From positions 1 to 64,000 of IMG/VR virus record IMGVR_UViG_3300025520_000001: a stretch of 64,000 bases of DNA. One strand, written 5' to 3'. This DNA is from a virus. Position numbers and translations under genes: made by a program. This document shows positions 1 to 64,000 of this stretch, piece by piece; positions within the stretch are counted from its first letter, which is position 1; every line of letters begins with the position of its first letter. A model generated the notes under the pieces. The model was not told the DNA's origin. It saw only the letters and a program-made list of their open reading frames with translations, and did not search any database.

Positions 1-292
1 CCACTTCACTAAGCGGAATCAGCATGCCCTGCGACATCTGACCACGAATCTTGATCGAACGAATCCGACCCTTTTTGAGGGTGATCTTCGACCCAGGAGG
101 AAACAGGCGCTCCTCAAGTGAGTTAGGCAGAACGGAGTCGACCGGCACATAGAGAGCGAGTTCTCCAGGCTTGAAATTGCCCTTGCCTACGACGATTTGC
201 CAGCCTTGCACCGTCGCCAACTCGAGGCGATCTGCGTTGAGGTGACCGTTTATTGCCTGAATTTCAATGATTTCCACTCGATGTGTGCTCAT
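1..292 (-). CDS. RNA ligase-like protein, N-terminal OB-fold part (partial; gene runs off the left edge)
   Basis: ATG at 292-290, open to position 1. MSTHRVEIIEIQAINGHLNADRLELATVQGWQIVVGKGNFKPGELALYVPVDSVLP..IKIRGQMSQGMLIPL resembles N-termini of DRB0094-type phage RNA ligases (recollection only). Confidence 0.5.
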   Translation of the reverse strand, partial: MSTHRVEIIEIQAINGHLNADRLELATVQGWQIVVGKGNFKPGELALYVPVDSVLPNSLEERLFPPGSKITLKKGRIRSIKIRGQMSQGMLIPLSEV

Positions 293-449
293 GTCTTCTC
301 TTGTTCCTGTTGTGATGGAGTTTGGTTGCTAACCGCATTAATCTTAAATACAAATTAAATGGTAGTGGTTCACTAGCCAGCTTCAATTGGAGCATTATGC
401 TCAGGAATGACGCGACAGTTCGGTCGCTGATGAGGCGCTTGTGCTTCAT
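264..449 (-). CDS. small protein, LxLxS mini-protein family candidate
   Basis: ORF track 61 aa. FLSIMLQLKLASEPLPF fits the small-family motif. Overlaps the RNA-ligase start by 29 nt. Confidence 0.3.
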   Translation of the reverse strand: MKHKRLISDRTVASFLSIMLQLKLASEPLPFNLYLRLMRLATKLHHNRNKRRHEHTSSGNH

Positions 450-468
450 TGTGTCTTTGCGTCACGCC

Positions 469-960
469 CTACCGCGTTCGACCATCCAGTAGGGTATCGA
501 GGTGTCCCCACATGTCTTCCGCTTGCCCGGTCGTATACAGGGCCCGCTTGAAGTCCTCGTATTCCTTCTTGTACATGCCAACGAGATTGCCTCCCATCTC
601 AACGTTGGCAATACGGTCAGCCAGCTTAAGACGGATAGCATTCTCGCCACCCTCGCGAATCTTGGGGTACGTAAGCGCCGCTCGAGTCTTGCGATTCGGG
701 CCATCCTCATTAGTGACAGCATGTACCAGCCGCGCAACATCAGGACCAAACATCTCTTCAACTTCTTTCAACTTGGTCTCTGTGTCCTCGACGACATCAT
801 GAAGCCATGCTGCAGTAAGCATGGCTTCATCTGTGATGTTGAACCGTCGTAACACCTGCTCAACAGCAGCCAAATGGTGCGTATAAGCCAAACCAGAACC
901 GTAGTTCTGGCCTGTATGCTTCACTGCTGCAAAAAACTTAACGTGTCGAAGTGGGTCCAT
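469..960 (-). CDS. HD-domain (p)ppGpp pyrophosphohydrolase-like protein (RelA/SpoT HD_4 type)
   Basis: ORF 469..1026 starts at TTG; ATG at 960 preferred. Motifs THHLAAVEQVL and AAWLHDVVEDT. Confidence 0.7.
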   Translation of the reverse strand: MDPLRHVKFFAAVKHTGQNYGSGLAYTHHLAAVEQVLRRFNITDEAMLTAAWLHDVVEDTETKLKEVEEMFGPDVARLVHAVTNEDGPNRKTRAALTYPKIREGGENAIRLKLADRIANVEMGGNLVGMYKKEYEDFKRALYTTGQAEDMWGHLDTLLDGRTR

Positions 961-1073
961 TTTCTTTCTCGGAGTGCTGCTTGTCGTCATTAACTTCTTG
1001 CTGATTACGCTGATGTTCTTCGACAATTGTATCGAAGACCAGCTGGTTGCCCAGCATCTTCACTGGCTTTCCA

Positions 1074-1778
1074 TTAATTCTTAGTCTTCTTAGCAGGCGT
1101 TCCTTTGTCATCGACGTTTCCTCTCGGGCTGTGCGACAAAATGTACTGAACTGAAAGATTCTTCTGTAGCATGGGAATACCGATGTGGTCTACGAAGCCC
1201 AAGGACTTTGCCTGTTCAGCGTCTAGGTACAGATCCCTAGATTCGGTAAAGAGCTTCTTGAGTGCAGAAACTCCACCCTTAAGCTTGAGCTTCTTGGTGA
1301 GAAGCTTCATAATCTTCTCATTGAGCTTGGTTAGATTGGCGTGCTGAACATGAATGTCGTCAATGTGACCCGCAGCGCCAGAACTGATCTCATGAATCAT
1401 GACAGAGCTATATTCTGAAGCGAAACGCACATCTCCACACGCTAGGAGAATGGCTCCAGCACTCATCGCCTTACCGTGTGCACAGGTGATAATCTGGTTA
1501 GGAACCTGTTCCATTGCGCCAATCATGGTAAGGAGGGAATATGCGTCACCGCCGCCAGAGTCGATGTAGATGATAATCGGCTGATTGGGGTCTTGCTTGC
1601 TCTGATGCTGAATCTGCTTGACGAATGCTCTCGCCGTGTCCTCAGTGAACTTATTCACCCAAATCGGACCATCCTGGTCCATGATCTCAGGGATTTGCCC
1701 AACAACTGACACTGCTTCACCGTCCGCTTCATCTTCTTCGTGATCACAATCATTGCGCGTTTTCATGTTGAGCTTCAT
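1074..1778 (-). CDS. ClpP-family (S14) serine protease
   Basis: 234 aa. IIIYIDSGGGDAYS, HGKAMSAGAILLACGD (Ser), SSVMIHEISSG (His) match the ClpP/prohead-protease core. Confidence 0.8.
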   Translation of the reverse strand: MKLNMKTRNDCDHEEDEADGEAVSVVGQIPEIMDQDGPIWVNKFTEDTARAFVKQIQHQSKQDPNQPIIIYIDSGGGDAYSLLTMIGAMEQVPNQIITCAHGKAMSAGAILLACGDVRFASEYSSVMIHEISSGAAGHIDDIHVQHANLTKLNEKIMKLLTKKLKLKGGVSALKKLFTESRDLYLDAEQAKSLGFVDHIGIPMLQKNLSVQYILSHSPRGNVDDKGTPAKKTKN

Positions 1779-2081
1779 TTATTCTCCCAGTAAATCTTCT
1801 ATTGCTGCTTGTAATGTTTTACAATTTTTGCACGCCCCATGGTTAACGGGGTTTTCCACAAATTGAGTGCTGCATAACATGCACGGTCCACAAGCACAGT
1901 TGTCATGCAAACAGTATGTGCAGTCATAATGGTCGGCCCAAAGGTGACCACATGTTCCGCATGTATCAATCTGTGGGAGCGTCGTCACCGAGAGACCTTG
2001 GCCATTTCTTGTGCACCCTGTTTCCAACCTCGACCAGGAACATAGTTCCTGCATAGAATGCAAGCCCTGCCAAACCGGCAA
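1779..2081 (-). CDS. Cys-rich hypothetical protein
   Basis: 100 aa with many Cys/His (CGTCGHLWADHYDCTYCLHDNCACGPCMLC). Abuts the clpP-like start. Confidence 0.5.
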   Translation of the reverse strand: MPVWQGLHSMQELCSWSRLETGCTRNGQGLSVTTLPQIDTCGTCGHLWADHYDCTYCLHDNCACGPCMLCSTQFVENPVNHGACKNCKTLQAAIEDLLGE

Positions 2082-2098
2082 TCTTCGCTCGCAAAGAA

Positions 2099-2647
2099 TT
2101 AAACATCGCGGAAGATTCTCCCGCGGGCCTTCGCTTCTAAGAACCTGTCAACCTGACTCTTTTTGTCGTGTGAGATTTCGCGCTTCTTATCGTGTGCAAG
2201 CGCGAGGTCAAGGTCTTGATAGTCAGATTCTTCAACTCCGTCCTCAATCACCAAATGAACTGGACTGTGGCGAACACCATAGCCCGCTCGCTTTTTAGTG
2301 AGTCGCTTCATGAGCTGGCCAACACGGAATGTGAGGTGCTGATACACAAACGTACTTTCTTTAACCGACCGACCTTCCTTAGTACGATATTCGGGATTGA
2401 AGTTCTGAAGTGCGATACAGATTTCAGTGCGAAGATGTTGTCGAAGATCGGCCAGAGTATAGCCGGACGCGCCCAGCGGCATATCCGGGCCGCCTGTCTT
2501 GGCCTCGTTCCAGTTCTTCATACAGCTATCACGAATGAACTTCTCAACCATCGGCTCATATTTCACAACATCGTCATTAGTAAGCTTGCGACGCACAACA
2601 ACTTTCTCTTCAACTTCAGTCTCAACTTCATTGAACTCGTTTTCCAA
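2099..2647 (-). CDS. sigma-70 region-2-like / T4 gp55-like transcription factor (candidate)
   Basis: 182 aa. VVKYEPMVEKFIRD ... ICIALQNFNPEYR ... STFVYQHLTFRVGQLMKRLTKKR resembles sigma region 2.1-2.4 and gp55 (by eye). Confidence 0.45.
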   Translation of the reverse strand: MENEFNEVETEVEEKVVVRRKLTNDDVVKYEPMVEKFIRDSCMKNWNEAKTGGPDMPLGASGYTLADLRQHLRTEICIALQNFNPEYRTKEGRSVKESTFVYQHLTFRVGQLMKRLTKKRAGYGVRHSPVHLVIEDGVEESDYQDLDLALAHDKKREISHDKKSQVDRFLEAKARGRIFRDV

Positions 2648-3128
2648 AGGTTCTCCTCAGGGAATTAAATTGCTCAAGATACGTAGCTCGACCTTGGTCA
2701 TCGAGATCTAAGTAGTTTTTTGAAAACACGTGGATAAAGGCCTGCATAATAAACTCTGATAACAGCTTGTCATCAAGCTTAATTTTGCGGATAAAATCTA
2801 TAGTCTTGCGCTTTGTTGCCGCGCAACGACTACTATCCGTTTCATATTTGTGTACCAAACAATTCAACATATAATTCCACAGGCTTTCTGCGGAAGCGGT
2901 TACGGCAAACTTGTCTTGTGTGTCATCCCATCGCTCTTCGATTTGGGAACTCAACAAGTTATATAACTTCTTGTCTTCAAGAGTTTCAGTCAATTTAGAC
3001 GACTTGACAATCTCACATTGCAGTGTGATTTTGTCTGTGCGAGTTTCGCCGGGCAAACGCTTAAACTTCACGAGCGCTGGCTCTCTGGCATTTGCAATTT
3101 TAGTGAGACGTTCAAGCGGGGTCGACAT
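2628..3128 (-). CDS. hypothetical protein
   Basis: ORF track 166 aa; overlaps neighbours by 17-20 nt in a same-strand operon. Confidence 0.7.
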   Translation of the reverse strand: MSTPLERLTKIANAREPALVKFKRLPGETRTDKITLQCEIVKSSKLTETLEDKKLYNLLSSQIEERWDDTQDKFAVTASAESLWNYMLNCLVHKYETDSSRCAATKRKTIDFIRKIKLDDKLLSEFIMQAFIHVFSKNYLDLDDQGRATYLEQFNSLRRTFGKRVQ

Positions 3129-3852
3129 TAGTCACCTCATCAACAGAGTAGATAGGAAGGTCTTTGTCAACCATAATTTTCAACTTCAATAAGTTGATGA
3201 GGCCAATTTCAGCTCCACTCATGTAGCTATCAATCCACTTACCAACCTTCACGATTGTATCGGCGTTGCGAATCCGCCACTTATTATCGAGAATTAGTTC
3301 GGAAAGTAGTGCCTTTATTTCTGCCTCGGCTGAGTACTTGGTGGTACCGTTTACGTTTTGCAACCAGGCTGTACCTCGACCGGCCTGCATAGTGTTTAAT
3401 ACAGTAACAGCTCGTTCACGCATCCGCTTGCCCGACCAAACATAACTATTCATCTGGCGACTTGCACGGTCGACGGCAATTTCAAGCAGCTTCTTTTCCT
3501 CAATTTGAGGATTAATCTTTACGAGGTAAATACTGCCAACCATCGTTTTTTCAATGAAGTCAATCTCTAAATCATCAGAAACCTGCAACTGGAAGTGCGG
3601 CAATATATCAGCCATATACTGATATTCTTCCGAAGTGACAAGAGATCCCAACACAGCGCTCAGCGTTAACTCAAAAGACGTTTTTTGATACCACAACTTG
3701 TACTTTAGACGCTTAATGTCTTCTAGTTTAAGTTCTAACTTATCAGGCAGGCGTCCGAGCAATTCATTCTGCGGACTTACAACAATCTCCGTAAGTTGCG
3801 ACAAATAATCTAATTTTTCATAAGCTTCATCCCGAAGCGTACCCATTTGCAC
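3112..3852 (-). CDS. hypothetical protein
   Basis: ORF track 246 aa; GGAG 8 nt upstream of the ATG; CCGAA box at 3897. Confidence 0.75.
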   Translation of the reverse strand: MQMGTLRDEAYEKLDYLSQLTEIVVSPQNELLGRLPDKLELKLEDIKRLKYKLWYQKTSFELTLSAVLGSLVTSEEYQYMADILPHFQLQVSDDLEIDFIEKTMVGSIYLVKINPQIEEKKLLEIAVDRASRQMNSYVWSGKRMRERAVTVLNTMQAGRGTAWLQNVNGTTKYSAEAEIKALLSELILDNKWRIRNADTIVKVGKWIDSYMSGAEIGLINLLKLKIMVDKDLPIYSVDEVTNVDPA

Positions 3853-3922
3853 TCCAAAGGAACACGAATCAATATCCCTAGATGTCTAGGGATTGATTCG
3901 GATAAGAATACGGTTCTTACAA

Positions 3923-4330
3923 TTAATTGTCAGAGGGCGTCTTGATGGTGAACTCATCGGACGCCAACATCTGATTGACCAACTTGTCGAGATACCCCTC
4001 GTTCGGGTGCTGCTCCTGAACTTCCTTGAGGATCTCGGCGTATGTCGCGTGGGCCTTATCCTTGTCACGGATATTGATAGACAAGCAATATTCGCCCGTG
4101 TCATAGTTGTGAGCCTGGCCATTCGGCACAACCGGATTATAGGTGATGGTGATAGAGTATTCGTACTTCGGTTCCACCTTCTTGACAGGCGTCTTCTTAA
4201 CACCCTTCTTCTTGATGGCCTTCTTTAAAGCTTTCTGAGCTTCCGGATTGGCAAGAAATTCTTCAATTTTTACAGATAGCACTTTCTCGCAGGCCAGAAA
4301 AAACCTGCTAGTAACGATATGAATTGCCAT
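3923..4330 (-). CDS. hypothetical protein
   Basis: ORF track 135 aa; abuts 4332..4826. Confidence 0.7.
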   Translation of the reverse strand: MAIHIVTSRFFLACEKVLSVKIEEFLANPEAQKALKKAIKKKGVKKTPVKKVEPKYEYSITITYNPVVPNGQAHNYDTGEYCLSINIRDKDKAHATYAEILKEVQEQHPNEGYLDKLVNQMLASDEFTIKTPSDN

Positions 4331-4331
4331 A

Positions 4332-4826
4332 TTACGCGAGTCCTTTGGTGATTGATTGAATGTAGCTACTCAGCAACATTTCTTCTTCACCAGTGTTAAA
4401 GCGGATGGTGATCAGTGGATCGAATCCATCAGCGATGATGCTTTTTAGCACAGAGAGTTTCTCGAGCTCAAGCTCGTTGTGCTGCATAGCAAGCTCTGGC
4501 CCCAAGTTCTTATTGATTTTGGTCTGCAGTGCGGTAAGCTCAACTGCTCGACGAAGCCGTTCTTTGACGGAGGAGTCGTCGTCGATTGGATGTTGCTTTT
4601 GCGCACGCTTATGCAAGAGTTCTGCGAAAGTATTCTGAAGTGCTTCAGAGGCTTGTTTCTGCTGTTCGTATAACCCCTGCAAAGATGTTTCTACATCAGC
4701 TTTTGCCTTTTCGGCTACTTCTGCTCGCTCCTTCATAGAAAGATATCGAGCCCAAGCAATCAACGCTGCGATTATGGCAAATACACCAGACAAGAAGCAA
4801 AGCACATTGACAAGCAATTGCATCAC
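4332..4826 (-). CDS. membrane-anchored coiled-coil protein
   Basis: 164 aa; N-terminal hydrophobic helix LLVNVLCFLSGVFAIIAALIAWA followed by a charged helical region. Confidence 0.7.
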   Translation of the reverse strand: MMQLLVNVLCFLSGVFAIIAALIAWARYLSMKERAEVAEKAKADVETSLQGLYEQQKQASEALQNTFAELLHKRAQKQHPIDDDSSVKERLRRAVELTALQTKINKNLGPELAMQHNELELEKLSVLKSIIADGFDPLITIRFNTGEEEMLLSSYIQSITKGLA

Positions 4827-4859
4827 AACTCCTTTTATTTGTTGTTTATGATTTCTGAA

Positions 4860-5489
4860 TTATTCTACATCTAGATTATCGAGGAATGTTTCTGATTCAG
4901 TTGGAGACATTTCCTCGAGGGCCTTAATCAGTTCTTCAGAAGAACCAATCTCAGTCGCCTTTGACAAGACGTAGGTGTAAAATTCCTCGTCTGTGGTTTC
5001 AGTCTTCTTAAGCTTCTTTTTCCACGCCGCTAGCTTCTTCTTATCTACGTGATGGCGCCCGCGATTAAGTTCCGGTGGCACCATTCGAGTATTTGAAGCA
5101 GAGTATCCTTTCGAGTTGTCCTTCCGGTCCGGGGAAAGTACTTGTCCAGTTTTAGCTTCTGCAGCATGCGTCTGACGGATAATGGACTTGCGAGATCCAA
5201 GGCCAGAAGACTTCTTATGAGCGGTACCGTTTTTACCTTTTTGGCGTCTAAGGGCGTCGTCTGCCACTTTGTGCTCATGGAGATAGTGACCAACCTTTTT
5301 CTTATTAGAGGCTAGCTTCTTTAGACAAGAAGAGCAGCGCCCGCTAGGATTGCTCTTATTTTTCGAGGGCTTACCGCATCGAGGGCACGACTTAATCAAC
5401 TCTTCGATCTCTTCCTCGGCTGCAATGTCTCGCGCTGTCTTAAGTAACTGCTCTAACTTCTCTAGAACTGAAATGGTCTGGTCGGTCAT
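4860..5489 (-). CDS. Lys-rich zinc-ribbon protein, weak HNH_3-like C-terminal motif
   Basis: 209 aa. CPRCGKPSKNKSNPSGRCSSC; SPDRKDNSKGYSASNTRMVPPELN resembles D..DN...N..V...N of HNH_3 but lacks the first His. Confidence 0.55.
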   Translation of the reverse strand: MTDQTISVLEKLEQLLKTARDIAAEEEIEELIKSCPRCGKPSKNKSNPSGRCSSCLKKLASNKKKVGHYLHEHKVADDALRRQKGKNGTAHKKSSGLGSRKSIIRQTHAAEAKTGQVLSPDRKDNSKGYSASNTRMVPPELNRGRHHVDKKKLAAWKKKLKKTETTDEEFYTYVLSKATEIGSSEELIKALEEMSPTESETFLDNLDVE

Positions 5490-5505
5490 AGACCTTAATT
5501 ATACA

Positions 5506-5652
5506 CTATGGTGTATCCATATATCGGGCAATCACCATTTTAGCAACTCTATTTCGGTCTGTTGCAAACTTAAAAGCCAAAGAGCTGCATAAGCGCAGAG
5601 ACCGAAGGATGCCGAGTGCCCTGTATACTGAAAGTACTTCATCTGGAGGCAT
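5506..5652 (-). CDS. small protein, LxLxS mini-protein family candidate
   Basis: Internal ATG of ORF 5506..5706. MPPDEVLSVYRALGILRSLRLCSSLAFKFATDRNRV fits the family motif. Confidence 0.3.
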   Translation of the reverse strand: MPPDEVLSVYRALGILRSLRLCSSLAFKFATDRNRVAKMVIARYMDTP

Positions 5653-5702
5653 ACGATCCTTCGGTCTCTGCGCCCACTGCAAAACTTGACCCTTAGGCAC
5701 GT

Positions 5703-6125
5703 TCAATAGTTGATTGCGTCATCGATGTCGGCGAAGTAGTGAATGCCGGGAGCACACGCTTCGCTACTGAGCTCAAAAGTGCCCTTAGGCGTCACGATTT
5801 CGCCCGTTCGATAGACAAAAGAGTGATCATGACTACTATAACTGGGCTTGTAACACATGTCGCCTATGTATCGGCTAGCGTAGGAGTATGCGTAATTTAT
5901 ACCAAGGGAACGGTTCAGGTAGAACTGAGCCAGAACCAAAGCCTTTGAAGTCCTGCGCTTATTGGTTCGATCTATGCCGTCGAAAGCATTAACGTTGTAC
6001 TGTCCCATAATCTGGAGCATTACCAACACTTGACGAAGCTCACCTCGTTCGCTACGATACGTCTTCTTCCATCCAATGATGGGCTTCTTCAAGCCCATTC
6101 CAGCCGGCACTTGCTTAATCGTCAT
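5703..6125 (-). CDS. hypothetical protein
   Basis: ORF track 140 aa; C-terminal CAPGIHYFADIDDA motif seen in other phage proteins. Confidence 0.7.
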   Translation of the reverse strand: MTIKQVPAGMGLKKPIIGWKKTYRSERGELRQVLVMLQIMGQYNVNAFDGIDRTNKRRTSKALVLAQFYLNRSLGINYAYSYASRYIGDMCYKPSYSSHDHSFVYRTGEIVTPKGTFELSSEACAPGIHYFADIDDAINY

Positions 6126-6137
6126 AGCCTATCCTTA

Positions 6138-7541
6138 TTACTGCTTCTTGAAGGTGGCAGAATCGGGGATCTTGACGGTCTCGGAGCCGAACCGGCGAAG
6201 CGGGTGGTCAGACGTACCATCCTTGCTGATGACGAAGAGCGTCTGCGGGAACTTTTCGCCGGGCTTCATCCAGTCCTCGCAACGCACGTCACCGTAGCAG
6301 CCGTCGGTGACGATGATGGCCATGTCAGCCTTGTTAGTGAGGATTGACTTCATCACGGGTGTGAGGTCCGTACCACCGCTCTCGATGTCCTCACGCTTCA
6401 CCTTTGCACCCATCTTGTACTTGTCGAACTTGTAAAGCTGAGTGTGGAAGAAGCCGAGGTTGCACTTGCGTGAGCCGACTCGGAGGAACTGGTCAACGAC
6501 CTCGAGGAACCCGTTCAGCTCTTCGATGGAAATCGAGCCCGACGAGTCGAGGTAGATCTCGAGCTTCGGCAGCTCGCCGACCTTGGTGCCGCGGGCCTTG
6601 TTGCCGTAACGCTTGGACGGCCGCGTCCACGTAAAGTCACGGTCATGGCCACTCGCATGGCGCTTCATGGCCTGCATGATAAGTTGCTTGTAGTTGAGCT
6701 CAGCACGACGAGCCTTGATGTCTTCGAGCAGCTCCTTCACCGTGCCGGGCAGAGCATCGTAGTCAAGGCGAGCCTTAACCATCGCGCGCTTGGCCAACTC
6801 TTCAGTCGCATCGAGCATGTCCTTCTCTTCGACGGCGCCGTTGTCCCAGAGGTGCTCGTCGATGGTCTGCGGCAGGTCACCAGTGTCCGCGCCGCCGCCA
6901 GCATTGCCATCATCATGACCATTGCCGTCATCGGGGTCCTGGAAGCGCGTTAGGAGCTTTTCGTAGTAGTGCTCCATCGTCTGATTGGCCTTCCACGGGA
7001 TTCGCGCCTTGGTCTTGTCGTCGATATCGTAGAAGTCACGCAGGAAGATGCCGCGGCCTGGGCACATCTCGTTGGGGCACTTGACCGGGTGATCTGGGTC
7101 ATATGGCGTGCACTGCGGGCACCCATCGGGGATGTTCTTGATGAACTGGTTGATGGCCATGTCAGCGGCGATGTTCATCAGGATGCGCTTGCGGGGCGAA
7201 ATCTTGAGGAACGGCACGCGGAGGGGGTGCTTGTGCAGAATATGGCTCAGCTCGTGCAAGAGCACAGCCTTGCGCTGATCGCCGTTCAACTTCTTGCAGA
7301 AGAAGTACGGGTTGATGAGCATTTCCCAGTGCTTGGCATCCGTGTTGAACAGGATGCCGGCCGTGGGAATCTGATGGCTGTAGTTGATCGTGAGGCTCTG
7401 CAAGACAGCGCCCATGAACTGGTGCGTCTTGGTGCAGCACTCATAAATCACAGTAGCCAACGCCTGGCTCTTGAGCTCAACGCTCACGAACTCCTTATCG
7501 AGGAGGTCCTTTTCCAACTTGCCGCGAAGTCTTGATGACAT
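6138..7541 (-). CDS. VWA-domain protein with N-terminal zincin-like domain (DUF2201-type MoxR partner)
   Basis: 467 aa. HExxH LLHELSHILHKH; MIDAS-like IYLDSSGSIS. GC-rich gene with spurious antisense ORFs. Confidence 0.75.
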   Translation of the reverse strand: MSSRLRGKLEKDLLDKEFVSVELKSQALATVIYECCTKTHQFMGAVLQSLTINYSHQIPTAGILFNTDAKHWEMLINPYFFCKKLNGDQRKAVLLHELSHILHKHPLRVPFLKISPRKRILMNIAADMAINQFIKNIPDGCPQCTPYDPDHPVKCPNEMCPGRGIFLRDFYDIDDKTKARIPWKANQTMEHYYEKLLTRFQDPDDGNGHDDGNAGGGADTGDLPQTIDEHLWDNGAVEEKDMLDATEELAKRAMVKARLDYDALPGTVKELLEDIKARRAELNYKQLIMQAMKRHASGHDRDFTWTRPSKRYGNKARGTKVGELPKLEIYLDSSGSISIEELNGFLEVVDQFLRVGSRKCNLGFFHTQLYKFDKYKMGAKVKREDIESGGTDLTPVMKSILTNKADMAIIVTDGCYGDVRCEDWMKPGEKFPQTLFVISKDGTSDHPLRRFGSETVKIPDSATFKKQ

Positions 7542-7580
7542 TTAGTGTCCTTTGCTATGAAACATCTGGTGATACATCAC

Positions 7581-7592
7581 ATTATATTCGGA
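7581..7592 (-). promoter_or_regulatory. promoter-like box TCCGAATATAAT
   Basis: Minus-sense TTATCCGAATATAATGTG lies 40 nt upstream of the ATG at 7541 and contains a perfect TATAAT. Confidence 0.5.
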
Positions 7593-7599
7593 TAAGAAT

Positions 7600-8229
7600 T
7601 CAGCCTTCGTCATCATAGCTGCTGTCATTGTCGGGATCAGTTCCGAACAGCTTGACGCTTGCTTCCTTGATGAGTTGTTTCTGGTTCTTGGCGAGATGAT
7701 GCTTAATAGTCTCTTTCAAGAAGGTTTGGGCATGTTCATACACAGCAGTACGCATGCTTGACTGAAGCTCCCGCTTGAACATATCCCTTACTTCTTTAAG
7801 CAGGTTCTTCTTAGTATCCTTCAAGATGTCTGCTAATTCTTGCTGAGAAAGCAGCGTGTCCAGTTCTTGGGTGATCATAGCCTGGACTTTAGATGAAAGG
7901 TAGCTGGTCATCATCGACTGTCGACCGTTACAGTGGTCGATCTCCCAGCCATTACTCCATCGATTCTCGAAGCCAGCAATCTTCAGAACATTCGAGGCCA
8001 AAGTGCTCTTGAAGCCACGCGTGATTTCCTCGTAAGCCTCGTTTGCGAGACGATTCATGTCATTCTGAAGAAGTTTATCGACACCTTCTTCAAGAAGAGT
8101 GGCCTCTACGACAGCATCATCTTTGAGCTCGGTCGCGACCAATCCCTTCTTGGTCTTCTTGATTTCGATAAGTTTCTCATCGAGCTTAACAACAGTTCGA
8201 CTGTTAAGTGCTTTAGGCTTGTCGGTCAT
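7600..8229 (-). CDS. hypothetical protein
   Basis: ORF track 209 aa; lies between the MoxR and VWA genes. Confidence 0.75.
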   Translation of the reverse strand: MTDKPKALNSRTVVKLDEKLIEIKKTKKGLVATELKDDAVVEATLLEEGVDKLLQNDMNRLANEAYEEITRGFKSTLASNVLKIAGFENRWSNGWEIDHCNGRQSMMTSYLSSKVQAMITQELDTLLSQQELADILKDTKKNLLKEVRDMFKRELQSSMRTAVYEHAQTFLKETIKHHLAKNQKQLIKEASVKLFGTDPDNDSSYDDEG

Positions 8230-8256
8230 ACGTTTCCTTAGTTGGATTGCTAACTA

Positions 8257-8341
8257 CAAAACCCCACCAAGTGACCTGTGATTGCACAGTACGCTGTTTC
8301 TAATGACAGTCGTAGCAATCTTAAAAGGTCACTTGGTGGGG
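8257..8341 (-). terminator. long-arm hairpin with T-run (terminator-like)
   Basis: Perfect 15-bp arms 8262-8276 / 8327-8341 (ccccaccaagtgacc) with a 50-nt loop. Minus-sense GGGGTTTTG follows. Confidence 0.45.
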
Positions 8342-8430
8342 CTATTACAAGTGTAGAAGCGAAGCTGGTGATTGCCGTAACGGTGCGTCACTTAAGAGGC
8401 ATGTTAAAACAATCTTAAACAGCTTGCTTC

Positions 8431-9567
8431 TTACTTCTTGTCCACACCAGTCGCGCGGTTCACCTTGATGTTGCTCTTCATCACGGCGATGAGCTCGGGG
8501 TGATCCTTGACGAACTGGTTGAGGAAGTCCGACATGCGACCCTTCGCCACGGCGTAGCCGCAACCCTTGATGAGGTTGGCCGTCTGGTCGGCGGGGATAA
8601 TCTTCGCGACCTCGACCATCGTGTCCTCATCGATCTGGTCCGGCGTGCACTTCTCCTTCTTGCCGCCGTAAGCCTTGATGATGGAGTCGACGGTGACCGG
8701 AATCATGTCGCCACGGTACGTATCCTGAGCGCAGTGTTCCTTCAGGCGCTTGATCGCACCCTTGCGGTCCTTGAGGAGCTCCTGGGCGGTGACCGGCGCC
8801 TGATCGAAGCAGTACGAGTGGTACTCGTTGCCGATGTCCTTGCCGAGGATGCCGCACACCGTGATGCGGTGGAGCATGCGATTGTTCTGGCTGAGGCCGG
8901 CGCGTTCAGCAGCATTCACCTTGCTCCAGGTACGGGGCGAGATGTACTTGCCGTTCTGACCGAGCTCCTTGGGCGTCTTGTACACCCAGACACCGTTGCC
9001 GACGAAGCGCTGGATGTTGGCGTCCCAGTTCTTCTGCTCCATGAACTCCATGAACGTGAGCGCGTCGTACTCGACTTCGAATTCTTCGAAGCGGTCCTTA
9101 AGCGCCGCATCCATCGTGTTCACGTCGTACTCGGACGAGTCCGGGTTGACGCACGCAGCGATCATCCAGCCGGGCGGAAGGGTGTAGTTGTGAACCTTGC
9201 GGTCCGTGAGGAGCTGCATGAGGCAGTTCATGACGCCCGTCGTGCCGCGGTTCGGTTCCTCGAGGAGGATGAGACCGCTGCCGCTCGTCGGCCAGAACTC
9301 AGGGAGTCGGTGGCACGTGCGTTCGATGCCGTTGGCATCCTTGCTCGTCTCGGGGAACCCGATCAGGTCGGGAGCTTCGAGATACGCGATGCGGAGGTCG
9401 AGAAACCCGAACTTGGGGTCGATTTCACGCTGCTTGCCGACCCACTGCTGAACGATCTGCGACTTGCCGAGACCGGCGTCGCCCGTGAACATCGGGTTGA
9501 CGATTTCACCGATCTCGTTGGCCTTCTTTGCGAGATCGAGCACTGCATTGATATTAGATGGCTTCAT
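8431..9567 (-). CDS. MoxR-like AAA+ ATPase (AAA_5 type)
   Basis: 378 aa. Walker A FTGDAGLGKSQIV; Walker B LILLEEPNRG. Confidence 0.85.
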   Translation of the reverse strand: MKPSNINAVLDLAKKANEIGEIVNPMFTGDAGLGKSQIVQQWVGKQREIDPKFGFLDLRIAYLEAPDLIGFPETSKDANGIERTCHRLPEFWPTSGSGLILLEEPNRGTTGVMNCLMQLLTDRKVHNYTLPPGWMIAACVNPDSSEYDVNTMDAALKDRFEEFEVEYDALTFMEFMEQKNWDANIQRFVGNGVWVYKTPKELGQNGKYISPRTWSKVNAAERAGLSQNNRMLHRITVCGILGKDIGNEYHSYCFDQAPVTAQELLKDRKGAIKRLKEHCAQDTYRGDMIPVTVDSIIKAYGGKKEKCTPDQIDEDTMVEVAKIIPADQTANLIKGCGYAVAKGRMSDFLNQFVKDHPELIAVMKSNIKVNRATGVDKK

Positions 9568-9719
9568 TTATCTTGAGTTTCCTTACTGCGGGTTTGTACA
9601 ACGTGTTGTCATCGTTTCGGAAAAGAACTACGGTACAACTGCAACATACAAGGCCTTATAATATCTAGGCTTTGTGAACACGTCTTGCGTCTTATGCGTA
9701 ATCATCGTTTCGGAAAAGT

Positions 9720-10100
9720 ATGAGCATCACTCAATGTTTCATGGAGTACAATCAGACTATGAGCAAACTCACAATTACAGATGATCAAGAGATAATTGTT
9801 GCTGCGCTTGACACTGCTTTGCAGCAAGCACTTCTAGAGGGCGTGCAGGATGGTGGTGCTAACCCGGTACTCAGTGCTATGCAAGGCTACAACGATACAG
9901 CGATTCAACCTCAACAGGCTGCGATTAAGCTTCCCTTTAAGTCACTAGCGGCTGCTCTCATTGCTGTCATAAATCTGCGAAGAGCATTACCCACTGGAAT
10001 ATCTACCACTGTAGCTTTAGCAAAGCTCACTCCAATGGGGGTAGACGGTTCGCTTACATTTGTGGACGGTATACTCACCGCAAAGGTAGATCCTACTTAA
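9720..10100 (+). CDS. hypothetical protein (plus strand)
   Basis: ORF track 126 aa; alternative ATGs at 9741 and 9759 (GGAG upstream). Divergent from the MoxR gene. Confidence 0.5.
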   Translation: MSITQCFMEYNQTMSKLTITDDQEIIVAALDTALQQALLEGVQDGGANPVLSAMQGYNDTAIQPQQAAIKLPFKSLAAALIAVINLRRALPTGISTTVALAKLTPMGVDGSLTFVDGILTAKVDPT

Positions 10101-10357
10101 CTCTTAACCTTTGGTAGATATTTTAAGAGACTAGTCGGCAATACAGCAAAGTTAATAGTCTTTTCAGAGAGCTTCTTCTCTTTCTTCGCCTTAGATTCTG
10201 AATAATATAGAGCGCCTTCAGCCAAGGACATCATGGATGCTCCTGCTGTCTGAGTAGGATTGACCTTGTGCTCTTCCTCTACTGGTTCATTGGCAGGACA
10301 TTTAGTAATTTTGCCGCCTCTGGCTAAAAATTCTTCTACTGTTTCACGTTTTGACAT
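10097..10357 (-). CDS. hypothetical protein with GGKITKCP motif
   Basis: 86 aa. EEFLARGGKITKCPANEP is shared with 39260..39499. Confidence 0.6.
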   Translation of the reverse strand: MSKRETVEEFLARGGKITKCPANEPVEEEHKVNPTQTAGASMMSLAEGALYYSESKAKKEKKLSEKTINFAVLPTSLLKYLPKVKS

Positions 10358-10389
10358 TATCGCTCCTTATTTAATAATAACTTGAGATA

Positions 10390-10833
10390 TTAATACTGAC
10401 AATAAGGCGCGACGCCAAAGTCTTTCTCAAGTTTAAGCCACTTGGCATTTTCGCACATCTTACGATGCTGATTGCGACCACCGGTGCGCGTTTCAGTCAT
10501 GTATGCATGCAGAAGTTCATGAAAGATACTCTCAGGGACAGAGCTCTTGACACGAATTAAACGCTGTTGAGGCTCAATCTTCGCGCTGGCTCCAGTCACG
10601 TCAATTCCTCCCCAAGTGTACTCCACACGCCAGGAGTCATTTAGAGGACCAGCGGCTTGCTGCCACAGCAGTTCATATGCGCTGTTAGTTACGCGAAGCG
10701 CATCTTGACACGTAAGAACACTGTCGGCTTTTATGTTGACAGCCAATACATCTACATTGCCGCAGTAGACATAATCTGCATTCAAGGTAGCACAACCAGC
10801 GAATAGAAGAAGACTGCTCAACAATAGCTTCAC
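10390..10833 (-). CDS. lipoprotein zinc metallopeptidase (candidate)
   Basis: 147 aa. Lipobox LLLFAGCATL; HExxH IFHELLHAYM. Confidence 0.65.
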   Translation of the reverse strand: MKLLLSSLLLFAGCATLNADYVYCGNVDVLAVNIKADSVLTCQDALRVTNSAYELLWQQAAGPLNDSWRVEYTWGGIDVTGASAKIEPQQRLIRVKSSVPESIFHELLHAYMTETRTGGRNQHRKMCENAKWLKLEKDFGVAPYCQY

Positions 10834-11180
10834 TGGGGATCCTCAGCTTCGAGAATAAACTCATCAAGCTTATCAGGATCTTCTGCTAAGAAGAAATAGT
10901 CAATCTTGCGCTGTTCGTGCCACTCTTTGAACTCTTGCTGGATGCTACCCTGAATATAGTTCAGCTTGCCGTCTTTACTCTGCATGTACAAGTCGACGCG
11001 ACCCTTATAGTGGGGCGATTTAATCGCTTTGATGCGGCCATACTTTGTATTGCTGGAGTTGGTGCAACGAACCCACTCAGGTGAGAACCAGTAATTCACT
11101 CCACGCTTGGAGACGTGGTCGGGATCTCGCAGAGGCGGATTTGGAGGGGGAATACTTTTTCCTGTTTTCTTAGTTACCAT
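10830..11180 (-). CDS. hypothetical protein
   Basis: ORF track 116 aa; 4-nt overlap with 10390..10833. Confidence 0.7.
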   Translation of the reverse strand: MVTKKTGKSIPPPNPPLRDPDHVSKRGVNYWFSPEWVRCTNSSNTKYGRIKAIKSPHYKGRVDLYMQSKDGKLNYIQGSIQQEFKEWHEQRKIDYFFLAEDPDKLDEFILEAEDPQ

Positions 11181-11358
11181 GCTCGTCTCCTTTCTCTATA
11201 ATAGAATCTAATGCAACTGTGGTAGCTGCAACTCCATATTCAGCTACTAGAGCTTTAAGCTGTGACTCTAAACTGGATTTTGGAGGAGGCTTGTTTATTC
11301 TTTCTAGGCGTTCACTTAAGTTATCAAGACACGCTTGAATGAATTCGTCTCCAACCAT
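11170..11358 (-). CDS. hypothetical protein
   Basis: ORF track 62 aa; overlaps the next gene by 11 nt. Confidence 0.55.
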   Translation of the reverse strand: MVGDEFIQACLDNLSERLERINKPPPKSSLESQLKALVAEYGVAATTVALDSIIEKGDEHGN

Positions 11359-11500
11359 TGCGTCTCCTAAAGAATGAAGATAGCGGAAAAAGAACTATGG
11401 CCCCAGCGGAAGTGACCGAATACAACATTTGTACCGCGTGGTGCACAGGCTATGGTGGGAGCAAGTTTCTTTCTGCCCTTTGGGCAGCCGCTATCTTCAA

Positions 11501-11572
11501 AGCGGGCGGCGGGAATCGAACCCGCGACATTCTGCTTGGAAGGCAGAAGCTCTACCCCTGAGCTACGCCCGC
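11501..11572 (-). tRNA. tRNA-Gly: tRNA-Gly (anticodon UCC)
   Basis: Minus-sense GCGGGCGTAGCTCAGGGGTAGAGC..TCTGC-CTTCCAA-GCAGA..GCGGGTTCGATTCCCGC-CGCCCGC. Canonical cloverleaf folded by hand. Confidence 0.9.
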
Positions 11573-11893
11573 ATCTTCTTCGACCAGCTGATCAAATTCA
11601 GCGTCGACTTGATCCTCTTGAAGTTTAACCACTTTAGATTTCTTTTTAGACTTCTGCGTCTCTTCAACTGGAATAAAGATTTCCAACGGAAGGGCAACAA
11701 CACTACCATACTTACCAACGTTTAGAAGGATGTCCACGTAGATGCCATCATCGAGGTGATGAATTCGGGGCTGACCTGCATGGCAGAAGCCATCTTCTCC
11801 AAGGCCGTCTAGAATCGTCTCTATACCATTCTCGCGCATGCGAACCTTCACCTGTGGCAATCTATTCCAGCTGTCGTCTAATGAGTCTGACAA
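11552..11893 (-). CDS. hypothetical protein
   Basis: ORF track 113 aa; the last 21 nt overlap the 5' part of tRNA-Gly. Confidence 0.6.
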   Translation of the reverse strand: MSDSLDDSWNRLPQVKVRMRENGIETILDGLGEDGFCHAGQPRIHHLDDGIYVDILLNVGKYGSVVALPLEIFIPVEETQKSKKKSKVVKLQEDQVDAEFDQLVEEDAGVAQG

Positions 11894-12093
11894 GTTCTTG
11901 CTCCCTTCTTTTTCTATTTGAAAAATAATCTCTATTTAAAAATAATTCTTTTGCGTCCACGGACGTCTTGATTGTTATTAACCGAAGATTGGCCAGAAGC
12001 TGGAAAAGTAAATACGTGGCGTTATATGGCAAAACAGACTCGCCATGCGAGTGAAATAAGCGATCAAGTCGATCTTGCATTGGGCTACATTTA

Positions 12094-12447
12094 TTAGTCA
12101 CTATAGGATTCTTGGCCAAGAATATTCTCGCTTGTAGAGAAGTAGACAACCTTAATCTTCGTGGCTTTAATAGCAGCTTGACAGGACTTACATGGCTTGC
12201 TCATACCAAACTTCTGACTCTTGAGAATACGAACGACGATGAGTTCTTCAACGTCATCTCGAGCGTCGTGTGCCACTCGCTTAAGTGCGCGAACCTCAGC
12301 ATGCTGTCCACTGCCGTAGTGATTACAGGCCTTTGCAAGAATCCGGCCGCCATTGCCAATGACGATTGCGCCATGGCGATGCCTGCCTGTACTCTTGAGC
12401 GCCTCTTTATAGGCAGCTTCAACAAGCCTATCAATTCGCTTACTCAT
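12094..12447 (-). CDS. dCMP / cytidine deaminase-family zinc enzyme
   Basis: GQHAEVRAL (HAE) and SKPCKSCQAAI (PCxxC). ATG at 12447 overlaps the upstream stop (ATGA). Confidence 0.8.
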   Translation of the reverse strand: MSKRIDRLVEAAYKEALKSTGRHRHGAIVIGNGGRILAKACNHYGSGQHAEVRALKRVAHDARDDVEELIVVRILKSQKFGMSKPCKSCQAAIKATKIKVVYFSTSENILGQESYSD

Positions 12448-12722
12448 TCGCTGCTCGCATAGTCCATACAAGACACAGAACAGTAGCCGCATTCCTGCGC
12501 TGCCCGCTCATGTCTATCTCTAGTCGTATGGCCCTTATAGGGAAAGCTGCACTGCTTGCAAAGCGGCTCCTCTTCATCATCAGCTTCCACTTTGGTCCGT
12601 GAGGTGCGCTTGTTGGCCTCTTTCTTGAGGTCCTTCTCGACATAAGACTTGGTCGCGCCCTTGATAATGTTGACCATGTTGTAGTCACGGCCGGTGTAGG
12701 GCTTCTTGTTCTTTGGCTTCAT
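12444..12722 (-). CDS. hypothetical basic protein with C-terminal Cys cluster
   Basis: ORF track 92 aa. CKQCSF...CGYCSVSC. Confidence 0.6.
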   Translation of the reverse strand: MKPKNKKPYTGRDYNMVNIIKGATKSYVEKDLKKEANKRTSRTKVEADDEEEPLCKQCSFPYKGHTTRDRHERAAQECGYCSVSCMDYASSE

Positions 12723-13423
12723 AAATCCTTAGGGTTCCACTTGTGGACGCCAGCGCGGTAAGGCCAATACTTTCTTCTTAAAGCTTTAAGGTGCTGCTTC
12801 TTCTTGGCCGCGGAAAATTCACCTATGCGCTTGCAATGCTTGCACGGTTTGATAACTAGAATACGTTCGGTGGAGCGCATTTTAGCCATTAGCCGTTTAT
12901 TTTTGCTTCTAAAAACCTTGTGGCCGTTTCCTAAGCATTTAGGGCATTGATGGTCATCAGGTTTTGAGTTTATCCAGGCTTTTTCAAAGGCGTAGTTAAT
13001 TCGTTTAGCTTCCGCCCAGTCCTTATATACCTGATCCGTCTCTGGACAACTGTGCTTAACTCCTGCTGTGGAAACTAATCTGAAGCGCCCATTTTCGCGC
13101 ACCCACAGGAGGTTAGTCGCCTTACAGTACTTACACCTACCAGCACTTATGTCAGTTATATCTGTTTCGCCATTTTCAGTGCAGGTATGAGGCAAGCCGT
13201 ATTGCTCGACAAGCTGAAAATAATATCCGTGACGCACCAGATTCAGGTCGTTACGACCACATTTGAGGCACCAACCCGGGAAGATGTCCTCTTTTGTACT
13301 TTGACACTTGTGGTGTTGACCCGGCTTGTTTTTAAGGATTAAAACTGGCTTCTTCTCGAAGAAATCCCAGCTCCAATGCGCATCTGCGCCACAATGGCGA
13401 CAATTAGTAAGATTCATCTGCAT
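12719..13423 (-). CDS. multi zinc-ribbon repeat protein
   Basis: ORF 12719..13663 trimmed to the ATG at 13423 because the upstream part reads through tRNA-like sequences. Three CxxC-(27-30)-HxC repeats plus CPKC / CKHC. Confidence 0.65.
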   Translation of the reverse strand: MQMNLTNCRHCGADAHWSWDFFEKKPVLILKNKPGQHHKCQSTKEDIFPGWCLKCGRNDLNLVRHGYYFQLVEQYGLPHTCTENGETDITDISAGRCKYCKATNLLWVRENGRFRLVSTAGVKHSCPETDQVYKDWAEAKRINYAFEKAWINSKPDDHQCPKCLGNGHKVFRSKNKRLMAKMRSTERILVIKPCKHCKRIGEFSAAKKKQHLKALRRKYWPYRAGVHKWNPKDL

Positions 13424-13431
13424 CCTCTTTT

Positions 13432-13510
13432 GACTCTCGGCGGGAATCGAACCCGCAACCCTCGGCCAAGATATGGCCAGCGCTCTTCCAAACTTGAGAC
13501 GTACGAGAGG
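13432..13510 (-). tRNA. aberrant tRNA-like sequence (loop ATATCTT; identity unclear)
   Basis: Canonical T-arm GCGGGTTCGATTCCCGC. Acceptor CCTCTCG/CGAGAGT has a 1:72 mismatch. 79 nt, bulged D-stem, anticodon hairpin TGGCC-ATATCTT-GGCCG. Confidence 0.35.
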
Positions 13511-13517
13511 TACTCTA

Positions 13518-13595
13518 CGGATAGACAAGAGAATCGAACTCTTGCTAGAGGGTCCTAGTATGCTTCTAGGCGTTTCCGGAAATCCAGCTCTATCC
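13518..13595 (-). tRNA. aberrant tRNA-like sequence (loop AAGCATA; no canonical D-arm)
   Basis: Acceptor GGATAGA/TCTATCC; T-arm (C)AAGAG-TTCGATT-CTCTT(G), i.e. 6 bp or with an extra G; anticodon-like hairpin CCTAG-AAGCATA-CTAGG. Confidence 0.3.
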
Positions 13596-13598
13596 TGT

Positions 13599-14597
13599 TT
13601 AGCGGCCGAAGCCGACTTCACCTTTTTCTTCGAAGTTCTTCTTGAAGAGCTTCGAGTGGTCAATCATTTCCTGCACGACCTCAGCGTAGGACTTATCATG
13701 GAGCAGACTGCGAACGGCGATCTCTTCGAGGTGGGCAACAGAGAACTTCTCAGTTCCCTTCTTGCCAATGCAGGCCTTTTCTTCATCAGTAAGATCGCGC
13801 TTCGAGATGAAAGCCAAGAGGCGAATCTTCTCTTCATGCGAAGGCGGCTCAAGCTTGATGAGTCGGTCGAATCGACCAGGTCGGTCAGCCAGAGACTGCA
13901 AGAGGCTCTCAGGGTGGTTGGTCGTCGCCACAATGAACGTAGGGAGCTTGAACGTCAAGCCGATACCATCGAGGAGATTCAGCAAACCAGAATTGACGCC
14001 CTGGGCACCCCGGTATTCACCGGGCTCTCCTCCCCCAATATCCTCGAGGATGAGGATGACGCGGGTGCACTCGGCAGTATACTGCGCCTTATGGCTGAAG
14101 AAGTGAACAATGCTGTCCGCTTCAATTTCCGAAGTCGGCCAGAGCAGAACCACGGTGCCCGGATCTTCCGCCGCAAAATCAACGCAGAACTTCTCAATGG
14201 AGGAGGACTTGCCGAGTCCGGGCGCCGAGTACAGCAGCACGCCACGCTTCTTGGGACGATTGAGCTTCTCATAAACCGAGAGTTTATTGAAGAAGCCACG
14301 AGCTTCAGAAATGATCGCTTTCGTGCTGCTCACATCCTCGAGCAGATCACGCTTCTTAAACTCGACTCGAGAGGTCTGGAGACCAGTGGCCGTCTCCACG
14401 AGCGTGTGGAAGCCCGGCTTGATGTCAACCTTCTTCTCTTCCTGATTCGTCTGATGGGAGAGCTGGATGATGTCCGTTCCGTTCTGAAAACAGAGGTCGC
14501 TCTCCGCGAGTTCCTTAACCTTGCCCGAAATCAAGTCCTGAAACGATGTAATACTTTTAACTTCAAACTTTCCAGTGGCTTTAGTCACTTTACTCAT
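13599..14597 (-). CDS. classical-clade AAA ATPase (FtsH/Cdc48-like module)
   Basis: 332 aa. Walker A LLYSAPGLGKSS; Walker B VILILEDIGGG; second region of homology ATTNHPESLLQSLADRPGRFDRLIKLEPP. Confidence 0.85.
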   Translation of the reverse strand: MSKVTKATGKFEVKSITSFQDLISGKVKELAESDLCFQNGTDIIQLSHQTNQEEKKVDIKPGFHTLVETATGLQTSRVEFKKRDLLEDVSSTKAIISEARGFFNKLSVYEKLNRPKKRGVLLYSAPGLGKSSSIEKFCVDFAAEDPGTVVLLWPTSEIEADSIVHFFSHKAQYTAECTRVILILEDIGGGEPGEYRGAQGVNSGLLNLLDGIGLTFKLPTFIVATTNHPESLLQSLADRPGRFDRLIKLEPPSHEEKIRLLAFISKRDLTDEEKACIGKKGTEKFSVAHLEEIAVRSLLHDKSYAEVVQEMIDHSKLFKKNFEEKGEVGFGR

Positions 14598-14611
14598 GTC
14601 CTTTCTTGTTG

Positions 14612-14794
14612 TTAGATTTCAACAAACCGTTCCAAGCAATACCATCGTCTATTCACTTTAGCGAACTTTTCGGTCATATGGTCATGACGTTCACCGTCGA
14701 CCATATGACGATAATAATCGAGCGGCAGCTCATCCAGATATTTATCTGGATGCAAAGCACGTACTGTGATTTTCTTTGGGTCGTTAGTGTGCAT
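14612..14794 (-). CDS. hypothetical protein
   Basis: ORF track 60 aa; abuts 14795..15088. Confidence 0.5.
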   Translation of the reverse strand: MHTNDPKKITVRALHPDKYLDELPLDYYRHMVDGERHDHMTEKFAKVNRRWYCLERFVEI

Positions 14795-15088
14795 TCAGTT
14801 CTCAGCTAGAAACTCACGGTGTCCGTGATCAGTGACAATATTCAACTTGATGCGCTCAACGGGAAGAATTGCCCACTCGTATTCTAGCAATTGAATTCTT
14901 TGTTCGGATGAGAGAACTGCGAGCTTGGCTTGCAGCAAGCGTGCTTGTTCAGGAGACTGCCTCATCACCTTGATCTCTTCTGCTGTAATGAGCCTCTCTT
15001 GTACGAAAAAGCCGAGAAGCTCTTCGTACACAGGAGAGAGCTGTTCGAGCCGCTTAAGACACTCGATTTCACGCTTAGTGTTGCGCAT
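14795..15088 (-). CDS. hypothetical protein
   Basis: ORF track 97 aa. Confidence 0.6.
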   Translation of the reverse strand: MRNTKREIECLKRLEQLSPVYEELLGFFVQERLITAEEIKVMRQSPEQARLLQAKLAVLSSEQRIQLLEYEWAILPVERIKLNIVTDHGHREFLAEN

Positions 15089-15300
15089 TATAACCTCACT
15101 TTGAGTGGGATACTTTCGTCTTTGGTGAGATCATAGTCATACTTAACTGCTTCGGCCCCAAACTCCCAAGCATCGCGGCCGAGCTCTCTACCACTTGGTC
15201 CTTCTCCCACATATTGCTGCTTGTGATCCCACAACATGAAGACGTTCTTCTCAGGGTCGAACCTTACGGTGTACGTCTTCAGTGTATATTGTGGGATCAT
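15088..15300 (-). CDS. hypothetical protein
   Basis: ORF track 70 aa; 1-nt overlap with the next gene. Confidence 0.6.
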   Translation of the reverse strand: MIPQYTLKTYTVRFDPEKNVFMLWDHKQQYVGEGPSGRELGRDAWEFGAEAVKYDYDLTKDESIPLKVRL

Positions 15301-15320
15301 TTACCTATTATCCTTCGAAT

Positions 15321-15554
15321 TTAGATTCCGCATACTGCTTGTAGGCGAGCGCCGTGGTCTTTGTGCAACACAAGCGGATAAACGTATCGCTTGTGTCCTA
15401 CTTTAATACGACAAGTCAGATGTTCAGGCCCACTAACAAGCCAACTAACGAAGATAAGCAGGCCAAATAAGAGAATAGTAAGCCCTATTCCCGCCATGAT
15501 ATCTCGCCCTCTTATTTGACCTCTTAGGATAGCCTCGAAGAGAAAGGGATTCAT
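15321..15554 (-). CDS. small membrane protein
   Basis: ATG at 15554 inside ORF 15321..15587 (which starts at GTG). TM helix GIGLTILLFGLLIFVSWLV. Confidence 0.55.
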   Translation of the reverse strand: MNPFLFEAILRGQIRGRDIMAGIGLTILLFGLLIFVSWLVSGPEHLTCRIKVGHKRYVYPLVLHKDHGARLQAVCGI

Positions 15555-15558
15555 AGGA

Positions 15559-15840
15559 TCAATCGCACTTAATTGCGATGAACTCACTGATATAGTTAGT
15601 GAGCACCATGGCTTCCCAGTCTACGCCGTCTTCCTGCGCAATGAAGATTCGGCACTGGCCACTACTGGGCAGGGTACCAAACGTCTGTTCATAATTCCTG
15701 ATATCGTCAAAGTTAAGACCATCGAGTTCTAACGAGAACTGCTCTTCGTCCTCGAAGGAGAACTTCTCGCATTGCTTCCAGTGTGAATGACGAACACCAG
15801 AGAGACGCTCCAATTCCATCTTGATGCTATCGGAACCCAT
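15559..15840 (-). CDS. hypothetical protein
   Basis: ORF track 93 aa; 1-nt overlap with the ligase gene. Confidence 0.6.
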   Translation of the reverse strand: MGSDSIKMELERLSGVRHSHWKQCEKFSFEDEEQFSLELDGLNFDDIRNYEQTFGTLPSSGQCRIFIAQEDGVDWEAMVLTNYISEFIAIKCD

Positions 15841-16943
15841 TAGACATCCTCCCGAAAACGAAGGCCCACGGGGAACCGCGGGACGTTATTCTTGCCGGTA
15901 TAGCCCTGGAACTGGACTGTGAGCTGACGACCAACGGCCAGACTCGGCTTCTTCCAGAACTTCGACAGTTCTTCCTGATCGCCTTTCATCTTGGCTTTAA
16001 ACCGATCCCCATCAGCCGTGACACAAACAAAGATCGCTTTGCCAGCCAACTTGCCACGCCCTTCTTCCACATCCACGATCTTAAATTCTGCATCTTGAAA
16101 CTCCTTGATCTTGAGAAGGTCAGTGGAGCGCTTGTTGACGTACAAGCCGGCCGCATTGCGAACCATCGCGCCCTCGTACCCCTTCTTGAGACAAGCTTCG
16201 AAGAACTCAACTAGCTCGTCTTCATCAGCCATCTCCTTCGTCTCTACTCTCACAAGCGGATCGGAAAAATTCATGTTGGCGAGCTGTTTATTGCGCTGCT
16301 TGAAGCCACCCGAACCAGCTATATCGTAGATGTGGTATTCAACCACCTCATAGCCTTCCTTGGGCTCCGGATTCCGGATGAAGCTCGTAAGCTCTTCGAA
16401 CTTGCTTTTGTAGGCGTGATTGTAGAGCTCGCCGTCAAGGACGATGTCCTCCTTAAAATCGAGTTCCTCGATGGCCTTGTTGATGTGAGGAAGACCAGTG
16501 ATGGGTTTGCGAGTACGCGACCAGAGCGTGCACTTGCCATTCTTAACCACAGCAACACAGCGATGTCCATCGAACTTAGGCTGAGCGAACGCCGGGTACA
16601 CGATCTTATCGCCGTGCTCGTCAAACCGCTTAGCGAGCATAGGTTCGATACCACCAGTAATCAGGTCATCTACCTCTCGAGCTTCAGCCGCATCAAGCGA
16701 CTTGACATAGCCCTTCTTGAGCTTCTTCTCCCACTGGCTGGTGGCTTCAGCCTCAGCCTGCTGAGTGGGTGTAGTCGCATTGCTGCGACCTTGATTCTTG
16801 CCTTCCTTGATGACATCCTTCGTTTCTTGGATCTTGCCGCCAACCTGACCCCAACGGGTAATGATGACGTTGTCCTCTGTTGAGATCTCCCATTCCTGCT
16901 GGGCACTGGTAGAGGACAACTTGTATAGCTTAGGAAGCTTCAC
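15840..16943 (-). CDS. lig: ATP-dependent DNA ligase with N-terminal WGR-like domain
   Basis: 367 aa. Motif I AQPKFDGHRC, III LDGELY, IV EGAMVRN, V DLLKIKEF. N-terminus ITRWGQVGGKIQ...SQWEKKLKKGY looks like a WGR domain. Confidence 0.9.
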   Translation of the reverse strand: MKLPKLYKLSSTSAQQEWEISTEDNVIITRWGQVGGKIQETKDVIKEGKNQGRSNATTPTQQAEAEATSQWEKKLKKGYVKSLDAAEAREVDDLITGGIEPMLAKRFDEHGDKIVYPAFAQPKFDGHRCVAVVKNGKCTLWSRTRKPITGLPHINKAIEELDFKEDIVLDGELYNHAYKSKFEELTSFIRNPEPKEGYEVVEYHIYDIAGSGGFKQRNKQLANMNFSDPLVRVETKEMADEDELVEFFEACLKKGYEGAMVRNAAGLYVNKRSTDLLKIKEFQDAEFKIVDVEEGRGKLAGKAIFVCVTADGDRFKAKMKGDQEELSKFWKKPSLAVGRQLTVQFQGYTGKNNVPRFPVGLRFREDV

Positions 16944-17323
16944 TTAGATTTCTCCATGAGTTGATTCTCGATTGTCTTGATTGCATCGTCAATGACCTGA
17001 CGAGACCAATCGTCGAATGTCATGTTTTCAGGCTTTTGAAGCAGATAGGTGTTACCGTATTTGCCACCGTGTTTGCAGTAAAACTCGGTAACGCTAAAAT
17101 TCACACCTGCTGCTTCCATCAGCGATGTTACTCGCATCAACATGGTCTCGACAGAGACCGTATACATCTGAGGCGCCTTAGCTGTAGATGTAAGGAGCCT
17201 GATAACTAGAGGGGCTGAGTTGTTCATGTATAGATAAGAAAAGAGATCAGTTCTGATCTGATCTCGAGAGGGTAAAGGTATTGTACTTTGATGAGAAAAT
17301 ATTGGTGGCCTAACTAAGGCCAT
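16940..17323 (-). CDS. hypothetical protein
   Basis: ORF track 127 aa; 4-nt overlap with the ligase gene. Confidence 0.65.
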   Translation of the reverse strand: MALVRPPIFSHQSTIPLPSRDQIRTDLFSYLYMNNSAPLVIRLLTSTAKAPQMYTVSVETMLMRVTSLMEAAGVNFSVTEFYCKHGGKYGNTYLLQKPENMTFDDWSRQVIDDAIKTIENQLMEKSK

Positions 17324-17344
17324 TACTACCTAGAAGCGTCTTAG

Positions 17345-18124
17345 TTAAAGAGGAGGCGCTTCACCAATTCGCCGCAAGCAATCCTCAATGCCTACTACGA
17401 ATGTAAGGTTTGTATAGTCTCTATTGCCTCGTACCAGGAGACCAATTACCTTGCCGTTGTGGAACACGGGACCACCACTGTTTCCGCCGTAAGCAGGAGC
17501 GCTTGTGAGCAAGTATCCATCCATCAAGCCGCTCATGTAGCCTTCAGTGAGCATTGGCTTCTTAGCATAAAGCGCATAACCAACAACAGAGAGCTTTTCT
17601 CCCATCACAGGAACACTGTCGCCCAGTGCAGCAACTCTTCCTGCATCACAATCTGCTTCACCTACCGCTGTATCGTGTTCATCTGCAGAACCTAAAGCTA
17701 GAACCTTTAGATTACAGGTTCTGCCGTCTGCAGTTTGAATCTTGTAGCTTACGGCATCTGTACGCTTAGTTCCCTTGCTGAGGACAAGGCCTAGAAATTC
17801 AACGTTGTCTTCTTTTAGAGAACCAACTGCTGGTGTGTTTAGTACATGGAAAGCACTCAGAATTCTTGACCGTGCTGATTCCCCTTGACCAACCTTTGCA
17901 TAAACAACACCAGAACCACTCCAACTTTCCTGACCTTTTGTTGAAGTGGACTGATCTTCTTCTTCAGCGAAGCGCGTGTACTCAACTGTTACTTCGACAC
18001 GGACGGCGCTAGCCATCATTTCTAATGGAGAGACTTGAGTTCCCCGAGGAGCAGCAAAAGAAGTAGCTGCAACTAGAAGACTTACTATAGCTAATATTTT
18101 TTGAGTATTTTTTGACTTGAGCAT
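17345..18124 (-). CDS. secreted trypsin-like (S1) serine protease
   Basis: ATG at 18124 with GAGG upstream. Signal peptide LAIVSLLVAATSFAAP; active-site GGNSGGPVFHNGKVIGLL. Confidence 0.8.
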   Translation of the reverse strand: MLKSKNTQKILAIVSLLVAATSFAAPRGTQVSPLEMMASAVRVEVTVEYTRFAEEEDQSTSTKGQESWSGSGVVYAKVGQGESARSRILSAFHVLNTPAVGSLKEDNVEFLGLVLSKGTKRTDAVSYKIQTADGRTCNLKVLALGSADEHDTAVGEADCDAGRVAALGDSVPVMGEKLSVVGYALYAKKPMLTEGYMSGLMDGYLLTSAPAYGGNSGGPVFHNGKVIGLLVRGNRDYTNLTFVVGIEDCLRRIGEAPPL

Positions 18125-18189
18125 GTATACCTCGGGGTACAATGCTCTATTTTACTCATGACTACCACTTAGCCCAAGTGCTATTGGGA

Positions 18190-18648
18190 CTAATTATCGT
18201 CATCATTAGTGTTCGAAAGTATTTTTTCGCTGCGCTTATTTGGCCAAATCCCAAGTCTTTCACGTTCTTCGGGGGAAAGTCCGCCGTGTTCAACAACACG
18301 TGGAGCGTAAACCTGGCTAAGGATTTCGGCCAGTGATCTTGGTGGAGGTTTAGGCTTTGCGGCTGGTCTAGCGCCACCTCGTGACAAGGGTTTTGGCTGT
18401 TTAATTGCTTTGTCATTGTATTTAGCTAGCTTTCGCTCATAACCTTCTTCTTTCTTCTGGCGTTCCGAAGCGACGCTCTGCAAGAATTGCTCCAAGTCGC
18501 GAAAAGATAAGCCCTGAAGTTCATTGCACAAATCTTGCTTCCAACTATTACTGCTTAAGATTTGCTCTGCTCGCGCTTGCCGCTCTTCCCAATCGAGGTC
18601 AACTAAACCACACAGTTCTTCCATCTTCTTCTTGAGCTTTTTAGACAA
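18190..18648 (-). CDS. hypothetical protein
   Basis: ORF track 152 aa, charged. Confidence 0.65.
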   Translation of the reverse strand: MSKKLKKKMEELCGLVDLDWEERQARAEQILSSNSWKQDLCNELQGLSFRDLEQFLQSVASERQKKEEGYERKLAKYNDKAIKQPKPLSRGGARPAAKPKPPPRSLAEILSQVYAPRVVEHGGLSPEERERLGIWPNKRSEKILSNTNDDDN

Positions 18649-18779
18649 GAGTTAGATTGTACCGCGTTTTGAAAACGGAATATGCGGAAAAAGTTTTCTG
18701 TACACCATTATGAACGCATACGCTTGCCGAAGGTGGTGATACGCAATGGTGTGGTGCTTTGGGCTCATTTGACGCCTAT

Positions 18780-18855
18780 TGACATTTGGCGGGTTTACCT
18801 AGTACGTAACACTCTCCAGAGGACCGTGATAAACGTGTAAACCCGCCAAATGTCA
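18780..18855. repeat. perfect 19-bp inverted repeat with 38-nt spacer
   Basis: tgacatttggcgggtttac at 18780-18798; its exact reverse complement at 18837-18855. The plus strand continues gtcgttttta. Confidence 0.85.
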
Positions 18856-18891
18856 GTCGTTTTTACAACGAACCGCGGATGAAGCGACGGT

Positions 18892-19248
18892 TCACTGACC
18901 GGCGGGCTTTTCGTCGTCATCCGCGCGGCCCAGCTGAGCTTCGAGCTGACGCTCGAACACCAACTCATCGTTGGCCAGGGCATTTTCGGGCTTCACCTGC
19001 GCGAAGACCTCATCCTGGAACACCGGGTGAGTGCTGCGCATGATGATGTCAGAGAGCTGGAACTTCAGCTCCTGCTGGTTGGCCAGCGTGGGCTCCTTGA
19101 TGAAGCCATCGATGGCGCTCTGCAACTCCGTGGGAACCGGGATCTCGAAGAACTGAAAGAACTTCGCACACTCCTGGACGTCCTCAGGAGTGATGACGAC
19201 GAGGTTCTTGTTCTCCAGGTCATTGCCATTATTGCTATTCTTGCTCAT
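18892..19248 (-). CDS. acidic hypothetical protein
   Basis: ORF track 118 aa; GC-rich. Confidence 0.7.
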   Translation of the reverse strand: MSKNSNNGNDLENKNLVVITPEDVQECAKFFQFFEIPVPTELQSAIDGFIKEPTLANQQELKFQLSDIIMRSTHPVFQDEVFAQVKPENALANDELVFERQLEAQLGRADDDEKPAGQ

Positions 19249-19259
19249 TTTTGCCTTTC

Positions 19260-19287
19260 TTAGTGAGGGTATTACTTGTGTTACAAT
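19260..19287 (+). promoter_or_regulatory. sigma-70-like promoter (TTAGTG-16-TGtTACAAT)
   Basis: TTAGTG at 19260-19265, extended -10 TGTTACAAT at 19279-19287, 55 nt upstream of the plus-strand ATG at 19342. Confidence 0.4.
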
Positions 19288-19341
19288 GGACAGGTTGTAT
19301 TTGATTCGGAAAAATCGACTCTTACTGGGGTGTACTGCATT

Positions 19342-20187
19342 ATGGACAATTTAGATTTGCTTATTGAAAAGTTTAAGGAAGCCAAGACTGAGCTCCAGAA
19401 GGGGGAAGATCTTGAAAAGCAGCGTTCCCCGCTTCCGCGTGGTCGCCTAGATGTGCCAGCTCCACGGCCTTCAAGTACTGGACCTTCTCAGGCCGCTCAG
19501 ATGCAGAGCGCCGGAAATACACAACTTACACGACCTGGTGACCATGCACGTGCCAATATGTATCATGAGGCTATGGCAGGTGGCTTTCAGCCTCCTAAGC
19601 CTGGCAAGCTCACCGGCTTGGATCGAATCAGAGCGGCAAGCTCAGAACCACTTAAGCGCAGTGAGAAGCTTTCCGTGAATAAAGGTGGTCAGTGGAGCCT
19701 TGATAAGGGCGATGAGATGGACGTTAATACCGTTAGAAAGGATGACTACGACGACAAGACTAATCCCGGTGCCATCCCTATGACTGCCGACGGCGTTCCC
19801 GTGGCGACCGCGCGCACGCAGGCAGCTCAGCCTTGGCGTCCCGGCGATGCTTTTGCCGTTCAGGCACCCGAGACTAATCCGGCTGCCCCTCGTCACTTGC
19901 CTCCCCAGGAGGCCCGTGCTGTTGCTTCTCCGGCTGAAGTTGCTGGAACACACCAGGTAATGACTGAAGGAAAGGTAAAGGCGCCTGCTCTTGTTAAGCC
20001 GCCTACTCGCGCTGGTGTACCCAGCTGGCAGCCTTCAGGCGTGGCCACGCCCCTCAATGGAACTCCGACTCACATTCCTCCTGCCGATCCGAGCCCTAAA
20101 GTGAATGTTATGAAGGGCGAAGACAAGCCCAATAAGAGCTCAGAGAAGCTATCGTCGGGCAAGAATGGTCAGTGGAAACTCTGCTAA
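19342..20187 (+). CDS. Pro/Ala-rich hypothetical protein (plus strand)
   Basis: ATG at 19342 within ORF 19276..20187. Internal repeat SEKLSVNKGGQWSL / SEKLSSGKNGQWKL. Confidence 0.65.
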   Translation: MDNLDLLIEKFKEAKTELQKGEDLEKQRSPLPRGRLDVPAPRPSSTGPSQAAQMQSAGNTQLTRPGDHARANMYHEAMAGGFQPPKPGKLTGLDRIRAASSEPLKRSEKLSVNKGGQWSLDKGDEMDVNTVRKDDYDDKTNPGAIPMTADGVPVATARTQAAQPWRPGDAFAVQAPETNPAAPRHLPPQEARAVASPAEVAGTHQVMTEGKVKAPALVKPPTRAGVPSWQPSGVATPLNGTPTHIPPADPSPKVNVMKGEDKPNKSSEKLSSGKNGQWKLC

Positions 20188-20218
20188 CACTAATTAGCAG
20201 GTGAGTGACAACCATTTA

Positions 20219-20872
20219 TTACCAACCCGCAACAGCAGTAATCACAGGAAAGTGCGGTCTGAACACTTCCTCGATGATCGCTTTCGCGATGTCCGCGTGC
20301 TCCTTCTGCGTACCATTTGCGGAACGGAGCTTCAGATAAAAGAACCAGTCCCTGACGTTCCCCTTCATGTATAGGCGCGTTTTCGTGTTGAGGGGCAATA
20401 GGAATCGTGCCTGTTCTTTCGCGATGCCCATATTGAGAGCCTCTGTGTAGAGATCGTGTGAGGTGGACCACACCTTGATCTGTGCATCTCGGAACCAGCG
20501 CTTTTCGTCCTCTGTCATGTCATCTACTGAGTTCTGACGGTTCTTGAGGTCTTGCGAGCGAGCCTCATACTCCACGTATTCTGAAGCCTGAGCGTACCGT
20601 TGGCTGAATTCTTGGAAAGAGAAGCTCCAGTGACGCAGAATCTGCGCTGCGATTGCTCGTGATGTCTCGATTTCCACCGTAAAGTCAACCATTTCGAGCG
20701 GCGAAATGTGGTTGTTCTCGATGAGGTATTGCAGGAGCTTGAAGCTCGTGTTGTACTTTTCCTGACCTGCAGGGTTGCTAACCCGGGCTGTATACTCGAT
20801 GAGTTGTTCGGGTGACAGCGTCTTTCCCTCAACCTGAACTAGAGGCTGAGTCATGCTGATAAGCTTAATCAT
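20219..20872 (-). CDS. thyX: flavin-dependent thymidylate synthase ThyX
   Basis: 217 aa. ThyX signature RHWSFSFQEFSQRY (RHRxxSxxxxSxR type). Confidence 0.9.
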   Translation of the reverse strand: MIKLISMTQPLVQVEGKTLSPEQLIEYTARVSNPAGQEKYNTSFKLLQYLIENNHISPLEMVDFTVEIETSRAIAAQILRHWSFSFQEFSQRYAQASEYVEYEARSQDLKNRQNSVDDMTEDEKRWFRDAQIKVWSTSHDLYTEALNMGIAKEQARFLLPLNTKTRLYMKGNVRDWFFYLKLRSANGTQKEHADIAKAIIEEVFRPHFPVITAVAGW

Positions 20873-21183
20873 TTAGTCTCCGCGTTTATGATGTAACATT
20901 CCGTTGACAGGACGTAGTACATCACGGCTTTCTGCCGATAATGTTGTAAGGTGATGGCTACAATTTGCTTCATCACCTTCTCTTCACACATTATACGGAC
21001 TGGAATTACTCGCTCGATGTAGTCAACACCCTCGTGAACCCAAACACCTTTGCCGGGCGTAAGTATAGTAAGACCACCAGAGAGCTTTTTGACACGCTCG
21101 TCCCATTTCTTATGATGTTTTGTTCGGATAGGCTTCATGGTGTCCCCGTAGATTGTGGGAACCAAAATTTCATATAGTTTCAT
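20869..21183 (-). CDS. hypothetical protein
   Basis: ORF track 104 aa; 4-nt overlaps on both sides. Confidence 0.7.
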   Translation of the reverse strand: MKLYEILVPTIYGDTMKPIRTKHHKKWDERVKKLSGGLTILTPGKGVWVHEGVDYIERVIPVRIMCEEKVMKQIVAITLQHYRQKAVMYYVLSTECYIINAETK

Positions 21184-21398
21184 GGTAGATATTTGCTCTT
21201 GGTGTTTAAGACGAACTCATTAACTTCATAATAAGCAGCCGAACCGGGACACTGACACTGCTTCGCGGCGTTAAGTTCGACTTCTCTAGTCTCTGCTAGT
21301 TTCTTATCATCATAGATTTCGTATAGGACGCCCGAGAATTCATAGCCATCACTGTAGGTGATAGCCCACAACTTCTTCTTTTTCTTTTTGGTTACCAT
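21180..21398 (-). CDS. hypothetical protein
   Basis: ORF track 72 aa. Confidence 0.6.
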   Translation of the reverse strand: MVTKKKKKKLWAITYSDGYEFSGVLYEIYDDKKLAETREVELNAAKQCQCPGSAAYYEVNEFVLNTKSKYLP

Positions 21399-21586
21399 TC
21401 GCTTCTCTTTTGAGGGGGTTCCGGGAGTTCCACTTTAAGAGCTTTCGCTAGAAGCTGAAGGCTCTCTACAGTCCAGTCGCGCAGTTCATTTGCGTAGTTT
21501 AAAGCATTCTCCGCGTTGTAGGCTGCTCGACAACTATCACAGGTGTAGCTGTAATTACATTTACATTCACTCATATTGGTCCCCAC
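21392..21586 (-). CDS. hypothetical Cys-containing protein
   Basis: ORF track 64 aa. CKCNYSYTCDSC. Confidence 0.55.
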   Translation of the reverse strand: MGTNMSECKCNYSYTCDSCRAAYNAENALNYANELRDWTVESLQLLAKALKVELPEPPQKRSEW

Positions 21587-22023
21587 TTTCCTTCGCGGGC
21601 CGCTTTGGCCAGCTTGTCACAGTGCTCGTTGTGCTCATCGCCGTTGTGACCTCTGACCCAGCGTTGTCGTGCATCTACTCTGTTATATGCAGCCTGCAGA
21701 TCACGCTGCAACCCTCGTAGGTGTTCTGCCTTGCAGCGCCACTTTCCAGAGGCATAGCCAAGGACTAATTGTGAGTCTGCAACCAAAACAACTTGTGCAT
21801 TCTGCCAGCTATTTTGCTGAATAATTGCCTCAACACGCTTTAATCCTTCGACGGCGGCTGTCAACTCTGCCACATTGTTGGTTGCTTTAGGCAAGTATCC
21901 GCTACCGTCTTCTAGCGGAACTTTGTCGACTACAATGCGCCAGCCATACCCACCATCTGATTCCATGGTGTTACCGGAACCATCACTGAAAACTTCTATT
22001 AAAGTTGGTTTATTCATGTTCAT
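21571..22023 (-). CDS. rnhA: ribonuclease HI
   Basis: 150 aa. FSDGSGN (Asp), NNVAELTA (Glu), LVADSQLV (Asp), GHNGDEHNEHCDKLA. Confidence 0.85.
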   Translation of the reverse strand: MNMNKPTLIEVFSDGSGNTMESDGGYGWRIVVDKVPLEDGSGYLPKATNNVAELTAAVEGLKRVEAIIQQNSWQNAQVVLVADSQLVLGYASGKWRCKAEHLRGLQRDLQAAYNRVDARQRWVRGHNGDEHNEHCDKLAKAAREGKWGPI

Positions 22024-22029
22024 GAAATG

Positions 22030-22043
22030 ATTATACTTTTGGA
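22030..22043 (-). promoter_or_regulatory. promoter-like box TCCAAAAGTATAAT abutting the ATG (leaderless configuration)
   Basis: Minus-sense TTTTCCAAAAGTATAATCATTTCATG. TATAAT ends 6 nt before the rnhA ATG. Confidence 0.4.
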
Positions 22044-22152
22044 AAAAATCCCCTGGCTTCTAGCATTCATCGCAGGGTAGAATCTATGAACAATTTATGG
22101 GGAGATTCAAAGATTGTGGGTGTCCTCATATCCACATTAAAGGAATTTAAGA

Positions 22153-23934
22153 ATGTTCGAACCAACTGGTTTTTCTTTGCAAATTTTTAAGGAGCGCTAC
22201 GCGTTCACCGAGTCAGAAAGCTTCCATGATGCTTGCAAGCGAGTAGCTGAGCAGATGGCCCGTGCCGAACTCCCTGACAAGCAGAAGGCTCACAGCGATA
22301 AGTTCTTTGAGGTTCTGAGCGACAATCTCTTTGTGCCTGGGGGCAGAATCTGGTACAACTCAGGTCGCACTAACCCGCAGCTATTAAACTGCTTTGTCCT
22401 TAATCCTGATAAGGATTCAAGAGAGGGTTGGGGTCGTACAGCCTCTGATATGATCACTACGTCCATGACGGGCGGCGGCTGCGGCGACGATTTCTCAGAT
22501 GTGCGTCCTCGCGGATCTAACATTACAGGCCAGAAAGGTCAGGCGCCTGGCGCTGTTGAACTCATGCGTTTAGTCGATGCGTGTGCTCGACCCGTTAAGA
22601 ACGGTGGCCAGCGTCGCGTTGCGCTCATGTTCAGCCTCGACCTCGATCACCCGGATATTGAGGAATTCCTCAACGCCAAGCTACAGCAAGGGGAGTTGAG
22701 TCACGCAAACGTGAGCGTTCGTAGCAAGCGCACCAAGGAGTTTATTAAGGCCGTTAAGAACGATGCTGACTGGGAATTGTCTTGGAAAGGCAAGTATAAG
22801 CGTGAAGTTCGCGCTAAGGAACTTTGGAATACTATCGTGCAGAATGCCTACAACTCTGCCGAACCCGGGTTCCTGAACTGGGAACTTGTAGAGTCGGAAA
22901 GCAACATCTGGTACATTGAACCACTCGTTACGACTAACCCCTGTGGTGAAATCGCGCTAAGCGCTTATGATTGCTGCTGCCTAGGACACTTGGTATTGCC
23001 GCGCTTTATTAAGGACGGAGAGATTGACTATCACACGCTTGGCAATACTATTCGCACCGCAGTTCGCTTCTTAGACAATGTACTCACCGTCAACCACTAT
23101 CCAATTCCTGAGATGAAGGCAAAAAGTCACAACCTTCGTCGCATCGGACTCGGTACCACGGGACTTGCCGATGCGCTTGCGATGTTAGGCTATCGTTATG
23201 GTTCTGAGCAGGGAAATAAGTTTGTTGATAAACTGTATCGGTTCATCTCTAAGGCTGCGTACGAGAGCTCTGTTCTTCTTGCGGCTGAAAAGGGCGCATT
23301 CCCTCTTTGTCAACCGGAGAAGCACGTAGAGTCAGGCTTCATGAAGCGGATGCCGGAGAAGATTCGCGCGCTCGTTCGTGAAAACGGCATCCGCAACTGT
23401 GCTATCCTCACTCAGGCGCCGACCGGTACAGTCTCTATTCTCAGCGGCAATTGCAGCTCAGGTATTGAGCCTATGTTCGCACCTGCTTACGAGCGTCGCT
23501 ATTGGGCCGGAGACGAGCGCAAGATGGAACTCGTGTATCACCCGCTCTTCGCACAGTTCATGCGCGATGGCAAGAACGTAGATCACTTTGTCGGTAGCCA
23601 GTCATTAACCGTCCGTGATCATCTAGAGGTTCAGGCGATTGTGCAGAAGCACGTTGATAACGCCGTCTCAAAGACCGTTAATATCGCCGAGGATTGTCCC
23701 GTTGATGAGATGGAGGCCGCGTGGTTAGAATACCTACCCCGTCTCAAGGGAACCACTTTCTATCGCGAGAACACGCGCGGATTCGTCAATCCTAAGACAG
23801 GTTTGCTAGAGGAACCGCCGCTTAAGGCTCTCACCTTAGATGAAGCTACATTTAAGTTCTGGTCAGAAAACCACATTGAAGACACCGAGACGAACGATTG
23901 TGCCTCAGGTGCCTGCGAGATTAAGTTCAAGTAA
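22153..23934 (+). CDS. nrdJ: class II (adenosylcobalamin-dependent) ribonucleotide reductase
   Basis: 593 aa. TTNPCGEIALSAYDCCCLGHL active-site region, C-terminal Cys pair CASGACEIKFK. AAAGGA RBS. Confidence 0.9.
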   Translation: MFEPTGFSLQIFKERYAFTESESFHDACKRVAEQMARAELPDKQKAHSDKFFEVLSDNLFVPGGRIWYNSGRTNPQLLNCFVLNPDKDSREGWGRTASDMITTSMTGGGCGDDFSDVRPRGSNITGQKGQAPGAVELMRLVDACARPVKNGGQRRVALMFSLDLDHPDIEEFLNAKLQQGELSHANVSVRSKRTKEFIKAVKNDADWELSWKGKYKREVRAKELWNTIVQNAYNSAEPGFLNWELVESESNIWYIEPLVTTNPCGEIALSAYDCCCLGHLVLPRFIKDGEIDYHTLGNTIRTAVRFLDNVLTVNHYPIPEMKAKSHNLRRIGLGTTGLADALAMLGYRYGSEQGNKFVDKLYRFISKAAYESSVLLAAEKGAFPLCQPEKHVESGFMKRMPEKIRALVRENGIRNCAILTQAPTGTVSILSGNCSSGIEPMFAPAYERRYWAGDERKMELVYHPLFAQFMRDGKNVDHFVGSQSLTVRDHLEVQAIVQKHVDNAVSKTVNIAEDCPVDEMEAAWLEYLPRLKGTTFYRENTRGFVNPKTGLLEEPPLKALTLDEATFKFWSENHIEDTETNDCASGACEIKFK

Positions 23935-23982
23935 AGAATATTTGCCAGGGCTTGAAAAGCCCTAAGGCCTTAAATACTCTAA

Positions 23983-24050
23983 AAACCCCTAGATACGGAT
24001 TGCTATGGTTTGGTATTGCAATTACTACCATAGTCTGTATCCTGGGGTTT
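23983..24050. terminator. long imperfect hairpin between convergent genes (bidirectional terminator candidate)
   Basis: Arms aaacccc/ggggttt, gatac/gtatc, ctatggt/accatag. Minus-sense GGGGTTTTTAG follows. A second small hairpin lies at 23947-23963. Confidence 0.5.
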
Positions 24051-24206
24051 GTACTTATCCAAGTGCTTGCTCTCACATTAAATACCATGAGCCCATCAAT
24101 TGGAGTTTCTCTAACGTATTAAAGAAGCCGCGCGCAGGGTTATTGCTTGATCGGGTGAGCCAGATGCCCTTTATTGCTGGCCATGTGTGCGCATAAGGAA
24201 ATAATG

Positions 24207-24374
24207 TCATAGCTTCCAATCTCTTATCAAATCAAGCTTACACATGATTCGTATAAGTGGACGATAAGAATTATCGTAACTAGTCATTTTGATGATTGCT
24301 GCGGTCCGCTCAATATCCTTAATGGCTTTACTTAGCTCACTCAATGACTCTAGTATTTCGCTCGGAATTTTCAT
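24207..24374 (-). CDS. small hypothetical protein (55 aa)
   Basis: Hand-translated MKIPSEILESLSELSKAIKDIERTAAIIKMTSYDNSYRPLIRIMCKLDLIRDWKL. ATGA overlap with the upstream stop. Confidence 0.4.
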   Translation of the reverse strand: MKIPSEILESLSELSKAIKDIERTAAIIKMTSYDNSYRPLIRIMCKLDLIRDWKL

Positions 24375-24730
24375 AAAAAGCGGTTCCGCGCGCTTTCAAT
24401 TACTTGAAATGCTGTTCTGACGGCTTGTTCTTCCGCTGCTGCCGGATTGCCTACCCAGCGAGCGAACGAGAAGAATGGAGGTTTGATAGGCCGTCTAACT
24501 ACTTCATCGTGGTACGTATCTAGCGCCAGAAGCATTTGCTCTGGTTCCAGATCGTGATTCTTGACGATGGCCTGACATCGAGTGAAGGCATTGATGTATG
24601 CTTCTTGATCTGCCTTATTCTCGTGCCACGCTGCAGTCCATCGCTTGGTCCCTTCTAAGGACGCATAGATGGAGTCGCATACTGCCTCCATATACCATCG
24701 AGACTTAAGTGTTCTAGGAAGAAAGGGCAT
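24371..24730 (-). CDS. hypothetical protein
   Basis: ORF track 119 aa. Confidence 0.7.
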   Translation of the reverse strand: MPFLPRTLKSRWYMEAVCDSIYASLEGTKRWTAAWHENKADQEAYINAFTRCQAIVKNHDLEPEQMLLALDTYHDEVVRRPIKPPFFSFARWVGNPAAAEEQAVRTAFQVIESARNRFL

Positions 24731-24731
24731 A

Positions 24732-24962
24732 TTAGAGGAATTTCAGGTCTTCGGGCTTTCCGCCTAGCCTAGTAAAATCTTTAACGGCTGCCTGCAGCTT
24801 CATCTCAGCGGAGAGCTTCGCAAGGCCGGTGGTTTGCACCATTTCAATGGCATGCTTTACAATCTCTCGACTGTAATTTTGCAGGTACTTCCACCGATTT
24901 AAATGTTCATCTTCTTGTTGGGTGATGGGAGTACCGTGCAGCGTGGCGTGAATTTTACTCAT
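24732..24962 (-). CDS. hypothetical protein
   Basis: ORF track 76 aa. Confidence 0.6.
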   Translation of the reverse strand: MSKIHATLHGTPITQQEDEHLNRWKYLQNYSREIVKHAIEMVQTTGLAKLSAEMKLQAAVKDFTRLGGKPEDLKFL

Positions 24963-25222
24963 GGCTTAAGTGGACGATACATGCCGACAGCTGTCAGTAA
25001 ATTGACTGCGTACTTCGCTATCTCATTTGACGTTCTATTCGACCCTGCGAAGGCGGGCGCTAATGCAGCAACCATCCGGACAAGCTCATCACGCGTAAAG
25101 GATTCATTCGCAGCCGTCTCCAAATCCTTGAGACGTTTATTGGCGCGTTCAAGTTCGTCGCGCAGCCGCTGATTCTTTTGCTGCTCTCTCTCGACTAAAT
25201 CTCTCAACTCTCTATCAGACAT
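24959..25222 (-). CDS. coiled-coil hypothetical protein
   Basis: ORF track 87 aa. Confidence 0.6.
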   Translation of the reverse strand: MSDRELRDLVEREQQKNQRLRDELERANKRLKDLETAANESFTRDELVRMVAALAPAFAGSNRTSNEIAKYAVNLLTAVGMYRPLKP

Positions 25223-25307
25223 TTAGGCCTTTCGGGCTTAAAGCCAGAGTACGTATACTCTGTATCGGTAATAGAACCACGTCCAAAGAAGAAGGAATGC
25301 GACTAGA

Positions 25308-25487
25308 TTAGCTCTCGCTGCTCTTGTAGTGGTCATTGAAGCGCTTCATGTCTTCGTCAGAGAGACCTTCGCCCATCCAGTCTAGGATACCAAGCGACTT
25401 GTCAATATCCCACTGCACAGAGGCGGGGAGTTTAAAGTAGTTACTGGGACGCTGAAATGAGCGTTCAAACATTTGTCGTTCATTCAT
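25308..25487 (-). CDS. small hypothetical protein (59 aa)
   Basis: Hand-translated MNERQMFERSFQRPSNYFKLPASVQWDIDKSLGILDWMGEGLSDEDMKRFNDHYKSSES. Confidence 0.5.
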   Translation of the reverse strand: MNERQMFERSFQRPSNYFKLPASVQWDIDKSLGILDWMGEGLSDEDMKRFNDHYKSSES

Positions 25488-25674
25488 CAGCGGCCTTTGT
25501 AATATCGTCGAACGCCTTCTCGCCTTCCTTGACGCCCTTCTCCATCGCCTCAGTGACGCCGTCCGGGTCTAGCTGGACCGCCTTGGCCGTAGCACGCACT
25601 GCGGTCTTGGCAACAGCCGCTGTAAGCTTCACAGGAGCCAGTGCGGTCTCTACGAAGAAATCAAAGAGCCCCAT
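25480..25674 (-). CDS. small hypothetical protein
   Basis: ATG at 25674 (MGLFDFFVETAL...) within ORF 25480..25743; lies 2 nt after the upstream stop. Confidence 0.5.
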   Translation of the reverse strand: MGLFDFFVETALAPVKLTAAVAKTAVRATAKAVQLDPDGVTEAMEKGVKEGEKAFDDITKAADE

Positions 25675-25675
25675 G

Positions 25676-25870
25676 TTACTTGCCTCCCCTCTGGGCTTCC
25701 TTGCGGAGCTTGTCGGCGATCTTTGCGCGCTCGCGCTCAGCAACCAGGCCGACCTTGTTCAGCCAAGCGAGCTGTTCCTTGGTGGTGCGCTTGTTGGCCA
25801 ACTGAACGGCCTCAGCGCGGGCACGACGCTCACTGCGAATCTGCTGGGTACGAGGATACGAACCAATCAT
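25676..25870 (-). CDS. basic hypothetical protein
   Basis: ORF track 64 aa. Confidence 0.55.
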   Translation of the reverse strand: MIGSYPRTQQIRSERRARAEAVQLANKRTTKEQLAWLNKVGLVAERERAKIADKLRKEAQRGGK

Positions 25871-25873
25871 TGT

Positions 25874-26185
25874 TTACTTCTCCTTGAGAATTTTATCGAT
25901 TAACTGCGTGTTTAAATCGGGGTGAGTGCCAGAATCTACAACCTGCTTCATGACTTCCTGATAAGTCTCATACGCCTCATCGCGTGAAGCGCACTGAACA
26001 TTGCACGTGAACAAATCGAAGGCGTTAACCGAGTTGTTGTTTTCCAGGTGGCCAGTAATAACCACTTGCCAATTATCTCGGGAAACCGGTTTGTTTTCAA
26101 CGTAGTCAACGTTCTGAACTGATTGAACGTATATTGCGGTGCAATGCTTCAAATTGAGAAAGACATCTTTTGTAAAGATAATCAT
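25874..26185 (-). CDS. hypothetical protein
   Basis: ORF track 103 aa. Confidence 0.65.
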   Translation of the reverse strand: MIIFTKDVFLNLKHCTAIYVQSVQNVDYVENKPVSRDNWQVVITGHLENNNSVNAFDLFTCNVQCASRDEAYETYQEVMKQVVDSGTHPDLNTQLIDKILKEK

Positions 26186-26502
26186 GGACGGTTATGGAGC
26201 CTCATGTAAGGATATACGGCCTGCGTGTATGTGTGCTGGTTTACCAACTCCAGGCGCCGCACGACATAAATAAAATGTGTCATGTGCTGACGCCGCTCCA
26301 TACGACGACGATTCCGGATGAGCCCGATGTCGTCGTATATCTTAGAGATGGCGGCCACTGGCAACAGGATTGGCCAGAGAAACGTTATCGCTAGCGTCTC
26401 ATACCAATGCAGTCGTTCGTGCTCGGGCTGTTGGTCAGTTAAACACGCTGTCATTGCAATTGCCGACATTACAATGTAAACGACTGCTAGGTAAATATAC
26501 AT
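26182..26502 (-). CDS. membrane protein
   Basis: ORF track 106 aa, two hydrophobic helices. Confidence 0.6.
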   Translation of the reverse strand: MYIYLAVVYIVMSAIAMTACLTDQQPEHERLHWYETLAITFLWPILLPVAAISKIYDDIGLIRNRRRMERRQHMTHFIYVVRRLELVNQHTYTQAVYPYMRLHNRP

Positions 26503-26532
26503 GTCCGTTGTTCTAGAATCGTTTCGGATTGG

Positions 26533-26964
26533 TTACATTGTTACTAACGCAACCGCGTGTAACAATTTATTGAGGAAGCTAGCAATGGGATCAAACGCCA
26601 TTGCTAAGAGTAGCCAGTAAGGTGCGTACTTCAGGTTAATGAAGCCCATAGGAGTCCAATGGCTTACACCGTAATCCCAAGGAACTCTACCAATAATCAT
26701 CTTCAAAACCCAGGCACTCAGTGCTTCAGCGCCATAGATAATAGGGACATAGATGAAGGCCTTGAGATAGAAAGGCCACGTGATTGCGTCAGAGATTGTC
26801 TCTAGGATAAGAGCCGTGAACCCGTATACCAAACACATCCATAAATAGGTCTTAGCGGTCGCGTCCCAATGCTTTCTGATTAAGGAACCAATGCCAGTAA
26901 AGAAGACCTCAATGAGTAAACCTAAACACCCATAGATGATAGCCTTCTGCAATAAGATCAGCAT
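26533..26964 (-). CDS. polytopic membrane protein
   Basis: 143 aa, about 4 TM helices. ATG begins 2 nt after the tRNA-Met discriminator. Confidence 0.7.
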   Translation of the reverse strand: MLILLQKAIIYGCLGLLIEVFFTGIGSLIRKHWDATAKTYLWMCLVYGFTALILETISDAITWPFYLKAFIYVPIIYGAEALSAWVLKMIIGRVPWDYGVSHWTPMGFINLKYAPYWLLLAMAFDPIASFLNKLLHAVALVTM

Positions 26965-26965
26965 G

Positions 26966-27038
26966 TAGCGGACGTCGGAGTCGAACCGACTGTTCTCAGG
27001 TTATGAGCCTGCTGTGTAAACCGTTTCACTCGCCCGCT
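26966..27038 (-). tRNA. tRNA-Met: tRNA-Met/Ile2-type (anticodon CAU)
   Basis: Minus-sense AGCGGGC..GTG-AAACGGTTTA-CAC..GCAGG-CTCATAA-CCTGA..GTCGGTTCGACTCCGAC-GTCCGCT. 3-bp D-stem; one mismatch in the anticodon stem. Confidence 0.8.
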
Positions 27039-27055
27039 GCAACTATTCTACTAAG

Positions 27056-27334
27056 TTATCCGTCAATGCCCGGAATTCCGTCTAGGAGGGGAATGGCTCT
27101 GATGCCATAGTCAGTACAGTCCCCATCCATATACATGTCGGGGTCATAGAGATTCTTACGCTTAGGAGCAGCATAGCGACCGCCCTTCTCTTTAGCAATA
27201 GCCACAGAATCTTCCTTAGCAAGCCGTGCGTGGTCTAGAGCTCTATCTTTATCTTGATAGGCGCAAACCGCCCACTCTGCATAATCTTCATATTCGCCTG
27301 AAGACCCAAACACAACCCAAACATTGACGCTCAT
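27056..27334 (-). CDS. hypothetical protein
   Basis: ORF track 92 aa. Confidence 0.65.
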   Translation of the reverse strand: MSVNVWVVFGSSGEYEDYAEWAVCAYQDKDRALDHARLAKEDSVAIAKEKGGRYAAPKRKNLYDPDMYMDGDCTDYGIRAIPLLDGIPGIDG

Positions 27335-27483
27335 TACCCGTCCTCGTCTAGATCGTCGCTGCCCTCGTCCTCTTCATCCTCGGGCAGCCAGTCTTCTAAG
27401 TCAGACCTATCCTGAAGGCAATCAAAGCAGATACCCCCATCGTTGCAATGTCTGTAATCTCCACACTCTTCACACTTCTGCAT
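27334..27483 (-). CDS. small acidic Cys-rich protein (49 aa)
   Basis: Hand-translated MQKCEECGDYRHCNDGGICFDCLQDRSDLEDWLPEDEEDEGSDDLDEDG. ATGA and TAATG overlaps. Confidence 0.45.
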   Translation of the reverse strand: MQKCEECGDYRHCNDGGICFDCLQDRSDLEDWLPEDEEDEGSDDLDEDG

Positions 27484-27935
27484 CATGACTCGTTATTGTC
27501 CTCTAATACCGTAGACAGGGCCTTGTTTGCTTCGTATTGATCAGCAATCACCTGTATTCCTTCCATATCTACTTTTATACCATCATGCGGTCGGCTTGGA
27601 GCATGCGGCAACCACATACCATCAATCTGATTTTTTTCGTTATAGAAAAAAGAAATAGCTAGAGACACTCTCAGAGATGAGAGTTGCTCTACTGTTTCAG
27701 CCATCAGATTTTTGAGTTGCTCTTGCGTTCGCATCAAACCTAGCCGCGCACTTTCTATCTTGCGTTCGAGCTCGAACTCGGTCCATTTCTTATGTCTACC
27801 GCTGGCTAAGAGCTTTCGGTAATAGGATGCCTTCCATGCTGCACGATCGTTTACTTGATGTGCAGCTCTCCCTCGTAAAATCAGGACACAAAGCTTACCT
27901 AGCCTTTCCTGCCTATCGCTTTCATCATTGGTCAT
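27483..27935 (-). CDS. hypothetical protein
   Basis: ORF track 150 aa. Confidence 0.65.
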   Translation of the reverse strand: MTNDESDRQERLGKLCVLILRGRAAHQVNDRAAWKASYYRKLLASGRHKKWTEFELERKIESARLGLMRTQEQLKNLMAETVEQLSSLRVSLAISFFYNEKNQIDGMWLPHAPSRPHDGIKVDMEGIQVIADQYEANKALSTVLEDNNES

Positions 27936-28415
27936 TTAGACGTACCAGGCTGGCTGGCCCCTTCCCTTGGCCCAACGGGCAATCTTTCGCTTCTCTCCGC
28001 AGTAATAGGCGCGATAGGCGACCACCGGGTCAGCATTCTTGTACTGATCAGGCATGCACTGGGCAAACGGCGTCATTGGTCCGCTGGTAATCGGAGGAGG
28101 ATTAGCACTGAGCCAGTCAATAACTTCCTGGCATTTATGCACTTTTTTATATCGTTCGGTGTATTCAGTGCTCAAAGCTTGAGCGTGCTTTAAGAGCCAC
28201 TGCCAGTTTGCTGTAGATTCTCGAGTCCACTTAGCGCTTGGGTGATTATAGTGGGTACGCTTATATGGTGCTAGTCCGGGGTCGTACGGCGAGCACAACA
28301 GCTGTACACTTTCTAGTGTCATCTTAACTACATGCTTGTCGGATTGATACTGCGCCGCTAGCACAGGGTCAAGGTCTAGTACGAATATGTTCACAGACCT
28401 TTTGCCCCGCGCCAC
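27936..28415 (-). CDS. conserved hypothetical protein (possibly pyrimidine-dimer-glycosylase-like family, unverified)
   Basis: 159 aa. LDLDPVLAAQYQSDKHVVKMTLESVQLL...THYNHPSAKW...EYTERYKKVH recalls a widespread phage/giant-virus family. Confidence 0.55.
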   Translation of the reverse strand: MARGKRSVNIFVLDLDPVLAAQYQSDKHVVKMTLESVQLLCSPYDPGLAPYKRTHYNHPSAKWTRESTANWQWLLKHAQALSTEYTERYKKVHKCQEVIDWLSANPPPITSGPMTPFAQCMPDQYKNADPVVAYRAYYCGEKRKIARWAKGRGQPAWYV

Positions 28416-28534
28416 AAATTCTTGCTAGCGCGCTTGTATGCATCATAACTGATAAGCTTTAATGTCGTTATCACGACCAAGAACGGGTACACGCACAGCG
28501 GGTTAGTTGTAGACCTGGTTTTATCATGCGCCAT
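28391..28534 (-). CDS. LxLIS mini-protein family member
   Basis: ATG at 28534 in ORF 28391..28597. MAHDKTRSTTNPLCVYPFLVVITTLKLISYDAYKRASKNLW... Confidence 0.4.
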   Translation of the reverse strand: MAHDKTRSTTNPLCVYPFLVVITTLKLISYDAYKRASKNLWRGAKGL

Positions 28535-28838
28535 TGTTACTTTTTTGCTGACGATTCTTAAACAGCTCCCATGGCCCAATTTCATTAGGTTCGTCACTTA
28601 GACCGATGGCGTTTTTATCTGTATACGGAAGCGCGGAATTGTGCCAATAGGCTTCATCCTCTTCGCGATACACCTTGATTTCATACCATTCGCCATCTGC
28701 GGCAAACGCGGTGCAGTTGAGTTCCGTATCGTCAATGGCTGCTTGGATGGCGTTTCGTAGGTTCTCAAGTGCTTCCTTGTTGCCCACAATAAAGGCATGA
28801 TCGTGATTATAGACTTGTGCGTAGATATGAAGTTTCAT
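28524..28838 (-). CDS. hypothetical protein
   Basis: ORF track 104 aa. Confidence 0.65.
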   Translation of the reverse strand: MKLHIYAQVYNHDHAFIVGNKEALENLRNAIQAAIDDTELNCTAFAADGEWYEIKVYREEDEAYWHNSALPYTDKNAIGLSDEPNEIGPWELFKNRQQKSNNGA

Positions 28839-28850
28839 AGTTATTTTTCT

Positions 28851-28988
28851 TCATGAAGCGAGCCAGATAATCCTATGTGTGCCGGCGTAGGCAGAATGCG
28901 TGATGAGATTTAGGTTGTACAAGTGAAAGGCAAACATCATTGTTAATATTTTACCATCGCTTGTTGCTTTACCTTCAAAGTAAGTCAT
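28851..28988 (-). CDS. LxLIS mini-protein family member (45 aa)
   Basis: Hand-translated MTYFEGKATSDGKILTMMFAFHLYNLNLITHSAYAGTHRIIWLAS. ATGA overlap with the HNH stop. Confidence 0.4.
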   Translation of the reverse strand: MTYFEGKATSDGKILTMMFAFHLYNLNLITHSAYAGTHRIIWLAS

Positions 28989-29365
28989 AAGTACTTGAGT
29001 TGATTGCCCTTCTCAAAGTTATGCTTGTAACACATGGGCTGACGGTTCTCGATGCGATCACTACCGCCACGTGACTTAGGAAGCTTGTGATCGGATGTAA
29101 GCATAACCTCTTCGCCGTTCAGTTTGCAGTAAAGATTCAAGTGGTACTTGTCAAACGGACCACAAGTTCTTTCGATGGCAAAGTACTGCCCATGGACGGC
29201 ACAGTCAGGCACGCAACACTTCAGGCCATACACATGATAAGTGCGAAGACGATTGCCAACAGTGGAGCACTCAATGCCTTCGTACTCGAAAGGCTTGCCC
29301 TCTGCGATGGCCTTCATTACCTTGTCAACAGGAACAGTGCCAAGTCGCTCGTACATTTTTACCAC
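28985..29365 (-). CDS. HNH endonuclease
   Basis: 126 aa. TSDHKLPKSRGGSDRIENRQPMCYKHNFEKGN. Confidence 0.85.
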   Translation of the reverse strand: MVKMYERLGTVPVDKVMKAIAEGKPFEYEGIECSTVGNRLRTYHVYGLKCCVPDCAVHGQYFAIERTCGPFDKYHLNLYCKLNGEEVMLTSDHKLPKSRGGSDRIENRQPMCYKHNFEKGNQLKYL

Positions 29366-29760
29366 GACACCCTCAACTTCTCGTGATAATCCTTACCCAG
29401 AAAGTCATAGAAGTACTGGAGGATTTCCTTCTTCCAGAGTTCAGTGGAGTCACTGTTCATGTAATAGTCCCACTCAGGAAGGTGCAAGAAGCCACCGTTA
29501 CTGATCTGGTCATTGCAGTCGCAAATCCAGTGCCAAAAGTCCTGGTATGGAATACTGGGATCGAAGGGTTGCTTATGCCTGCCCGCGTAGTCCCGGAAGT
29601 CCTTGCCATGCAGCTTTTCGAGGTAGTCTGCGACTTCATTGTAGTCCCAGTACTCGATGACGTGCTTCATCGGCGGAGTCGGCGTGCTTGCAACGGTGGT
29701 ATTCACCTTCTTGCTCACTTTCTTGTTTGTCTTCTTAGAAATTACTCTCTTCTTCGCCAC
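29359..29760 (-). CDS. hypothetical protein
   Basis: ORF track 133 aa, basic N-terminus. Confidence 0.7.
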   Translation of the reverse strand: MAKKRVISKKTNKKVSKKVNTTVASTPTPPMKHVIEYWDYNEVADYLEKLHGKDFRDYAGRHKQPFDPSIPYQDFWHWICDCNDQISNGGFLHLPEWDYYMNSDSTELWKKEILQYFYDFLGKDYHEKLRVSW

Positions 29761-30011
29761 GGTCCCCTCGTATTGCTATCTGAATTCCTGCGTAACGCAT
29801 CTAAGTTGAAATTGTTCTGCATCTTAATGTAGTCGGCATCACCTTGGATTGGCCGCGACATCAGTGAACCTACAATCCAGAAATAGAACAACCAGCCTGT
29901 TGCCGAGAAGAAGATGATTAAGATCTTCGACACGTCGCAAGCATACATTATCGCCGCAACAACCGCATCGAGGATTGTACTGTAGACAAGTATTCGAACC
30001 ATAGAGTGCAC
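29742..30011 (-). CDS. small membrane protein
   Basis: ORF track 89 aa (GTG start; ATG at 30002). Two TM helices. Confidence 0.5.
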   Translation of the reverse strand: MHSMVRILVYSTILDAVVAAIMYACDVSKILIIFFSATGWLFYFWIVGSLMSRPIQGDADYIKMQNNFNLDALRRNSDSNTRGPWRRRE

Positions 30012-30026
30012 ACCCTTTCATACACT

Positions 30027-30038
30027 CTTATATTCGGA
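30027..30038 (-). promoter_or_regulatory. promoter-like box TCCGAATATAAG
   Basis: Minus-sense CCTTATCCGAATATAAGAGTG lies about 15-25 nt upstream of the 30011/30002 start. Confidence 0.45.
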
Positions 30039-30045
30039 TAAGGAA

Positions 30046-30288
30046 TTATCTGAAATCTTTGGGTTGCCAGGTTTGGAGTTCTTTAGTCTCAACCATCACA
30101 ACCACATACGGATCCACGGGCTCGTAGGTACCCAAGAGAAACGCATTATTCTCGAGCAAATTCTTCACGTTGCGCCGCTCAGTCCAAACGTCGCCCGTCA
30201 TCGACCATCCTCCGCCACTGTAGCTCTTCTTACGGAAGTATTCCCCAGTTAAAGTATTCTTAATCATGTAGCCGATCATAGCAACCAT
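30046..30288 (-). CDS. hypothetical protein
   Basis: ORF track 80 aa. Confidence 0.6.
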   Translation of the reverse strand: MVAMIGYMIKNTLTGEYFRKKSYSGGGWSMTGDVWTERRNVKNLLENNAFLLGTYEPVDPYVVVMVETKELQTWQPKDFR

Positions 30289-30448
30289 CCTTTAGAATTG
30301 GTTCGTTAATGACTTTACCGGGCAGAGTTTCTAACTCGCGTAAAAGAATAAGCGCTTCGCGGGGCGTGAGGCCTTCGCCTCGACGAACGCGCTTTTTAAT
30401 TTCTTCAAGACGTCTGGCCTTTGCTTGTGTTTTAGCTTGTTTGCTCAT
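30260..30448 (-). CDS. basic hypothetical protein
   Basis: ORF track 62 aa. ATG begins 2 nt after the tRNA-Leu(CAA) discriminator. Confidence 0.55.
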   Translation of the reverse strand: MSKQAKTQAKARRLEEIKKRVRRGEGLTPREALILLRELETLPGKVINEPILKDGCYDRLHD

Positions 30449-30449
30449 G

Positions 30450-30532
30450 TACCCATGGCCAGAGTCGAACTGGCACGTCCGTGAGAACAGCGGTTTTTGA
30501 GACCGCCGCGTTTACCATTCCGCCACATGGGC
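30450..30532 (-). tRNA. tRNA-Leu: tRNA-Leu (anticodon CAA), type II
   Basis: GCCCATG..GCGGAATGGTAAACGC..GCGGT-CTCAAAA-ACCGC, long variable arm, GCCAGTTCGACTCTGGC-CATGGGT. Confidence 0.9.
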
Positions 30533-30684
30533 AACTCCCCACTACATTTATCCGGGTTAGTGGGCAACCCGTGGAACACCGGAGCAGCTTGCCGTTATAG
30601 GACGTCACCCTGATTACTCAGGAACCTCCTAAGTACCGCTTGCACGAGGTTGCGCTCTCCATGGCGCAGGCCGGTGTGATTCTG

Positions 30685-30837
30685 TCAATCTGTATTTACG
30701 GTGGCTGTTTTACATCTACTGCATCTAGGCCACGCACCTTCAAACTTGTAATAATAAGGTGCTTGTTCTTTGTGGCCAATCTTCTGGCACAAATGAAACA
30801 TCAAGTCTCTGTAAAGCCATTTGATTTGGTTAATCAT
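30685..30837 (-). CDS. small hypothetical protein (50 aa)
   Basis: Hand-translated MINQIKWLYRDLMFHLCQKIGHKEQAPYYYKFEGAWPRCSRCKTATVNTD. ATGA overlap with the upstream stop. Confidence 0.4.
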   Translation of the reverse strand: MINQIKWLYRDLMFHLCQKIGHKEQAPYYYKFEGAWPRCSRCKTATVNTD

Positions 30838-31067
30838 AGTTTAGAGATTACATCTTTAATGCTCCAAGCCTTGCCGCGGATACATCTTCGTTCAGCATAG
30901 AGTACATTCGTATTGGGGTCACGAGTGACATTGCCAAACGCACTGATGTACTCTGTCCCGTCTCTTCGCCTGTAAATACAGCGGTTCTTCTCCAATCGAG
31001 TCTCGGAGTATACGCCGTTGATATACCAGCGGACCTCAACATCTTCGCGACGATTTGCTTTTGCCAT
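30834..31067 (-). CDS. hypothetical protein
   Basis: ORF track 77 aa. Confidence 0.6.
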   Translation of the reverse strand: MAKANRREDVEVRWYINGVYSETRLEKNRCIYRRRDGTEYISAFGNVTRDPNTNVLYAERRCIRGKAWSIKDVISKL

Positions 31068-31075
31068 GAGTTGCC

Positions 31076-31324
31076 TTACGGCCAGTACTTTGGAGGCCGT
31101 CTGTTCCTTCGCTCTCGACTTTCTCTTTTTCTCTTGACATTGATGCCATTGAAGGCGCTTTTGTACCGATCATCCTGCATCTCATATGCACTCGGGCATT
31201 GATCGCAAGTAGAACCATCTGGCAGAGTTCCGTACCCCGCGTTGCAGCAGTTGTTGCCACATTTGCCACAAACGACCATTATTACTTCGCAGTGGCTGCA
31301 TATTTCCCAATGATGATTGCTCAT
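31076..31324 (-). CDS. Cys-rich zinc-binding protein
   Basis: 82 aa. CSHCEVIMVVCGKCGNNCCN...CDQC. ATG begins 2 nt after the upstream tRNA. Confidence 0.6.
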   Translation of the reverse strand: MSNHHWEICSHCEVIMVVCGKCGNNCCNAGYGTLPDGSTCDQCPSAYEMQDDRYKSAFNGINVKRKRESRERRNRRPPKYWP

Positions 31325-31325
31325 G

Positions 31326-31411
31326 AGCCCGGAGTGAGATTCGAACTCACGATGTCCAGTAAAGGAGGCAGATTACAAATCTGCTGCTCTCGGCCACTAA
31401 GCGACCCGGGC
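31326..31411 (-). tRNA. type II tRNA with atypical anticodon loop UUUGUAA (UGU in the canonical register)
   Basis: GCCCGGG..GCTTAGTGGCCGAGAGC-A-GCAGA-TTTGTAA-TCTGC, 17-nt variable arm, GTGAGTTCGAATCTCAC-TCCGGGC-T. Anticodon stem identical to tRNA-Tyr at 43373. Confidence 0.65.
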
Positions 31412-31413
31412 AT

Positions 31414-31527
31414 TTACTTAATCAATAAGTTATAAAGTACACCGAGTTCGGCGTAGCTTCTTTTTCGAAGAAGCCCAATCTTCCAAAGTAGGCATAAGAA
31501 ATTCCACTTTTCAATTATGCTGCTCAT
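31414..31527 (-). CDS. LxL mini-protein family candidate (37 aa)
   Basis: Hand-translated MSSIIEKWNFLCLLWKIGLLRKRSYAELGVLYNLLIK. Stop lies 2 nt from the tRNA 5' end. Contains CTACGCCGAAC. Confidence 0.3.
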   Translation of the reverse strand: MSSIIEKWNFLCLLWKIGLLRKRSYAELGVLYNLLIK

Positions 31528-31547
31528 GGCTCTTTGTGCCATGCCTT

Positions 31548-31745
31548 TTAACTGACGTCCCAATCAACCACATATTCCAACATGATCATCTTGTTGGTGG
31601 TAGAGATCGGTTGATTAGAAATACGGCTAAATGACCCAACTTCCAGTACTTCTTCATTGCCGTTGGCCCATCGCATCTTCATCTTCTGTCCAATGCTCAC
31701 AGTCTTATTCCACTGTACATATATTAGTTTCTTTGCTGTGCTCAT
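31548..31745 (-). CDS. hypothetical protein
   Basis: ORF track 65 aa. Confidence 0.55.
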   Translation of the reverse strand: MSTAKKLIYVQWNKTVSIGQKMKMRWANGNEEVLEVGSFSRISNQPISTTNKMIMLEYVVDWDVS

Positions 31746-31897
31746 TAGCCCACTATATGCTTGTCATTCTTGTGTTCAGAAATCATTTGCCACATGAGCC
31801 GCAAGAAAGTACTTTCTATGTAGAGATACCCACTCCAATAAGCACACCAACAAGCCTCAGGACTAATCTCGGCTGGCCTGGATTTCCAAATTTTCAT
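31745..31897 (-). CDS. small hypothetical protein (50 aa)
   Basis: ATG at 31897 (MKIWKSRPAEI...) in ORF 31745..31975. Begins 2 nt after the tRNA-Ala discriminator. Confidence 0.3.
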   Translation of the reverse strand: MKIWKSRPAEISPEACWCAYWSGYLYIESTFLRLMWQMISEHKNDKHIVG

Positions 31898-31898
31898 A

Positions 31899-31971
31899 TG
31901 GAGCTTAAGGGGTTCGAACCCTTGACCTTCGGCTTGCAAAGCCGCTGCTCTCCCAACTGAGCTAAAGCCCC
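31899..31971 (-). tRNA. tRNA-Ala: tRNA-Ala (anticodon UGC)
   Basis: GGGGCTT-TA-GCTCAGTTGGGAGAGC-A-GCGGC-TTTGCAA-GCCGA-AGGTC-AAGGGTTCGAACCCCTT-AAGCTCC-A, with G3:U70. Confidence 0.92.
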
Positions 31972-32008
31972 TCACTGGTAATTATCTTACCAGTTTACTA
32001 CTTACAAC

Positions 32009-32353
32009 TTAGTCACCCTGCTCGCGTGAGCGACGGATGGCAGCCTGAAGAACCGCCTTGACAGCCTTGAACTTGATGTTCTTGCTCTTCGCGAAGGACT
32101 CGAAGCTCGTGTGACCGAGGCTGTTGCAGATCGCGAGCTTGGCCTTCGTCGTCGTGACACCGGCCTCCTTCGCAACCTTCTCGAGCATGCCAGCAAGGTT
32201 CGTACGGCCCTTGGCAGCAGCCGTGGTTCGCACGTTGAACTGCGGGCTCAACGGATCACTGTTCTTCCACGTCTTGCGATTAGGCGACGTGGTGTAGCTC
32301 TTGCCGTCATGGAACTTGTTCAACACCTTGCTGAGGAATGTACTTGTCTTCAT
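32009..32353 (-). CDS. basic hypothetical protein
   Basis: ATG at 32353 with GGAGAAAG upstream (ORF 32009..32362). Confidence 0.65.
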   Translation of the reverse strand: MKTSTFLSKVLNKFHDGKSYTTSPNRKTWKNSDPLSPQFNVRTTAAAKGRTNLAGMLEKVAKEAGVTTTKAKLAICNSLGHTSFESFAKSKNIKFKAVKAVLQAAIRRSREQGD

Positions 32354-32399
32354 GTTTATCACTTTCTCCGTTTCTTTTACTTCTGGGTTAGTGCTGCTG

Positions 32400-32819
32400 T
32401 TACGCCTTTACCGGCTCCACAACTATCTCTATGTGGACTTTTTCGCCGTTCTTAATTGCTTCCTTAATCTTCGCAAAGAGAGCTTCATAAGCAAGCTTGC
32501 TCTCTAGCACCTTATCTGTCTGGCGAACTCGGCCCGGAAGCAAGCAGCCTTCCGTGTCTGCTGCTGTGTTGCCGGGGTGGATGCGAATGCCCGTGTACTG
32601 CGGCACATTGCACACTAGCGGCATTTCTACCTTGAAGCGGTTTGACATGTTCACGATGACCTGATAACGACCAGTCGGGATCGCAGTCTTAGCCGGCGTC
32701 TTTACCCAAGGCGTCGGATAGTGATCCTCAATCATGAAGCATTCAAACTTACCGTCTACTGTCAACTCGCCGATTGTTGAGTTCGGCGTTAACCACTTTC
32801 TCGTCAGCTTCAATTCCAT
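32400..32819 (-). CDS. DUF5675-like / YkuD-fold cell-wall enzyme (candidate)
   Basis: 139 aa. STIGELTVDGKFECFMIED, TAIPTGRYQV, GIRIHPGNTAADTEGCLLPG (His...Cys as in L,D-transpeptidase-fold proteins). Confidence 0.55.
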   Translation of the reverse strand: MELKLTRKWLTPNSTIGELTVDGKFECFMIEDHYPTPWVKTPAKTAIPTGRYQVIVNMSNRFKVEMPLVCNVPQYTGIRIHPGNTAADTEGCLLPGRVRQTDKVLESKLAYEALFAKIKEAIKNGEKVHIEIVVEPVKA

Positions 32820-32866
32820 AACTAGCTCCTGTTAAAGAGCTAATTATACCTTAAACTTAAAACAGG

Positions 32867-32983
32867 TCAGCAGGCTCCGACTCCTGCACTTCCACGTTTT
32901 TCGGGTGCATGCAAGTCCCGCGTCCTTTAGCCCCGGAAGCTTATGGACAATGGCGTTCTTACCAGGTTGAACTATGACCCCAC
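32867..32983 (-). ncRNA. intergenic element with a tRNA 5'-half-like start (uncertain)
   Basis: Minus-sense GGGGTCA-TA-GTTC-AACCTGGTAA-GAAC (canonical acceptor and D-arm), then about 70 nt without an anticodon arm, ending GCAGG-AGTCGGAG-CCTGC-TGACC. Confidence 0.2.
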
Positions 32984-32986
32984 AAC

Positions 32987-33337
32987 TTATGACTCCTTAA
33001 TATCCATGATTTCAAAGTCTTCGTAGTCGATGTCGAAGTCCAGATCCCCGTCGGCGAGCTGCTGCTCGATCAGCTGGCATACCTCTTCTTGGGAGGGAAT
33101 TCCGCTGCTAGGAATGTCCATAGTGATGGTGGTCTCGAAGCGCAGCTTGACGTCAAACGTCTTCATCTCCTCACCGAGGAGCTTCACACGGACCTTATTC
33201 ACCCAGTCGCCATTACAAGCGTTTTCCTCTTCGAGGAACGTCTTGAGCTTCTTGACGAGTTCACTCTTCTTGATGACCAACATGTCATCTGCCTGCTGCT
33301 TTACTGTAACTTCTGACTTCTTCTTGCGTGATACCAA
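32987..33337 (-). CDS. acidic hypothetical protein
   Basis: ORF track 116 aa. TTG start preceded by AAGGAG at 7 nt. Confidence 0.65.
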   Translation of the reverse strand: MVSRKKKSEVTVKQQADDMLVIKKSELVKKLKTFLEEENACNGDWVNKVRVKLLGEEMKTFDVKLRFETTITMDIPSSGIPSQEEVCQLIEQQLADGDLDFDIDYEDFEIMDIKES

Positions 33338-33348
33338 AGGGATTCTCC

Positions 33349-33459
33349 TTACCAGAATTTCTGCACAAAATGTGCAACAGCGTAGACAATGCCAGCAAAC
33401 ATCATCAACCAGATGGCAAACGACAGCGCCATCATTGCAACAAGACTCTTTTCTTTCAT
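33349..33459 (-). CDS. small single-TM peptide (36 aa)
   Basis: Hand-translated MKEKSLVAMMALSFAIWLMMFAGIVYAVAHFVQKFW. Confidence 0.35.
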   Translation of the reverse strand: MKEKSLVAMMALSFAIWLMMFAGIVYAVAHFVQKFW

Positions 33460-33548
33460 TAGTCCTTGGGGAGCAGACGGTTAGTCCACAACAGCAATAA
33501 CGCTATCACGACTATTCCAAACAGAATCAGCAAAGCATCGGTAATCAT
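33459..33548 (-). CDS. small single-TM peptide (29 aa)
   Basis: Hand-translated MITDALLILFGIVVIALLLLWTNRLLPKD. TAATG overlap with the next ORF. Confidence 0.3.
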   Translation of the reverse strand: MITDALLILFGIVVIALLLLWTNRLLPKD

Positions 33549-33568
33549 TACAAATTCTTTATACCGAT

Positions 33569-33769
33569 TTATTTTTCGTTTTGGTTTTCTATCTTTTCCG
33601 CCAGCCAACGGATATCTCTAAGGTATTTAGAAGTTCGAAAGTAAGACCTTAAATTGGCGAGCTTTAAATCATTAACCACGTACATAAACCTGCTTAAGGA
33701 ACGAGTGAGGTCCCAAAGGTCAGGCTTAGATTTAAAAGGTGATAGCATGTTAAAAGTGCGTAAGCCCAA
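33569..33769 (-). CDS. small protein, LxL mini-protein family candidate
   Basis: ORF track 66 aa. LSRFMYVVNDLKLANLRSYF. Confidence 0.45.
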   Translation of the reverse strand: MGLRTFNMLSPFKSKPDLWDLTRSLSRFMYVVNDLKLANLRSYFRTSKYLRDIRWLAEKIENQNEK

Positions 33770-33978
33770 ACCGCGATGTTGAGCCCAATCCTACCAACAC
33801 GGTAGTGTTGGCCAATTACCCCAACAAACAAAATCAACACGTTAACCACGAGAAGCTTGATGAACAAGAAGTAGAGGATGCCTTTGGCCAAAGCGTGGGC
33901 CATGATGGCATTCATCTCTTCAGCACCGTTATCTAGTGCAACCAGGGTGCAATAGGCATCTACGCTATTGAATAGCAT
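33694..33978 (-). CDS. membrane protein (DUF5658-like, tentative)
   Basis: ATG at 33978 (MLFNSVDAYCTLVALDNGAEEMNAIM...) in ORF 33694..34056. Overlaps 33569..33769, so only one of the two may be real. Confidence 0.5.
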   Translation of the reverse strand: MLFNSVDAYCTLVALDNGAEEMNAIMAHALAKGILYFLFIKLLVVNVLILFVGVIGQHYRVGRIGLNIAVWAYALLTCYHLLNLSLTFGTSLVP

Positions 33979-34006
33979 TAGCAGCAAAGAATGAGCATGT
34001 CGCTTT

Positions 34007-34402
34007 TTACTTCTTGGCAAACTTAGCGCTGAGACGCTCAAATTCCTTGCGGTCATGGTCCTCTCGGGCTTTGGTTTGTTCTATCAACTCCCACAGACGA
34101 GCTTCATACTGCGCATCAGTCTCCAAGCCTTCGACTGTGCAATACAGTTTCGCGTACTGCGAACCATAATCATCCTCGAGTTCTGTGTCCATCTTCACAT
34201 CCTCGAGTGTTTTGCCCCACTGTTCGGCAAAAGCTTTTGCCTCTCCCACCAGATCAGTCACGCGACTGATGTAGGTGGCATCGTGCCGCTGCGTAATCTC
34301 TCTGCGGGGATTTTGCTCTTTAAGAGCTTCCTGTTCTGACTTTGACAGCCATCGAAACTTTTCCGCTTGAGTATTGTAGTAGTTTTCTGTTCTGTAATAC
34401 AT
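34007..34402 (-). CDS. hypothetical protein
   Basis: ORF track 131 aa; GAGGGA RBS. Confidence 0.7.
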   Translation of the reverse strand: MYYRTENYYNTQAEKFRWLSKSEQEALKEQNPRREITQRHDATYISRVTDLVGEAKAFAEQWGKTLEDVKMDTELEDDYGSQYAKLYCTVEGLETDAQYEARLWELIEQTKAREDHDRKEFERLSAKFAKK

Positions 34403-34423
34403 GTGTCCCTCGCTTCAGTATTG

Positions 34424-34497
34424 CGCGCCCAGCAGGATTCGAACCTGCGACCCCCGACTTAGAAGGTCGGTGCTCTGTCCGGCTGAGCTATGGGCGC
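34424..34497 (-). tRNA. tRNA-Arg: tRNA-Arg (anticodon UCU)
   Basis: GCGCCCA-TA-GCTCAGCCGGACAGAGC-A-CCGAC-CTTCTAA-GTCGG-GGGTC-GCAGGTTCGAATCCTGC-TGGGCGC-G. Confidence 0.92.
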
Positions 34498-34503
34498 AGA
34501 CCT

Positions 34504-34971
34504 TCAGTACGTCCCAGCGACCCGACGCACCTTGTAGCGGCTCGGCACCTTCACTGCCGCGAGCCGAGCATCCATGCCGCGGACGGTGTGGGGCGGAACG
34601 TTGTGTACGTTGCGAGTAGCACCCACAGCCGCCGGAGTATCGACCTGCACGATCTCAACATCGTAGTCGAACGCCTCACCCAGAGCGACGTACGGTGCCA
34701 TGTCTTCCAGGTTGATGTTGGTGTTGTCCACAATGATGAGGTCAGTGTTGTTTCGCACTTCACTAAGGAACCGCTTGAGGCAAAACTTGTGCGCCTCGCC
34801 CAGCTTCGTGACGTCGAACTTGTATTCGCCCTTGTCGTCCACGAAGAAGTCGTCGGCGGAAACAATAATCGAGCGAACGCCATTCTCCATAGCTTCAAGC
34901 TGCAGCTTCTTGGCCAGAGTCGACTTGCCAGCACCAGAGATACCGCGCATCACCTTCACTTGCTTGAGCAT
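34504..34971 (-). CDS. P-loop kinase, polynucleotide-kinase-like (AAA_33 type)
   Basis: 155 aa. MRGISGAGKSTLAKKL, IIVDNTNINLEDM, ATRNVHNVPPHTVRGM parallel the T4 Pnk kinase-domain motifs. Confidence 0.75.
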   Translation of the reverse strand: MLKQVKVMRGISGAGKSTLAKKLQLEAMENGVRSIIVSADDFFVDDKGEYKFDVTKLGEAHKFCLKRFLSEVRNNTDLIIVDNTNINLEDMAPYVALGEAFDYDVEIVQVDTPAAVGATRNVHNVPPHTVRGMDARLAAVKVPSRYKVRRVAGTY

Positions 34972-35126
34972 TGTTTACCTTTCTAAAAGAGACCCTACCC
35001 AATGGACCTGTTCAGGCTAGCACCTTATTAGGGACTTACTCCATGGATCCGCGTCCGTGACTTGTGTGTTGTCTCACGCTTAAAACACGGTGTTTGGGTC
35101 AGAACCATCGCATGTACGAATATCGT

Positions 35127-35164
35127 TTCGGATAAGGGCGTGGGCGCGCCCGAAGCAGTGTCAG
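35127..35164 (-). promoter_or_regulatory. regulatory cassette, variant copy (CTGACACTGCTTCGG + CCGAAA box)
   Basis: Minus-sense GGCTGACACTGCTTCGGGCGCGCCCACGCCCTTATCCGAAACGATATTCG, about 150 nt upstream of the kinase ATG. Confidence 0.45.
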
Positions 35165-35236
35165 CCGTTTCTTATGATCGCTTGTCGGTATGCTTTACCT
35201 GTGCACAATCCTAGCGACACCATAAAATACAATATT

Positions 35237-35256
35237 AAGCGAACCCTGCTTCGCTT
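35237..35256 (-). terminator. hairpin with T-rich tail
   Basis: Minus-sense AAGCGAA-GCAGGG-TTCGCTT then AATATTGTATTTTAT, just after the stop at 35272. Confidence 0.4.
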
Positions 35257-35271
35257 AGCGTTGGGGCTCAA

Positions 35272-35505
35272 CTAGCTGTCCCGCTTCACTGCAATAAAAG
35301 TACCAACAAGAGTTCCTAGCGCAGCGGGAACCATAATCCATCGGTCTTCTACAATCAGAAGAGTGAGAGAGGCGCCGATGAGATAGATGGCGACTGACCA
35401 CAAGGATGCAGGAACTGCCTTCTTGTTTGAGACACCTGAAATGTACTTAGCCCAACCATAGTCGAGCAGAATCATTAGAAAAAATGTTGCGATGTATTTG
35501 GTCAT
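35272..35505 (-). CDS. small membrane protein
   Basis: ORF track 77 aa, two or three TM helices. Confidence 0.6.
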   Translation of the reverse strand: MTKYIATFFLMILLDYGWAKYISGVSNKKAVPASLWSVAIYLIGASLTLLIVEDRWIMVPAALGTLVGTFIAVKRDS

Positions 35506-35629
35506 GAACTTTTTACCAGAAAAAGTCTATAGTGGGCTTCACGGTACGTTTGATATGAACAAAGACCTAGATAATACACTGCGATTAATAAGTCGCGCAC
35601 CGCCACCTGATAATGTATCGTGGGCATTA

Positions 35630-35872
35630 TCATATCTTGACATTAACAGCAATAATCGGAGTAGGAATTTCAAGTACTTCTTTAGTGGCTTCTACTGTAA
35701 CTGTGAACGAAAGTCTCTTGCCAATTTCCTTAACGAAGGAATCAGCTGTGCCGTTAAAAGAAGCTACGTAACGGCTTATGGCGTGATCAGCGTCAAGAGC
35801 ATAGAAAGATTTCGGGTGACGCCAGGAACCAACTACAGTATACATTCGTCTCAGCTCACATACGCGTTTCAT
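35630..35872 (-). CDS. hypothetical protein
   Basis: ORF track 80 aa. Confidence 0.6.
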   Translation of the reverse strand: MKRVCELRRMYTVVGSWRHPKSFYALDADHAISRYVASFNGTADSFVKEIGKRLSFTVTVEATKEVLEIPTPIIAVNVKI

Positions 35873-35970
35873 GGTTTTTTAAGAAGAGCTTGAAGGTAGG
35901 CTGCTCCCATAACTATTCTAGAGAAGAGTTTCAAGCGACAGCAAACATCCAAAAAGGGAGCAAATTGCAT
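35869..35970 (-). CDS. LxL mini-protein family candidate (33 aa)
   Basis: Hand-translated MQFAPFLDVCCRLKLFSRIVMGAAYLQALLKKP. ATGA overlap with the next gene. Confidence 0.3.
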   Translation of the reverse strand: MQFAPFLDVCCRLKLFSRIVMGAAYLQALLKKP

Positions 35971-35974
35971 GTAG

Positions 35975-36103
35975 CTAGTGCGCACCAGTAACCACCAAAA
36001 AATGAGCGTTAGCGTAACTTGTTTTACAACACAGCTTCAATCGGTAGATACAGTCTAAAATCGCAAACACAGACGTGCGTGCATCAAGGTCTTTTTGGTC
36101 CAT
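35975..36103 (-). CDS. LxL mini-protein family member (42 aa)
   Basis: Hand-translated MDQKDLDARTSVFAILDCIYRLKLCCKTSYANAHFLVVTGAH. GGGAGA 12 nt upstream. Confidence 0.4.
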   Translation of the reverse strand: MDQKDLDARTSVFAILDCIYRLKLCCKTSYANAHFLVVTGAH

Positions 36104-36122
36104 GTTTACTGTATCTCCCTAT

Positions 36123-36167
36123 ACAAAAATAGGTCAGGATAGGCCGCTAAGCACTATCCTGACCTAT
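36123..36167 (-). terminator. rho-independent terminator
   Basis: 14-bp stem ATAGGTCAGGATAG / CTATCCTGACCTAT with an 11-nt loop, followed by TTTTTG in minus sense; lies 33 nt after the 36200 stop. Confidence 0.65.
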
Positions 36168-36199
36168 ATGTTCCACCATATCGTGGCACCCTAAGCAGA

Positions 36200-36661
36200 T
36201 TACCCCTGCTGCGGAAGGAGGTGACGAAGGCTCTCGGGAATGGCGGCCACGTTCACCGTCTTCTTGGGCTTCAACTCGTTGATCCGCTTGTCGATCTCGA
36301 GCTGGATCTCCGACTTCGCCGTCTCATCGGTGGTGACCGAGAGGAGCGTGCGCATGGCCTTGAGCGTCTCGTCGCCCGAACCCGTGCGGGTACCCGGGTT
36401 CTTGGCCATGTAAGCCACATTGCCATTGAGCCGCTTGTCCTTGCGGAGCCAATTGCTCACGAGTCCGCTGACATACGCGGAGAGCTTGGCGCTGTCGGAC
36501 GCATCGCCCTGATAGACGATCTCTCCGGCCTGGAAACCCGCGATGAGCGCGGCCTGAACCTTGCCGCGCTCATCCTTGGTGAGCTCAACAGCTTCGCTGA
36601 ACTCAGTGGAACCACGAACATCACAAATCGCCTGAAAAACTGCATCCTTCTGCTTGGACAT
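36200..36661 (-). CDS. NWLRKDKR-family protein, paralog 1
   Basis: 153 aa. SNWLRKDKRLNGNVAYMAKNPGTRTGSGDETLKAM...LPESLRHLL aligns along its whole length with 58837..59292 and 62460..62924. Confidence 0.8.
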   Translation of the reverse strand: MSKQKDAVFQAICDVRGSTEFSEAVELTKDERGKVQAALIAGFQAGEIVYQGDASDSAKLSAYVSGLVSNWLRKDKRLNGNVAYMAKNPGTRTGSGDETLKAMRTLLSVTTDETAKSEIQLEIDKRINELKPKKTVNVAAIPESLRHLLPQQG

Positions 36662-36772
36662 ACATTCCTTTTACTTGTTTAAACTACGAGAAAACTGCCA
36701 CAGTAACAACTTCCCAACCCATTTGGGACACAAGATGTTTGTTTCGGATTCGTATCGTAAGACAACGAGTGG

Positions 36773-37294
36773 TTACCACTCCCACTCATTTACGTATTTG
36801 TCTCGCATGTTCGGCCAGATCCTGTAGCGAATAAGGGCCAACTGATTTTTGCGAGTGAAATAACTAAAACTACCAGTCCCCACGCAACAGCCGCACACAC
36901 CCATGCTATTCTTTGAGGGGTCAGAAGAGTATCCACTGCCCTTGCACACAGGACACGTGCCGTCAGGATGTTCGTTGATTCGCTTCTTCTCTGCCTCGTA
37001 CTTGTCTTTCTTATTTTGCTTTTCCTTGGCCATGAAGGCGATACGCTCGTCGCACGCGTGTGGTAACCCGTAACTCTCAGTGAGAACCATTTTCTTTCCT
37101 TTAGAAATGGGGTCAACCTCTTCAGCCCAATGGAGGTCACTGGATGTACAGTACTTGCACTTCACTGCCTTAAGTTCATTGTCAGCACAAAAGTGCTTCC
37201 TCGCAGTGTTCTCGTCGAATAGAGTCCACTTACCATTGATAGACTTTTCCCAGTAAACTTTCTCCGCGCCGCAGCGCTTGCACCTAGTACTCAT
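36773..37294 (-). CDS. zinc-ribbon repeat protein (paralog of 12719..13423)
   Basis: 173 aa. RCKRCGAEKVYW...KHFC and KCKYCTSSDLHW...PHAC repeats, plus CPVCKGSG...CGCCVGTG. Confidence 0.7.
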   Translation of the reverse strand: MSTRCKRCGAEKVYWEKSINGKWTLFDENTARKHFCADNELKAVKCKYCTSSDLHWAEEVDPISKGKKMVLTESYGLPHACDERIAFMAKEKQNKKDKYEAEKKRINEHPDGTCPVCKGSGYSSDPSKNSMGVCGCCVGTGSFSYFTRKNQLALIRYRIWPNMRDKYVNEWEW

Positions 37295-37460
37295 CTTCTT
37301 CCTCTATCTCAAGCAAGTTGGTGTCACAAGTAATAGCTCGGTCATATGTGCGCTGACTAATCATGTCCATCTTGACCATCATCCATATCACGGTTGTTAT
37401 GGAGCGATCTACTCGGAACATTTCACCCCTAGTCCAACACCACTTTGGCTGATTATTCAT
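37284..37460 (-). CDS. LxLIS mini-protein family member (58 aa)
   Basis: ATG at 37460 with GGAG 7 nt upstream. ...TTVIWMMVKMDMISQRTYDRAITC... Confidence 0.4.
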   Translation of the reverse strand: MNNQPKWCWTRGEMFRVDRSITTVIWMMVKMDMISQRTYDRAITCDTNLLEIEEEDEY

Positions 37461-37504
37461 AAGGTAGCTCCGTTCGCAAGAGTTACGCTCGGCATGAATA
37501 AGCC

Positions 37505-37810
37505 TTACCGAACTTTCCACTTTTCATTCTTGAGGTTCGCGATGCTCATGATCGCATCCTCTGCTTTTTGCCAGCGAGGACTGCATTCGCAAGGCTTGCT
37601 GCTTTCGATCCAATCTCCATTGTGGCCATTCTCGAAACTATCATCTATTTCACCGTAGCCGTGACAAATAGGACAGTTGGGCTTGGGATTCACCTTAATG
37701 GGTCGTCCACCGTCTTCACACACCCTGCGGATTTTAGCAAGCCGCGCCTTGACATCCTTTAACTCCGCACGAAGAGCTGAAAGCTCAGCTGAATTATGCG
37801 CGTTGCTCAT
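37505..37810 (-). CDS. hypothetical protein with CPICHGYG zinc motif
   Basis: ATG at 37810 (MSNAHNSAELSALRAEL...) in ORF 37505..37912. ATGA overlap with the upstream stop. Confidence 0.6.
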   Translation of the reverse strand: MSNAHNSAELSALRAELKDVKARLAKIRRVCEDGGRPIKVNPKPNCPICHGYGEIDDSFENGHNGDWIESSKPCECSPRWQKAEDAIMSIANLKNEKWKVR

Positions 37811-37995
37811 TCTAGCGCCTCCGAGATATCGTCGACCTTGCAGTAATAGAGGTACGGCTCTTCCCATTCCTTCTTTGCCTTTGCCATGGCCTTTTGAGCG
37901 TCTTCTGCCCACACCAGGCCATACCCGTATTTGTCAGGTCCACCTTCACCATAGGTTTGGGGGTAACGAAGGGTCGCAATGAATAGTTTCTTCAC
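37807..37995 (-). CDS. hypothetical protein
   Basis: ORF track 62 aa. Confidence 0.6.
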   Translation of the reverse strand: MKKLFIATLRYPQTYGEGGPDKYGYGLVWAEDAQKAMAKAKKEWEEPYLYYCKVDDISEALE

Positions 37996-38003
37996 GACTT
38001 TTC

Positions 38004-39197
38004 CTATAATGCAGCGATCGCGGCGTCCAATTCGTCCACAGAATCGCCAAGAAACACTATACCTTTCATCTTCTTTCCACTCACAGTCTTTCCGTCTTCA
38101 TATCTTCGCCCACGCTTCAAAGCAGTTAAGATAGCTCGGACTCGAGGATCTCTCGTGACGTGATCTGGACAATCACAGGGATCGTATGGACTACTGCAAA
38201 GAGAGCATTCCCATCCATCGCTATACAATTTTCGCTTTGCCATCATTCCACCACGTAGGTCCATGAGGTCTTCATTCGTGCTCGACCTCGACCGGGGTGC
38301 AAGTACAGCCCCAGCGTCATCGAGGTGCTCGTAGTCGTCCTCGCCACCGAACGTCGCGCTGCAGATGTTGCACGGGTCGCCGTCGCAGACGTGGCGCTGT
38401 GGCTCGACTAGAGAGCGTGCAGCTTTGGCGGCTTTCTCCCACACCTCGCGGTCCGGGACGGGTTCGACGTGCAGCAGCGTTACGGGCTCGCGCACCGAGG
38501 GCGCGGGAATCAGAGCGCGCTGCTTCGCGTCGAAGGCTCGGCAGTCGTCGCACTCACCGCAACCGACGTGACAAAATATTTCCGGCGTCGGCGCGGGGAC
38601 GGTGCCGGAGAGGGCGGCGTCGATTTCCGCCCATCGCGCCTGCGTGATGCCGCACCGCGAGCACCGGGGCGACGACTCGGCGGGCTGCCAGTCACAGCCG
38701 TTCCAGCCGCCACACTTCATGCGCTCGGCATCCAGCGCCTCCCGAAGCCGCTCGGCGTCGGATTTCACCTCATTCAACTCCTCGGCCAATGCGTCGCGCT
38801 CGGCCTCTCGCTGGCGAGCAACGAGCATCTGGTGCGCGGCGTCGGCCTCGGCCTTCAGCAGGTCGCCGGTCAACCCGTCGAGCGACTTGTCCGCCTCACG
38901 GAGTGCGGCTTCGGCCTTCTCGGCGCGCTCGCGCGTCACCTGCACCAGCTCTCGCGCCGTGTCGTTGAGGGACGCCATGCCCCGCGCCGTGGCGAGGTCG
39001 CGCCGGTACTCGATGTTACGGCCCGCCGATTCCGCGAGGTTCGCGTTCGCCGTGGCGAGGTCGCGCTCCAGTTCCGCGATGCGATTCACGGTCGCGCGGA
39101 TGCGCCGGTCTTCGCACTGGTCCGATGTGCACGGCTGCGCGCTCATGCAGCGGCGAGCCGGCAGGTCCGTCAACGTGTACGGCTTCGCGTCACCCAC
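38004..39197 (-). CDS. GC-rich coiled-coil / multi-Cys hypothetical protein
   Basis: 397 aa; Ala/Arg/Glu-rich coiled coil followed by several CxxC clusters. Strikingly GC-rich, with 6 spurious overlapping ORFs in the track. Confidence 0.75.
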   Translation of the reverse strand: MGDAKPYTLTDLPARRCMSAQPCTSDQCEDRRIRATVNRIAELERDLATANANLAESAGRNIEYRRDLATARGMASLNDTARELVQVTRERAEKAEAALREADKSLDGLTGDLLKAEADAAHQMLVARQREAERDALAEELNEVKSDAERLREALDAERMKCGGWNGCDWQPAESSPRCSRCGITQARWAEIDAALSGTVPAPTPEIFCHVGCGECDDCRAFDAKQRALIPAPSVREPVTLLHVEPVPDREVWEKAAKAARSLVEPQRHVCDGDPCNICSATFGGEDDYEHLDDAGAVLAPRSRSSTNEDLMDLRGGMMAKRKLYSDGWECSLCSSPYDPCDCPDHVTRDPRVRAILTALKRGRRYEDGKTVSGKKMKGIVFLGDSVDELDAAIAAL

Positions 39198-39259
39198 GGT
39201 CCACCCCCAGCAGCTTTTGCTCCGCAGTCACCTTAATGAGCTCTTGGCAACTGTACATA

Positions 39260-39499
39260 TTACCCACCGTTGACGAGTCTCAACGCTTCCTCGGCGGTGA
39301 AACCGGCTTTGAGAGCTGCAGCGAACTGATTGGCTTTCATCTTCAGTTCATCAGCCTTCGCCAACTTCTTCTCTTCTGCGCGAAGGAGGGTCCACACGCT
39401 CTTGGCCTCCCCGTTGCTCGGCGGGCACTTTGTAATCTTCGTACCTGCAGGAATAACAGTCTGCGTCTTGATGTGCACGTGTATCTCCTTGTGGATCAA
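39260..39499 (-). CDS. hypothetical protein with KITKCP motif
   Basis: 79 aa. IPAGTKITKCPPSNGEA, compare 10097..10357. Confidence 0.6.
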   Translation of the reverse strand: MIHKEIHVHIKTQTVIPAGTKITKCPPSNGEAKSVWTLLRAEEKKLAKADELKMKANQFAAALKAGFTAEEALRLVNGG

Positions 39500-39543
39500 T
39501 ATAGGTTCGGTTTGGCTTTTAGGTTGCGCAGTTGCCTGTTAAT

Positions 39544-40005
39544 TCAGTCAGGTTCATGCAGGTTTTTGAAAAGATCGTCAATCATTTTCTTGGCCTGCTT
39601 TTCCAACGTTTTCTCCGAAGGTTTTTTCTTCACCTTCTTGGGTTTGGTCGGCGCAGCCTTACTCTTTGCACGACCAAACCTCATCGGCTCTTCCTCCACT
39701 GGATCGAGCTCTCCGCGTGTCATAGAGCTCAAACCAAGCATACGGATCGGGTCGTGTTCCTTTACCAGACCATCTTCAATGCCGAGCTTAATGCTGTCAC
39801 CAAGCTCACCTTCCCACTCGTCAGTATCGAGGTCGCGCTGCAGCCAAACATAAGGCATGACAGCTTCGTCGGTTTTACCAACAGATACCACAATCATGTT
39901 GGTGGCATTGTCTTCCATTGCCGCAGCGACCTTCTCACCCAGTTCATCTAGGTCTGATGCTTCTTCGCGGCGCTCTCGTCTACCTAGAATCTGGATGAAG
40001 AACAC
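39544..40005 (-). CDS. hypothetical charged protein
   Basis: ORF track 153 aa. Confidence 0.7.
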   Translation of the reverse strand: MFFIQILGRRERREEASDLDELGEKVAAAMEDNATNMIVVSVGKTDEAVMPYVWLQRDLDTDEWEGELGDSIKLGIEDGLVKEHDPIRMLGLSSMTRGELDPVEEEPMRFGRAKSKAAPTKPKKVKKKPSEKTLEKQAKKMIDDLFKNLHEPD

Positions 40006-40006
40006 A

Positions 40007-40300
40007 TTACTCCTTGTTGAGAAGGAGAGCCTTCAGCGCCCGCGACAAGGCAAGCCGTTCGCCGCGCTTGGCATTCGGGGTGTCCCGCGGGTTGCGCTTG
40101 GCCTCGCCCACGAAGACCTTCTTCTCGTAGTTAATCATGGCAATTGTGAAGTTGCCGTGGGTGATGGTTGTGGTCTGCGCGTTGTTATTGAGGTCCTCCG
40201 TGTCCACACACATGGCCTCGTGGTTGGCGTTATCTTCCTTCAGGGCCGCGCGCATCACACCGGGAAGCATCTCGATCAGCACACTATTATCGACTCGCAT
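40007..40300 (-). CDS. hypothetical protein (DUF1876-like, tentative)
   Basis: 97 aa. GEAKRNPRDTPNAKRGERLALSRALKAL. Confidence 0.6.
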   Translation of the reverse strand: MRVDNSVLIEMLPGVMRAALKEDNANHEAMCVDTEDLNNNAQTTTITHGNFTIAMINYEKKVFVGEAKRNPRDTPNAKRGERLALSRALKALLLNKE

Positions 40301-40329
40301 CTGTTTTTCCTTATTAAGTACTGCGTTGA

Positions 40330-40506
40330 TTACTTCTTGGTTTCGACTTCATCATCGACCATGATGTCACGACCGACGTACTCACCATGCTTCTCGAGCT
40401 GAACACGTCCCATTTGCTGGACCTTCTGCAGCGCTTCAAGACTCGAAGTTGCATTCACTTCAACTACAAACGAATCGACAACTTCAACACTAATGCAGTA
40501 TTTCAT
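40330..40506 (-). CDS. small hypothetical protein (58 aa)
   Basis: Hand-translated MKYCISVEVVDSFVVEVNATSSLEALQKVQQMGRVQLEKHGEYVGRDIMVDDEVETKK. Confidence 0.45.
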   Translation of the reverse strand: MKYCISVEVVDSFVVEVNATSSLEALQKVQQMGRVQLEKHGEYVGRDIMVDDEVETKK

Positions 40507-40601
40507 ACCGTTCCTAAGGTGGCAATCTCGTCGAAGCCATCCCAGTCAGAGACTTCAAACATAGTTCCACACACAATTACCCAACGACCCCATGGCAACA
40601 T
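40503..40601 (-). CDS. very small ORF (32 aa)
   Basis: MLPWGRWVIVCGTMFEVSDWDGFDEIATLGTV; ATGA overlap with the next ORF. Confidence 0.25.
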   Translation of the reverse strand: MLPWGRWVIVCGTMFEVSDWDGFDEIATLGTV

Positions 40602-40617
40602 GCGAGAACTCCTAGTC

Positions 40618-40959
40618 TTAAGACGCCTTACCCTTATGGTTAGTAGGAGAGAACTCACTCACTGTTTCGAACTGAACAGCGGGCGTGGTAGACAAGTGTC
40701 CGCCGAGCTGGCATGACTTGCCCTTGTGGAGACCAGAGTTGTTCTTCCAGAACTCCATGTACTTTTCGCGGTCGCTATTGGATTTGAACTTGAGGATTGT
40801 GGCCTGCGACTGCTTGCCATCTGCACTTTGCAGACCTACATACTTGATGGCTGTTTCCTCTGCGCACTCATGGCACTCATTAATCTTGCCGCCAGCACGC
40901 AGCTTTTCGGGTGAACGGGCGTCGAACTCAATCTCACAATGTACACAGACTCTTTTCAC
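40618..40959 (-). CDS. zinc-ribbon hypothetical protein
   Basis: 113 aa, GTG start with AGGAG upstream. CVHCEIEF...CHEC. Confidence 0.6.
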   Translation of the reverse strand: MKRVCVHCEIEFDARSPEKLRAGGKINECHECAEETAIKYVGLQSADGKQSQATILKFKSNSDREKYMEFWKNNSGLHKGKSCQLGGHLSTTPAVQFETVSEFSPTNHKGKAS

Positions 40960-40976
40960 GTTTGTTATGCTCCTAA

Positions 40977-41049
40977 TAGGCCCACCAGGAGTCGAACCCG
41001 GAACCCGTCGCTTATATGGCGACCGCTCTGCCAGTTGAGCTATAGGCCC
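40977..41049 (-). tRNA. tRNA-Ile-like (anticodon UAU) with A at position 33
   Basis: GGGCCTA-TA-GCTCAACTGGCAGAGC-G-GTCGC-CATATAA-GCGAC-GGGTT-CCGGGTTCGACTCCTGG-TGGGCCT-A. Otherwise canonical. Confidence 0.7.
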
Positions 41050-41054
41050 GCTTG

Positions 41055-41297
41055 TTATTGTTTACTTCTCAACTCAAGTAGTTCTGCTCTCAGCAGCATC
41101 ACGCTACGCTCTAGGTGCTTCACTTCATCTTGATTGTTGTATGGCACCAACTCGCTTGGGTCCATAGCACTCTGGATATTAGTATTCAGTTTGAGATTCT
41201 TAAAGCACCTACATCCACCGTTGGTTCGCATGCAGCCGCGTGGTCTAATGCAAGCAAATGTGCAACTTTGATCCCCGCAACCCGGTTCTCGTTCCAT
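41055..41297 (-). CDS. Cys-rich hypothetical protein
   Basis: ATG at 41297 (MEREPGCGDQSCTFACIRPRGCMRTNGGCRCF...) in ORF 41055..41372. The promoter-like box abuts the ATG. Confidence 0.55.
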   Translation of the reverse strand: MEREPGCGDQSCTFACIRPRGCMRTNGGCRCFKNLKLNTNIQSAMDPSELVPYNNQDEVKHLERSVMLLRAELLELRSKQ

Positions 41298-41323
41298 GTG
41301 TTCTAATACGTTCGGAAATGTAT

Positions 41324-41977
41324 TTAGATGTCCAGAACCACCGGAAGACCGGGGTTTGCGGAGCTGTTCCAATGGTGGATAGGACCGACAGAGCAGTTGT
41401 GTAGGTTGGTCTGCCCGTTATTAACAGTCCATGTTCCGGTATCTTCGTGGATGTGGCCGTAGAAGACGTGCTTTGGCTTCTTCTGCTCGAGAGCGCGAAG
41501 CAGTTCACTACATCCAACTCGTTCGCCATGTACTGTCAAGTCACCATAGCCCAAAGGCGGCCCATGGACCAACAATACATCTAAGTCGTTTGGAATCTTA
41601 TTCCAGTGAACATGTAAGTTTCCACGGTGGACGTTGAAAGCCCAGTCGTGGAACCACGGCTGCCAAGGCGACCCGTAGAACTTCTTGCCTTCAATTTCGC
41701 AGCCAGAGTCCATGAGATAAGTACAGCCGGCATCCTGCAGAGCCTTTACTGCCTCTGGTACCAGAGCTCCATACTTGCTGTCTTTGTCCAGACAGAAATC
41801 GTGGTTGCCGGCGATGATGACCTTGTGCTTGTGCGACTGTGTTTTCAACCAGGCTGCAACCTGTTTGATTTGTGTCAAAGTGCCACTGCCCGTAAGATCT
41901 CCTGCAACAACCAGCACGTCACCGTCAGGAACATGAACCTGCTGATTATGCACGTCTGCAATCGCTATGATACGCAT
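41324..41977 (-). CDS. calcineurin-like metallophosphoesterase
   Basis: 217 aa. IIAIADVHN, VVAGDLTGSG, IIAGNHD, LLVHGPP, FYGHIHE. Confidence 0.85.
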   Translation of the reverse strand: MRIIAIADVHNQQVHVPDGDVLVVAGDLTGSGTLTQIKQVAAWLKTQSHKHKVIIAGNHDFCLDKDSKYGALVPEAVKALQDAGCTYLMDSGCEIEGKKFYGSPWQPWFHDWAFNVHRGNLHVHWNKIPNDLDVLLVHGPPLGYGDLTVHGERVGCSELLRALEQKKPKHVFYGHIHEDTGTWTVNNGQTNLHNCSVGPIHHWNSSANPGLPVVLDI

Positions 41978-41980
41978 GTA

Positions 41981-42286
41981 TTAGTCCTCGTCGTAGAAAG
42001 GATCGTCGTCATTATCGTACGACTGTTCCTCTTCAGAGCTAGCGAGCCACAGCTCGTCGCTCAATTCCTTCACTTCCTCGCTCGTAAGCGGAATGTCTCT
42101 TTGCTTGAACCCATCGTAGTAGAGCGCGCGAACGGCATCTACGCCACCGCTGCTCGGCGGTTCATTCCAGCTCATCTTGGTAGGCGGGTCAACAAGGCCA
42201 AACACCTCGACGTTGATTTCAGTTTCAGAGATACCTTCGCCACGAGTAAGCGTGGTCACTCGACAAACAGTACGATTTCGGTCCAT
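41981..42286 (-). CDS. acidic hypothetical protein
   Basis: ORF track 101 aa; GAGGAGA RBS. Confidence 0.65.
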   Translation of the reverse strand: MDRNRTVCRVTTLTRGEGISETEINVEVFGLVDPPTKMSWNEPPSSGGVDAVRALYYDGFKQRDIPLTSEEVKELSDELWLASSEEEQSYDNDDDPFYDED

Positions 42287-42308
42287 GGTTGTCTCCTCTT
42301 GATATTTG

Positions 42309-42360
42309 TGGGCCCACCAGGATTCGAACCTGGAACGAACCAGTTATGAGCTATAGGCCC
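42309..42360 (-). pseudogene. truncated tRNA (52 nt; D-arm 3' half and anticodon-stem 5' strand missing)
   Basis: GGGCCTA-TA-GCTCATAA-CTGGT-TCGTT-CCAGGTTCGAATCCTGG-TGGGCCC-A. The D-stem GCTC runs straight into a CTCATAA anticodon loop. Confidence 0.5.
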
Positions 42361-42362
42361 AG

Positions 42363-42527
42363 TCAACCTTCGGTGCAGCTACAGCAATCCATGCCAACGT
42401 GTGAGCAATACTTGGGGCGTACGGTGTAGTCAACTGCGTACATCTTGGACGACAGAGGATATGCAGTGTAGAAGTACACTACAGGAACAGGCCGCTTCGT
42501 CTGGAACTTGTATTCGTGGCTGGCCAT
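42363..42527 (-). CDS. small Cys-containing ORF (54 aa)
   Basis: Hand-translated MASHEYKFQTKRPVPVVYFYTAYPLSSKMYAVDYTVRPKYCSHVGMDCCSCTEG. Lies between two tRNA-like elements. Confidence 0.3.
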   Translation of the reverse strand: MASHEYKFQTKRPVPVVYFYTAYPLSSKMYAVDYTVRPKYCSHVGMDCCSCTEG

Positions 42528-42544
42528 GACCAATGCTTTCTTTG

Positions 42545-42644
42545 TGGAGAAGCCGGGACTCGAACCCGGTTCAATCGCCGCTAACTATGCCGTAACCCAG
42601 CATTGCCCTTTCTGCGAGGCGATTACAGCGCTGGGAGCTTCCCC
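42545..42644 (-). ncRNA. 100-nt tRNA-like RNA with G3:U70 acceptor and non-tRNA core
   Basis: GGGGAAG...CCGGGTTCGAGTCCCGG-CTTCTCC-A. Acceptor and T-arm are canonical. The 59-nt core has a 7-bp stem AATCGCC/GGCGATT and a possible pseudoknot CCCAGC/GCTGGG. Confidence 0.45.
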
Positions 42645-42652
42645 ATTACTAC

Positions 42653-42985
42653 TTACTTCTCGAACGGCAGACCACAACCGTATTCCTTCTCCTTCAGCCT
42701 GGTCAGTGTGTTCTGCACGACTGTCTTGTCGACTGGTGACAACTTCTTTTCATCGAGCATTGCGATGTTGTAGCAGAGCCCACGCAGCCTCGCGATGACC
42801 TTGAGATATTTCCTCTCAGTCTTTGACTTCGCCTTCTTCTTGGACTTTTTATGAGTCTTCGCTTCACATTTGCTACACACTTTACCGCTATTGCCAATGA
42901 AATACTTGGTCCCGACTTGTTTGCTACACACCGAGCAGTAGGGTGCTTCCCAGCCCTTGGTGTCAAAAACAGTTACTTTAATCAA
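42653..42985 (-). CDS. zinc-ribbon, Lys-rich hypothetical protein
   Basis: 110 aa. CSVCSKQ...CSKCEAK. Confidence 0.65.
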   Translation of the reverse strand: MIKVTVFDTKGWEAPYCSVCSKQVGTKYFIGNSGKVCSKCEAKTHKKSKKKAKSKTERKYLKVIARLRGLCYNIAMLDEKKLSPVDKTVVQNTLTRLKEKEYGCGLPFEK

Positions 42986-42999
42986 GTGTTACTCCTTGT

Positions 43000-43347
43000 T
43001 TACCAAATCACCTTCTGCTTGTGGAACTTCTTGTAAGCCACCATGCAAAGCAGCATTACCACGCAGAAGCTGAGGAAGTCGAAGAGATTACGTGCTGGGG
43101 TCGCAGTCGTTAAAACCATGACCTTCATTGACAGCAGCCGCATTAGCAAGCCAACGGCGATTACAAGCACACAGAACATGCTCCAAGGAGGGAAGCTCTC
43201 CAGCGTCGCGAGCAGGGCAATTGCCGTCGCCACCACACTCTTTGACGAGCCAACAGGGACCTTCACCAAAGTAGGTACCGCAGACTGGACACTTCGACAT
43301 TTGCGTTCCTCCACGTAGTCTTGCCACCGAATTTGCCGGTTGCGCAT
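43000..43347 (-). CDS. membrane protein ORF (alternative frame, overlaps 43088..43300)
   Basis: ORF 43000..43353. ATG at 43347 lies 5 nt after TAGAAT of a CCGAAC box (leaderless-type). Three hydrophobic segments. Confidence 0.35.
   Translation of the reverse strand: MRNRQIRWQDYVEERKCRSVQSAVPTLVKVPVGSSKSVVATAIALLATLESFPPWSMFCVLVIAVGLLMRLLSMKVMVLTTATPARNLFDFLSFCVVMLLCMVAYKKFHKQKVIW
43088..43300 (-). CDS. Cys-rich small protein (70 aa)
   Basis: ATG at 43300 preceded by GGAGGA at 6 nt. MSKCPVCGTYFGEGPCWLVKECGGDGNCP... Confidence 0.5.
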   Translation of the reverse strand: MSKCPVCGTYFGEGPCWLVKECGGDGNCPARDAGELPSLEHVLCACNRRWLANAAAVNEGHGFNDCDPST

Positions 43348-43372
43348 GTGCAATTCTATGTTCGGAAACGTG

Positions 43373-43458
43373 TGGGAGTGATAGGGATCGAACCTATTTG
43401 TGGCCTAAGCCACGGCAGATTTACAGTCTGCTGCACCGACCTTTAGTGCGTCACTCCC
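43373..43458 (-). tRNA. tRNA-Tyr: tRNA-Tyr (anticodon GUA), type II
   Basis: GGGAGTG..GCAGA-CTGTAAA-TCTGC, long variable arm CGTGGCTTAGGCCACAA, ATAGGTTCGATCCCTAT-CACTCCC-A. Confidence 0.92.
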
Positions 43459-43462
43459 GGAA

Positions 43463-43600
43463 TTACTTGCCGCAGTGCTTGACTAGCTTTCCTGAGAGCC
43501 TACACGTCATCACCGCACTGGACCCGTAGCGCTCAGTAAGCACTACAGGTTGGTTGCAACACATCTTGGGAAAGACTATCACTTCAACTTTATCGCCCAT
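43463..43600 (-). CDS. small Cys-containing ORF (45 aa)
   Basis: Hand-translated MGDKVEVIVFPKMCCNQPVVLTERYGSSAVMTCRLSGKLVKHCGK. Stop lies 4 nt from the tRNA-Tyr 5' end. Confidence 0.35.
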   Translation of the reverse strand: MGDKVEVIVFPKMCCNQPVVLTERYGSSAVMTCRLSGKLVKHCGK

Positions 43601-43602
43601 AG

Positions 43603-43893
43603 CTAATAGTTGTTGTAGCTATTTTCGCTGAAGTTTACCAACTTGCCTTCAGCATCGAACTCTACGTACTTCGTGTGGAGATCCATACCGTGGCCGAACT
43701 CGATACGCTCATTCTCTACACGCTTGCTGTTAACGACCTGTCGGCCATTGACAGTCTTGGTCTCGACTGTTTCAGTGTATGGTCGAACCACGTTTACGAA
43801 GCACTCGCCAGTGTAGCGACGCTGGAGAACGGCCATAATCAGCTCACGATCTGTATACTGCGAAAACTTGTTCTTGCTCATGTTATTCACCAT
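43603..43893 (-). CDS. hypothetical protein
   Basis: ORF track 96 aa. Confidence 0.65.
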   Translation of the reverse strand: MVNNMSKNKFSQYTDRELIMAVLQRRYTGECFVNVVRPYTETVETKTVNGRQVVNSKRVENERIEFGHGMDLHTKYVEFDAEGKLVNFSENSYNNY

Positions 43894-44114
43894 GTATTAT
43901 CGGGTAACTCATCCACTAACTGCTTAATTTTACCTACACGACTGGGCTCTTCGCCTTCAGAATAGCTATTAAAGGGGTTGTAAGGATTATCCTTAGGGTC
44001 TTGGTGGCGGTGCGTATGATACAGCAAGGCATCTGTGACTAATTCGAGCTTGCGCTCCAACTCTGCTACACGTGCTTCCAACTCTGCCGTATTACTCATC
44101 TGACCACCCAACAA
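43887..44114 (-). CDS. hypothetical protein
   Basis: ORF track 75 aa. Confidence 0.6.
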   Translation of the reverse strand: MLGGQMSNTAELEARVAELERKLELVTDALLYHTHRHQDPKDNPYNPFNSYSEGEEPSRVGKIKQLVDELPDNTW

Positions 44115-44358
44115 AGATATTCAGCTTTCCTACTCCCCATGCTAAGGTTTGCACCTTGCCGCCCAAACCTTCTGCACCAGAAGTGATACGGCGTTCCATG
44201 GGAACGCCAGCAGCCTTCAGCACATCGCTGGCTGCTTGCTTGCCGTGGACCTTATGCACTTCCCAGGCTTTCTCTGCTACCTCTTGGCTCACTGGAAAAC
44301 CCGCTTTAGCACAGTCCGCTACTATCTCTGCAACTTGAATCTCGTCTGGCGAACTCAT
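44092..44358 (-). CDS. hypothetical protein
   Basis: ATG at 44358 with AGGAG upstream. The longer ORF 44092..44484 reads through tRNA-Leu. Confidence 0.6.
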   Translation of the reverse strand: MSSPDEIQVAEIVADCAKAGFPVSQEVAEKAWEVHKVHGKQAASDVLKAAGVPMERRITSGAEGLGGKVQTLAWGVGKLNIFVGWSDE

Positions 44359-44369
44359 AATTACTCCTG

Positions 44370-44453
44370 TACACCGAGAGGGACTCGAACCCTCACAGAC
44401 CGAAGTCCCGCGGATTTTAAGTCCGCTGCGTCTACCGATTCCGCCATCAGTGC
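44370..44453 (-). tRNA. tRNA-Leu: tRNA-Leu (anticodon UAA), type II
   Basis: GCACTGA..GCGGAATCGGTAGACGC-A-GCGGA-CTTAAAA-TCCGC, long variable arm, GAGGGTTCGAGTCCCTC-TCGGTGT-A. Confidence 0.9.
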
Positions 44454-44459
44454 GTTGGC

Positions 44460-44651
44460 TTAAATATCCCGAGCGATCCCGCAAAGATCACGGATATCGT
44501 GGGTGGACATACCGATCTTCTCGATGGCGACGCCTTGGACCTTCTTCTTGCGCTTGTTACTCTTGGCAACACCAGGATTGCCAGTGAACTGGTTGGCGGG
44601 CTTGTTGGTGAGCGACATGACGGCCAGAAGCTTCAGAATTTCTTCGTGCAC
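44460..44651 (-). CDS. hypothetical protein
   Basis: ORF track 63 aa. Confidence 0.55.
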   Translation of the reverse strand: MHEEILKLLAVMSLTNKPANQFTGNPGVAKSNKRKKKVQGVAIEKIGMSTHDIRDLCGIARDI

Positions 44652-44661
44652 GGTATTTCCT

Positions 44662-45033
44662 TTAGCAGCCGGCTCGACGCTCAGCAGCGCACTCCATATG
44701 GTACTGTCGTTCGTCTTCCTGCAAATCTTGATATCGCTTCAACAGTTCCTCGTACTTCCCAGTGCAGGCTTCCACATCGAGGACCTGCGTGACCCGCAGC
44801 CCCTTGCACTCTTCGCAGCGAACGTCGTAGCAGCCACCACGCTTGAAGTACTCATCCTTCTCTTCATCGGTGGAGAAGCTCTCCTCGAACTCTTCCATGG
44901 AGTAAGCGTGCCCGCCGATGCTGGGAGCAAGGTGCGTGCCATGGCCTTCGCAACGGTCACACACAGCCATCTTGGACGGAAGTTCGTGCTCCGTCTCGTT
45001 GCCGTCATCGTCCATCGTAGTGAACTTGATCAT
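44662..45033 (-). CDS. Cys-rich (DnaJ CR-like) hypothetical protein
   Basis: ATG at 45033 (MIKFTTMDDDGNETEHELPSKMAVCDRCEGHGTH...CEECKG...) in ORF 44662..45207. Confidence 0.65.
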   Translation of the reverse strand: MIKFTTMDDDGNETEHELPSKMAVCDRCEGHGTHLAPSIGGHAYSMEEFEESFSTDEEKDEYFKRGGCYDVRCEECKGLRVTQVLDVEACTGKYEELLKRYQDLQEDERQYHMECAAERRAGC

Positions 45034-45041
45034 GACTTTTC

Positions 45042-45182
45042 TCAGAGCGAAACGGCGTACTTGTAGAGAAGGAAGAGAATGAAGGCGGGAATGGCGAACC
45101 GGATTACCATGTACATCAGCGATGCAAGCCCCAGTGCAAGCTTGAGGAAGCAGATTGAGAGATTTTCCAAGAACTTGATCAT
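45042..45182 (-). CDS. small membrane peptide (46 aa)
   Basis: Hand-translated MIKFLENLSICFLKLALGLASLMYMVIRFAIPAFILFLLYKYAVSL. Confidence 0.4.
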   Translation of the reverse strand: MIKFLENLSICFLKLALGLASLMYMVIRFAIPAFILFLLYKYAVSL

Positions 45183-45188
45183 TGTAGA

Positions 45189-45389
45189 TTACCGGGTGAA
45201 CCGCCAATAAGACGGGTTGGGGTTGAGCTCTAACGCAGTAAAGACTGCGTTCGCGCAGGTCTTCGGGCTCATGGTGCGAAGAACCTCATCGAGCACCACC
45301 TGCTGAACAAGCGGATGCTGATGCTGACGCAGAAAACCAACAACGCCGCGAAGAAGAGTGATGCGCTTCATGTGTATCTCCTTGTGCAA
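45189..45389 (-). CDS. hypothetical protein
   Basis: ORF track 66 aa. Confidence 0.5.
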   Translation of the reverse strand: MHKEIHMKRITLLRGVVGFLRQHQHPLVQQVVLDEVLRTMSPKTCANAVFTALELNPNPSYWRFTR

Positions 45390-45408
45390 GGATATGCGTT
45401 CGGAAATG

Positions 45409-45603
45409 TTACCAGTTGTTGGTAAGCCAATCTCGAAGCAGATACAGGCGCCAGTCTTCGTAGAAGGTATCTGCGTCAGTGCCAGTTACTTTGGTATACA
45501 GGTCGGCTCGCTGAGCGTATAACTCATTCATAAACAACTGCCCCATTCTCTGGTGCTTCTGCTGCTTAAATTTCTGCAGGGTTTGCTGCCAAAACTCTTC
45601 CAT
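45409..45603 (-). CDS. hypothetical protein
   Basis: ORF track 64 aa. Confidence 0.55.
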   Translation of the reverse strand: MEEFWQQTLQKFKQQKHQRMGQLFMNELYAQRADLYTKVTGTDADTFYEDWRLYLLRDWLTNNW

Positions 45604-45614
45604 AGTGACCTTAG

Positions 45615-45821
45615 TTACTGCTTGACGCAGGAGATGCCGTATCCACTGTAGATGTAGCAGATCACCCCAGCATCAGCGTCGACGTACTTAGCTACAGAAC
45701 TGCTGCGGAAACGGTCCACTTCAACGATGTTGCTAACCTGCTCCGAAGGCTGTACTGTCGCGGCCGATCCACAGGCGATCGGCAGGATAAACGCAGCAAT
45801 CAAGATGAAGTAAATTCGCAT
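45615..45821 (-). CDS. small lipoprotein
   Basis: ATG at 45821. MRIYFILIAAFILPIACGSAA contains a lipobox. Confidence 0.55.
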   Translation of the reverse strand: MRIYFILIAAFILPIACGSAATVQPSEQVSNIVEVDRFRSSSVAKYVDADAGVICYIYSGYGISCVKQ

Positions 45822-45832
45822 GTTTTCTCCAG

Positions 45833-46039
45833 TTATCGAGTTACACAGCGCTGGCACTCGTGCAAGGGGACATACCGCCACTTCTTGCAAACCCTATAGT
45901 TCGTGTACATCTCGATACACTCAGTGTAGTCGCCGCACTGATTGGTTTCCCACTTCTTGCAGGGCTGCCGCGAGTACCAGATACCAGCAGCCGACAAACA
46001 GATAAGCACTATAATACCAAAAGTAATCCAGGCGCGCAT
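45833..46039 (-). CDS. small TM plus Cys-rich protein
   Basis: ATG at 46039. MRAWITFGIIVLICLSAAGIWYSRQPCKKWETNQCGDYTEC... Confidence 0.5.
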   Translation of the reverse strand: MRAWITFGIIVLICLSAAGIWYSRQPCKKWETNQCGDYTECIEMYTNYRVCKKWRYVPLHECQRCVTR

Positions 46040-46040
46040 A

Positions 46041-46334
46041 TTAGTACAAGTTCTCCGAGTACAGAGTTCCGCCATTGGCCGAGTCTCCGCCGCAGCGACG
46101 GTGAATCTGATTGTTCTTCTCAGCGACCTGCCAAGCTTCAGTCCGCGTGTAGAACTTACCGAACTGGTCGATGAAACCTTGCTCTGCACAGCGCCAGCGA
46201 TTGGAATCACTGTCTTTAAGGTTCATGATGGTCTCACGCATGGTCTTGTCCATGTGACGAGGTCCTACTACAACCTGGCCGTCTTCGTCTCTGATAGCTG
46301 CGCAGACGATTCGTGGTTCAGCAAGGTTGCTCAC
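46041..46334 (-). CDS. hypothetical protein
   Basis: GTG at 46334 overlaps the upstream TGA. VSNLAEPRIVCAAIRDEDGQVVVGPRHMD...GFIDQFGKFYTRTEAW... Confidence 0.5.
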   Translation of the reverse strand: MSNLAEPRIVCAAIRDEDGQVVVGPRHMDKTMRETIMNLKDSDSNRWRCAEQGFIDQFGKFYTRTEAWQVAEKNNQIHRRCGGDSANGGTLYSENLY

Positions 46335-46549
46335 GACTTCTTTTCCTTGGCTAGTCGGATCTGGTTCTTCTTCTGCCACTCGAAAGCGCACATCAAAATT
46401 GAGTGCATCGAGGTGTGCAGACCTTTGCTGCCGCCCATGATGAAGGCCTCTGCACCCAACGTGGTACACCACTGCCGGAACTTGTTAAAGTCCCAGTCAG
46501 TTGCATCATCGCTATTATTGTTTGGCCACTCGGGTTTCTTTTCTGTCAT
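46331..46549 (-). CDS. hypothetical protein
   Basis: ORF track 72 aa. Confidence 0.55.
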   Translation of the reverse strand: MTEKKPEWPNNNSDDATDWDFNKFRQWCTTLGAEAFIMGGSKGLHTSMHSILMCAFEWQKKNQIRLAKEKKS

Positions 46550-46551
46550 TG

Positions 46552-46761
46552 TCAGACCTCGTCAAAGAGCAGGACCTGCTTCTGGTCCAGCGTAAGGGTT
46601 TTACCCTTAGTAAGATTACTGCCGCACATCATCCGCTGTGTGCGATGGTGGACCCAATATGCATCCCAGGCCGTCAAGCGCTTTCTGTGCCACCACAGGA
46701 AAAGTTTTAGAAGAACGACTGATCGCAGTCGCTTCACGCATTTAAGCGGCTCTAACCTCAT
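46552..46761 (-). CDS. hypothetical protein
   Basis: ORF track 69 aa. Confidence 0.5.
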   Translation of the reverse strand: MRLEPLKCVKRLRSVVLLKLFLWWHRKRLTAWDAYWVHHRTQRMMCGSNLTKGKTLTLDQKQVLLFDEV

Positions 46762-46994
46762 GAGAGCTTTTTAAAGTTATTGTAGTCGCACTCGAGAAGA
46801 GTGTTGCCATCACTGTCGATGACATCTAGACCACGCTCTCCAACGGCGATCACTGTAAACTGGTGACCAGCAGTGAAAGTACCCTTGATCACCTTGACAT
46901 CGTTCCAGAGTTGGACTTTGTCGCCCTTGCCAATAGTTGCAGGAATGAACACAATTGCTCCTTTGCTAGAATTAATCGGTGGGGCAGCGGCCAT
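46758..46994 (-). CDS. hypothetical protein
   Basis: ORF track 78 aa. Confidence 0.6.
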   Translation of the reverse strand: MAAAPPINSSKGAIVFIPATIGKGDKVQLWNDVKVIKGTFTAGHQFTVIAVGERGLDVIDSDGNTLLECDYNNFKKLS

Positions 46995-47123
46995 TCCCGC
47001 CTCAGTGTGCGTTCACAATATTCACACACGTTCTTTTCTGGACTTTCGTCCAGTTTTTTGGGGAGATACCCTCAGCACGTACTTGACCGGTACTTTCGGT
47101 GCCTACTCTTTCTCCAACCCCAG

Positions 47124-47196
47124 TGAGACCGGTGGGGATCGAACCCACACTCCTCGGCTTAAAAGGCCGGTGCTTTACCAATTAAGCTACGGTCTC
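47124..47196 (-). tRNA. tRNA-Lys: tRNA-Lys (anticodon UUU)
   Basis: GAGACCG-TA-GCTTAATTGGTAAAGC-A-CCGGC-CTTTTAA-GCCGA-GGAGT-GTGGGTTCGATCCCCAC-CGGTCTC-A. Confidence 0.92.
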
Positions 47197-47610
47197 AAAA
47201 ATCTTTTAAGATTGTTTCTGCCAAAAAGTCTTCCGCAAGGTTCACACCTTCAGTCTGATTATTCTTAGGCTTCTCAATTCTCAGAGTCAACCCTCCGTCA
47301 TACTTATCGATGAAAGATGACTTCACTAGATAAAGTTTATCGCTACTCAGATCAAGAACTGAAAAGTAATCTAGATCGCTGCTACTGTATTTGTGCCTGT
47401 ATCCTGGACCGGACTTCCAAAAGGGTAAGCGGATCGTCCCGTTGTTAGGCGAAAAGCCTTACACTGCACCTTATATAGTTTGCCGTCTTTCTCGACGATT
47501 AAGTCTATAGGAGACAAATCACCTACTTCCTTAAAGATAGCAAAACCGTTCTTTGCGAAGAACAAGGAAGCTGATAGCAGTCCTATATCCCCTTTAGTTT
47601 TAGAATGCAT
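47195..47610 (-). pseudogene. PD-(D/E)XK (PDDEXK_5-like) endonuclease gene interrupted by a 1-nt frameshift
   Basis: Frame A: MHSKTKGDIGLLSASLFFAKNGFAIFKEVGDLSPIDLIVEKDGKLYKVQCKAF... Frame B from about 47455: SPNNGTIRLPFWKSGPGYRHKYSSSDLDYFSVLDLSSDKLYLVK...ILKDF. The junction is the run aaaa at 47452-47455. Confidence 0.65.
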
Positions 47611-47659
47611 TAAACTATTGCACCTTCAGAAAATCTACCAGCTGAGCCACTATCTCGAC

Positions 47660-47866
47660 TTACTTAAGTACGTACCACAGGTTAAAGTGAGAAATGTTAT
47701 GAAGCTTAAATAAGCCCATCACTTGCAGTATGTAGTGCTTTAGACGCTTCCCCTCTTCTACTGCCTGCTGGTGAAGCTTATTATTTTGCTTTTCTACTTC
47801 TTGCTCTTGTTTCCGCTTTTTATGCTTCTGCTGATGTTTCCGAATACGCGGCTCTCGCTGGCCCAT
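47660..47866 (-). CDS. Lys-rich small protein with LxL-type C-terminal helix
   Basis: ORF track 68 aa. HYILQVMGLFKLHNISHFNLW. Confidence 0.5.
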   Translation of the reverse strand: MGQREPRIRKHQQKHKKRKQEQEVEKQNNKLHQQAVEEGKRLKHYILQVMGLFKLHNISHFNLWYVLK

Positions 47867-48202
47867 CTATCGCCTTGTAGCTTTCGTCTTAAGCTTTCGC
47901 TTCTCTACGTTGGAGGCAATGTAGAACAACGTTACTTGCCACAACTTGATTGGTTTCTTCCACGACTTGTATTGCAGATTCCACTTAAAATCAATCGTCT
48001 CGATGAGGTGAGCTCCTCGAAAGGAAACTGCCTGACGCTCATCCAGCCACTTCATCAGAAGTCCCCTGAAGACGGACTCTGGCATTCTTTGCCCTTCATT
48101 GTCCGAGTTCGCGTAAATCTCAATTTGCTTCCTACGGTTTCCAAAAATGTACAACCTTTCTGGATTCGACAGTGCTCGAATGTAGCTCATATATCGCCCC
48201 AC
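47867..48202 (-). CDS. hypothetical protein
   Basis: ORF track 111 aa. Confidence 0.65.
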   Translation of the reverse strand: MGRYMSYIRALSNPERLYIFGNRRKQIEIYANSDNEGQRMPESVFRGLLMKWLDERQAVSFRGAHLIETIDFKWNLQYKSWKKPIKLWQVTLFYIASNVEKRKLKTKATRR

Positions 48203-48372
48203 GGCTTAAAAGGGTAGCCGACCCGGTCACGATTCCAGCTAACTATTAGTCCTTCTTGCAGGAAGGTTTCTCGTCGTTGGTGGGCAGGACCTGCAAGTCC
48301 ATCCCAATCGGCCATAAAAGTCCTGTGCTTGGCGTTCACAGGTAAACACTCGAGCCGTTTTACATGCGTCAC
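48187..48372 (-). CDS. hypothetical protein
   Basis: ORF track 61 aa, GTG start. Confidence 0.45.
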   Translation of the reverse strand: MTHVKRLECLPVNAKHRTFMADWDGLAGPAHQRRETFLQEGLIVSWNRDRVGYPFKPWGDI

Positions 48373-48636
48373 GGCTTACGCGAGCTTATCGACGCACAGC
48401 TTAGCTCCTCGACGTGCAAGCAAATCCACGCCACGGGCGTTGCCACCGTTAGGACCGCCTTTCGCAAACCTCGTACTTCCACTTCTCCATGGCCGCAATA
48501 GAAGGCAACCACTTCCACGAAGTGCTGCAGGTTCACTTATGCCTCAGCCTAACCTACTGTAGTTGCTGTACTAGAGTCGTGTTCATACAGTAGGACTCTC
48601 GCAATCTGAGGTCTTCGTTCGACATGTGGGTATACG

Positions 48637-48684
48637 TTCGGATTAGTACTGTACTCGTGGGGTGCGCCGGCGTAGCAGTGTCAG
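48637..48684 (-). promoter_or_regulatory. regulatory cassette (CTGACACTGCTACGC + CCGAACGTATAC)
   Basis: gcgtagcagtgtcag at 48670-48684; ttcgga at 48637-48642. Immediately downstream (minus sense) of the 48701-48742 terminator. Confidence 0.55.
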
Positions 48685-48700
48685 TTGACATAGTCCCCTC

Positions 48701-48742
48701 AAAATAAAAAAGGCGGATAGGCCCAGTTGGCCTATCCGCCTT
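48701..48742 (-). terminator. rho-independent terminator
   Basis: Minus-sense AAGGCGGATAGGCC-AACTG-GGCCTATCCGCCTT followed by TTTTTATTTT, 18 nt after the stop of 48761..50578. Confidence 0.85.
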
Positions 48743-48760
48743 AATTAACTTAATTCTATT

Positions 48761-50578
48761 TTAGTACTGACAACCGGGCCAGGTAATAGGATACCAAGCG
48801 CCATTAAAATAGCAACCCTGGTCTACAACCTGTCCACGGTACATCAGATCAAAAACGACACCATTCTGACGATCCACCATACTGAGACCAAAGATAGCCT
48901 TAGGTGCATTGAGTGGATTACCGGGAGCTGGAGGAAGCTGAGACCAGCCAGAGTATGTCGTATTACCATAGCGACCATTGCTATATAGATCGTTTTGGTC
49001 GTTGAGGACATACATTCCGTTCACGTCACCATTAGATCGACCGTTGTTATTGGCAACTCCATTCGGCCAACCGTGAATACCTTCAATTGCGTTAGCTGAG
49101 ATTGCCCACGCTTTTCCAAAAGAACTATCATGTGGTGCAAACACGAGTTCGCGTGTCGTGCGGGAACGAGAACCATCGCTGTATATTAAGCTGCAGTAAT
49201 AGGTGTTGCCCCAACCACTGATATTGCGCATAGATCCACACGAGACCGCGCCAACGCGTCCAGTAAGGATTGACGCTGTTCCAGTGAAATCTCCCAATCT
49301 GCTAGGTGCGAGCAGTTGCTTGGTTATAGTCCAAGCTGACGCACTGTCAGGACCCCAAGACGAGCTTCCGCAGTTGAATGCAGCATACAGGGTGTTTCCA
49401 CAGCTAACATACACCGGCGTAACTCCCGCTGGAATAGTCGCGACAACAAGACTGGGAGTAACCGTAAATGCATCAATACCTACAGCAACAATCCGGTCGG
49501 AGATGGGATCATAAGTGGCTGTATGAATTGAAACTATGCCAGAATTGCTTGATAAAACTCTGCCACGAAAAGTCCAGTTCCTGCCATTATCATCAGAGGT
49601 GAACACCGCGTTGTACATGAACACCCACGTCTTATTCCTGACATGATCTCTAACGATCGCGGGAGTAGGAGTGTAGAGTTCACTCCCAGGGAGTGTAGCG
49701 TAGTTGCCAGTCTGCGGTGTATTGGGAGGCACGCGAGCGTCGAACCAGACGTTCGTAGGACTAGTGAACGTGTACTGAAAAGGAACCCAGATTTGGTTCT
49801 GCGTCTGAAGGTGCAGAATCGCGTAGCAGTTTGCGATATCGTAACCCTGACAGTCATACTGCATGGCAGCAGGTGACGATCTACTTGTACGCATGAAACG
49901 TAAGTTACCCACAGTATCTACGTCTACGCAGTCGATTGAATCCTTTACTGTGTTATCAGCGCAAGCAAAAGGAGTGTGACCTAAACTACGGTCAGGAAAT
50001 GCTGCGTGCCGTTGGGGCTCATACCAACCATACAAGTACTGCTTTCTGACAATAGGCCAAGAAGCAAGGCCACCTTGAGTAGCGTTCAGACGAGACGCGG
50101 GTGTGTTTAAGCTACCAGTGCCGGAACCAGTTCCGGTTAGCGCATTCATTGCAGAAGCGAAGATAGCGTGCACTGCATCATGCCCCGGAAGATCACCAGA
50201 GAACTGAGTCGATGTGCCGATGGATGCCTGGAAATTTCCATTAGCGCATGACGCATATCCTGTGCCAACGGTGATAACTGAAAAGGATGACTGGCAGGAC
50301 GTGGCGCTGGTCGTACCAGCGTAATAATAGCGATACTTAGAGCCAGAAGCTCTCAGCATTGAGAGTGCTTGGTTGACAATGCCAATGGGAACTGGAATGC
50401 CACCGGGTGGAGGAGGAATACCTGGAGGCCAAATAGTAGAAGGTACTGATGAATGGACATATACAGGAACGTCGATTACAGTTCCGTTAGGCCATGACGC
50501 ACTTGAAAGCTCCGAGAAAGCCTGAGCTTGAGCAACAACAGAGAACATGAGAATACATAAAAATAGAAACTTTTTCAT
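48761..50578 (-). CDS. secreted BNR/Asp-box-containing protein (beta-propeller-like; possible glycosidase or receptor-binding protein)
   Basis: 605 aa. Signal peptide MKKFLFLCILMFSVVAQAQA, Asp-box TSDDNGRNW, rich in G/S/T/N/Y/W. Confidence 0.75.
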   Translation of the reverse strand: MKKFLFLCILMFSVVAQAQAFSELSSASWPNGTVIDVPVYVHSSVPSTIWPPGIPPPPGGIPVPIGIVNQALSMLRASGSKYRYYYAGTTSATSCQSSFSVITVGTGYASCANGNFQASIGTSTQFSGDLPGHDAVHAIFASAMNALTGTGSGTGSLNTPASRLNATQGGLASWPIVRKQYLYGWYEPQRHAAFPDRSLGHTPFACADNTVKDSIDCVDVDTVGNLRFMRTSRSSPAAMQYDCQGYDIANCYAILHLQTQNQIWVPFQYTFTSPTNVWFDARVPPNTPQTGNYATLPGSELYTPTPAIVRDHVRNKTWVFMYNAVFTSDDNGRNWTFRGRVLSSNSGIVSIHTATYDPISDRIVAVGIDAFTVTPSLVVATIPAGVTPVYVSCGNTLYAAFNCGSSSWGPDSASAWTITKQLLAPSRLGDFTGTASILTGRVGAVSCGSMRNISGWGNTYYCSLIYSDGSRSRTTRELVFAPHDSSFGKAWAISANAIEGIHGWPNGVANNNGRSNGDVNGMYVLNDQNDLYSNGRYGNTTYSGWSQLPPAPGNPLNAPKAIFGLSMVDRQNGVVFDLMYRGQVVDQGCYFNGAWYPITWPGCQY

Positions 50579-50634
50579 TTCTTTCCTTTTGTTAGAAACG
50601 CACTACGACGACATCTTATTGATACTTCGAGTGT

Positions 50635-50862
50635 TTAAGGAGAAGCTTCCTGCTTAAGCAGCTGATCGACGATGAGCTTGCGGATAGGCTGGAATAGCAC
50701 AAAGTCTATTACGGCGATAAGAGTAATGAAGAGGCCCCAGAAGAGAATTTCATTCTGAGTAATAACTTCCACAAGTGCGACGCAGAGATACGCCACATAC
50801 ATTGTGAGTGTCATGTAAGGAATTGCATAAGCAATAAACTTCAGCAGTCGATTCTTGGTCAT
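50635..50862 (-). CDS. small membrane protein
   Basis: ORF track 75 aa, two TM helices. Confidence 0.6.
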   Translation of the reverse strand: MTKNRLLKFIAYAIPYMTLTMYVAYLCVALVEVITQNEILFWGLFITLIAVIDFVLFQPIRKLIVDQLLKQEASP

Positions 50863-50869
50863 TTTAGTT

Positions 50870-51322
50870 TCACTTAGTGTGTTTAGAGATTACGGCCGAG
50901 AGGTCTTTAAGAAGCTCAGTTCGCTTGGCATCTGAATCTACAGCTCTATTGTAGAGATCCTTATTATTAGCGATGATACTGTTCCAGTTTTTCTCGTAAT
51001 ATTCGCGCTGAGCCATTTCTTCTCCGCAGGCTTTTGCGTGTGCAGAGACTTCTGCTTGCAATTCCTTGTTTCGCTTACGAAGCTCGGCTAGCCTAGTACG
51101 CATGGTATCCATGGCGTCTCTGACAGCAGCAGGAACCGCGGTTACATCTGCGGTTCGCGGCTCGTCGCACGCACCGACGCTGAACTCGTCTAGATATGAG
51201 TCTACGCTACGAAGAGCAGCCTCATACTCATCTCGCTTATCAAAAACAGAATTGAGGCCAGGCTGACAACGCCTGCACCAACAGTGGTCGTCATACTGGT
51301 CATGCTCAAAATGTTCTTTCAC
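50870..51322 (-). CDS. hypothetical protein
   Basis: ORF track 150 aa. Confidence 0.7.
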   Translation of the reverse strand: MKEHFEHDQYDDHCWCRRCQPGLNSVFDKRDEYEAALRSVDSYLDEFSVGACDEPRTADVTAVPAAVRDAMDTMRTRLAELRKRNKELQAEVSAHAKACGEEMAQREYYEKNWNSIIANNKDLYNRAVDSDAKRTELLKDLSAVISKHTK

Positions 51323-51326
51323 TTGT

Positions 51327-51881
51327 TTACCTTATTCTTCCCGGATGCCACGGACGGACAACTATCATCCTGCGGCGAACTATTTGTTCCGGTACCGGAA
51401 CATCATCTTCATCTTCATAGCAGAACCAAGCCTTGAGGAAGGCTTTGTGCGTTACTGCTGTGTACTTTCCAAGTACAGGCTCCATCATGTAAATATAGTT
51501 GTGGTCCATACCACATACAACTGAGTAATGTCCGCCGCCATCGTAGTCCCACAGGACGATTACTGGACCATTGCGTAGTTCGGCTTTCAACTTTGAGAGA
51601 GAAGCGCCATCTTCCATGGTAGCGAAGAAGCCTGCTCTGCGGCTCGCAAGCACTAATCCTTCACTCCAGGTCCCGTACTTGCGAGATGCACCAGACCACT
51701 CGGCTACACGCTTTTCAGTAACTCTGAGTCCATAGAATCGCATGATACTGGTGAGCGAAGCAGGACCACAGTAATTCGTGGTCTGCAGTACTAACGGAAC
51801 CTTATGTTTCCTAAGTCGCTTGGTGGCCACGTGACCCTCTCGGGGTCTATTATACCTGTGGCATGGCCTCCCAACGACCAT
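51327..51881 (-). CDS. C39-like (papain-fold) cysteine peptidase
   Basis: 184 aa. TTNYCGPASLTSIMRFYG (Cys) and GGGHYSVVCGMD (His). Confidence 0.75.
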   Translation of the reverse strand: MVVGRPCHRYNRPREGHVATKRLRKHKVPLVLQTTNYCGPASLTSIMRFYGLRVTEKRVAEWSGASRKYGTWSEGLVLASRRAGFFATMEDGASLSKLKAELRNGPVIVLWDYDGGGHYSVVCGMDHNYIYMMEPVLGKYTAVTHKAFLKAWFCYEDEDDVPVPEQIVRRRMIVVRPWHPGRIR

Positions 51882-51900
51882 AGTGGGTCAACTTAGACCC

Positions 51901-52080
51901 TCACTTATTTTCTGAGAGACCTTTGAGCCATTCTTTGAATGCAGGCCGTGGGTCCACTTCGGCTTCAGCAGCGACCTTAACTGCTTCTCTAAGTCCAATG
52001 CGGCGACCTCGCTCCCGTCCCCACATGTAGCCAGTATAGTGGGCAAGTGCCCACCCAATTAACAAAAACACAGTTCCCAT
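51901..52080 (-). CDS. small TM protein (59 aa)
   Basis: Hand-translated MGTVFLLIGWALAHYTGYMWGRERGRRIGLREAVKVAAEAEVDPRPAFKEWLKGLSENK. Confidence 0.45.
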   Translation of the reverse strand: MGTVFLLIGWALAHYTGYMWGRERGRRIGLREAVKVAAEAEVDPRPAFKEWLKGLSENK

Positions 52081-52251
52081 TTACTTATCTCTCTTTGACT
52101 GCTTTGACAGCACTTCTGCGATTGCCCACTCAATGAGTCCGGAGCATTCGCTGGGAAGTACTTGTCCCCAGTGCTTGCAGGTCTTCTTGTGGTGGTCGCC
52201 ACATTTCTCACCACAGGTAGCACACAACGTCATCGGGTCTGGGATGTCCAT
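52081..52251 (-). CDS. small Cys-containing protein
   Basis: ATG at 52251 (MDIPDPMTLCATCGEKCGDHHKKTCKHW...) in ORF 52081..52326. Confidence 0.5.
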   Translation of the reverse strand: MDIPDPMTLCATCGEKCGDHHKKTCKHWGQVLPSECSGLIEWAIAEVLSKQSKRDK

Positions 52252-52252
52252 T

Positions 52253-52696
52253 TCATTCCTCTTCACTGCGGTCTGGGTCGAAGTAGTCTTCGGCTTCGGT
52301 CTTGTACTCTTCCTTCGCTTCTCCATCGACGAGAATTTGAGCGAGTCGCTTCACCTGATGCCATGAGAGACGAATTCCGGCGGCTTCAGTTCTGTGAGCA
52401 AAGAAGTAGCTGAAGCAGATCTGCTTGATCTGAAATCTGAGGTCTTCAGGGTTCTTCTTGTAGCCATCCGGGTCGTCGAGCCACTTGCGAAAGCGGACAA
52501 GACCTTCCTCGAAGACTCGCTGGTCTTGCTTCAGACGAGTGTTCACCTCATCTTCAATCCAGACCCAAAGACCTCGCTTACGGCCATCCTTGGTGACAAA
52601 CAGCTTGGTGAAAAACAAGCTGTCAGGGTAGCGAAAGCCACCGAGAGTTCTGTTTCCCTCGCGGGGAGAGTGATACACCATCTTGTCATCGCTCAT
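52253..52696 (-). CDS. hypothetical protein
   Basis: ORF track 147 aa. Confidence 0.7.
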   Translation of the reverse strand: MSDDKMVYHSPREGNRTLGGFRYPDSLFFTKLFVTKDGRKRGLWVWIEDEVNTRLKQDQRVFEEGLVRFRKWLDDPDGYKKNPEDLRFQIKQICFSYFFAHRTEAAGIRLSWHQVKRLAQILVDGEAKEEYKTEAEDYFDPDRSEEE

Positions 52697-52920
52697 GGCA
52701 TCTTTCTTTGGTGGAGCTTATCCCACTCCACTAAGCAGTGGGTACAGGTAGCAAGAACAACATGAGGCGTGAACTCTTCGTAGATGTCGCCTGGTATGAG
52801 CACGAACTGTGTATCGCAGAATCCAAAAGCCACTGGATATGCAGCGCGTTTCTCGATACGCTGATTACACCAGTAACCCTCATCCAGCGAGAGAGTCTCT
52901 ATGCTTTTGAGCAGATGCAT
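52693..52920 (-). CDS. hypothetical protein
   Basis: ORF track 75 aa. Confidence 0.55.
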   Translation of the reverse strand: MHLLKSIETLSLDEGYWCNQRIEKRAAYPVAFGFCDTQFVLIPGDIYEEFTPHVVLATCTHCLVEWDKLHQRKMP

Positions 52921-53543
52921 TACGGGTTTCTCTTCAACAGCTGCTCCAGTTGCTCGATAGCCCGCGGAGTATTCACGGCCAACTTGAGTTCTTCAGACTT
53001 GCCATCACGCTCAGCTTCGAGCCACTCCTTGAAATCTACCACGGCTTTGCGGAGCTCTTGACTTCGAGCCATGAGAGCATTTCGCTCGGCGACAATCAAG
53101 GTGACTCCTTCTACGAGAGTCATGTGGTAAACCTCGGGAGGAAGAGCATCGGCAATAGCCTGTCTCACGGAGCCCAGCTTCTTCAGCGTCTCGTCGCGCT
53201 CCTTAAGCGCATGCTTGAGCGTGCTGATGGTCTGCTCGAGCGTCTTGCGTGGTGGCGTGTTCGCCCAACCGAGCATGGCAGCGATGGAGTCAATGGTCTG
53301 CTGCGCCTCTTTGAGAGCACGCTGCGTTTCTTGGAGCGGACTCGTATTGTCAGCCATCCGGCCTTCCAGCAGACGCTTGGTATCGTCCGAAAGGAAGTTG
53401 AGCTGCTGAGCCCTTGTCACCATGGAGGGATTGCTGCCGTGCAGCAACTTCTCGTTCACCACGTCGTTGACGAACTCGACCGCCGCATCACGCTGGCGAA
53501 CCACGCGAGCCAGCTCATCTCGAACCATCTTCAGTTCATCCAT
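52920..53543 (-). CDS. coiled-coil hypothetical protein
   Basis: ORF track 207 aa. Confidence 0.7.
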   Translation of the reverse strand: MDELKMVRDELARVVRQRDAAVEFVNDVVNEKLLHGSNPSMVTRAQQLNFLSDDTKRLLEGRMADNTSPLQETQRALKEAQQTIDSIAAMLGWANTPPRKTLEQTISTLKHALKERDETLKKLGSVRQAIADALPPEVYHMTLVEGVTLIVAERNALMARSQELRKAVVDFKEWLEAERDGKSEELKLAVNTPRAIEQLEQLLKRNP

Positions 53544-53567
53544 GGTGTTATTTCTTTCCGTTCTTGA

Positions 53568-53966
53568 TTACTTTGTTCGCCGCGACTTCGTGGCTTCGTT
53601 GTACACAGTCAAGTCTCCGATGAGAGACTCGAACATCTGGCGCATGTTCGGGTTGTTCTCGAACATGCGATGTCCGCTGTTAAGCTTCGACCGAGCCTCT
53701 CCAACGAAGGTTTCAGCGGCCCAGTGTTCCACGCCGGTCAAGCGCTTGACAATCCGAAGGGCATCGCTAATACGCTCGTCGTTGAGAGCAGACAAGAGAT
53801 CAGCGATGTCTTCGGCATCGAGTTCTCGAGGCGGAGGAGGAAACATCTGGTCGAGCTTCTTCTTGAGCTCACGAAGCTCTTGCTCCTCAACGTCTGCGTG
53901 AATCTTGTCCTTGTTGACATCAACGATGGTGATGCTGTAAGTCTTCTTCTCGGCGATGGTGACCAT
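53568..53966 (-). CDS. paralog of 55525..55959 (diverged bL12-CTD-like segment)
   Basis: 132 aa. MVTIAEKKTYSITIV... and ISDALRIVKRLTGVEHWAAETFVGEA align with [12 protein letters not shown]... and [30 protein letters not shown]. Confidence 0.65.
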   Translation of the reverse strand: MVTIAEKKTYSITIVDVNKDKIHADVEEQELRELKKKLDQMFPPPPRELDAEDIADLLSALNDERISDALRIVKRLTGVEHWAAETFVGEARSKLNSGHRMFENNPNMRQMFESLIGDLTVYNEATKSRRTK

Positions 53967-54014
53967 GCCAAAACTCCTTTCTTTATCCAGCGTACATGTG
54001 AATGTACGTTCGGA

Positions 54015-54200
54015 TTAGTCTGCGCTTTCCCGGAAGTACTCGTCAATGCGTTTATTGTTTTGCTCAATAAACTTGTCAAGTACTTTATCCCTACTGTCTT
54101 TAGACCACAAAGATAGTAGGTGGCCGTTGCAGATTAGACAAGCAACAAGTCGCTCTTTTGTTAGGAGATCCGTGTAGGAGACTGGCTTTGCAATGCTCAC
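54015..54200 (-). CDS. LxLxS mini-protein family member
   Basis: ORF track 61 aa. RLVACLICNGHLLSLWSKDSRDKVLDKF. Confidence 0.5.
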   Translation of the reverse strand: MSIAKPVSYTDLLTKERLVACLICNGHLLSLWSKDSRDKVLDKFIEQNNKRIDEYFRESAD

Positions 54201-54201
54201 A

Positions 54202-54399
54202 CTATCTCCCGTTTAAGTGATTAATCCGAGCTTGCTCGAGGATCTCGTCAATGCCCTGCCTTTGACGAGAGTATAGGTCTTCGAGCTCTTTTCTTATTGT
54301 CCACAGACTCAAGCGATACCCGAGCAACACAAACTTAGCGAGGCATAGGTATTGCTCTGATAAGTGTGCTACAGTTGGACTTTTTTTAAGCAAGCTCAA
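54202..54399 (-). CDS. LxLxS mini-protein family member
   Basis: ORF track 65 aa. QYLCLAKFVLLGYRLSLWTIRKELEDLY. Confidence 0.5.
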   Translation of the reverse strand: MSLLKKSPTVAHLSEQYLCLAKFVLLGYRLSLWTIRKELEDLYSRQRQGIDEILEQARINHLNGR

Positions 54400-54739
54400 T
54401 TTCTACAGCCACCTTCATGCGAGGAGAGATGGACGAAAGAACATGAGAGACGCGGATGTTCTCAATTGGAGTTGGAGTGTACTTCTGGCCGACTAAGTAT
54501 TCCACGTATTCTACCGCTGCCGCTTGTGTGGGAAATGAGAAATACTGTATGGTCTCGATGTGCTCGGTATGCTCAGGATAGCCATGACCAGGCGCAACTC
54601 GAGAGCGCTCATCGCCTGGAACCCAGATGCTATCGGTTTTGTGGACAATTACTGCCCAATGTTCAGCAGTCGGAATGTCTTTGAGCGACCTTGCCGGCGT
54701 CACTGCGTACAGTTCGCGATCTCGTTGGTTGCTTACCAT
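54386..54739 (-). CDS. hypothetical protein
   Basis: ORF track 117 aa. Confidence 0.65.
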   Translation of the reverse strand: MVSNQRDRELYAVTPARSLKDIPTAEHWAVIVHKTDSIWVPGDERSRVAPGHGYPEHTEHIETIQYFSFPTQAAAVEYVEYLVGQKYTPTPIENIRVSHVLSSISPRMKVAVEIELA

Positions 54740-54921
54740 ATGCTGTGTTTCCTTGCTGCCTCTTTGAGGCGTGCTGCTGTTATATCCACCATTGCCTTTG
54801 TCAAGGCACTTTCGCTGAACAGTTTTAGTTTACAGCATTTCTTTAAGAAAAAGCGCACAAGGAAATAGCCTCGCACGAGACTATCTGGTGAATATTTGCG
54901 GCCTACGCTCGCACTGTGCAT
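54733..54921 (-). CDS. LxLxS mini-protein family member
   Basis: ORF track 62 aa. GYFLVRFFLKKCCKLKLFSESALTKAMVDI. Confidence 0.5.
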   Translation of the reverse strand: MHSASVGRKYSPDSLVRGYFLVRFFLKKCCKLKLFSESALTKAMVDITAARLKEAARKHSIW

Positions 54922-54922
54922 A

Positions 54923-55150
54923 TTAAAACTGCAGCTGAGGCACGAGCTCGAGAAAATCGTAGCTGTTCTGCACGATGTTCTCGTTGTCCACTACGAAGAC
55001 TGACAGCACATCGACCCATGCCAAACTAAGGTCTTGCGCCTGTTCAGGTTCAGTGGCTCCGCCATCGCGCCACGCGGTCACTTCAAACACCGTACCAGCC
55101 TTATATTCTTGACCGCGAGTTCCGGCTGCGACAGCATACACTTTCGGCAC
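54923..55150 (-). CDS. hypothetical protein
   Basis: ORF track 75 aa. Confidence 0.6.
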   Translation of the reverse strand: MPKVYAVAAGTRGQEYKAGTVFEVTAWRDGGATEPEQAQDLSLAWVDVLSVFVVDNENIVQNSYDFLELVPQLQF

Positions 55151-55243
55151 TTGAGACTCCCTCTTCCAAAGTTGTTTGTTGCACTAAAAGAACCATGCGT
55201 GGCTCTCGTTGAGAGTCTAGAACACCTGTGCCGCGCATGGTTG

Positions 55244-55357
55244 TTATACGTTCGGATACGCGCCAGTGTACCACCTAAACTTTTCATACCACGCTTCCTG
55301 TGCTATCTCTCTTTCAGTTTTACGAGAAATAAGTTCAAGCTTGCGAAGCACCGCCAT
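55244..55357 (-). CDS. LxLIS mini-protein family member, N-terminally short (37 aa)
   Basis: MAVLRKLELISRKTEREIAQEAWYEKFRWYTGAYPNV. The family-like sequence YDAVIDL continues upstream without a start codon. A CCGAAC box lies in its last codons. Confidence 0.25.
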   Translation of the reverse strand: MAVLRKLELISRKTEREIAQEAWYEKFRWYTGAYPNV

Positions 55358-55373
55358 CAAGTCTATGACGGCG

Positions 55374-55514
55374 TCATAATTTAGCGCGCGAAATCAGCAG
55401 GTCCCAGTATGCAACGCATACTTGCTTGTAGGTCTCAGGCTGCACAATATGTAGCTTCTTAAGCACTATCAAGAAGTATATAACTGTGCTCGGATGGTCG
55501 CGTAGTTGCAACAT
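55374..55514 (-). CDS. LxL mini-protein family member (46 aa)
   Basis: Hand-translated MLQLRDHPSTVIYFLIVLKKLHIVQPETYKQVCVAYWDLLISRAKL. Confidence 0.4.
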   Translation of the reverse strand: MLQLRDHPSTVIYFLIVLKKLHIVQPETYKQVCVAYWDLLISRAKL

Positions 55515-55524
55515 GAATCTTTAA

Positions 55525-55959
55525 TTAGTCGTTCAAGAAGTTCTTGACGGTGTTGAGGTACAGCCGGCGGTTGAAGAAGAGCTCCCTCACCGCCTCAACC
55601 CGAGGGTTGTCGAACAGAGACGTGTAGTTGCGACCGGAATTGGTATTCTTGAGGTGACCCACGAAGTACTCCACGAGGTCCTTGGCCTCCTTGAGGCCGA
55701 TGCGGTTGTCTCCGTTGATGGTGGCACCGCCAATCTCGCGGATCACCTTGATGCAGTCGATGTGGCTGGGGTTGTCGCTACCCAACATCGAGATGAGCTG
55801 ATCCAGCTTGACCTCGAGGTTGCGCTGCTCAACCGTGATCACGTTGGTCTGAGCAAACTCGTTCTGCAGCTGACGGAGGAGATCCAGCGCCTCAGCTTCG
55901 GCGAGTCGAAGTTCATGAGCGTTGAGGATGAGGGTGTACGAGCGCTTGAGCGTGACCAT
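55525..55959 (-). CDS. protein with ribosomal bL12 (L7/L12) C-terminal-domain-like segment
   Basis: 144 aa. [30 protein letters not shown] versus E. coli bL12 [21 protein letters not shown], with 10 identical consecutive residues ([10 protein letters not shown]). Confidence 0.7.
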   Translation of the reverse strand: [144 protein letters not shown]

Positions 55960-55988
55960 GATGGTTGCCTTTCAAGTGTAAGTCGTTT

Positions 55989-56010
55989 AAGAAAACAGAG
56001 GTCGCCTCTG
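55989..56010 (-). terminator. terminator-like hairpin inside a 5' leader (attenuator candidate)
   Basis: Minus-sense CAGAGG-CGA-CCTCTG followed by TTTTCTT. Lies between the CCGAAC box (56040) and the ATG at 55959. Confidence 0.45.
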
Positions 56011-56064
56011 TACTCTTCTGGTTGACATGCGATTGTATGTTCGGTTTAGTAACCTAAATTAGCC

Positions 56065-56205
56065 CTAGAACAGTCTGTGTCTAAGTCGAGTCATCACTAT
56101 TATTCCTGTGTCGACTTTTATGATTCCGAGATTTACCATCATGCGCAGCACATCGTGATAGTGGTTGTACTCGTCTCTAGAAATCATTGTTATGACTGAG
56201 TCCAT
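56065..56205 (-). CDS. LxLIS mini-protein family member (array III-5, 46 aa)
   Basis: MDSVITMISRDEYNHYHDVLRMMVNLGIIKVDTGIIVMTRLRHRLF. Confidence 0.45.
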   Translation of the reverse strand: MDSVITMISRDEYNHYHDVLRMMVNLGIIKVDTGIIVMTRLRHRLF

Positions 56206-56339
56206 GGTTTCTTTGCCATAGTTTTCGTGGCTTCCACTCTGCTATCTTCGGCGATTAGACCCAAATCCTTTAACAGCCAAAAGAAAAAGTATAGTCGCCT
56301 GCGCTGCGGCTGGCTTAGTTTTAGATCACTTTCTTCCAT
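56190..56339 (-). CDS. LxLIS mini-protein family member (array III-4, 49 aa)
   Basis: MEESDLKLSQPQRRRLYFFFWLLKDLGLIAEDSRVEATKTMAKKPWTQS. Confidence 0.45.
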   Translation of the reverse strand: MEESDLKLSQPQRRRLYFFFWLLKDLGLIAEDSRVEATKTMAKKPWTQS

Positions 56340-56452
56340 ATCAATCTTGAAACTTCAAATCTTGTCTGCTCTGAGACAAGTTTTAGGTCCAACATCAGCC
56401 ACACTAATCCGTATAGCTGTTCTGCACGCTCAACAGTTATTTGTTTAAGCAT
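56321..56452 (-). CDS. LxLIS mini-protein family member (array III-3, 43 aa)
   Basis: MLKQITVERAEQLYGLVWLMLDLKLVSEQTRFEVSRLIWKKVI. Confidence 0.45.
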   Translation of the reverse strand: MLKQITVERAEQLYGLVWLMLDLKLVSEQTRFEVSRLIWKKVI

Positions 56453-56478
56453 TAATGCTCATTGCTCACGCAGTTGCT

Positions 56479-56610
56479 TTACTTAAGCATCTTTGGGAGA
56501 CGCGCTGCAGCGAGCCTTGTCGCTATTTGTCTAGTATTCATTCCGATAAGCTTTAGGTCCACCATCATCCAGAGGAAATGATAGAGCGCATAGTATTTAC
56601 TTGGTTGCAT
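56479..56610 (-). CDS. LxLIS mini-protein family member (array III-2, 43 aa)
   Basis: MQPSKYYALYHFLWMMVDLKLIGMNTRQIATRLAAARLPKMLK. Confidence 0.45.
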   Translation of the reverse strand: MQPSKYYALYHFLWMMVDLKLIGMNTRQIATRLAAARLPKMLK

Positions 56611-56734
56611 TATACTTCTTCCTCAAGAATTTGCAGATCTTGCTCCTAGATTCCTTGCCGATAAGGCCAGCAAAGGACAGAACCCATATAAAATTGTTGT
56701 ACCTGTAGAATTCTGGCGGATTAAACAGAATCAT
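56597..56734 (-). CDS. LxLIS mini-protein family member (array III-1, 45 aa)
   Basis: MILFNPPEFYRYNNFIWVLSFAGLIGKESRSKICKFLRKKYNATK. Confidence 0.45.
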   Translation of the reverse strand: MILFNPPEFYRYNNFIWVLSFAGLIGKESRSKICKFLRKKYNATK

Positions 56735-56745
56735 CTAGTGTCTGC

Positions 56746-57081
56746 TCACGATGCAGAAAAAACAGAGAGACCGCAGTATGTACTGCCATTAGTCCCATCG
56801 TAGTTGAAGAGTGGATGCCCCATCTCGCCCAAAGCCTGAGTAAATGCGTGTAGGTCTTCAATGAAGAATCGGAGCATAAAGGGGCTTAGTCCGTCAGTGC
56901 AGAAGTCGAAGCTCACCAAGATGCAGTCAGGAGTCGGGGAAAACTGGAAAGCTTGAGTCTCAAGAAACTTCGAATGCGTAGCGCGCTTCACATACTCACC
57001 CCATGTGATTACTTCGGCCTTGCCCAGCTTTGGCCACATGTGATTGAGGAGCGCAACTGCATTCTTGAGTTCTGCAAGCAT
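56746..57081 (-). CDS. hypothetical protein
   Basis: ORF track 111 aa; AAGGGGA RBS. First gene after cassette c. Confidence 0.7.
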   Translation of the reverse strand: MLAELKNAVALLNHMWPKLGKAEVITWGEYVKRATHSKFLETQAFQFSPTPDCILVSFDFCTDGLSPFMLRFFIEDLHAFTQALGEMGHPLFNYDGTNGSTYCGLSVFSAS

Positions 57082-57117
57082 GCTGTCCCCTTAGTTGGTT
57101 GTGTAAGCAAATATCTA

Positions 57118-57177
57118 TTCGGAATAGCAAATAGCAGTATAGCGCCGGCGTAGCAGTGTCAGCGGCTATAGCCGCTG
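57118..57177 (-). promoter_or_regulatory. regulatory cassette (hairpin + CTGACACTGCTACGC + CCGAAT box)
   Basis: Hairpin cagcggc-tata-gccgctg at 57160-57177; 15-mer at 57148-57162; ttcgga at 57118-57123. Confidence 0.55.
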
Positions 57178-57281
57178 CGCACCGCCAACCAGGTGTATGA
57201 AGATGACGTAGTCGGAGGGAGCGCAGTATGCATTATCAAGAAGAACGGCCGAACTACGGGGGGTTAGTCCGCCACGTCATC

Positions 57282-57662
57282 TCACTTCTTTTCGTTAAGG
57301 AGCTCGAAGAACTGCTTTGCTCCGTCTTCCTTCGAGATGATGCCTGCGTCGACCGCCAGCTTGATGAGCTGGAACTTGTCGTTGGGCGTCCCGCTCGAGG
57401 CCGGCGCCTTCTGCTTGGGGTTCACCCACGACTCGATGAGGCACGTCGGCTGCCGGCCGACGATGTAGTTGAGCGGATTGCTGAACGCGCGGGTTCCCGG
57501 GCGGATGCTCCAACGACCCTGCTGGAGCCAACCCATCATGATCTCGCCCACCTTCTTGCGCTGCTCATCGGTGATGACGAGGTTGCCGCGCACAGGCGCG
57601 TGGCCGAGGACCTGCTGAAGGGCGGTGCGGAGAGCGTCCTGCTGCGAATTGAACTTGTCCAT
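57282..57662 (-). CDS. diverged NW[LV]RKDKR-family paralog
   Basis: ATG at 57662 with AAAGGA upstream. VITDEQRKKVGEIMMGWLQQG and LNYIVGRQPTCLIESWVNPKQK parallel the family blocks. Confidence 0.65.
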   Translation of the reverse strand: MDKFNSQQDALRTALQQVLGHAPVRGNLVITDEQRKKVGEIMMGWLQQGRWSIRPGTRAFSNPLNYIVGRQPTCLIESWVNPKQKAPASSGTPNDKFQLIKLAVDAGIISKEDGAKQFFELLNEKK

Positions 57663-57876
57663 GGTAGTTTCCTTTTTTGTCAACTTTAAGTGGGAACCAA
57701 TTTCCCATCTCGTATCGACAGGTGAATATATGTTCGGATTAGTTCTTCACCTGTAGTTCGACAGCATTATCACTTCTTGTACTTATTCAACAGTACGGCA
57801 CGTGTTTAGTTCCTGATAATGGCGGGACTGGCGAGAGCAAAGAGAGCGGTGAAGGAGCCGATGAGATAGAAGGCGA

Positions 57877-58005
57877 TCACAGCTTCACCTTCTTGCTGGT
57901 CTGCTGGAGATTCACCTTCAGGAGCTGAACCACGAGCTTTCTGAGCTCGCGAACCTTGGCCTGCAGCTTACGGATCTTCTTGTGGTTGTGTGGCTTACGC
58001 TTCAT
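57877..58005 (-). CDS. highly basic small protein (42 aa)
   Basis: Hand-translated MKRKPHNHKKIRKLQAKVRELRKLVVQLLKVNLQQTSKKVKL. GAAAGGA RBS. Confidence 0.45.
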   Translation of the reverse strand: MKRKPHNHKKIRKLQAKVRELRKLVVQLLKVNLQQTSKKVKL

Positions 58006-58018
58006 GGCTTGTGTCCTT

Positions 58019-58222
58019 TCACGTCTGCTTGTAGAAGTTCGTGGTCAATACCGACATGCGGTAGTTCTCAGTCTCGTCCAGCGTTTCGACTTCCATGGTG
58101 AGACCGTGGTCTTCTATGACCCGAACGCGGACTTCAGAGCCATCTTGGTAGCGGATCACACCAACTTGACCCACAGTCTCGTTTCGTCTCTTCAACTCTT
58201 CCTGTCGCTGTTCTTCGGTCAT
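58019..58222 (-). CDS. hypothetical protein
   Basis: ORF track 67 aa. Confidence 0.6.
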   Translation of the reverse strand: MTEEQRQEELKRRNETVGQVGVIRYQDGSEVRVRVIEDHGLTMEVETLDETENYRMSVLTTNFYKQT

Positions 58223-58225
58223 GGC

Positions 58226-58459
58226 TCACACCTTCGGAAGGAGTTCTTCCATTGTTTCGAGGATGAACTGCTTGAGTTTAAGCTCAAACTGTTCCCAGAG
58301 TACAGCAGCTCCAAGCGGGTCTACCTGCTCGTGTGGAGCATCGTGAAGGACGTAGCCAATCATAGTCGCAGCATCAGCTGGACTAATGGTGCCATTGAGC
58401 AGCTGATTCCTGATGGAGAGCAGCTCAATGTACGTCCGCCTCACCTTGATATGGGCCAC
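58226..58459 (-). CDS. hypothetical protein
   Basis: ORF track 77 aa. Confidence 0.6.
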   Translation of the reverse strand: MAHIKVRRTYIELLSIRNQLLNGTISPADAATMIGYVLHDAPHEQVDPLGAAVLWEQFELKLKQFILETMEELLPKV

Positions 58460-58467
58460 AAGTACTC

Positions 58468-58701
58468 CTAACAGCCTGCGTGACGTGCTTTGTCGCGGGC
58501 CATGATGATAGCCTCATCGCGGCCGGTCCACCCCTCTTGGTTGAGGTATTGCTCCCATTCCATCTGGAAGTCTTCGGTCTTTCCCCCGAGTTCTTCTGCG
58601 AACGAAGCGAGAAACTCCTTCTTCTCCTCGACACGCTCTTCTTTGGTGAGCTCGTTCCACAGGAGCTTGTTGCGGTCACGCAAAGTCGTGTTCCTTTCCA
58701 T
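58468..58701 (-). CDS. hypothetical protein
   Basis: ORF track 77 aa. Confidence 0.6.
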   Translation of the reverse strand: MERNTTLRDRNKLLWNELTKEERVEEKKEFLASFAEELGGKTEDFQMEWEQYLNQEGWTGRDEAIIMARDKARHAGC

Positions 58702-58728
58702 GCTTTGTTGGGGACAAGCGTATTTATG

Positions 58729-58807
58729 TTCGGTTTAGTACCGAGCCTCAGCGTAGCAGTGTCAGCGCAAACAGTTCCACCCCATCCCCTGTACGAGCGG
58801 GATGGGG
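58729..58807 (-). promoter_or_regulatory. regulatory cassette (hairpin + CTGACACTGCTACGC + CCGAAC box)
   Basis: Hairpin ccccatccc / gggatgggg at 58780-58807; 15-mer at 58751-58765; ttcggt at 58729-58734. Confidence 0.55.
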
Positions 58808-58836
58808 CGGGAACCTGATGGCCTGTGACCTCGAGG

Positions 58837-59292
58837 TTACTTCGTCTGTACGAGGTGGCGGAGGCTCGGCGGGAGCGCTTCCACGTTGACCTCGACGCGC
58901 GGCCTGAGCTCCGCCTGGCGAGCCTCGATGGCCTTCTGGATCTCCTGCTTGGCCGCCGGGTCGGTGGTGATGGCCAGGAGGCTCTTCATCGCCTTGATGC
59001 TCTCGTCGCCGCTGCCGCTCCGCGAGCCCGGGTTCTTGGCGACGTACTGCGTGCCGCCGTTGAGCCGCTTGTCCTTGCGGAGCCAGTTGTTGACCAGGCC
59101 CGGCACGTACTTGCGGATGGCCACCTCGTCCGCGTTCTTGCTGTGCTGCGTGACGCCGAGCAGGAACATCTGCACCACCATATCGTGGATCTGCGTGAGC
59201 TGCTGCTTGGTCGGCTGGTACGCCTCGCCGTTGCTCTCGCCCATGACCTGCGTCACCGCCTGGAAGACCGCTTCACCCTGAGTGATCGACAT
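58837..59292 (-). CDS. NWLRKDKR-family protein, paralog 2
   Basis: 151 aa. VNNWLRKDKRLNGGTQYVAKNPGSRSGSGDESIKAM...LPPSLRHLV. Confidence 0.8.
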   Translation of the reverse strand: MSITQGEAVFQAVTQVMGESNGEAYQPTKQQLTQIHDMVVQMFLLGVTQHSKNADEVAIRKYVPGLVNNWLRKDKRLNGGTQYVAKNPGSRSGSGDESIKAMKSLLAITTDPAAKQEIQKAIEARQAELRPRVEVNVEALPPSLRHLVQTK

Positions 59293-59508
59293 ACTGTTTA
59301 CCTTTCAACTGCATGCTACGTGGTTAGTGTTACGACTACGTTTACGGTTTTAGCTAAGCTTTATTGCTCGCGTTATAACCGTGTTGGGTTGTACTTCATG
59401 GTTGAACTACGACTACGCTTCTTACGACTATGATAGACTTTATTGTCCATCATCATCGTGAATGTTTTTAGGTTCGGAAACGTGAGGTAAGGTGCGGAAC
59501 TAATTACA

Positions 59509-59631
59509 CTAATTAGCTCGACGAGCGAAAAGGTTATTTGCTATAGCCTTATGGGTGGCTTTCGACATGAGTCTAAAGCACTTTATCATGTAGCAAAAAT
59601 TCAGCACCACAATAATCTGTCGGTAGGACAT
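59509..59631 (-). CDS. LxL mini-protein family candidate (40 aa)
   Basis: MSYRQIIVVLNFCYMIKCFRLMSKATHKAIANNLFARRAN. Confidence 0.35.
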   Translation of the reverse strand: MSYRQIIVVLNFCYMIKCFRLMSKATHKAIANNLFARRAN

Positions 59632-59639
59632 ATTTTCTA

Positions 59640-59939
59640 TCACATGGTGTCCAATCGCTCGTCCCAGATATATTCAGTGAGCACCGAGTCAGTAGAGGCA
59701 CTGATGAGTTTTAAGTCTCGCAGAGTCGCGAGAAAGTCAAATACTACCCACACTACCTCTCTGTTTAACTTCCCCATGGTCCTTATTTCAGGTGTCCTGG
59801 TCACGTACACGCACCAACTCCTCTTGCGCGTCGCTACGCGCCCACATAAAGTCCATGACTTTTCTATCCGTCTCTGCCGAGATGATTCCAAGTAGTCGAA
59901 GTCCCCAAAGCAGATGTCTGACCCTGTAAACACCGCCAT
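59640..59939 (-). CDS. two-unit LxLIS family protein (99 aa)
   Basis: ORF track. Unit 1 ICFGDFDYLESSRQRRIEKSW; unit 2 VVWVVFDFLATLRDLKLISASTDSVLTEYIW. Confidence 0.5.
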   Translation of the reverse strand: MAVFTGSDICFGDFDYLESSRQRRIEKSWTLCGRVATRKRSWCVYVTRTPEIRTMGKLNREVVWVVFDFLATLRDLKLISASTDSVLTEYIWDERLDTM

Positions 59940-60133
59940 CAGATACCTTTATCATACCTCAACCTATATATGAGGATGCTCATTGCGTGGCTATCTGTCT
60001 TCCCGCTGATTAGCCCCATCAATCGGAGCAATAGTAGAAACAAGCCAATTCTGTTCGTGGCGGTGTGTTGCCACTCCCCACTCCCACCGCCACCGCCACC
60101 GTTAATTATGCTTGATCCCATTGGAGTATTCAT
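59939..60133 (-). CDS. LxLIS mini-protein family member (64 aa)
   Basis: ORF track. RIGLFLLLLRLMGLISGKTDSHAMSILIYRL, with a Gly6 run near the N-terminus. Confidence 0.5.
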   Translation of the reverse strand: MNTPMGSSIINGGGGGGSGEWQHTATNRIGLFLLLLRLMGLISGKTDSHAMSILIYRLRYDKGI

Positions 60134-60245
60134 GTGTGAACTTCAACATCACTTCGTGATCTGTCTTCCAGCTGACAAGGCCCAACTCTCGCATCAGGAA
60201 TAGCAGACGAGAGGTGCGGGTGAGTGTGATCCAGTCGCCCTGCAT
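60102..60245 (-). CDS. LxLIS mini-protein family member (47 aa)
   Basis: MQGDWITLTRTSRLLFLMRELGLVSWKTDHEVMLKFTHEYSNGIKHN. GAGGA 8 nt upstream. Confidence 0.45.
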   Translation of the reverse strand: MQGDWITLTRTSRLLFLMRELGLVSWKTDHEVMLKFTHEYSNGIKHN

Positions 60246-60299
60246 ACGAATAGTCCTCACGAGCTTTTACACCCTCCCGTAATTCCCATTAAGTTCGGA

Positions 60300-60650
60300 A
60301 TAGCTACTACACCTCTCTACACACCTACACTAAAATCGACTTACCAACGACTATCCTATATACTCTCCCTTACAGCTATACTAATACTCTGTAATACACA
60401 CTCTATCCCTATCCTCAATACTGTCTATAGGGGAAGGGAGGAATACTCCATATCAGTACTACTCTGTATCCCTAGAGGAGGGAGAAACTAGCCACTTCAA
60501 GCCTGTAACCTGCAGTATTTATTAGGAGAGGTGTGAAGAAAAGTCCAGTGTGGCCGCAGTCACTGCAAGGCCACCTGACTTATCAAGGGCTTACGCTTGG
60601 CCCCATGTGCGCCATCATGCTACATCCCTGTCCCCCTGCATGCCCATATA
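60300..60650 (-). pseudogene. decayed copies of the LxLIS mini-protein family (ORF-free stretch)
   Basis: Minus-sense MQGDRDVA*WRTWGQA*ALDKSGGLAVTAATLDFSSHLS* (compare 60102..60245) and ..VLRIGIECVLQSISIAVRESI*DSRW*. The family motif is interrupted by stops. Confidence 0.35.
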
Positions 60651-60654
60651 TCTG

Positions 60655-60680
60655 TTCGGAGCCCGGCGTAGCAGTGTCAA
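60655..60680 (-). promoter_or_regulatory. regulatory cassette, compact copy (TTGACACTGCTACGC-6 nt-CCGAAC)
   Basis: gcgtagcagtgtcaa at 60666-60680; ttcgga at 60655-60660. Preceded by a polypurine/polypyrimidine imperfect palindrome at 60684-60716. Confidence 0.5.
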
Positions 60681-60723
60681 CACCCTCTTCCTCCCTCCTC
60701 TATAGGGAGAAGGGAGAGAAACA

Positions 60724-60873
60724 CTAGGGAGAAAAGGGGAAGGATTGCCAGTCGTAATAGATCTTTCTCTTAGTATCTAGAGAGATTAGATGTAAGCGAT
60801 AGAGGACGTCGGCCAATCTATATAGCTTTATTCGAGATCCATGCAGCCCGATTCGAGATTGATTACTCTTCAT
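60724..60873 (-). CDS. LxLIS mini-protein family member (array I-h, 49 aa)
   Basis: MKSNQSRIGLHGSRIKLYRLADVLYRLHLISLDTKRKIYYDWQSFPFSP. Confidence 0.45.
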   Translation of the reverse strand: MKSNQSRIGLHGSRIKLYRLADVLYRLHLISLDTKRKIYYDWQSFPFSP

Positions 60874-61012
60874 AGTTAGGCGGAGCCTTGGCCCACTCCC
60901 TCCAGGTCATTACTATCACTTGCTCTCTGGTACTAAAGGAGATGAGATTTAGGCGATAGAGGACCTCATAGAGACTATAGAGGAAGTTGCGTTTAGTTAT
61001 GTTGAGCTTCAA
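60863..61012 (-). CDS. LxLIS mini-protein family member (array I-g, 49 aa, TTG start)
   Basis: (M)KLNITKRNFLYSLYEVLYRLNLISFSTREQVIVMTWREWAKAPPNYEE. Confidence 0.4.
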   Translation of the reverse strand: MKLNITKRNFLYSLYEVLYRLNLISFSTREQVIVMTWREWAKAPPNYEE

Positions 61013-61013
61013 T

Positions 61014-61151
61014 TCATTCTCTATCCCAGAATTGGGTCAGAAGATTGAGGCGAGTCTCATTAGAGATTAGGCCCAGGAGATAGAGGATCCAAGTGAAGTA
61101 GCGGATCTCTTCATATTTGCTTGCACTTATTTTTTGGTTCGGAGGAGGCAT
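61014..61151 (-). CDS. LxLIS mini-protein family member (array I-f, 45 aa)
   Basis: MPPPNQKISASKYEEIRYFTWILYLLGLISNETRLNLLTQFWDRE. TAATG overlap with I-e. Confidence 0.45.
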   Translation of the reverse strand: MPPPNQKISASKYEEIRYFTWILYLLGLISNETRLNLLTQFWDRE

Positions 61152-61285
61152 TAGTGTCTCCTAGTCCAGAGACTATTTATGTTCCTCATGCGGGTCTGGT
61201 AAGAGATGATCTGTATCCTATAGAGGAATATAGAGATCTTGTGGATGTGTAGGTAGGCTTCGTGGTTGAGAGTGTTGAGGTTCAT
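61151..61285 (-). CDS. LxLIS mini-protein family member (array I-e, 44 aa)
   Basis: MNLNTLNHEAYLHIHKISIFLYRIQIISYQTRMRNINSLWTRRH. TGATG overlap with I-d. Confidence 0.45.
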   Translation of the reverse strand: MNLNTLNHEAYLHIHKISIFLYRIQIISYQTRMRNINSLWTRRH

Positions 61286-61422
61286 CAGTATCTCCTGTCC
61301 CACAGTATGTCTAGGGTACGCATGCGGGTCTTACGGGAGATAAGCTGCAGTGTGTACAGCATGTAGCTTACATTGATGAGGTGTATGTACTGTTTGTGGT
61401 CTATGCGTTGAGCTATTACCAC
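61285..61422 (-). CDS. LxLIS mini-protein family member (array I-d, 45 aa, GTG start)
   Basis: (M)VIAQRIDHKQYIHLINVSYMLYTLQLISRKTRMRTLDILWDRRY. Confidence 0.4.
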   Translation of the reverse strand: MVIAQRIDHKQYIHLINVSYMLYTLQLISRKTRMRTLDILWDRRY

Positions 61423-61583
61423 AGCGGCATCTCGTCCAGGATGGAGTCATTAGCACTGCGCCTGGTCACCTCAGAAATGAGTCCCAGCTGCATCAGCACG
61501 TATATGAAGTCAGCTATCTTATAACCCTGCTGACGAGAGTACTTGAAATGGGGTTTCCGCTCCCCTTTGTAATTAAAGGTCAT
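61416..61583 (-). CDS. LxLIS mini-protein family member (array I-c, 55 aa)
   Basis: MTFNYKGERKPHFKYSRQQGYKIADFIYVLMQLGLISEVTRRSANDSILDEMPLW. ATG immediately follows the I-b stop. Confidence 0.45.
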   Translation of the reverse strand: MTFNYKGERKPHFKYSRQQGYKIADFIYVLMQLGLISEVTRRSANDSILDEMPLW

Positions 61584-61733
61584 TCAGTAATGGAGGTAGA
61601 TGGCATTGATAGCACGAACTCTAGTCGCCTCAGAGATGAGGCCTAGGATAGAGAGTACGGCCAGGAAGTCGGCCTGGCAGTAATACTCGTCCCAAGTAGA
61701 GTTGTAATTAGCGGTTGAAGTCGACACGGGCAT
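61584..61733 (-). CDS. LxLIS mini-protein family member (array I-b, 49 aa)
   Basis: MPVSTSTANYNSTWDEYYCQADFLAVLSILGLISEATRVRAINAIYLHY. Confidence 0.45.
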   Translation of the reverse strand: MPVSTSTANYNSTWDEYYCQADFLAVLSILGLISEATRVRAINAIYLHY

Positions 61734-61866
61734 AAGAGTTTAAAAGGGCTTTCGTGCGGCTTTCAGCGCCGCAGAGCCTCAGGAAGTACATGGTCCACAG
61801 GATGTAACTGATGGAGGTGCGCTCTAAGAAGGTGAAAGAGCGCCCGCGAGGTTCCTGCGCCTCCAT
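61708..61866 (-). CDS. LxL mini-protein family member (array I-a, 52 aa)
   Basis: MEAQEPRGRSFTFLERTSISYILWTMYFLRLCGAESRTKALLNSYARVDFNR. ATGA overlap with the stop of 61866..62255. Confidence 0.45.
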   Translation of the reverse strand: MEAQEPRGRSFTFLERTSISYILWTMYFLRLCGAESRTKALLNSYARVDFNR

Positions 61867-62255
61867 CAGTGAGAGTCGATGAAGGCCTGGAGCTCTTTCA
61901 CCTTCTCGCTGTAGAGGTGGATGCTGCTGCCGTACTTGTGGAGGTACTCGACGAGTCCCTTGGCGTACTCCTTGGCCTCATTGCCCTGGAGCGTCTCTGC
62001 CTGGCTGATGAGCTTGTCTCCCTCCACATCGCAGACGTGGTAGAGCTTGCCTTCGTGCTCGGAGAGCCAGCTGTTGGTGAAGTCTTCCCACTCTTCCAGC
62101 TCGCTGGACTCCTCGAGGAGCTCGGTCTCAGCAGTGACCATGAGCTCATGGTCGATGTAGCTGTAGCACCAGCCGCCATCCCAGGCATACTTGACGTGGC
62201 TCTCATTCACCTGCTCAGTGAACTGCTGCTTCAGCTGCTCGAGCTTGTCGCTCAT
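61866..62255 (-). CDS. acidic hypothetical protein
   Basis: ATG at 62255 (MSDKLEQLKQQF...) with GCAAGGAGCAAAGCC upstream. ORF 61866..62306. Confidence 0.75.
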   Translation of the reverse strand: MSDKLEQLKQQFTEQVNESHVKYAWDGGWCYSYIDHELMVTAETELLEESSELEEWEDFTNSWLSEHEGKLYHVCDVEGDKLISQAETLQGNEAKEYAKGLVEYLHKYGSSIHLYSEKVKELQAFIDSH

Positions 62256-62293
62256 GGCTTTGCTCCTTGCTAGGGCGTGTGAGCACTTATACG

Positions 62294-62356
62294 TTCGGCG
62301 AAGCAACTGCCCCTAGGCGTAGCAGTGTCAGCCGGCTCTGTACTAGCAGCCGGCTG
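62294..62356 (-). promoter_or_regulatory. regulatory cassette (hairpin + CTGACACTGCTACGC + CCGAACGTATAAG)
   Basis: Hairpin cagccggc...gccggctg at 62329-62356; 15-mer at 62317-62331; ttcggc at 62294-62299. Confidence 0.55.
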
Positions 62357-62459
62357 CACCACTCTGAGCCAAGTCATCTCCGGAGCAGGGAGCACGCTCA
62401 GACTGGAGGGAGTGCCGTCCCTCGTTTCCTAGACTCGCCTCTACGCTCGCTCCTACTAC

Positions 62460-62924
62460 TTACTTCACGAAGGCCCGCAGGTGCTCGGGCAGCTTGCTGA
62501 TGTCGAGCTGGACCTTCGGCTTGAGCTCTTCGAGGCGCTTGTCGATCTCCGCCTGCACGGCCAGCTTGGCCTCGGGGTCGGTCACCACGGAAAGCAGGAC
62601 CTTGAGGTTCTTGAGCTGTTCGTCACCGCTGCCGGTGCGGGAACCGGGATTCTTCGGGGCGTAGGTGACGCCACCGTTCATCCGCTTGTCCTTCCGCACC
62701 CAGTTGTTGGTGAGGCCGGGGATGTACTTCTTCAGCGAGATCTCGTCGTTGCCGCCCGAGTTCTTCTGCACCTCGCCGTTGAGGAAGCCGAGGAGGATGC
62801 GCTCGTGGACCTTTTCCGTCTGGTCCTTGGTCCACTGCGTGGTCGACGGCACCGGGCCATCGAGCTTGCCATCGTTGCCGAAGACGGAGAGAACCGCGAG
62901 GTACACCAATTCGCCCTGAGTCAT
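62460..62924 (-). CDS. NWVRKDKR-family protein, paralog 3
   Basis: ATG at 62924 (MTQGELVYLAV...) with CAAGGAGCAATACC upstream. TNNWVRKDKRMNGGVTYAPKNPGSRTGSGDEQLKNL...LPEHLRAFV. Confidence 0.8.
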   Translation of the reverse strand: MTQGELVYLAVLSVFGNDGKLDGPVPSTTQWTKDQTEKVHERILLGFLNGEVQKNSGGNDEISLKKYIPGLTNNWVRKDKRMNGGVTYAPKNPGSRTGSGDEQLKNLKVLLSVVTDPEAKLAVQAEIDKRLEELKPKVQLDISKLPEHLRAFVK

Positions 62925-63008
62925 GGTATTGCTCCTTGCTTGGACTACGTTCGAGTTGGACTGCACTATGATGAACTCTATGCTTCGTTCATCGTGACCT
63001 AATATAGG

Positions 63009-63063
63009 TTCGGATGAGTCGGAGCGGGTGCGTAGCAGTGTCAGCGGGCATGGTGACCCGCTG
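63009..63063 (-). promoter_or_regulatory. regulatory cassette (hairpin + CTGACACTGCTACGC + CCGAACCTATATT)
   Basis: Hairpin cagcggg-catggtga-cccgctg at 63042-63063; 15-mer at 63030-63044; ttcgga at 63009-63014. Confidence 0.55.
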
Positions 63064-63090
63064 CATAGCTTACTTCGTGGGAGTAGTGAG

Positions 63091-63309
63091 TTAGGCTGCG
63101 CGGCGGGTGTTCTGGTCGAGGTCCAGCGCCTTGATGCCCTTGCCGTTGAGGAAGCCGAGCATCACCGGGTCAGAGACCTGGACAGCGTCGTCGAACCACG
63201 AGGCGAGCGGCTTGTCGCTCTCCACCTCGTCGAACTCAGCACGCTGGAAGAAGGGGTCGAAGGAGCCGAGCAGGACGCTGAGAGAGTTGGGGTACGAGAT
63301 GAAGTGCAT
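63091..63309 (-). CDS. short protein related to the N-terminal domain of the NW[LV]RKDKR family
   Basis: 72 aa. DPVMLGFLNGKGI compares with HERILLGFLNGEV of 62460..62924. CCAAGGAGAGCAACC upstream. Confidence 0.6.
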   Translation of the reverse strand: MHFISYPNSLSVLLGSFDPFFQRAEFDEVESDKPLASWFDDAVQVSDPVMLGFLNGKGIKALDLDQNTRRAA

Positions 63310-63387
63310 GGTTGCTCTCCTTGGGTTGATATGTTGATGTGTGTTCGGTTCAGCGAGCAGGGATATAGAGTCCCCGCTCTTAGCTAC

Positions 63388-63687
63388 TTAGTTAAGGCAC
63401 CACTTGCCGCCGTGCCTGTGGTACTTGTCAGTGCCACTCGCAGTTACTCCGCCTTCTTTGAACAGCTCGATGAGTTCTTTGTCAGCGCCTTTCTTCTTCA
63501 GCCACTCAGCGCCTTTCTCGACCGCCGCCTCATCATCAGCGGCTTCAGCAACCTCGAGATCGCACTCCCAGTAGACCTCAAAGTCTTCCTGAGAATCGTC
63601 CTCAAAGGTGAGAGTGAGCATGGTGAGCTGCTTGGGGTCATCCAAGTTCGGCTCGAAACCAACCATGAGGTGTTTGATAGTCTTCAA
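63388..63687 (-). CDS. acidic hypothetical protein
   Basis: ORF track 99 aa. TTG start with AAAGG upstream (alternative ATG at 63666). Confidence 0.6.
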   Translation of the reverse strand: MKTIKHLMVGFEPNLDDPKQLTMLTLTFEDDSQEDFEVYWECDLEVAEAADDEAAVEKGAEWLKKKGADKELIELFKEGGVTASGTDKYHRHGGKWCLN

Positions 63688-63740
63688 TCAGTTGCCTTTC
63701 AGTCAGTGGGCTTTATTACCTTATGACTTAATAATATAAG

Positions 63741-63784
63741 TTCGGTGTAGTGCGTAGCAGTGTCAGTGGGCACCTGGCCCACTG
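63741..63784 (-). promoter_or_regulatory. regulatory cassette (hairpin + CTGACACTGCTACGC-6 nt-CCGAACTTATATT)
   Basis: Hairpin cagtgggc-acct-ggcccactg at 63764-63784; 15-mer at 63752-63766; ttcggt at 63741-63746. Confidence 0.55.
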
Positions 63785-63873
63785 AACTGTCTGACTGGTA
63801 TTACTTCATGGCCTTGTGCCAGGCCGTCATGAAGACACCGAGGAACAACCCGTATCCGATGAGCCAGTACATC

Positions 63874-64000
63874 TTAGTACCAGCTCGCCATCGGCATCGA
63901 GTCGCTCGCCATGATCGGGTGCGGAGCGTGGATCATCTCGTAGCGGGTGAAGGGGTCATGGTTGATGAGCTCGGTCTGGAGCGTGGTCTTCGTCTTCACG
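63874..64000 (-). CDS. hypothetical protein, C-terminal end (partial; gene starts beyond the right edge)
   Basis: Open frame from 63999 to TAA at 63876-63874. ...VKTKTTLQTELINHDPFTRYEMIHAPHPIMASDSMPMASWY. Confidence 0.45.
   Translation of the reverse strand, partial: VKTKTTLQTELINHDPFTRYEMIHAPHPIMASDSMPMASWY

Follow-up and report, generated by a model that had tools for sequence, protein, structure and literature searches.

Which enzyme reads the short CCGAA element that recurs upstream of minus-strand genes in this viral DNA, and is the element a promoter at all? The window analysed here is the whole stretch of 64,000 nucleotides, and the phage genome to which it belongs is 172.5 kb long (contig). 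A sequence-only reading of the window had proposed a candidate phage-specific promoter, and this proposal is now supported by strand, position, layout and conservation in relatives.

Layout of the CCGAA element and its predicted start site

The bare TTCGG/CCGAA pentamer is not enriched overall (122 copies, 117 expected); the placement of these pentamers is far from random. In gene-sense intergenic DNA the two most over-represented hexamers are TCCGAA and CCGAAC, which occur 21 and 18 times while a second-order Markov model of intergenic DNA predicts 3.9 (p ~1e-9) and 2.9. The sequence-only reading would have been contradicted by equal frequency in coding DNA on both strands. What was found is a strong bias: on the gene-sense (minus) strand TCCGAA is intergenic at 21 sites and coding at 5, and on the plus strand it is intergenic at none and coding at 9. 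CCGAACNTA occurs 15 times on the minus strand, 14 of them intergenic, and never on the plus strand. With a weight matrix (PWM) cut-off of 12 bits there are 37 matches on the minus strand and 1 on the plus strand, the chance level from Markov shuffles being about 1.

The refined motif layout is C-T-W-W-T-CCGAA-NN-(T/G/A)A-W-W-W-W-N5-Y-R, and with the CCGAT form included it reads C-T-W-W-T-CCGA(A/T)-NN-[T/G/A]-A-W-W-W-W-N5-Y-R. Counted from the first C of CCGAA, the position matrix of 33 sites has C-5 in 30, A+8 in all 33, Y+17 in 28 and R+18 in 30. A test independent of the matrix compared all gene-sense CCGAA pentamers, intergenic (n=37) and coding (n=50). A+8, C-5 and the Y+17/R+18 step were present in 28, 25 and 25 of the intergenic pentamers and in 12, 15 and 14 of the coding ones, which is background. 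The gap between CCGAW and the hexamer is fixed at 2 nt, and the second position of the hexamer is an invariant A, the hallmark of the bacterial -10 element. The earlier statement that there is no consistent -35 was right, yet C-T-W-W-T is conserved directly 5' of CCGAA and a 15-mer lies farther upstream at seven sites.

Where would transcription begin? The most likely start is the R at +18, 18 nt from the first C of CCGAA, because an ATG is found exactly there in four cases among relatives (L005, L012 twice, and L019). The same leaderless geometry is seen in the window for the sites at 41315 (80-aa ORF) and 43365 (115-aa ORF). With this start CCGAA would most likely span about -18 to -14, followed by the A/T-rich hexamer, which would cover about -11 to -6.

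That the recurrent element is a promoter is well supported. It has the same orientation as the genes, an intergenic placement, a -10-like hexamer with its invariant A, and a constant distance to a Y-R step, exactly where leaderless cases have their start codons. It is also kept at orthologous positions in relatives despite diverging flanks, and sigma-70 promoters with two hexamers are no commoner than expected (13 against 15 expected and 12 against 13 expected). Canonical hairpin-plus-T terminators sit 5' of CCGAA promoters. The CCGAA sites share no conserved secondary structure and match no Rfam family.

CCGAA promoters and the upstream 15-mer in the window

The predicted promoters, and all other features located below, are on the minus strand; PWM scores are given in bits. 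The first in the co-directional block, at 63727..63750 (CTACA-CCGAA-CT-TATATT-ATTAA-G; 20.3), lies 6 nt after a 15-mer, and is followed by those at 62995..63018 (CTCAT-CCGAA-CC-TATATT-AGGTC-A; 20.2) and 62280..62303, 5' of a 129-aa gene (17.7). The weak promoter at 60641..60664 (9.7) lies 6 nt after the TTGACACTGCTACGC variant of the 15-mer and has an ATG at +18, and the one at 60280..60303 has the weaker hexamer TAATGG (13.8). Further along are 59459..59482 (21.0), 58715..58738 (17 nt after a 15-mer; 20.8), the top match at 57719..57742 (CTAAT-CCGAA-CA-TATATT-CACCT-G; 25.2) and the CCGAAT form at 57104..57127 (25 nt after a 15-mer; 21.1). The promoter at 56026..56049 (21.5) has a terminator-like hairpin within its leader (56011-55995, from the terminator scan). 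Those at 55237..55260 (21.3) and 53995..54018, 5' of a 132-aa gene (21.1), come next, and at 48623..48646 (23.0) the order is a strong intrinsic terminator (48742-48710), a 15-mer, 28 nt and the promoter.

The alignment shows that the promoter at 45385..45408 (16.6) is followed by a leader cassette, CACAAGGAGATACACATG, and the same cassette, as CACAAGGAGATACAC, follows the promoter at 39492..39515 (19.2), which was absent from the earlier list. Between them are 43347..43370 (21.4), just 3' of tRNA-Tyr, where the ATG at +18 begins the 115-aa ORF, and 41297..41320 (18.6), where it begins the 80-aa Cys-rich ORF, a candidate leaderless mRNA. Variant forms are found at 36729..36752 (CCGAAAC; 17.5), at 35113..35136 and 26509..26532 (both CCGAAACGAT; 21.4 and 16.8) and at 30019..30042 (CTTATCCGAATATAAG; 18.2), and a weaker promoter at 19291..19314 lies 5' of a 118-aa gene (12.3). 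The gene of a MoxR-like ATPase is preceded by two promoters, a distal one at 9695..9718 (20.7) and a proximal one at 9602..9625 (17.9), the latter being the sole conserved island of that gene's spacer in a three-genome alignment. The last two are at 7573..7596 (CTTATCCGAATATAATG; 18.1), 5' of a DUF2201/VWA gene, and at 3883..3906 (17.9), which has an inverted repeat centred on the predicted start and would serve the operon p244 - p166 - sigma-like protein.

The sequence-only reading had listed 27 plus-strand TTCGG sites. All of them exist, although the one given as 57732 starts at 57733, and 26 score at least 9 bits, 60655 and 63344 being weak. The flanking signature is missing at 31447, which is probably no true site. 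Missing from that list were a clear site at 39510 and weaker ones at 12870, 14907, 21127 and 61142, inside ORF calls.

The 15-mer precedes seven promoters of the window, one at 48.6 kb and the others between 57 and 64 kb, where the block starts. Six copies are exactly CTGACACTGCTACGC (63752..63766, 63030..63044, 62317..62331, 58751..58765, 57148..57162 and 48670..48684) and the seventh is the variant at 60666..60680. The 15-mer recurs exactly across the lineage, and a strict CCGAA motif lies downstream of it in the sense direction in 40 of 120 contexts, never upstream and never antisense. Its distances to the promoter are phased at about 10.5 bp, the helical repeat, which suggests that a protein bound to the 15-mer may contact the polymerase.

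A sigma-like protein, its relatives and two promoter types

The ORF at 2099..2647 encodes a 182-aa protein that the earlier reading had called sigma region-2-like. Direct Pfam, PHROG and PDB searches with it were empty, and the narrow family alignment, compared by hhalign with an approximate sequence of E. coli sigma-70 region 2, gave no match. A profile of the broadened family matches solved sigma factors (sigma-H 3mzy, E=1.2e-5; SigE, 0.0048; SigK, 0.045), three remote family members have sub-threshold Pfam Sigma70_r2 matches at the homologous stretch, and other remote members have a C-terminal HTH. Foldseek places sigma domain 2 and phage sigma factors first, with weak E-values. The profile match, the sub-threshold domain and the Foldseek ranking bear out the earlier call, and they support a candidate specificity factor that is a true homologue of sigma-70-family region 2 and lacks region 4. 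T4 gp55 is likewise reduced to region 2 but has no specific sequence similarity to the 182-aa protein.

The protein is 50-85% identical across relatives, where its neighbour p244 is just 22-49% identical. The genes p244 (3112-3846) and p166 (2628-3128), together 2628..3846, lie 5' of the sigma-like gene, and their order and end-to-start overlap are kept in all relatives. Neither has a recognisable fold or family. The sigma-like gene is itself under a CCGAA promoter and therefore needs another source of first expression.

In 15 non-identical metagenomic loci that hold the gene of the 182-aa protein, CCGAA or CCGAT is found at orthologous positions and on one strand only. In nearly every relative examined one of these with an A/T box lies 5' of the p244 orthologue, in flanks that cannot be aligned. 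In 17 non-redundant related loci, 44 intergenic motifs are on the strand of the sigma gene and 1 on the other; in related loci the motif precedes 31 of 194 plus-strand genes and none of 79 minus-strand genes. The lineage is an uncultured one with genomes of about 150-178 kb, and a probable tail sheath is among its structural genes.

A CCGAA promoter is found 5' of most non-structural genes, and the non-structural block contains small early-type ORFs, tRNAs, and nucleotide-metabolism and replication genes. A second promoter type, TGnTATAAT/TATAAT, sometimes leaderless, is found 5' of tail-sheath, virion-protein, head-protease and endonuclease VII genes. In the window a host-like TATAAT box at 5498..5503 precedes the endonuclease VII-like gene, which has TGnTATAAT in relatives, and TATAAT-N6-ATG at 22030..22035 precedes a leaderless 150-aa ORF (21571-22023). 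The genome is split in two, one block having the phage-specific motif and the structural one host-like promoters of the extended -10 type. The host holoenzyme can read TGnTATAAT, a standard promoter of that type, unaided.

What reads the CCGAA promoters?

Could the motif instead be an operator in the DNA, or a signal in the RNA for processing or translational control? Strand-specific intergenic motifs can act in RNA, at some sites the next start codon is over 250 nt away, and the site at 56044 is directly followed by its terminator-like hairpin. This is very improbable given the -10-like hexamer with its invariant A, the constant distance of the Y-R step, the start codons that several genomes have exactly at +18, the position of CCGAA sites after terminators, the lack of conserved structure or an Rfam match, and the block's lack of any other enriched promoter signal. 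It is unlikely, though less so, that the promoter belongs to an RNA polymerase of the phage's own, brought in with the virion or synthesised early, and that the A/T-rich box is just its melting region. N4, phiKZ and Thermus phage P23-45 are the models, where early or middle genes are transcribed by phage enzymes and late promoters, of the extended -10 type, are left to the host enzyme. The split genome fits them, and the block opens with early-type genes, for which the enzyme would have to be there at infection. The polymerase gene could sit in the ~88 kb of the contig beyond the ~84 kb read, and relatives have large ORFs without a family match (1096, 908 and 887 aa). However, no ORF examined in the window, flanks and relatives (~84 kb of the 172.5-kb contig, and scattered pieces of the relatives) has a polymerase domain, the signal is short and split (CCGAW and one invariant A), where T7-type promoters are contiguous over 17-23 bp, and a fixed N4-type hairpin is not present. 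The lineage also keeps a sigma-family protein, sensible only with a multisubunit core enzyme.

It is also possible, though doubtful, that the host sigma-70 holoenzyme reads the promoters with a phage DNA-binding co-activator, as in T4 sigma appropriation by MotA/AsiA. Region 2 of sigma-70 would read TAWWWW, a phage protein on CCGAW, with or without the 15-mer, would replace the -35 contact, and the 182-aa protein might serve the late structural-gene TGnTATAAT promoters. T4 gp55 serves TATAAATA, and the host-like promoters, which precede the gp55 class of genes, would suit a late factor of the gp55 kind more naturally. The sigma-70-type invariant A with the Y-R start, the phased 15-mer that resembles an activator site and the early-type genes that require an enzyme on hand at once agree with a co-activator. 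No new sigma is needed, however, where the host holoenzyme reads TGnTATAAT unaided, a DNA-binding activator was not found (p244 and p166 resembling no known fold or family), and CCGAW abuts the hexamer with its fixed gap, which a single sigma-like reader fits better.

About an even chance is given to the reading in which the element is the core promoter of a long co-directional non-structural gene block and is read by host core RNA polymerase with a phage determinant. The host multisubunit core enzyme would most likely transcribe from these promoters because the hexamer carries the bacterial -10 hallmark. The block begins with small early-type genes. Such genes are transcribed at once in most phages, by the host holoenzyme or an injected enzyme and not by a post-infection sigma, which counts against a sigma made after infection. 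With host core enzyme and a phage determinant, the latter would swap -35 recognition for recognition of CCGAW beside the -10 box. The leading candidate is the 182-aa protein (ORF 2099-2647), and it is plausible, on grounds of parsimony only, that it reads the CCGAA promoter. Initial transcription of its gene may come as read-through from the upstream TATAAT promoter, that of the endonuclease VII gene, and its expression would then be boosted by its own CCGAA promoter.

The CCGAA motif and its predicted start site

The CCGAA element of this genome is real and is very probably a promoter. The sequence-only reading had proposed a phage-specific promoter upstream of the minus-strand genes, and this interpretation is well supported by the strand and intergenic bias of the motif, by an A at +8, by the spacing to a pyrimidine-purine (Y-R) step and by conservation in relatives (positions are counted from the first C of CCGAA). 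All 27 plus-strand TTCGG sites in that reading are present, with the one at 57732 one base off. As motif sites 26 of them hold; the site at 31447 lacks the signature, and a clear site at 39510 had been overlooked. The TTCGG/CCGAA pentamer is not enriched overall (122 found, 117 expected). On the gene-sense strand the hexamer TCCGAA has 21 intergenic and 5 coding occurrences, versus 0 and 9 on the opposite strand, and CCGAACNTA occurs 15 times on the gene strand, with 14 of these intergenic, and never on the other. TCCGAA ranks first in an unbiased screen of intergenic hexamers (21 found vs 3.9 expected, p ~1e-9) and CCGAAC ranks second (18 vs 2.9). With a threshold of at least 12 bits, a weight matrix finds 37 gene-strand sites, against 1 on the opposite strand and about 1 after shuffling. 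Because the matrix was trained on the sites themselves, all gene-sense CCGAA pentamers were also examined unselected. An A at +8 is seen in 28 of the 37 intergenic pentamers, a C at -5 in 25 and Y-R at +17/+18 in 25; the corresponding counts for the 50 coding pentamers (12, 15 and 14) are background.

When 33 sites are aligned on CCGAA, they share a C at -5 (30/33) followed by T, two A/T positions, T, CCGAA, then C, A or T and any base. The second base of the following hexamer is A in all 33 and its remaining positions are mainly T or A. After the hexamer come five variable bases, a pyrimidine (28/33), a purine (30/33) and a pyrimidine. Three flavours are seen: CTTATCCGAATATAAT/G, TTTTCCGAAACGAT with the hexamer GATnnn, and CTAATCCGAAC(G/A)TATA, the last confined to 39-64 kb of the window. 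All three share one spacing between CCGAA and Y-R.

The position of the start codon is informative. In relatives the ATG lies exactly at the purine in L005 (CCGAT-ca-TATAAA-tacac-ATG), in L012 (twice) and in L019. The orthologue of p244, a gene upstream of the sigma-like gene, begins 13 nt after CCGAA in L012 and L014, with no space for a ribosome-binding site. Two minus-strand ORFs of the window, a Cys-rich ORF of 80 aa (41055-41297) and one of 115 aa (43000-43347), have their ATG at +18 of a CCGAA promoter and are candidate leaderless genes; a simple gene caller overlooked them or called them otherwise. Where a Shine-Dalgarno sequence lies close behind the motif it is never less than 12-15 nt from CCGAA, and at these sites the hexamer is followed by the cassette CA-CAAGGAGATACACATG. 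From the ATGs at the purine, the p244 starts and the Shine-Dalgarno spacing we infer, on sequence grounds, that transcription starts 18 nt after the first C.

The combined promoter and leader cassette CCGAAnnnATATnnnnnCACAAGGAGAT(A/G)(C/T)AC(A/G)TG is repeated within the genome (39465-39515 and 45360-45408) and is kept in relatives (L001 ~17696, L002 ~18541 and L003 ~17785). An inverted repeat, ATCCCTAGA-CA-TCTAGGGAT (3874-3893), is centred on the predicted start of the CCGAA promoter of the operon containing p244, p166 and the sigma-like gene, and might serve as an autoregulatory operator. The predicted start of the 56044 promoter is followed, only about 15 nt on, by a hairpin that resembles a terminator and has a T run (ACAGAGGCGACCTCTGT TTTCTT; 55995-56011, minus strand), ahead of a 144-aa gene. 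This hairpin may act as an attenuator; alternatively, the 56044 promoter may yield a short RNA.

Conservation was studied in 21 loci around the sigma-like gene, some of them duplicates, taken from IMG/VR and two genome bins. All relatives checked retain the gene order p244 (3112-3846), p166 (2628-3128), sigma-like gene (2099-2647), with end-to-start overlaps between the genes. In nearly every relative examined p244 is preceded by CCGAA or CCGAT plus an A/T box, and the remainder of the spacer cannot be aligned. In three genomes whose MoxR-like proteins are 92% identical, the sole conserved island upstream of the MoxR-like gene is TCT(T/A)(T/A)TCCGAAA. Across 17 non-redundant loci the pattern CCGA[AT]-NN-[TGA]A[TA][AT] occurs 44 times between genes on the strand of the sigma-like gene and once on the other. 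The motif lies upstream of 31 of 194 plus-strand genes and of none of 79 minus-strand genes in the related loci. More distant relatives prefer CCGATTCGATATA.

A phased 15-nucleotide element

Seven promoters of the window are preceded by a 15-mer on the minus strand. It has the sequence CTGACACTGCTACGC at 48670-48684, 57148-57162, 58751-58765, 62317-62331, 63030-63044 and 63752-63766, and is present as the variant TTGACACTGCTACGC at 60666-60680. The element is located 6, 6, 16, 17, 18, 25 and 28 nt upstream of CCGAA, usually directly behind a GC-rich hairpin or canonical terminator. A literature search on CCGAAC, TCCGAA or the 15-mer found nothing relevant. Scanning IMG/VR gave 104 stretches with the 15-mer, where a rough estimate of the chance expectation is ~100 single matches; several copies per contig are present in the related contigs L004, L005, L007, L011, L014 and L016-L019. 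One family that recurs in single copy seems unrelated.

The copies in the lineage do not behave like chance matches. Of 120 distinct 15-mer contexts, 40 have a strict CCGAW promoter in sense within 85 nt downstream; none has one upstream or in antisense. The distances cluster at 5-8, 14-18, 25-29 and 35-38 nt with a period of ~10.5 bp (resultant length 0.52-0.59), and none of 5000 jittered controls is as high, a significance that is overstated because related sites are non-independent. The seven distances in the window agree with the same phasing. The 15-mer is not palindromic and is exact in distant relatives too (GC 31-49%).

Relative to the predicted start, the 15-mer is centred near -32, -42, -52 and -62. 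As in class I/II activator promoters of the CRP type, the distances of the upstream site differ by whole helical turns. Unlike those sites, the 15-mer is non-palindromic and exact across genomes with ~50% protein identity. The spacing is wrong for a sigma-54 promoter or a sigma-70 -35 element, as the GG/GC register is off by one and 22-44 nt separate it from the hexamer. From its sequence and placement, the 15-mer looks like a candidate binding site for a protein that faces the polymerase.

Host-like promoters and the genome setting

The minus strand carries nearly all genes of the window, and gene direction reverses just past its right end. One of the leftward genes there is for a virion structural protein (phrog_1004, E=1e-21). 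Another encodes 738 aa, and its counterpart of ~730 aa in a related contig weakly matches a tail sheath. Upstream of leftward genes the contig L021, which reaches past the right end of the window, carries TGGTATAAT, TGTTATAAT and TGATATAAT on its minus strand at 1045, 1116 and 5860. There are three TGnTATAAT boxes in the 5.9 kb beyond the right end and none in the 64-kb window.

In relatives TGnTATAAT is found upstream of an endonuclease VII-like gene in most loci and also upstream of a head-protease gene and other opposite-strand genes. The TGnTATAAT/TATAAT class is seen at tail-sheath-like and virion-protein genes as well, with many sites in L002-L023. TATAAT boxes in the window precede the endonuclease VII gene (5498-5503, minus strand), a leaderless 150-aa ORF (22030-22035) and a leaderless 66-aa ORF (28806-28811). 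The ATG is often 6-7 nt past the box in relatives and 6-8 nt past it over the class as a whole, a spacing that implies leaderless mRNAs. These boxes therefore indicate that host-like extended -10 promoters are used too, notably by structural genes.

The window belongs to a metagenomic contig of 172.5 kb (Logan SRR6212578_6315), with window position 64000 at 65028 and position 1 at about 129027 of that record. Identifiable genes encode a Clp-type protease, a MoxR-like ATPase, a DUF2201/VWA protein, an ATP-dependent DNA ligase, the large subunit of ribonucleotide reductase, ThyX, an endonuclease VII-like protein, a metallophosphatase and a trypsin-like peptidase. ARAGORN finds ten tRNA genes, nine of which are confirmed by Rfam; its tRNA-Met (26965-27038) is not among the Rfam tRNAs. 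Its tmRNA call (42544-42692) has no Rfam tmRNA at the gathering score and is probably false, and the Rfam scan of the window returned nothing but tRNAs. Two paralogous 154-aa genes with near-identical internal DNA stretches are located at the very start of the co-directional block of minus-strand genes (window 62460-62924 and L021 8326-8790).

Against deposited phages, megablast returned a tRNA fragment as the sole match and the best protein matches were below 30% identity. A tblastn search of the same phages with the sigma-like protein found nothing, and the lineage has no cultured relative in that collection. Two lineage contigs, L022 (LNEN01000305.1) and L023 (JABXKB010000001.1), sit in a Cytophagales MAG and a Promethearchaeota MAG, respectively, and the Cytophagales contig is also catalogued as a viral contig in IMG/VR. 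Both are probably mis-binned and were rejected as host evidence.

A sigma-like protein and the reading of the motif

For the 182-aa protein encoded at 2099-2647 (minus strand) 400 homologues were found in metagenomes, on contigs as long as 178 kb; in a set of 1.84 billion proteins its small family makes up 53 clusters at 50% identity. Searched singly against Pfam, PHROGs and PDB sequences the protein gave no match, and neither did hhalign of the narrow family alignment against region 2 of E. coli sigma-70. A broadened family profile, A4, matched sigma-H (3mzy_A, E=1.2e-5), SigE domain 2 (8b3z, 0.0048) and SigK (8vjl, 0.045) in the PDB, followed by FliA and sigma-F. Pfam Sigma70_r2 is matched below threshold (E 0.005-0.015) by the homologous stretch of three remote members, and other remote relatives (300-390 aa) bear a C-terminal helix-turn-helix. 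The AF2 model (pLDDT 78) has SigE domain 2 as its top Foldseek match (probability 0.84-0.95, TM 0.51-0.69 on the target), with SigD and SigH models and many phage sigma factors in BFVD; these matches are weak, all with E >0.07. No region 4 helix-turn-helix was detected in the lineage proteins (127-192 aa), whose conserved core ends near residue 127. The profile, Pfam and Foldseek matches therefore describe a sigma-70-family protein reduced to region 2, and the earlier assignment of this ORF to sigma region 2 is borne out as homology by the broadened profile. The protein is unusually conserved, with 50-85% identity in genomes where p244 has only 22-49%.

T4 gp55 comprises region 2.1-2.4 and forms a split sigma with gp33 (PMC2988020). 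The 182-aa protein resembles gp55 (185 aa) in being small and in having region 2 only. However, its family is nearer to cellular sigma-H, SigE and SigK, and no sequence match linked it to gp55 families: there was no PHROG at E<=0.001 and no gp55 chain among the PDB profile matches. A relaxed PHROG scan of 43 family members gave one weak match to a generic sigma phrog, and a phiW-14 gp55 model stands at Foldseek rank 2 with probability 0.20. The T4 late promoter is the 8-bp TATAAATA, whereas CCGAW-NN-hexamer reaches to about -18. The CCGAA motif is found upstream of non-structural genes and structural genes have TGnTATAAT, unlike in T4 late transcription. No gp33 homologue or sliding clamp was recognised beside the sigma-like gene. 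The profiles of p244 and p166 gave no match, and neither protein has a recognisable family or fold. A sliding clamp was considered for p244 and rejected, as its confident model (pLDDT 86) has no PDB fold match; a gp33-like protein or second sigma part was likewise rejected for p166, whose profile is unrelated to the sigma family.

SPO1 gp28 and gp33/34 and phiEco32 gp36 turn the host core enzyme to a phage-specific consensus. They are like the present case in being sigma-family proteins of phages, and the pairing with the CCGAA motif here is a candidate one. They differ in that they retain a region-4-like part, which the lineage protein lacks, and read two-part (-35/-10) promoters or another -10 motif.

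Could the motif be read by host sigma factors or by a phage RNA polymerase? The region shows no excess of two-hexamer sigma-70 promoters (13 vs 15 expected and 12 vs 13 expected). Extended -10 promoters (TGnTATAAT) resemble the CCGAA sites, which also have a short duplex element abutting the -10 hexamer instead of a -35, equal geometry and start-site distance, A at hexamer position 2 and a predicted start 6-8 nt downstream. They differ in that CCGAW spans roughly -18 to -14 and leaves a 2-nt gap, versus TG at -15/-14; TGNTATAAT does not occur on either strand of the window, CCGAA sites have no TG at the expected place, the two bases preceding the hexamer are variable, and its first base is often G or A. 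An ECF-type promoter, with the GAAC of CCGAAC as its -35 and a -10 further on, was rejected: the conserved CAcaTG is ~11 nt away and not 16-17 nt.

For a phage polymerase the comparison is with Thermus phage P23-45 and coliphage N4, in which, as here, a phage-specific promoter class and host-type promoters without a -35 share a genome. In those phages early and middle genes are under the phage-specific class, which is read by phage RNA polymerases, and late genes are under extended -10 host-type promoters. Here no polymerase gene was found and the motif retains a sigma-type -10 signature. No polymerase domain was found in the ORFs examined, which cover about half of the genome; a polymerase candidate of 605 aa (48761-50578) has no Pfam, PHROG or PDB match, and the large ORFs in relatives' loci (1096, 908, 887 and ~730 aa) have no polymerase domain. 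T7-type promoters have a contiguous consensus of 17-23 bp through +1, whereas conservation of the CCGAA motif is split, with ~10 informative positions, and is variable around +1. Only 28 of 120 15-mer contexts contain a stem of 7 bp or longer, and these hairpins, unlike those of N4 virion-polymerase promoters, vary in stem, loop and distance and are terminator-like, and no conserved hairpin was found beside the core motif.

Three features suggest a multisubunit polymerase of the bacterial type: the invariant hexamer A, the Y-R step at the predicted start and terminators made of a hairpin plus a T run. CCGAW stands at the extended -10 position in place of TG, and the co-directional block lacks a -35; a phage determinant is therefore needed. 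The region-2-only sigma is the obvious candidate. Its gene may first be reached from the TATAAT promoter of endonuclease VII upstream on the same strand, which is ~1.6 kb away in the window and 1.7-3.8 kb away in relatives where it was found. Two points argue against the pairing: the co-directional block begins with small early-type genes, and the structural genes, gp55's class in T4, have the other promoter type. The full statement, a CCGAA promoter paired with the 182-aa protein, could as easily be wrong as right. A less probable reading, which we consider rather unlikely, is that recognition is split and modular: the region-2 sigma would read CCGAW and the -10 box, and a separate, highly conserved protein would bind the 15-mer. 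This protein, possibly delivered with the DNA, would replace -35/region-4 contacts from phase-matched distances of ~5-50 bp. Such a system would be a sequence-specific counterpart of the 'mobile enhancer' formed by the T4 clamp and gp33, and a phage-specific promoter class could then fire at the very start of infection.

The analysis provides a testable promoter grammar (a consensus, a predicted start and ~30 mapped sites) for a widespread uncultured phage lineage, together with a new compact sigma-70 branch without region 4, parallel to T4 gp55. As a candidate for a new activator site, the exact, helically phased 15-mer is unusually clean. With the motif map, transcription units and leaderless small ORFs can be better annotated in genomes of the lineage. 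If the pairing is confirmed, the 182-aa protein would be a second, independent region-2-only sigma with recognition extending upstream of the -10 box, which would be relevant to DNA recognition by minimal sigma factors and might supply orthogonal expression parts.

Follow-up and report, generated by a model that had tools for sequence, protein, structure and literature searches.

How is a gene translated when its start codon lies one nucleotide beyond the end of a tRNA? The question is raised by a 64,000-nucleotide stretch of the genome of a large uncultured phage, hereafter the window, in which the 3′ ends of four minus-strand tRNA genes read in the same order: discriminator, one base, ATG (Table 1). 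This arrangement had been pointed out in a first-pass annotation of the DNA, and it is borne out by ARAGORN and Rfam, by which the tRNA genes were placed on the minus strand, and by the junction sequences. The Leu(CAA), long-arm and Ala tRNAs exceed the Rfam RF00005 cut-off of 29 bits. The tRNA-Met scores under the gathering threshold and was found by ARAGORN only; its acceptor stem pairs at 7/7 positions, and its orthologs in four relatives (L279, L281, L288, L287) have compensatory changes in the T-stem. The long-arm tRNA is kept in L285, L287 and L290, with an ATG at a spacer of 0–1 in each. The remaining six of the ten window tRNAs have no abutting ATG at a 1-nt spacer. The annotation had also described normal ribosome binding sites after the Arg, Ile and Leu(UAA) tRNAs, and GAGGGA or AGGAG was indeed found there, with starts at 11–21 nt.

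Table 1. Junction tRNAs, the ORFs that follow them, and three tRNAs followed by ordinary ribosome binding sites
Feature	Position	Strand	Details
tRNA-Met(CAU)	26966..27038	-	CCA-less; discriminator A 26966, then C 26965; ARAGORN; junction A-C-ATG
ORF1, membrane protein, 143 aa	26533..26964	-	A of ATG at 26964, 2 nt past discriminator; PF06541
tRNA-Leu(CAA)	30450..30532	-	CCA-less; discriminator A 30450, C 30449; ARAGORN; Rfam 59.8 bits; junction A-C-ATG
ORF2, ORFan, 62 aa	30260..30448	-	start at 30448; A/CA-rich 5′ end; ~20 nt overlap with next gene
Long-variable-arm tRNA, anticodon UGU	31326..31411	-	discriminator U 31326, C 31325; ARAGORN; Rfam 53 bits; junction T-C-ATG
ORF3, Cys-rich, 82 aa	31076..31324	-	start at 31324; CGKCGNNCCNxGYG family
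tRNA-Ala(UGC)	31899..31971	-	CCA-less; discriminator A 31899, T 31898; ARAGORN; Rfam 68.2 bits; junction A-T-ATG
ORF4, 50 codons, doubtful gene	31745..31897	-	start at 31897; stop overlaps next ATG (TAATG)
tRNA-Arg(UCU), contrast	34424..34497	-	GAGGGA, ATG at 21 nt; gene 34007-34402; SD energy −8.4 kcal/mol
tRNA-Ile(UAU), contrast	40977..41049	-	AGGAG, GTG at 17 nt; gene 40618-40959
tRNA-Leu(UAA), contrast	44370..44453	-	C-AGGAG, ATG at 11 nt; SD energy −6.9 kcal/mol

An ATG at a 1-nt spacer follows 4/10 window tRNAs, compared with 4/518 tRNAs of an unbiased viral sample taken as background, or 2/518 when the ATG must also open an ORF of 40 codons or more. Under the background spacing rate the probability of four or more among ten is 7 × 10⁻⁷, which upholds the annotation's view that four equal spacings are unlikely to be fortuitous. 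A C in the spacer is no mark of these junctions in particular: C is the +1 base in 8/11 ARAGORN calls of the window (ten tRNAs and one tRNA-like “tmRNA”) and in 82% of CCA-less viral tRNA genes. Trailers reading CA or CAT are common in some lineages, where the chance rate of CATG goes up. Given the common CA trailer, TG comes next in three of six window cases (P = 0.004). A chance origin of the four window junctions is excluded.

The 17 nt on the 5′ side of the abutting ATGs lie within the tRNA fold and hold no Shine-Dalgarno (SD) sequence, with duplex energies of −0.5 to −2.2 kcal/mol (−0.5 for ORF1), so that the annotation was right to see no room for one. Elsewhere in the window an SD is typical; 51/95 genes reach −6 kcal/mol or better, vs. 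11% of random sites. Within the phage family the spacing of starts is bimodal, with 15 at 0–5 nt, none at 6–10 nt, and the rest at SD-compatible distances; unbiased phages display the same dip in weaker form. ATG opens 14/15 of the abutting starts vs. 10/19 of the distal ones (P = 0.02). Absence of an SD and preference for AUG, the marks of leaderless-type starts, are both present. Since these genes begin 0–5 bases past a tRNA with no room for a ribosome binding site, excision of the tRNA probably frees a leaderless mRNA.

At least two of the ORFs, ORF1 and ORF3, are real genes, with N-termini that agree with the abutting ATGs. ORF1 matches PF06541 (ABC_trans_CmpB) with E = 2 × 10⁻¹⁰ and 41.4 bits (cut-off 25.9), residues 9–124 aligning with profile positions 4–112, which covers the N-terminus; it also has a gene call on the source contig, and 67 homologs at 46–100% identity. 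ORF3 has 15 homologs in IMG/VR and 22 in metagenomes, and its conserved H-x-W and CxxC residues sit 4–12 residues from the abutting ATG. The only database match to ORF2 was ORF2 itself, on two contigs; by codon score ORF2 ranks near the 97th percentile of non-coding ORFs. For ORF4 there was no homolog and no gene call, and its codon score is ambiguous; it may not be a gene. Of the four ORFs listed in the annotation, ORF1 and ORF3 are thus real genes, ORF2 is an ORFan, and ORF4 is unsupported.

ORF1 is intact across the relatives of this phage, at 62–87% identity. In 5/9 of them it starts 1–4 nt past a tRNA-Met, with C, TT or CATT between, or past a tRNA-Gly(GCC/UCC), with AAG or TCT between. 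It lies 64–85 nt from tRNA-Met in L281, L285 and L287, and in L290 the upstream tRNA is absent. These four non-abutting versions also have no clear SD, and ORF1 is therefore perhaps SD-independent in any context. Over the family, an ATG-initiated ORF of at least 40 codons begins at 0–5 nt after 14/46 tRNAs vs. 17/518 (3.3%) in the background; with the window removed the family count is 10/36 (Fisher P = 1.4 × 10⁻⁶). In 4/5 genomes, the window counted, tRNA-Ala is followed by an ATG within 5 nt, and the ORFs so opened are unrelated. ORF2, ORF3 and ORF4 were not found in the relatives examined. The annotation had proposed looking for conserved spacing in related phages. Abutment is enriched among them; the exact junctions are labile, and identical spacing is not a kept feature, as the relatives vary from 0 to 5 nt.

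A rival explanation is that the spacing is a by-product of genome architecture, with no expression logic, and that the abutting ORFs are weakly expressed, dispensable or partly spurious. Spacers in tRNA arrays are only a few bases long, so that a gene cassette landing between two tRNAs will necessarily lie against the 3′ end of one, and the tRNA genes may serve as conserved recombination anchors. ORF2 and the next gene form an indel that fits this: it is placed precisely at the 3′ end of tRNA-Leu(CAA), and its other edge is a remnant resembling the 5′ part of tRNA-Leu(UAG), the neighbour of tRNA-Leu(CAA) in L288. ORF2, ORF3 and ORF4 look like variable cargo, ORF4 and several short post-tRNA ORFs of the relatives are unconserved, and CA(T) trailers make CATG easier to come by. 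However, an insert need not start at ATG, as nearly all abutting starts do, and the empty interval at 6–10 nt is not accounted for. ORF1 is kept in five genomes behind four different abutting junctions, and abutting genes of other lineages have clear Pfam matches. Insertion may cover the origin of the junctions, and to that extent it is compatible with release by tRNA excision, but it does not cover the translation of conserved genes. As a full explanation we consider it unlikely.

The same architecture is seen in unrelated contigs and also in one cultured actinobacteriophage. In one independent lineage (L144) 4/8 tRNAs abut an ORF, and an abutting gene has a Pfam match to 2OG oxygenase. Abutting genes elsewhere match HAD hydrolase, together with a weak receiver domain below the cut-off (L058), and DUF5522 (L061). 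The order tRNA-Lys, C, ATG, HNH is kept in L123 and L122 despite diverged sequence. The cultured Arthrobacter phage Racecar shows tRNA-Arg, C and ATG, and then a gene annotated as a Holliday junction resolvase. A full-text literature search gave no earlier account of this architecture in phages or bacteria.

We consider it rather probable, from the arrangement of the genes, that in this phage and its relatives excision of the tRNA releases a leaderless mRNA. The tRNAs and flanking genes are densely packed on the same strand, and promoter- or terminator-like sites are not in excess; the tRNA genes would be co-transcribed with the long run of small phage genes. CCA is not encoded in any of the ten window tRNA genes (10/10), so that each must be cut at the discriminator base and then receive CCA. 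For CCA-less tRNAs the canonical enzyme is RNase Z/BN, as in phage T4, the tRNA genes of which likewise need an endonucleolytic 3′ trim and CCA addition. An RNase Z-type cut past the discriminator would leave a 3′-OH on the tRNA and a 5′-monophosphate on the downstream RNA, which at the four junctions would begin C-AUG or U-AUG; across the family the leader would be 0–5 nt. Translation would then follow the leaderless route, 70S/IF2-dependent initiation at a 5′-terminal AUG with no SD pairing. The releasing cut would be the tRNA 3′ cut itself, a single event that would both mature the tRNA and activate the message behind it.

Initiation could instead occur on the uncleaved precursor, independently of an SD, the 30S subunit being aided by S1 or by A-rich downstream sequence and the tRNA acting as a stabilizing 5′ structure. 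ORF1 apparently starts without an SD, since its homologs with 64–85 nt leaders also have no clear one, the 5′ coding region of ORF2 is A/CA-rich, and about a quarter of the window genes have no strong SD. However, during initiation the 30S subunit occupies some 15 nt on the 5′ side of the start codon, and it lacks helicase activity. The AUG lies 2 nt away from a stable acceptor stem of 7 bp, in tRNAs that fold with their flanks at −29 to −40 kcal/mol, and the tRNA would have to be removed for the AUG to fit the mRNA channel of the 30S subunit. A CCA-less tRNA needs a cut at this point anyway to function, and the near-exclusive use of ATG suits leaderless initiation better. We regard initiation on the precursor as improbable.

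Ribosomes might also read through the tRNA in a frame that stops near the ATG, in an ATGA overlap, and restart on the downstream gene. At 4/4 window junctions the +1 frame stays open through the entire tRNA and closes at +1 to +4, counted from the ATG, with ATGA at three of them; at the long-arm tRNA there is an ATG 2 nt upstream, right after TAA. An SD is missing from these frames, and most lack a start upstream of the tRNA, the sole starts being a GTG or TTG within tRNA-Met and tRNA-Ala. Among 33 further abutting junctions the +1 frame is open in about 33%, equal to the other frames, and the post hoc P is about 0.02. Such reinitiation is very improbable. Fainter still is the prospect that each tRNA gene holds a promoter that would start transcription at the A of the abutting ATG. 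Phages are known to make leaderless primary transcripts, lambda cI being one. A promoter scan found no sigma-70-like site within or ending in these four tRNAs, the −10 positions fall on the G+C-rich acceptor and T-arm, and an internal promoter would have to exist in each of four different tRNAs.

The mitochondrial tRNA punctuation reportedly described by Ojala, Montoya and Attardi in 1981 (cited in PMC4633059) was the annotation's model for release by tRNA excision. In mitochondria RNase P and RNase Z excise the tRNAs from a polycistronic transcript and set the mRNA ends, and the mRNAs are leaderless and AUG-first. The likeness holds on the 3′ side, where coding sequence abuts the tRNA by 0 to a few nucleotides at the four window junctions and 14/46 over the family. 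It fails on the 5′ side, since the upstream genes end 17–152 nt before the tRNA (Met 17, Ala 37, long-arm 136, Leu-CAA 152; 2 nt for the long-arm tRNA if an uncalled 49-codon ORF at 31414–31563 is real). Unlike the mitochondrial system, the phage arrangement concerns only a subset of tRNAs, has no stop codons completed by polyadenylation, has a cleavage that is predicted from sequence, and would be served by bacterial ribosomes in a genome that otherwise uses SDs. In the t-elements of plant mitochondria a tRNA-shaped signal for RNase P and Z defines mRNA ends; these are non-functional tRNA mimics, whereas the phage signals are genuine tRNAs.

Bacterial and phage leaderless mRNAs include those of lambda cI, Tn1721 tetR and about a quarter of mycobacterial genes (PMC4633059; PMC3848588). 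As in the phage junctions, the AUG is within a few nucleotides of the 5′ end (predicted in the phage), an SD is absent, and AUG is strongly preferred; the known examples are primary transcripts with the start site at the start codon, whereas the phage RNAs would be processed, with a monophosphate end. In E. coli, MazF makes leaderless mRNAs by cutting just 5′ of the AUG (Vesper et al., 2011, as related in PMC3848588), also a post-transcriptional product of an endonuclease, as proposed for the phage. MazF, however, is a toxin of the stress response, cutting at ACA and leaving a 5′-OH, in contrast to the constitutive tRNA 3′ maturation and 5′-phosphate proposed here. E. coli also has tRNA-mRNA co-transcripts, in the tufB operon and secG-leuU (PMC2241853; PMC2190699), which are cut apart by RNase P, E or Z. 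There the mRNA retains a normal SD leader and the start codon never abuts the tRNA, as it does in the phage.

Several observations weigh against release by tRNA excision. If host 3′ maturation were exonucleolytic, following a downstream RNase E cut, it would destroy the message, not release it. A 5′-monophosphate end doubles as a decay signal. The exact junctions are labile, and ORF2–ORF4 appear variable among relatives. No tRNA was found upstream of any ORF3 homolog, and those with inspected starts (L024, L027, L030) carry ordinary SDs.

For phages more broadly, we see about an even chance that tRNA genes double as mRNA punctuation, the 3′ maturation of CCA-less tRNAs freeing leaderless mRNAs. 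Gene cassettes in tRNA arrays would then have, in the tRNA 3′ end, a portable expression site that needs no SD; several unrelated lineages, a cultured actinobacteriophage among them, appear to use it.

The window is a segment of a 172.5-kb contig from an uncultured phage (Logan SRR6212578_6315), which encodes a head protease, ribonucleotide reductase, ThyX and DNA ligase. The ARAGORN calls in the window, all on the minus strand, comprise ten tRNA genes and a tRNA-like 'tmRNA'. Nine of the ten tRNAs are confirmed by Rfam, with 3' ends set at the discriminator base, and none has an encoded CCA. At four minus-strand junctions a single base separates the discriminator from the ATG of an ORF (ORF1-ORF4, see table); after tRNA-Arg, tRNA-Ile(UAU) and tRNA-Leu(UAA), GAGGGA or AGGAG precedes a start at 11-21 nt. 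The first-pass annotation had described both arrangements and the lack of room for a Shine-Dalgarno (SD) sequence at the four junctions, and proved accurate when read on the minus strand: duplex energies there are -0.5 to -2.2 kcal/mol, and the bases upstream belong to the acceptor and T-arm strands of the tRNAs. SD sequences are the norm in the window, 51 of 95 predicted genes reaching -6 kcal/mol or better, compared to 11% of random sites.

Junctions between tRNA genes and ORFs, and neighbouring features, in the window, in relatives carrying ORF1 homologs (L279-L290) and in Arthrobacter phage Racecar
Feature	Genome	Position (strand)	Junction or spacer	Downstream ORF
tRNA-Met junction	window	A of ATG 26964 (-)	...GTCCGCT-A-C-ATG; spacer C	ORF1, 143 codons
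tRNA-Leu(CAA) junction	window	A of ATG 30448 (-)	...CATGGGT-A-C-ATG	ORF2, 62 codons
long-variable-arm tRNA(UGU) junction	window	A of ATG 31324 (-)	...TCCGGGC-T-C-ATG	ORF3, 82 codons
tRNA-Ala junction	window	A of ATG 31897 (-)	...AAGCTCC-A-T-ATG	ORF4, 50 codons
tRNA-Met	L279, L280		TT; new ATG 6 nt upstream of ancestral start	ORF1 homolog
tRNA-Met	L288		CATT	ORF1 homolog
tRNA-Gly(GCC)	L283, L284		AAG	ORF1 homolog
tRNA-Gly(UCC)	L289		TCT	ORF1 homolog
tRNA-Met	L281, L285, L287		structured, 64-85 nt, without clear SD	ORF1 homolog
no tRNA upstream	L290			ORF1 homolog
long-arm tRNA(UGU)	window	31326-31411 (-)
long-arm tRNA(UGU)	L285	7122-7205
long-arm tRNA(UGU)	L287	6242-6326
long-arm tRNA(UGU)	L290	5820-5905
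indel with ORF2 and following gene	window	30037-30449 (-)
sites compared with the indel	L279; L281; L288	7562-7600; 182-210; 7714-7745
CAGGGTGAG hairpin element	window	about 30610-30640 (-)
CAGGGTGAG hairpin element	L281; L285; L287	3314-3376; 9916-10000; 9921-10000
GTGGAATTTCTTATGCCTACT motif	window	31487-31507 (-)
GTGGAATTTCTTATGCCTACT, diverged copies	L279	6197-6262; 6331-6405
RNA-repair/translation-rescue type genes	window	34504-34971, 41324-41977, 15840-16943 (-)
'tmRNA'	window	42544-42692 (-)
tRNA-Arg(ACG)-gp135	Racecar	MN234206.2 95887-96473 = L292 10068-10654; tRNA 95887-95960, gp135 from 95961

The background frequency of such junctions was taken from a tRNA-anchored, unbiased sample rather than from a total IMG/VR junction count by pattern scan. 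This IMG/VR scan, anchored on the D-arm and T-arm and unselected for downstream sequence, yielded 119 loci with 518 distinct tRNAs, four of which are followed by a 1-nt spacer and ATG, or two when an ORF of at least 40 codons is also required. Against the rate of 4/518, the 4/10 in the window has a binomial P of 7e-7, with the caveat that only some of the four ORFs are demonstrable genes, and the contention that identical spacing four times is unlikely to be chance is thus borne out. The spacer C itself is a general feature of tRNA genes, since 82% (203/249) of the CCA-less viral tRNA genes in the unbiased sample keep C at position 74, with C rare at position 75, and a 'CA' trailer is common. 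In the window, C is at position 74 in 8/11 ARAGORN calls (the ten tRNAs and the 'tmRNA'); conditioned on a 'CA' trailer, TG comes next in three of six window tRNAs (P = 0.004). 'CA' or 'CAT' follows almost every tRNA in some lineages (contigs L123 and L045). The retention of C74 and these trailers suggest constraint from 3' processing or CCA repair.

The four ORFs differ in their standing as genes. ORF1, a called gene on the source contig with 67 homologs, matches Pfam PF06541 starting at residue 9 (E = 2e-10). ORF3 belongs to a widespread family of small Cys-rich proteins (CGKCGNNCCNxGYG) with 15 IMG/VR and 22 metagenome members; the HxW and CxxC residues conserved in this family lie 4-12 residues from the ATG, so that a later start is impossible. 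The sole database match of ORF2 is itself, recorded from two contigs only, and its codon score is high for a non-gene. ORF4 is doubtful as a gene: no homolog was found and it has never been called. Like ORF4, ORF3 was uncalled on the source contig. A codon-usage model trained on the window was rejected as arbiter of small ORFs, as the clearly real ORF3 scores below zero. Reduced folding of the 5' coding region was likewise rejected as a mark of the four ORFs, which have no less structure there than other genes.

Searches of INPHARED by megablast and tblastn turned up no near relative among cultured phages, IMG/VR scans yielded no usable ones for ORF1, ORF2 or a neighbouring gene, and a genome-collection scan using an ORF1 homolog gave no match. 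Through ORF1 homologs, eight relatives with synteny were reached, on contigs of at most 174 kb and including NCBI GCA_040384205.1; ORF2, ORF3 and ORF4 are absent from those examined. As to whether the spacing is kept in related phages, abutment, defined as an ORF start 0-5 nt after the tRNA gene, persists, but the exact junction varies by genome. The long-arm tRNA(UGU) is followed by ATG at a spacer of 0-1 in 4/4 genomes and tRNA-Ala has an ATG within 5 nt in 4/5, and the ORFs downstream of these two tRNAs are mutually unrelated across genomes. Within the family, an ATG-ORF of 40 codons or more begins 0-5 nt after 14/46 tRNAs, compared to 17/518 in the background (P = 8e-9); minus the window, 10/36 tRNAs abut an ATG-ORF (P = 1.4e-6). 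Distances to the next ORF are bimodal, with 15 at 0-5 nt, none at 6-10 nt, and then distances of 11-28 nt with SD sequences. The start is ATG in 14/15 abutting ORFs versus 10/19 distal ones (P = 0.02).

Several sequence elements lie in and around these arrays. The long-arm tRNA(UGU), 84-86 nt in length with class II shape, a Thr anticodon and discriminator U, is kept in four family genomes; it shares an identical anticodon stem with the window tRNA-Tyr, and an ordinary 73-nt tRNA-Thr(UGU) occupies the same place in L279. Bacterial class II tRNAs are normally only those for Leu, Ser and Tyr. In three relatives tRNA-Met and ORF1 are 64-85 nt apart; ARAGORN at relaxed thresholds gives no support for this spacer being a decayed tRNA. 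A hairpin element, (T)CC(C)TGA-N5-7-CAGGGTGAG/GTAAGTG, recurs in these spacers, and the window has it in the 150-nt gap that precedes tRNA-Leu(CAA); it is not recognised as tRNA by ARAGORN. The 21-nt motif GTGGAATTTCTTATGCCTACT, single-copy in the window, has diverged copies downstream of tRNA-Ala in L279, one overlapping a short post-tRNA ORF, and a further copy, seen by eye only, downstream of tRNA-Gly(UCC). It translates as 'KWNFLCLL', its TGG-N10-TGC spacing resembles that of sigma-54 promoters, and it may be non-coding, serving as a regulatory element or a repeat. The tRNAs are interspersed with genes of RNA-repair or translation-rescue type (AAA_33 kinase, calcineurin-like phosphoesterase and ATP-dependent ligase, with the peptidyl-tRNA hydrolase PTH2 in L279, L285 and L287-L290), which could constitute a module for tRNA repair or maintenance. 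Neither a CCA-adding enzyme nor an RNase Z was seen among the larger proteins encoded in the window. The 149-nt 'tmRNA' has tRNA-like acceptor and T-arm ends and a tag, ASQKGQCWVTA; it has no Rfam match at the gathering threshold and may represent either a tRNA-like RNA or a tRNA interrupted by an insertion.

Abutting junctions also occur in unrelated contigs, several per contig, found among the matches listed in an IMG/VR pattern scan and in the unbiased sample. In L144 (37% G+C), C-ATG and ORFs of 95-238 codons, one with a 2OG-Fe(II) oxygenase domain, follow 4/8 tRNAs. L058 (29% G+C) has three C-ATG junctions and two with 2-nt spacers; its abutting genes include a HAD hydrolase with the DxDGT motif at residue 19, and a receiver-domain match is weak, below the cutoff (23.7 vs 30.2 bits). 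In L061, tRNA-Ala-C-ATG opens a DUF5522 protein matched from profile position 5. The arrangement tRNA-Lys(UUU)-C-ATG-HNH endonuclease is common to L123 and L122 despite divergence of the tRNA acceptor stem and protein N-terminus, and further clusters occur in L215 and L203. The trait therefore clusters by lineage, the junction being present in 17/555 non-selected tRNAs of pattern-selected loci versus 4/518 unbiased (P = 0.007). The unbiased set has 179 tRNA-to-ORF junctions, with distances of 0-5 nt in 16, 6-10 nt in 5 and 11-20 nt in 36. In the cultured and curated Arthrobacter phage Racecar, the C-ATG of the annotated Holliday junction resolvase gp135 comes immediately after tRNA-Arg(ACG), whose gene ends ...ACAGGGC-A. 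Leaderless mRNAs are widely used in the phylum of its host.

Operon-embedded tRNAs lacking CCA have to be cut 3' of the discriminator before CCA is added. RNase Z/BN makes this cut, as for T4 tRNAs, so that the trailer carries a 5'-phosphate. At the four window junctions the trailer would be the mRNA itself, with C-AUG or U-AUG at its 5' end. SD-independent initiation on the uncleaved precursor was considered; judging from ribosome footprints, an AUG lying 2 nt past a folded acceptor stem would not be loadable into the 30S subunit while the tRNA is attached. Since ORF1 and ORF3 are conserved genes and therefore presumably expressed, this constraint leads us to lean towards cleavage-dependent leaderless translation as the most economical explanation of the abutting genes. 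The original proposal of leaderless mRNAs released from tRNAs is supported in part; it gains from recurrence within the family and across lineages and from the preference for ATG, and is weakened by the lability of single junctions and the doubtful ORF4.

Termination-reinitiation through the tRNA is unlikely. At all four window junctions the +1 frame runs open through the whole tRNA, its stop lying +1 to +4 from the ATG, with ATGA in three, but this frame has no credible starts and the pattern is not general: because it was not seen in 33 other junctions, the open frame is probably chance. The first nine bases, CATGAGCAA, common to ORF2 and ORF3 are probably chance as well. Promoters internal to the tRNA genes were also considered; a promoter scan gives them no support, and no shared promoter motif is evident upstream of the window tRNAs. 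Abutment could instead be an architectural by-product of cassettes inserted into tRNA arrays. An indel of about 410 nt, made up of ORF2 and its neighbour, a gene of 77-80 aa, fits exactly between tRNA-Leu(CAA) and the element CTTATCCGAAT, a remnant of the next tRNA. As CTTATCCGAAT resembles the 5' part of tRNA-Leu(UAG), which directly follows tRNA-Leu(CAA) in L288, the cassette was apparently inserted into the spacer between two tRNAs. Such an architecture accounts for the origin of the junctions but not for expression.

The abutting phage junctions would work like the 3' half of mitochondrial tRNA punctuation. They do not qualify as complete members of it, since the genes upstream stop short of the tRNA 5' ends and only some tRNAs take part. 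Leaderless mRNAs made by MazF differ, being products of a stress toxin with a 5'-OH end. In classical bacterial leaderless mRNAs, such as lambda cI and actinobacterial genes, the 5' end is the transcription start (PMC4633059, PMC3848588), whereas at the phage junctions it is proposed to come from tRNA cleavage. In a full-text literature search, no account of leaderless mRNAs released from tRNAs was found for bacteria or phages, and dRNA-seq of phiKZ, which maps primary ends only, did not report leaderless phage transcripts (PMC8244752).

The four abutting junctions are confirmed and lie far beyond chance. Leaderless mRNAs are known to arise by transcription start at the AUG or by toxin cleavage; if the proposed reading is true, tRNA excision would be a third route, in bacterial viruses, with a logic common to phages and mitochondria. 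The downstream gene would then be expressed only upon tRNA maturation, and such messages would be invisible to transcription-start-site maps. The tRNA-Arg-C-AUG-resolvase junction of Racecar offers a tractable cultured case. Many small genes in phage tRNA regions are skipped by gene callers, and the arrangement suggests how cassettes enter, and come to be expressed inside, tightly packed tRNA arrays.
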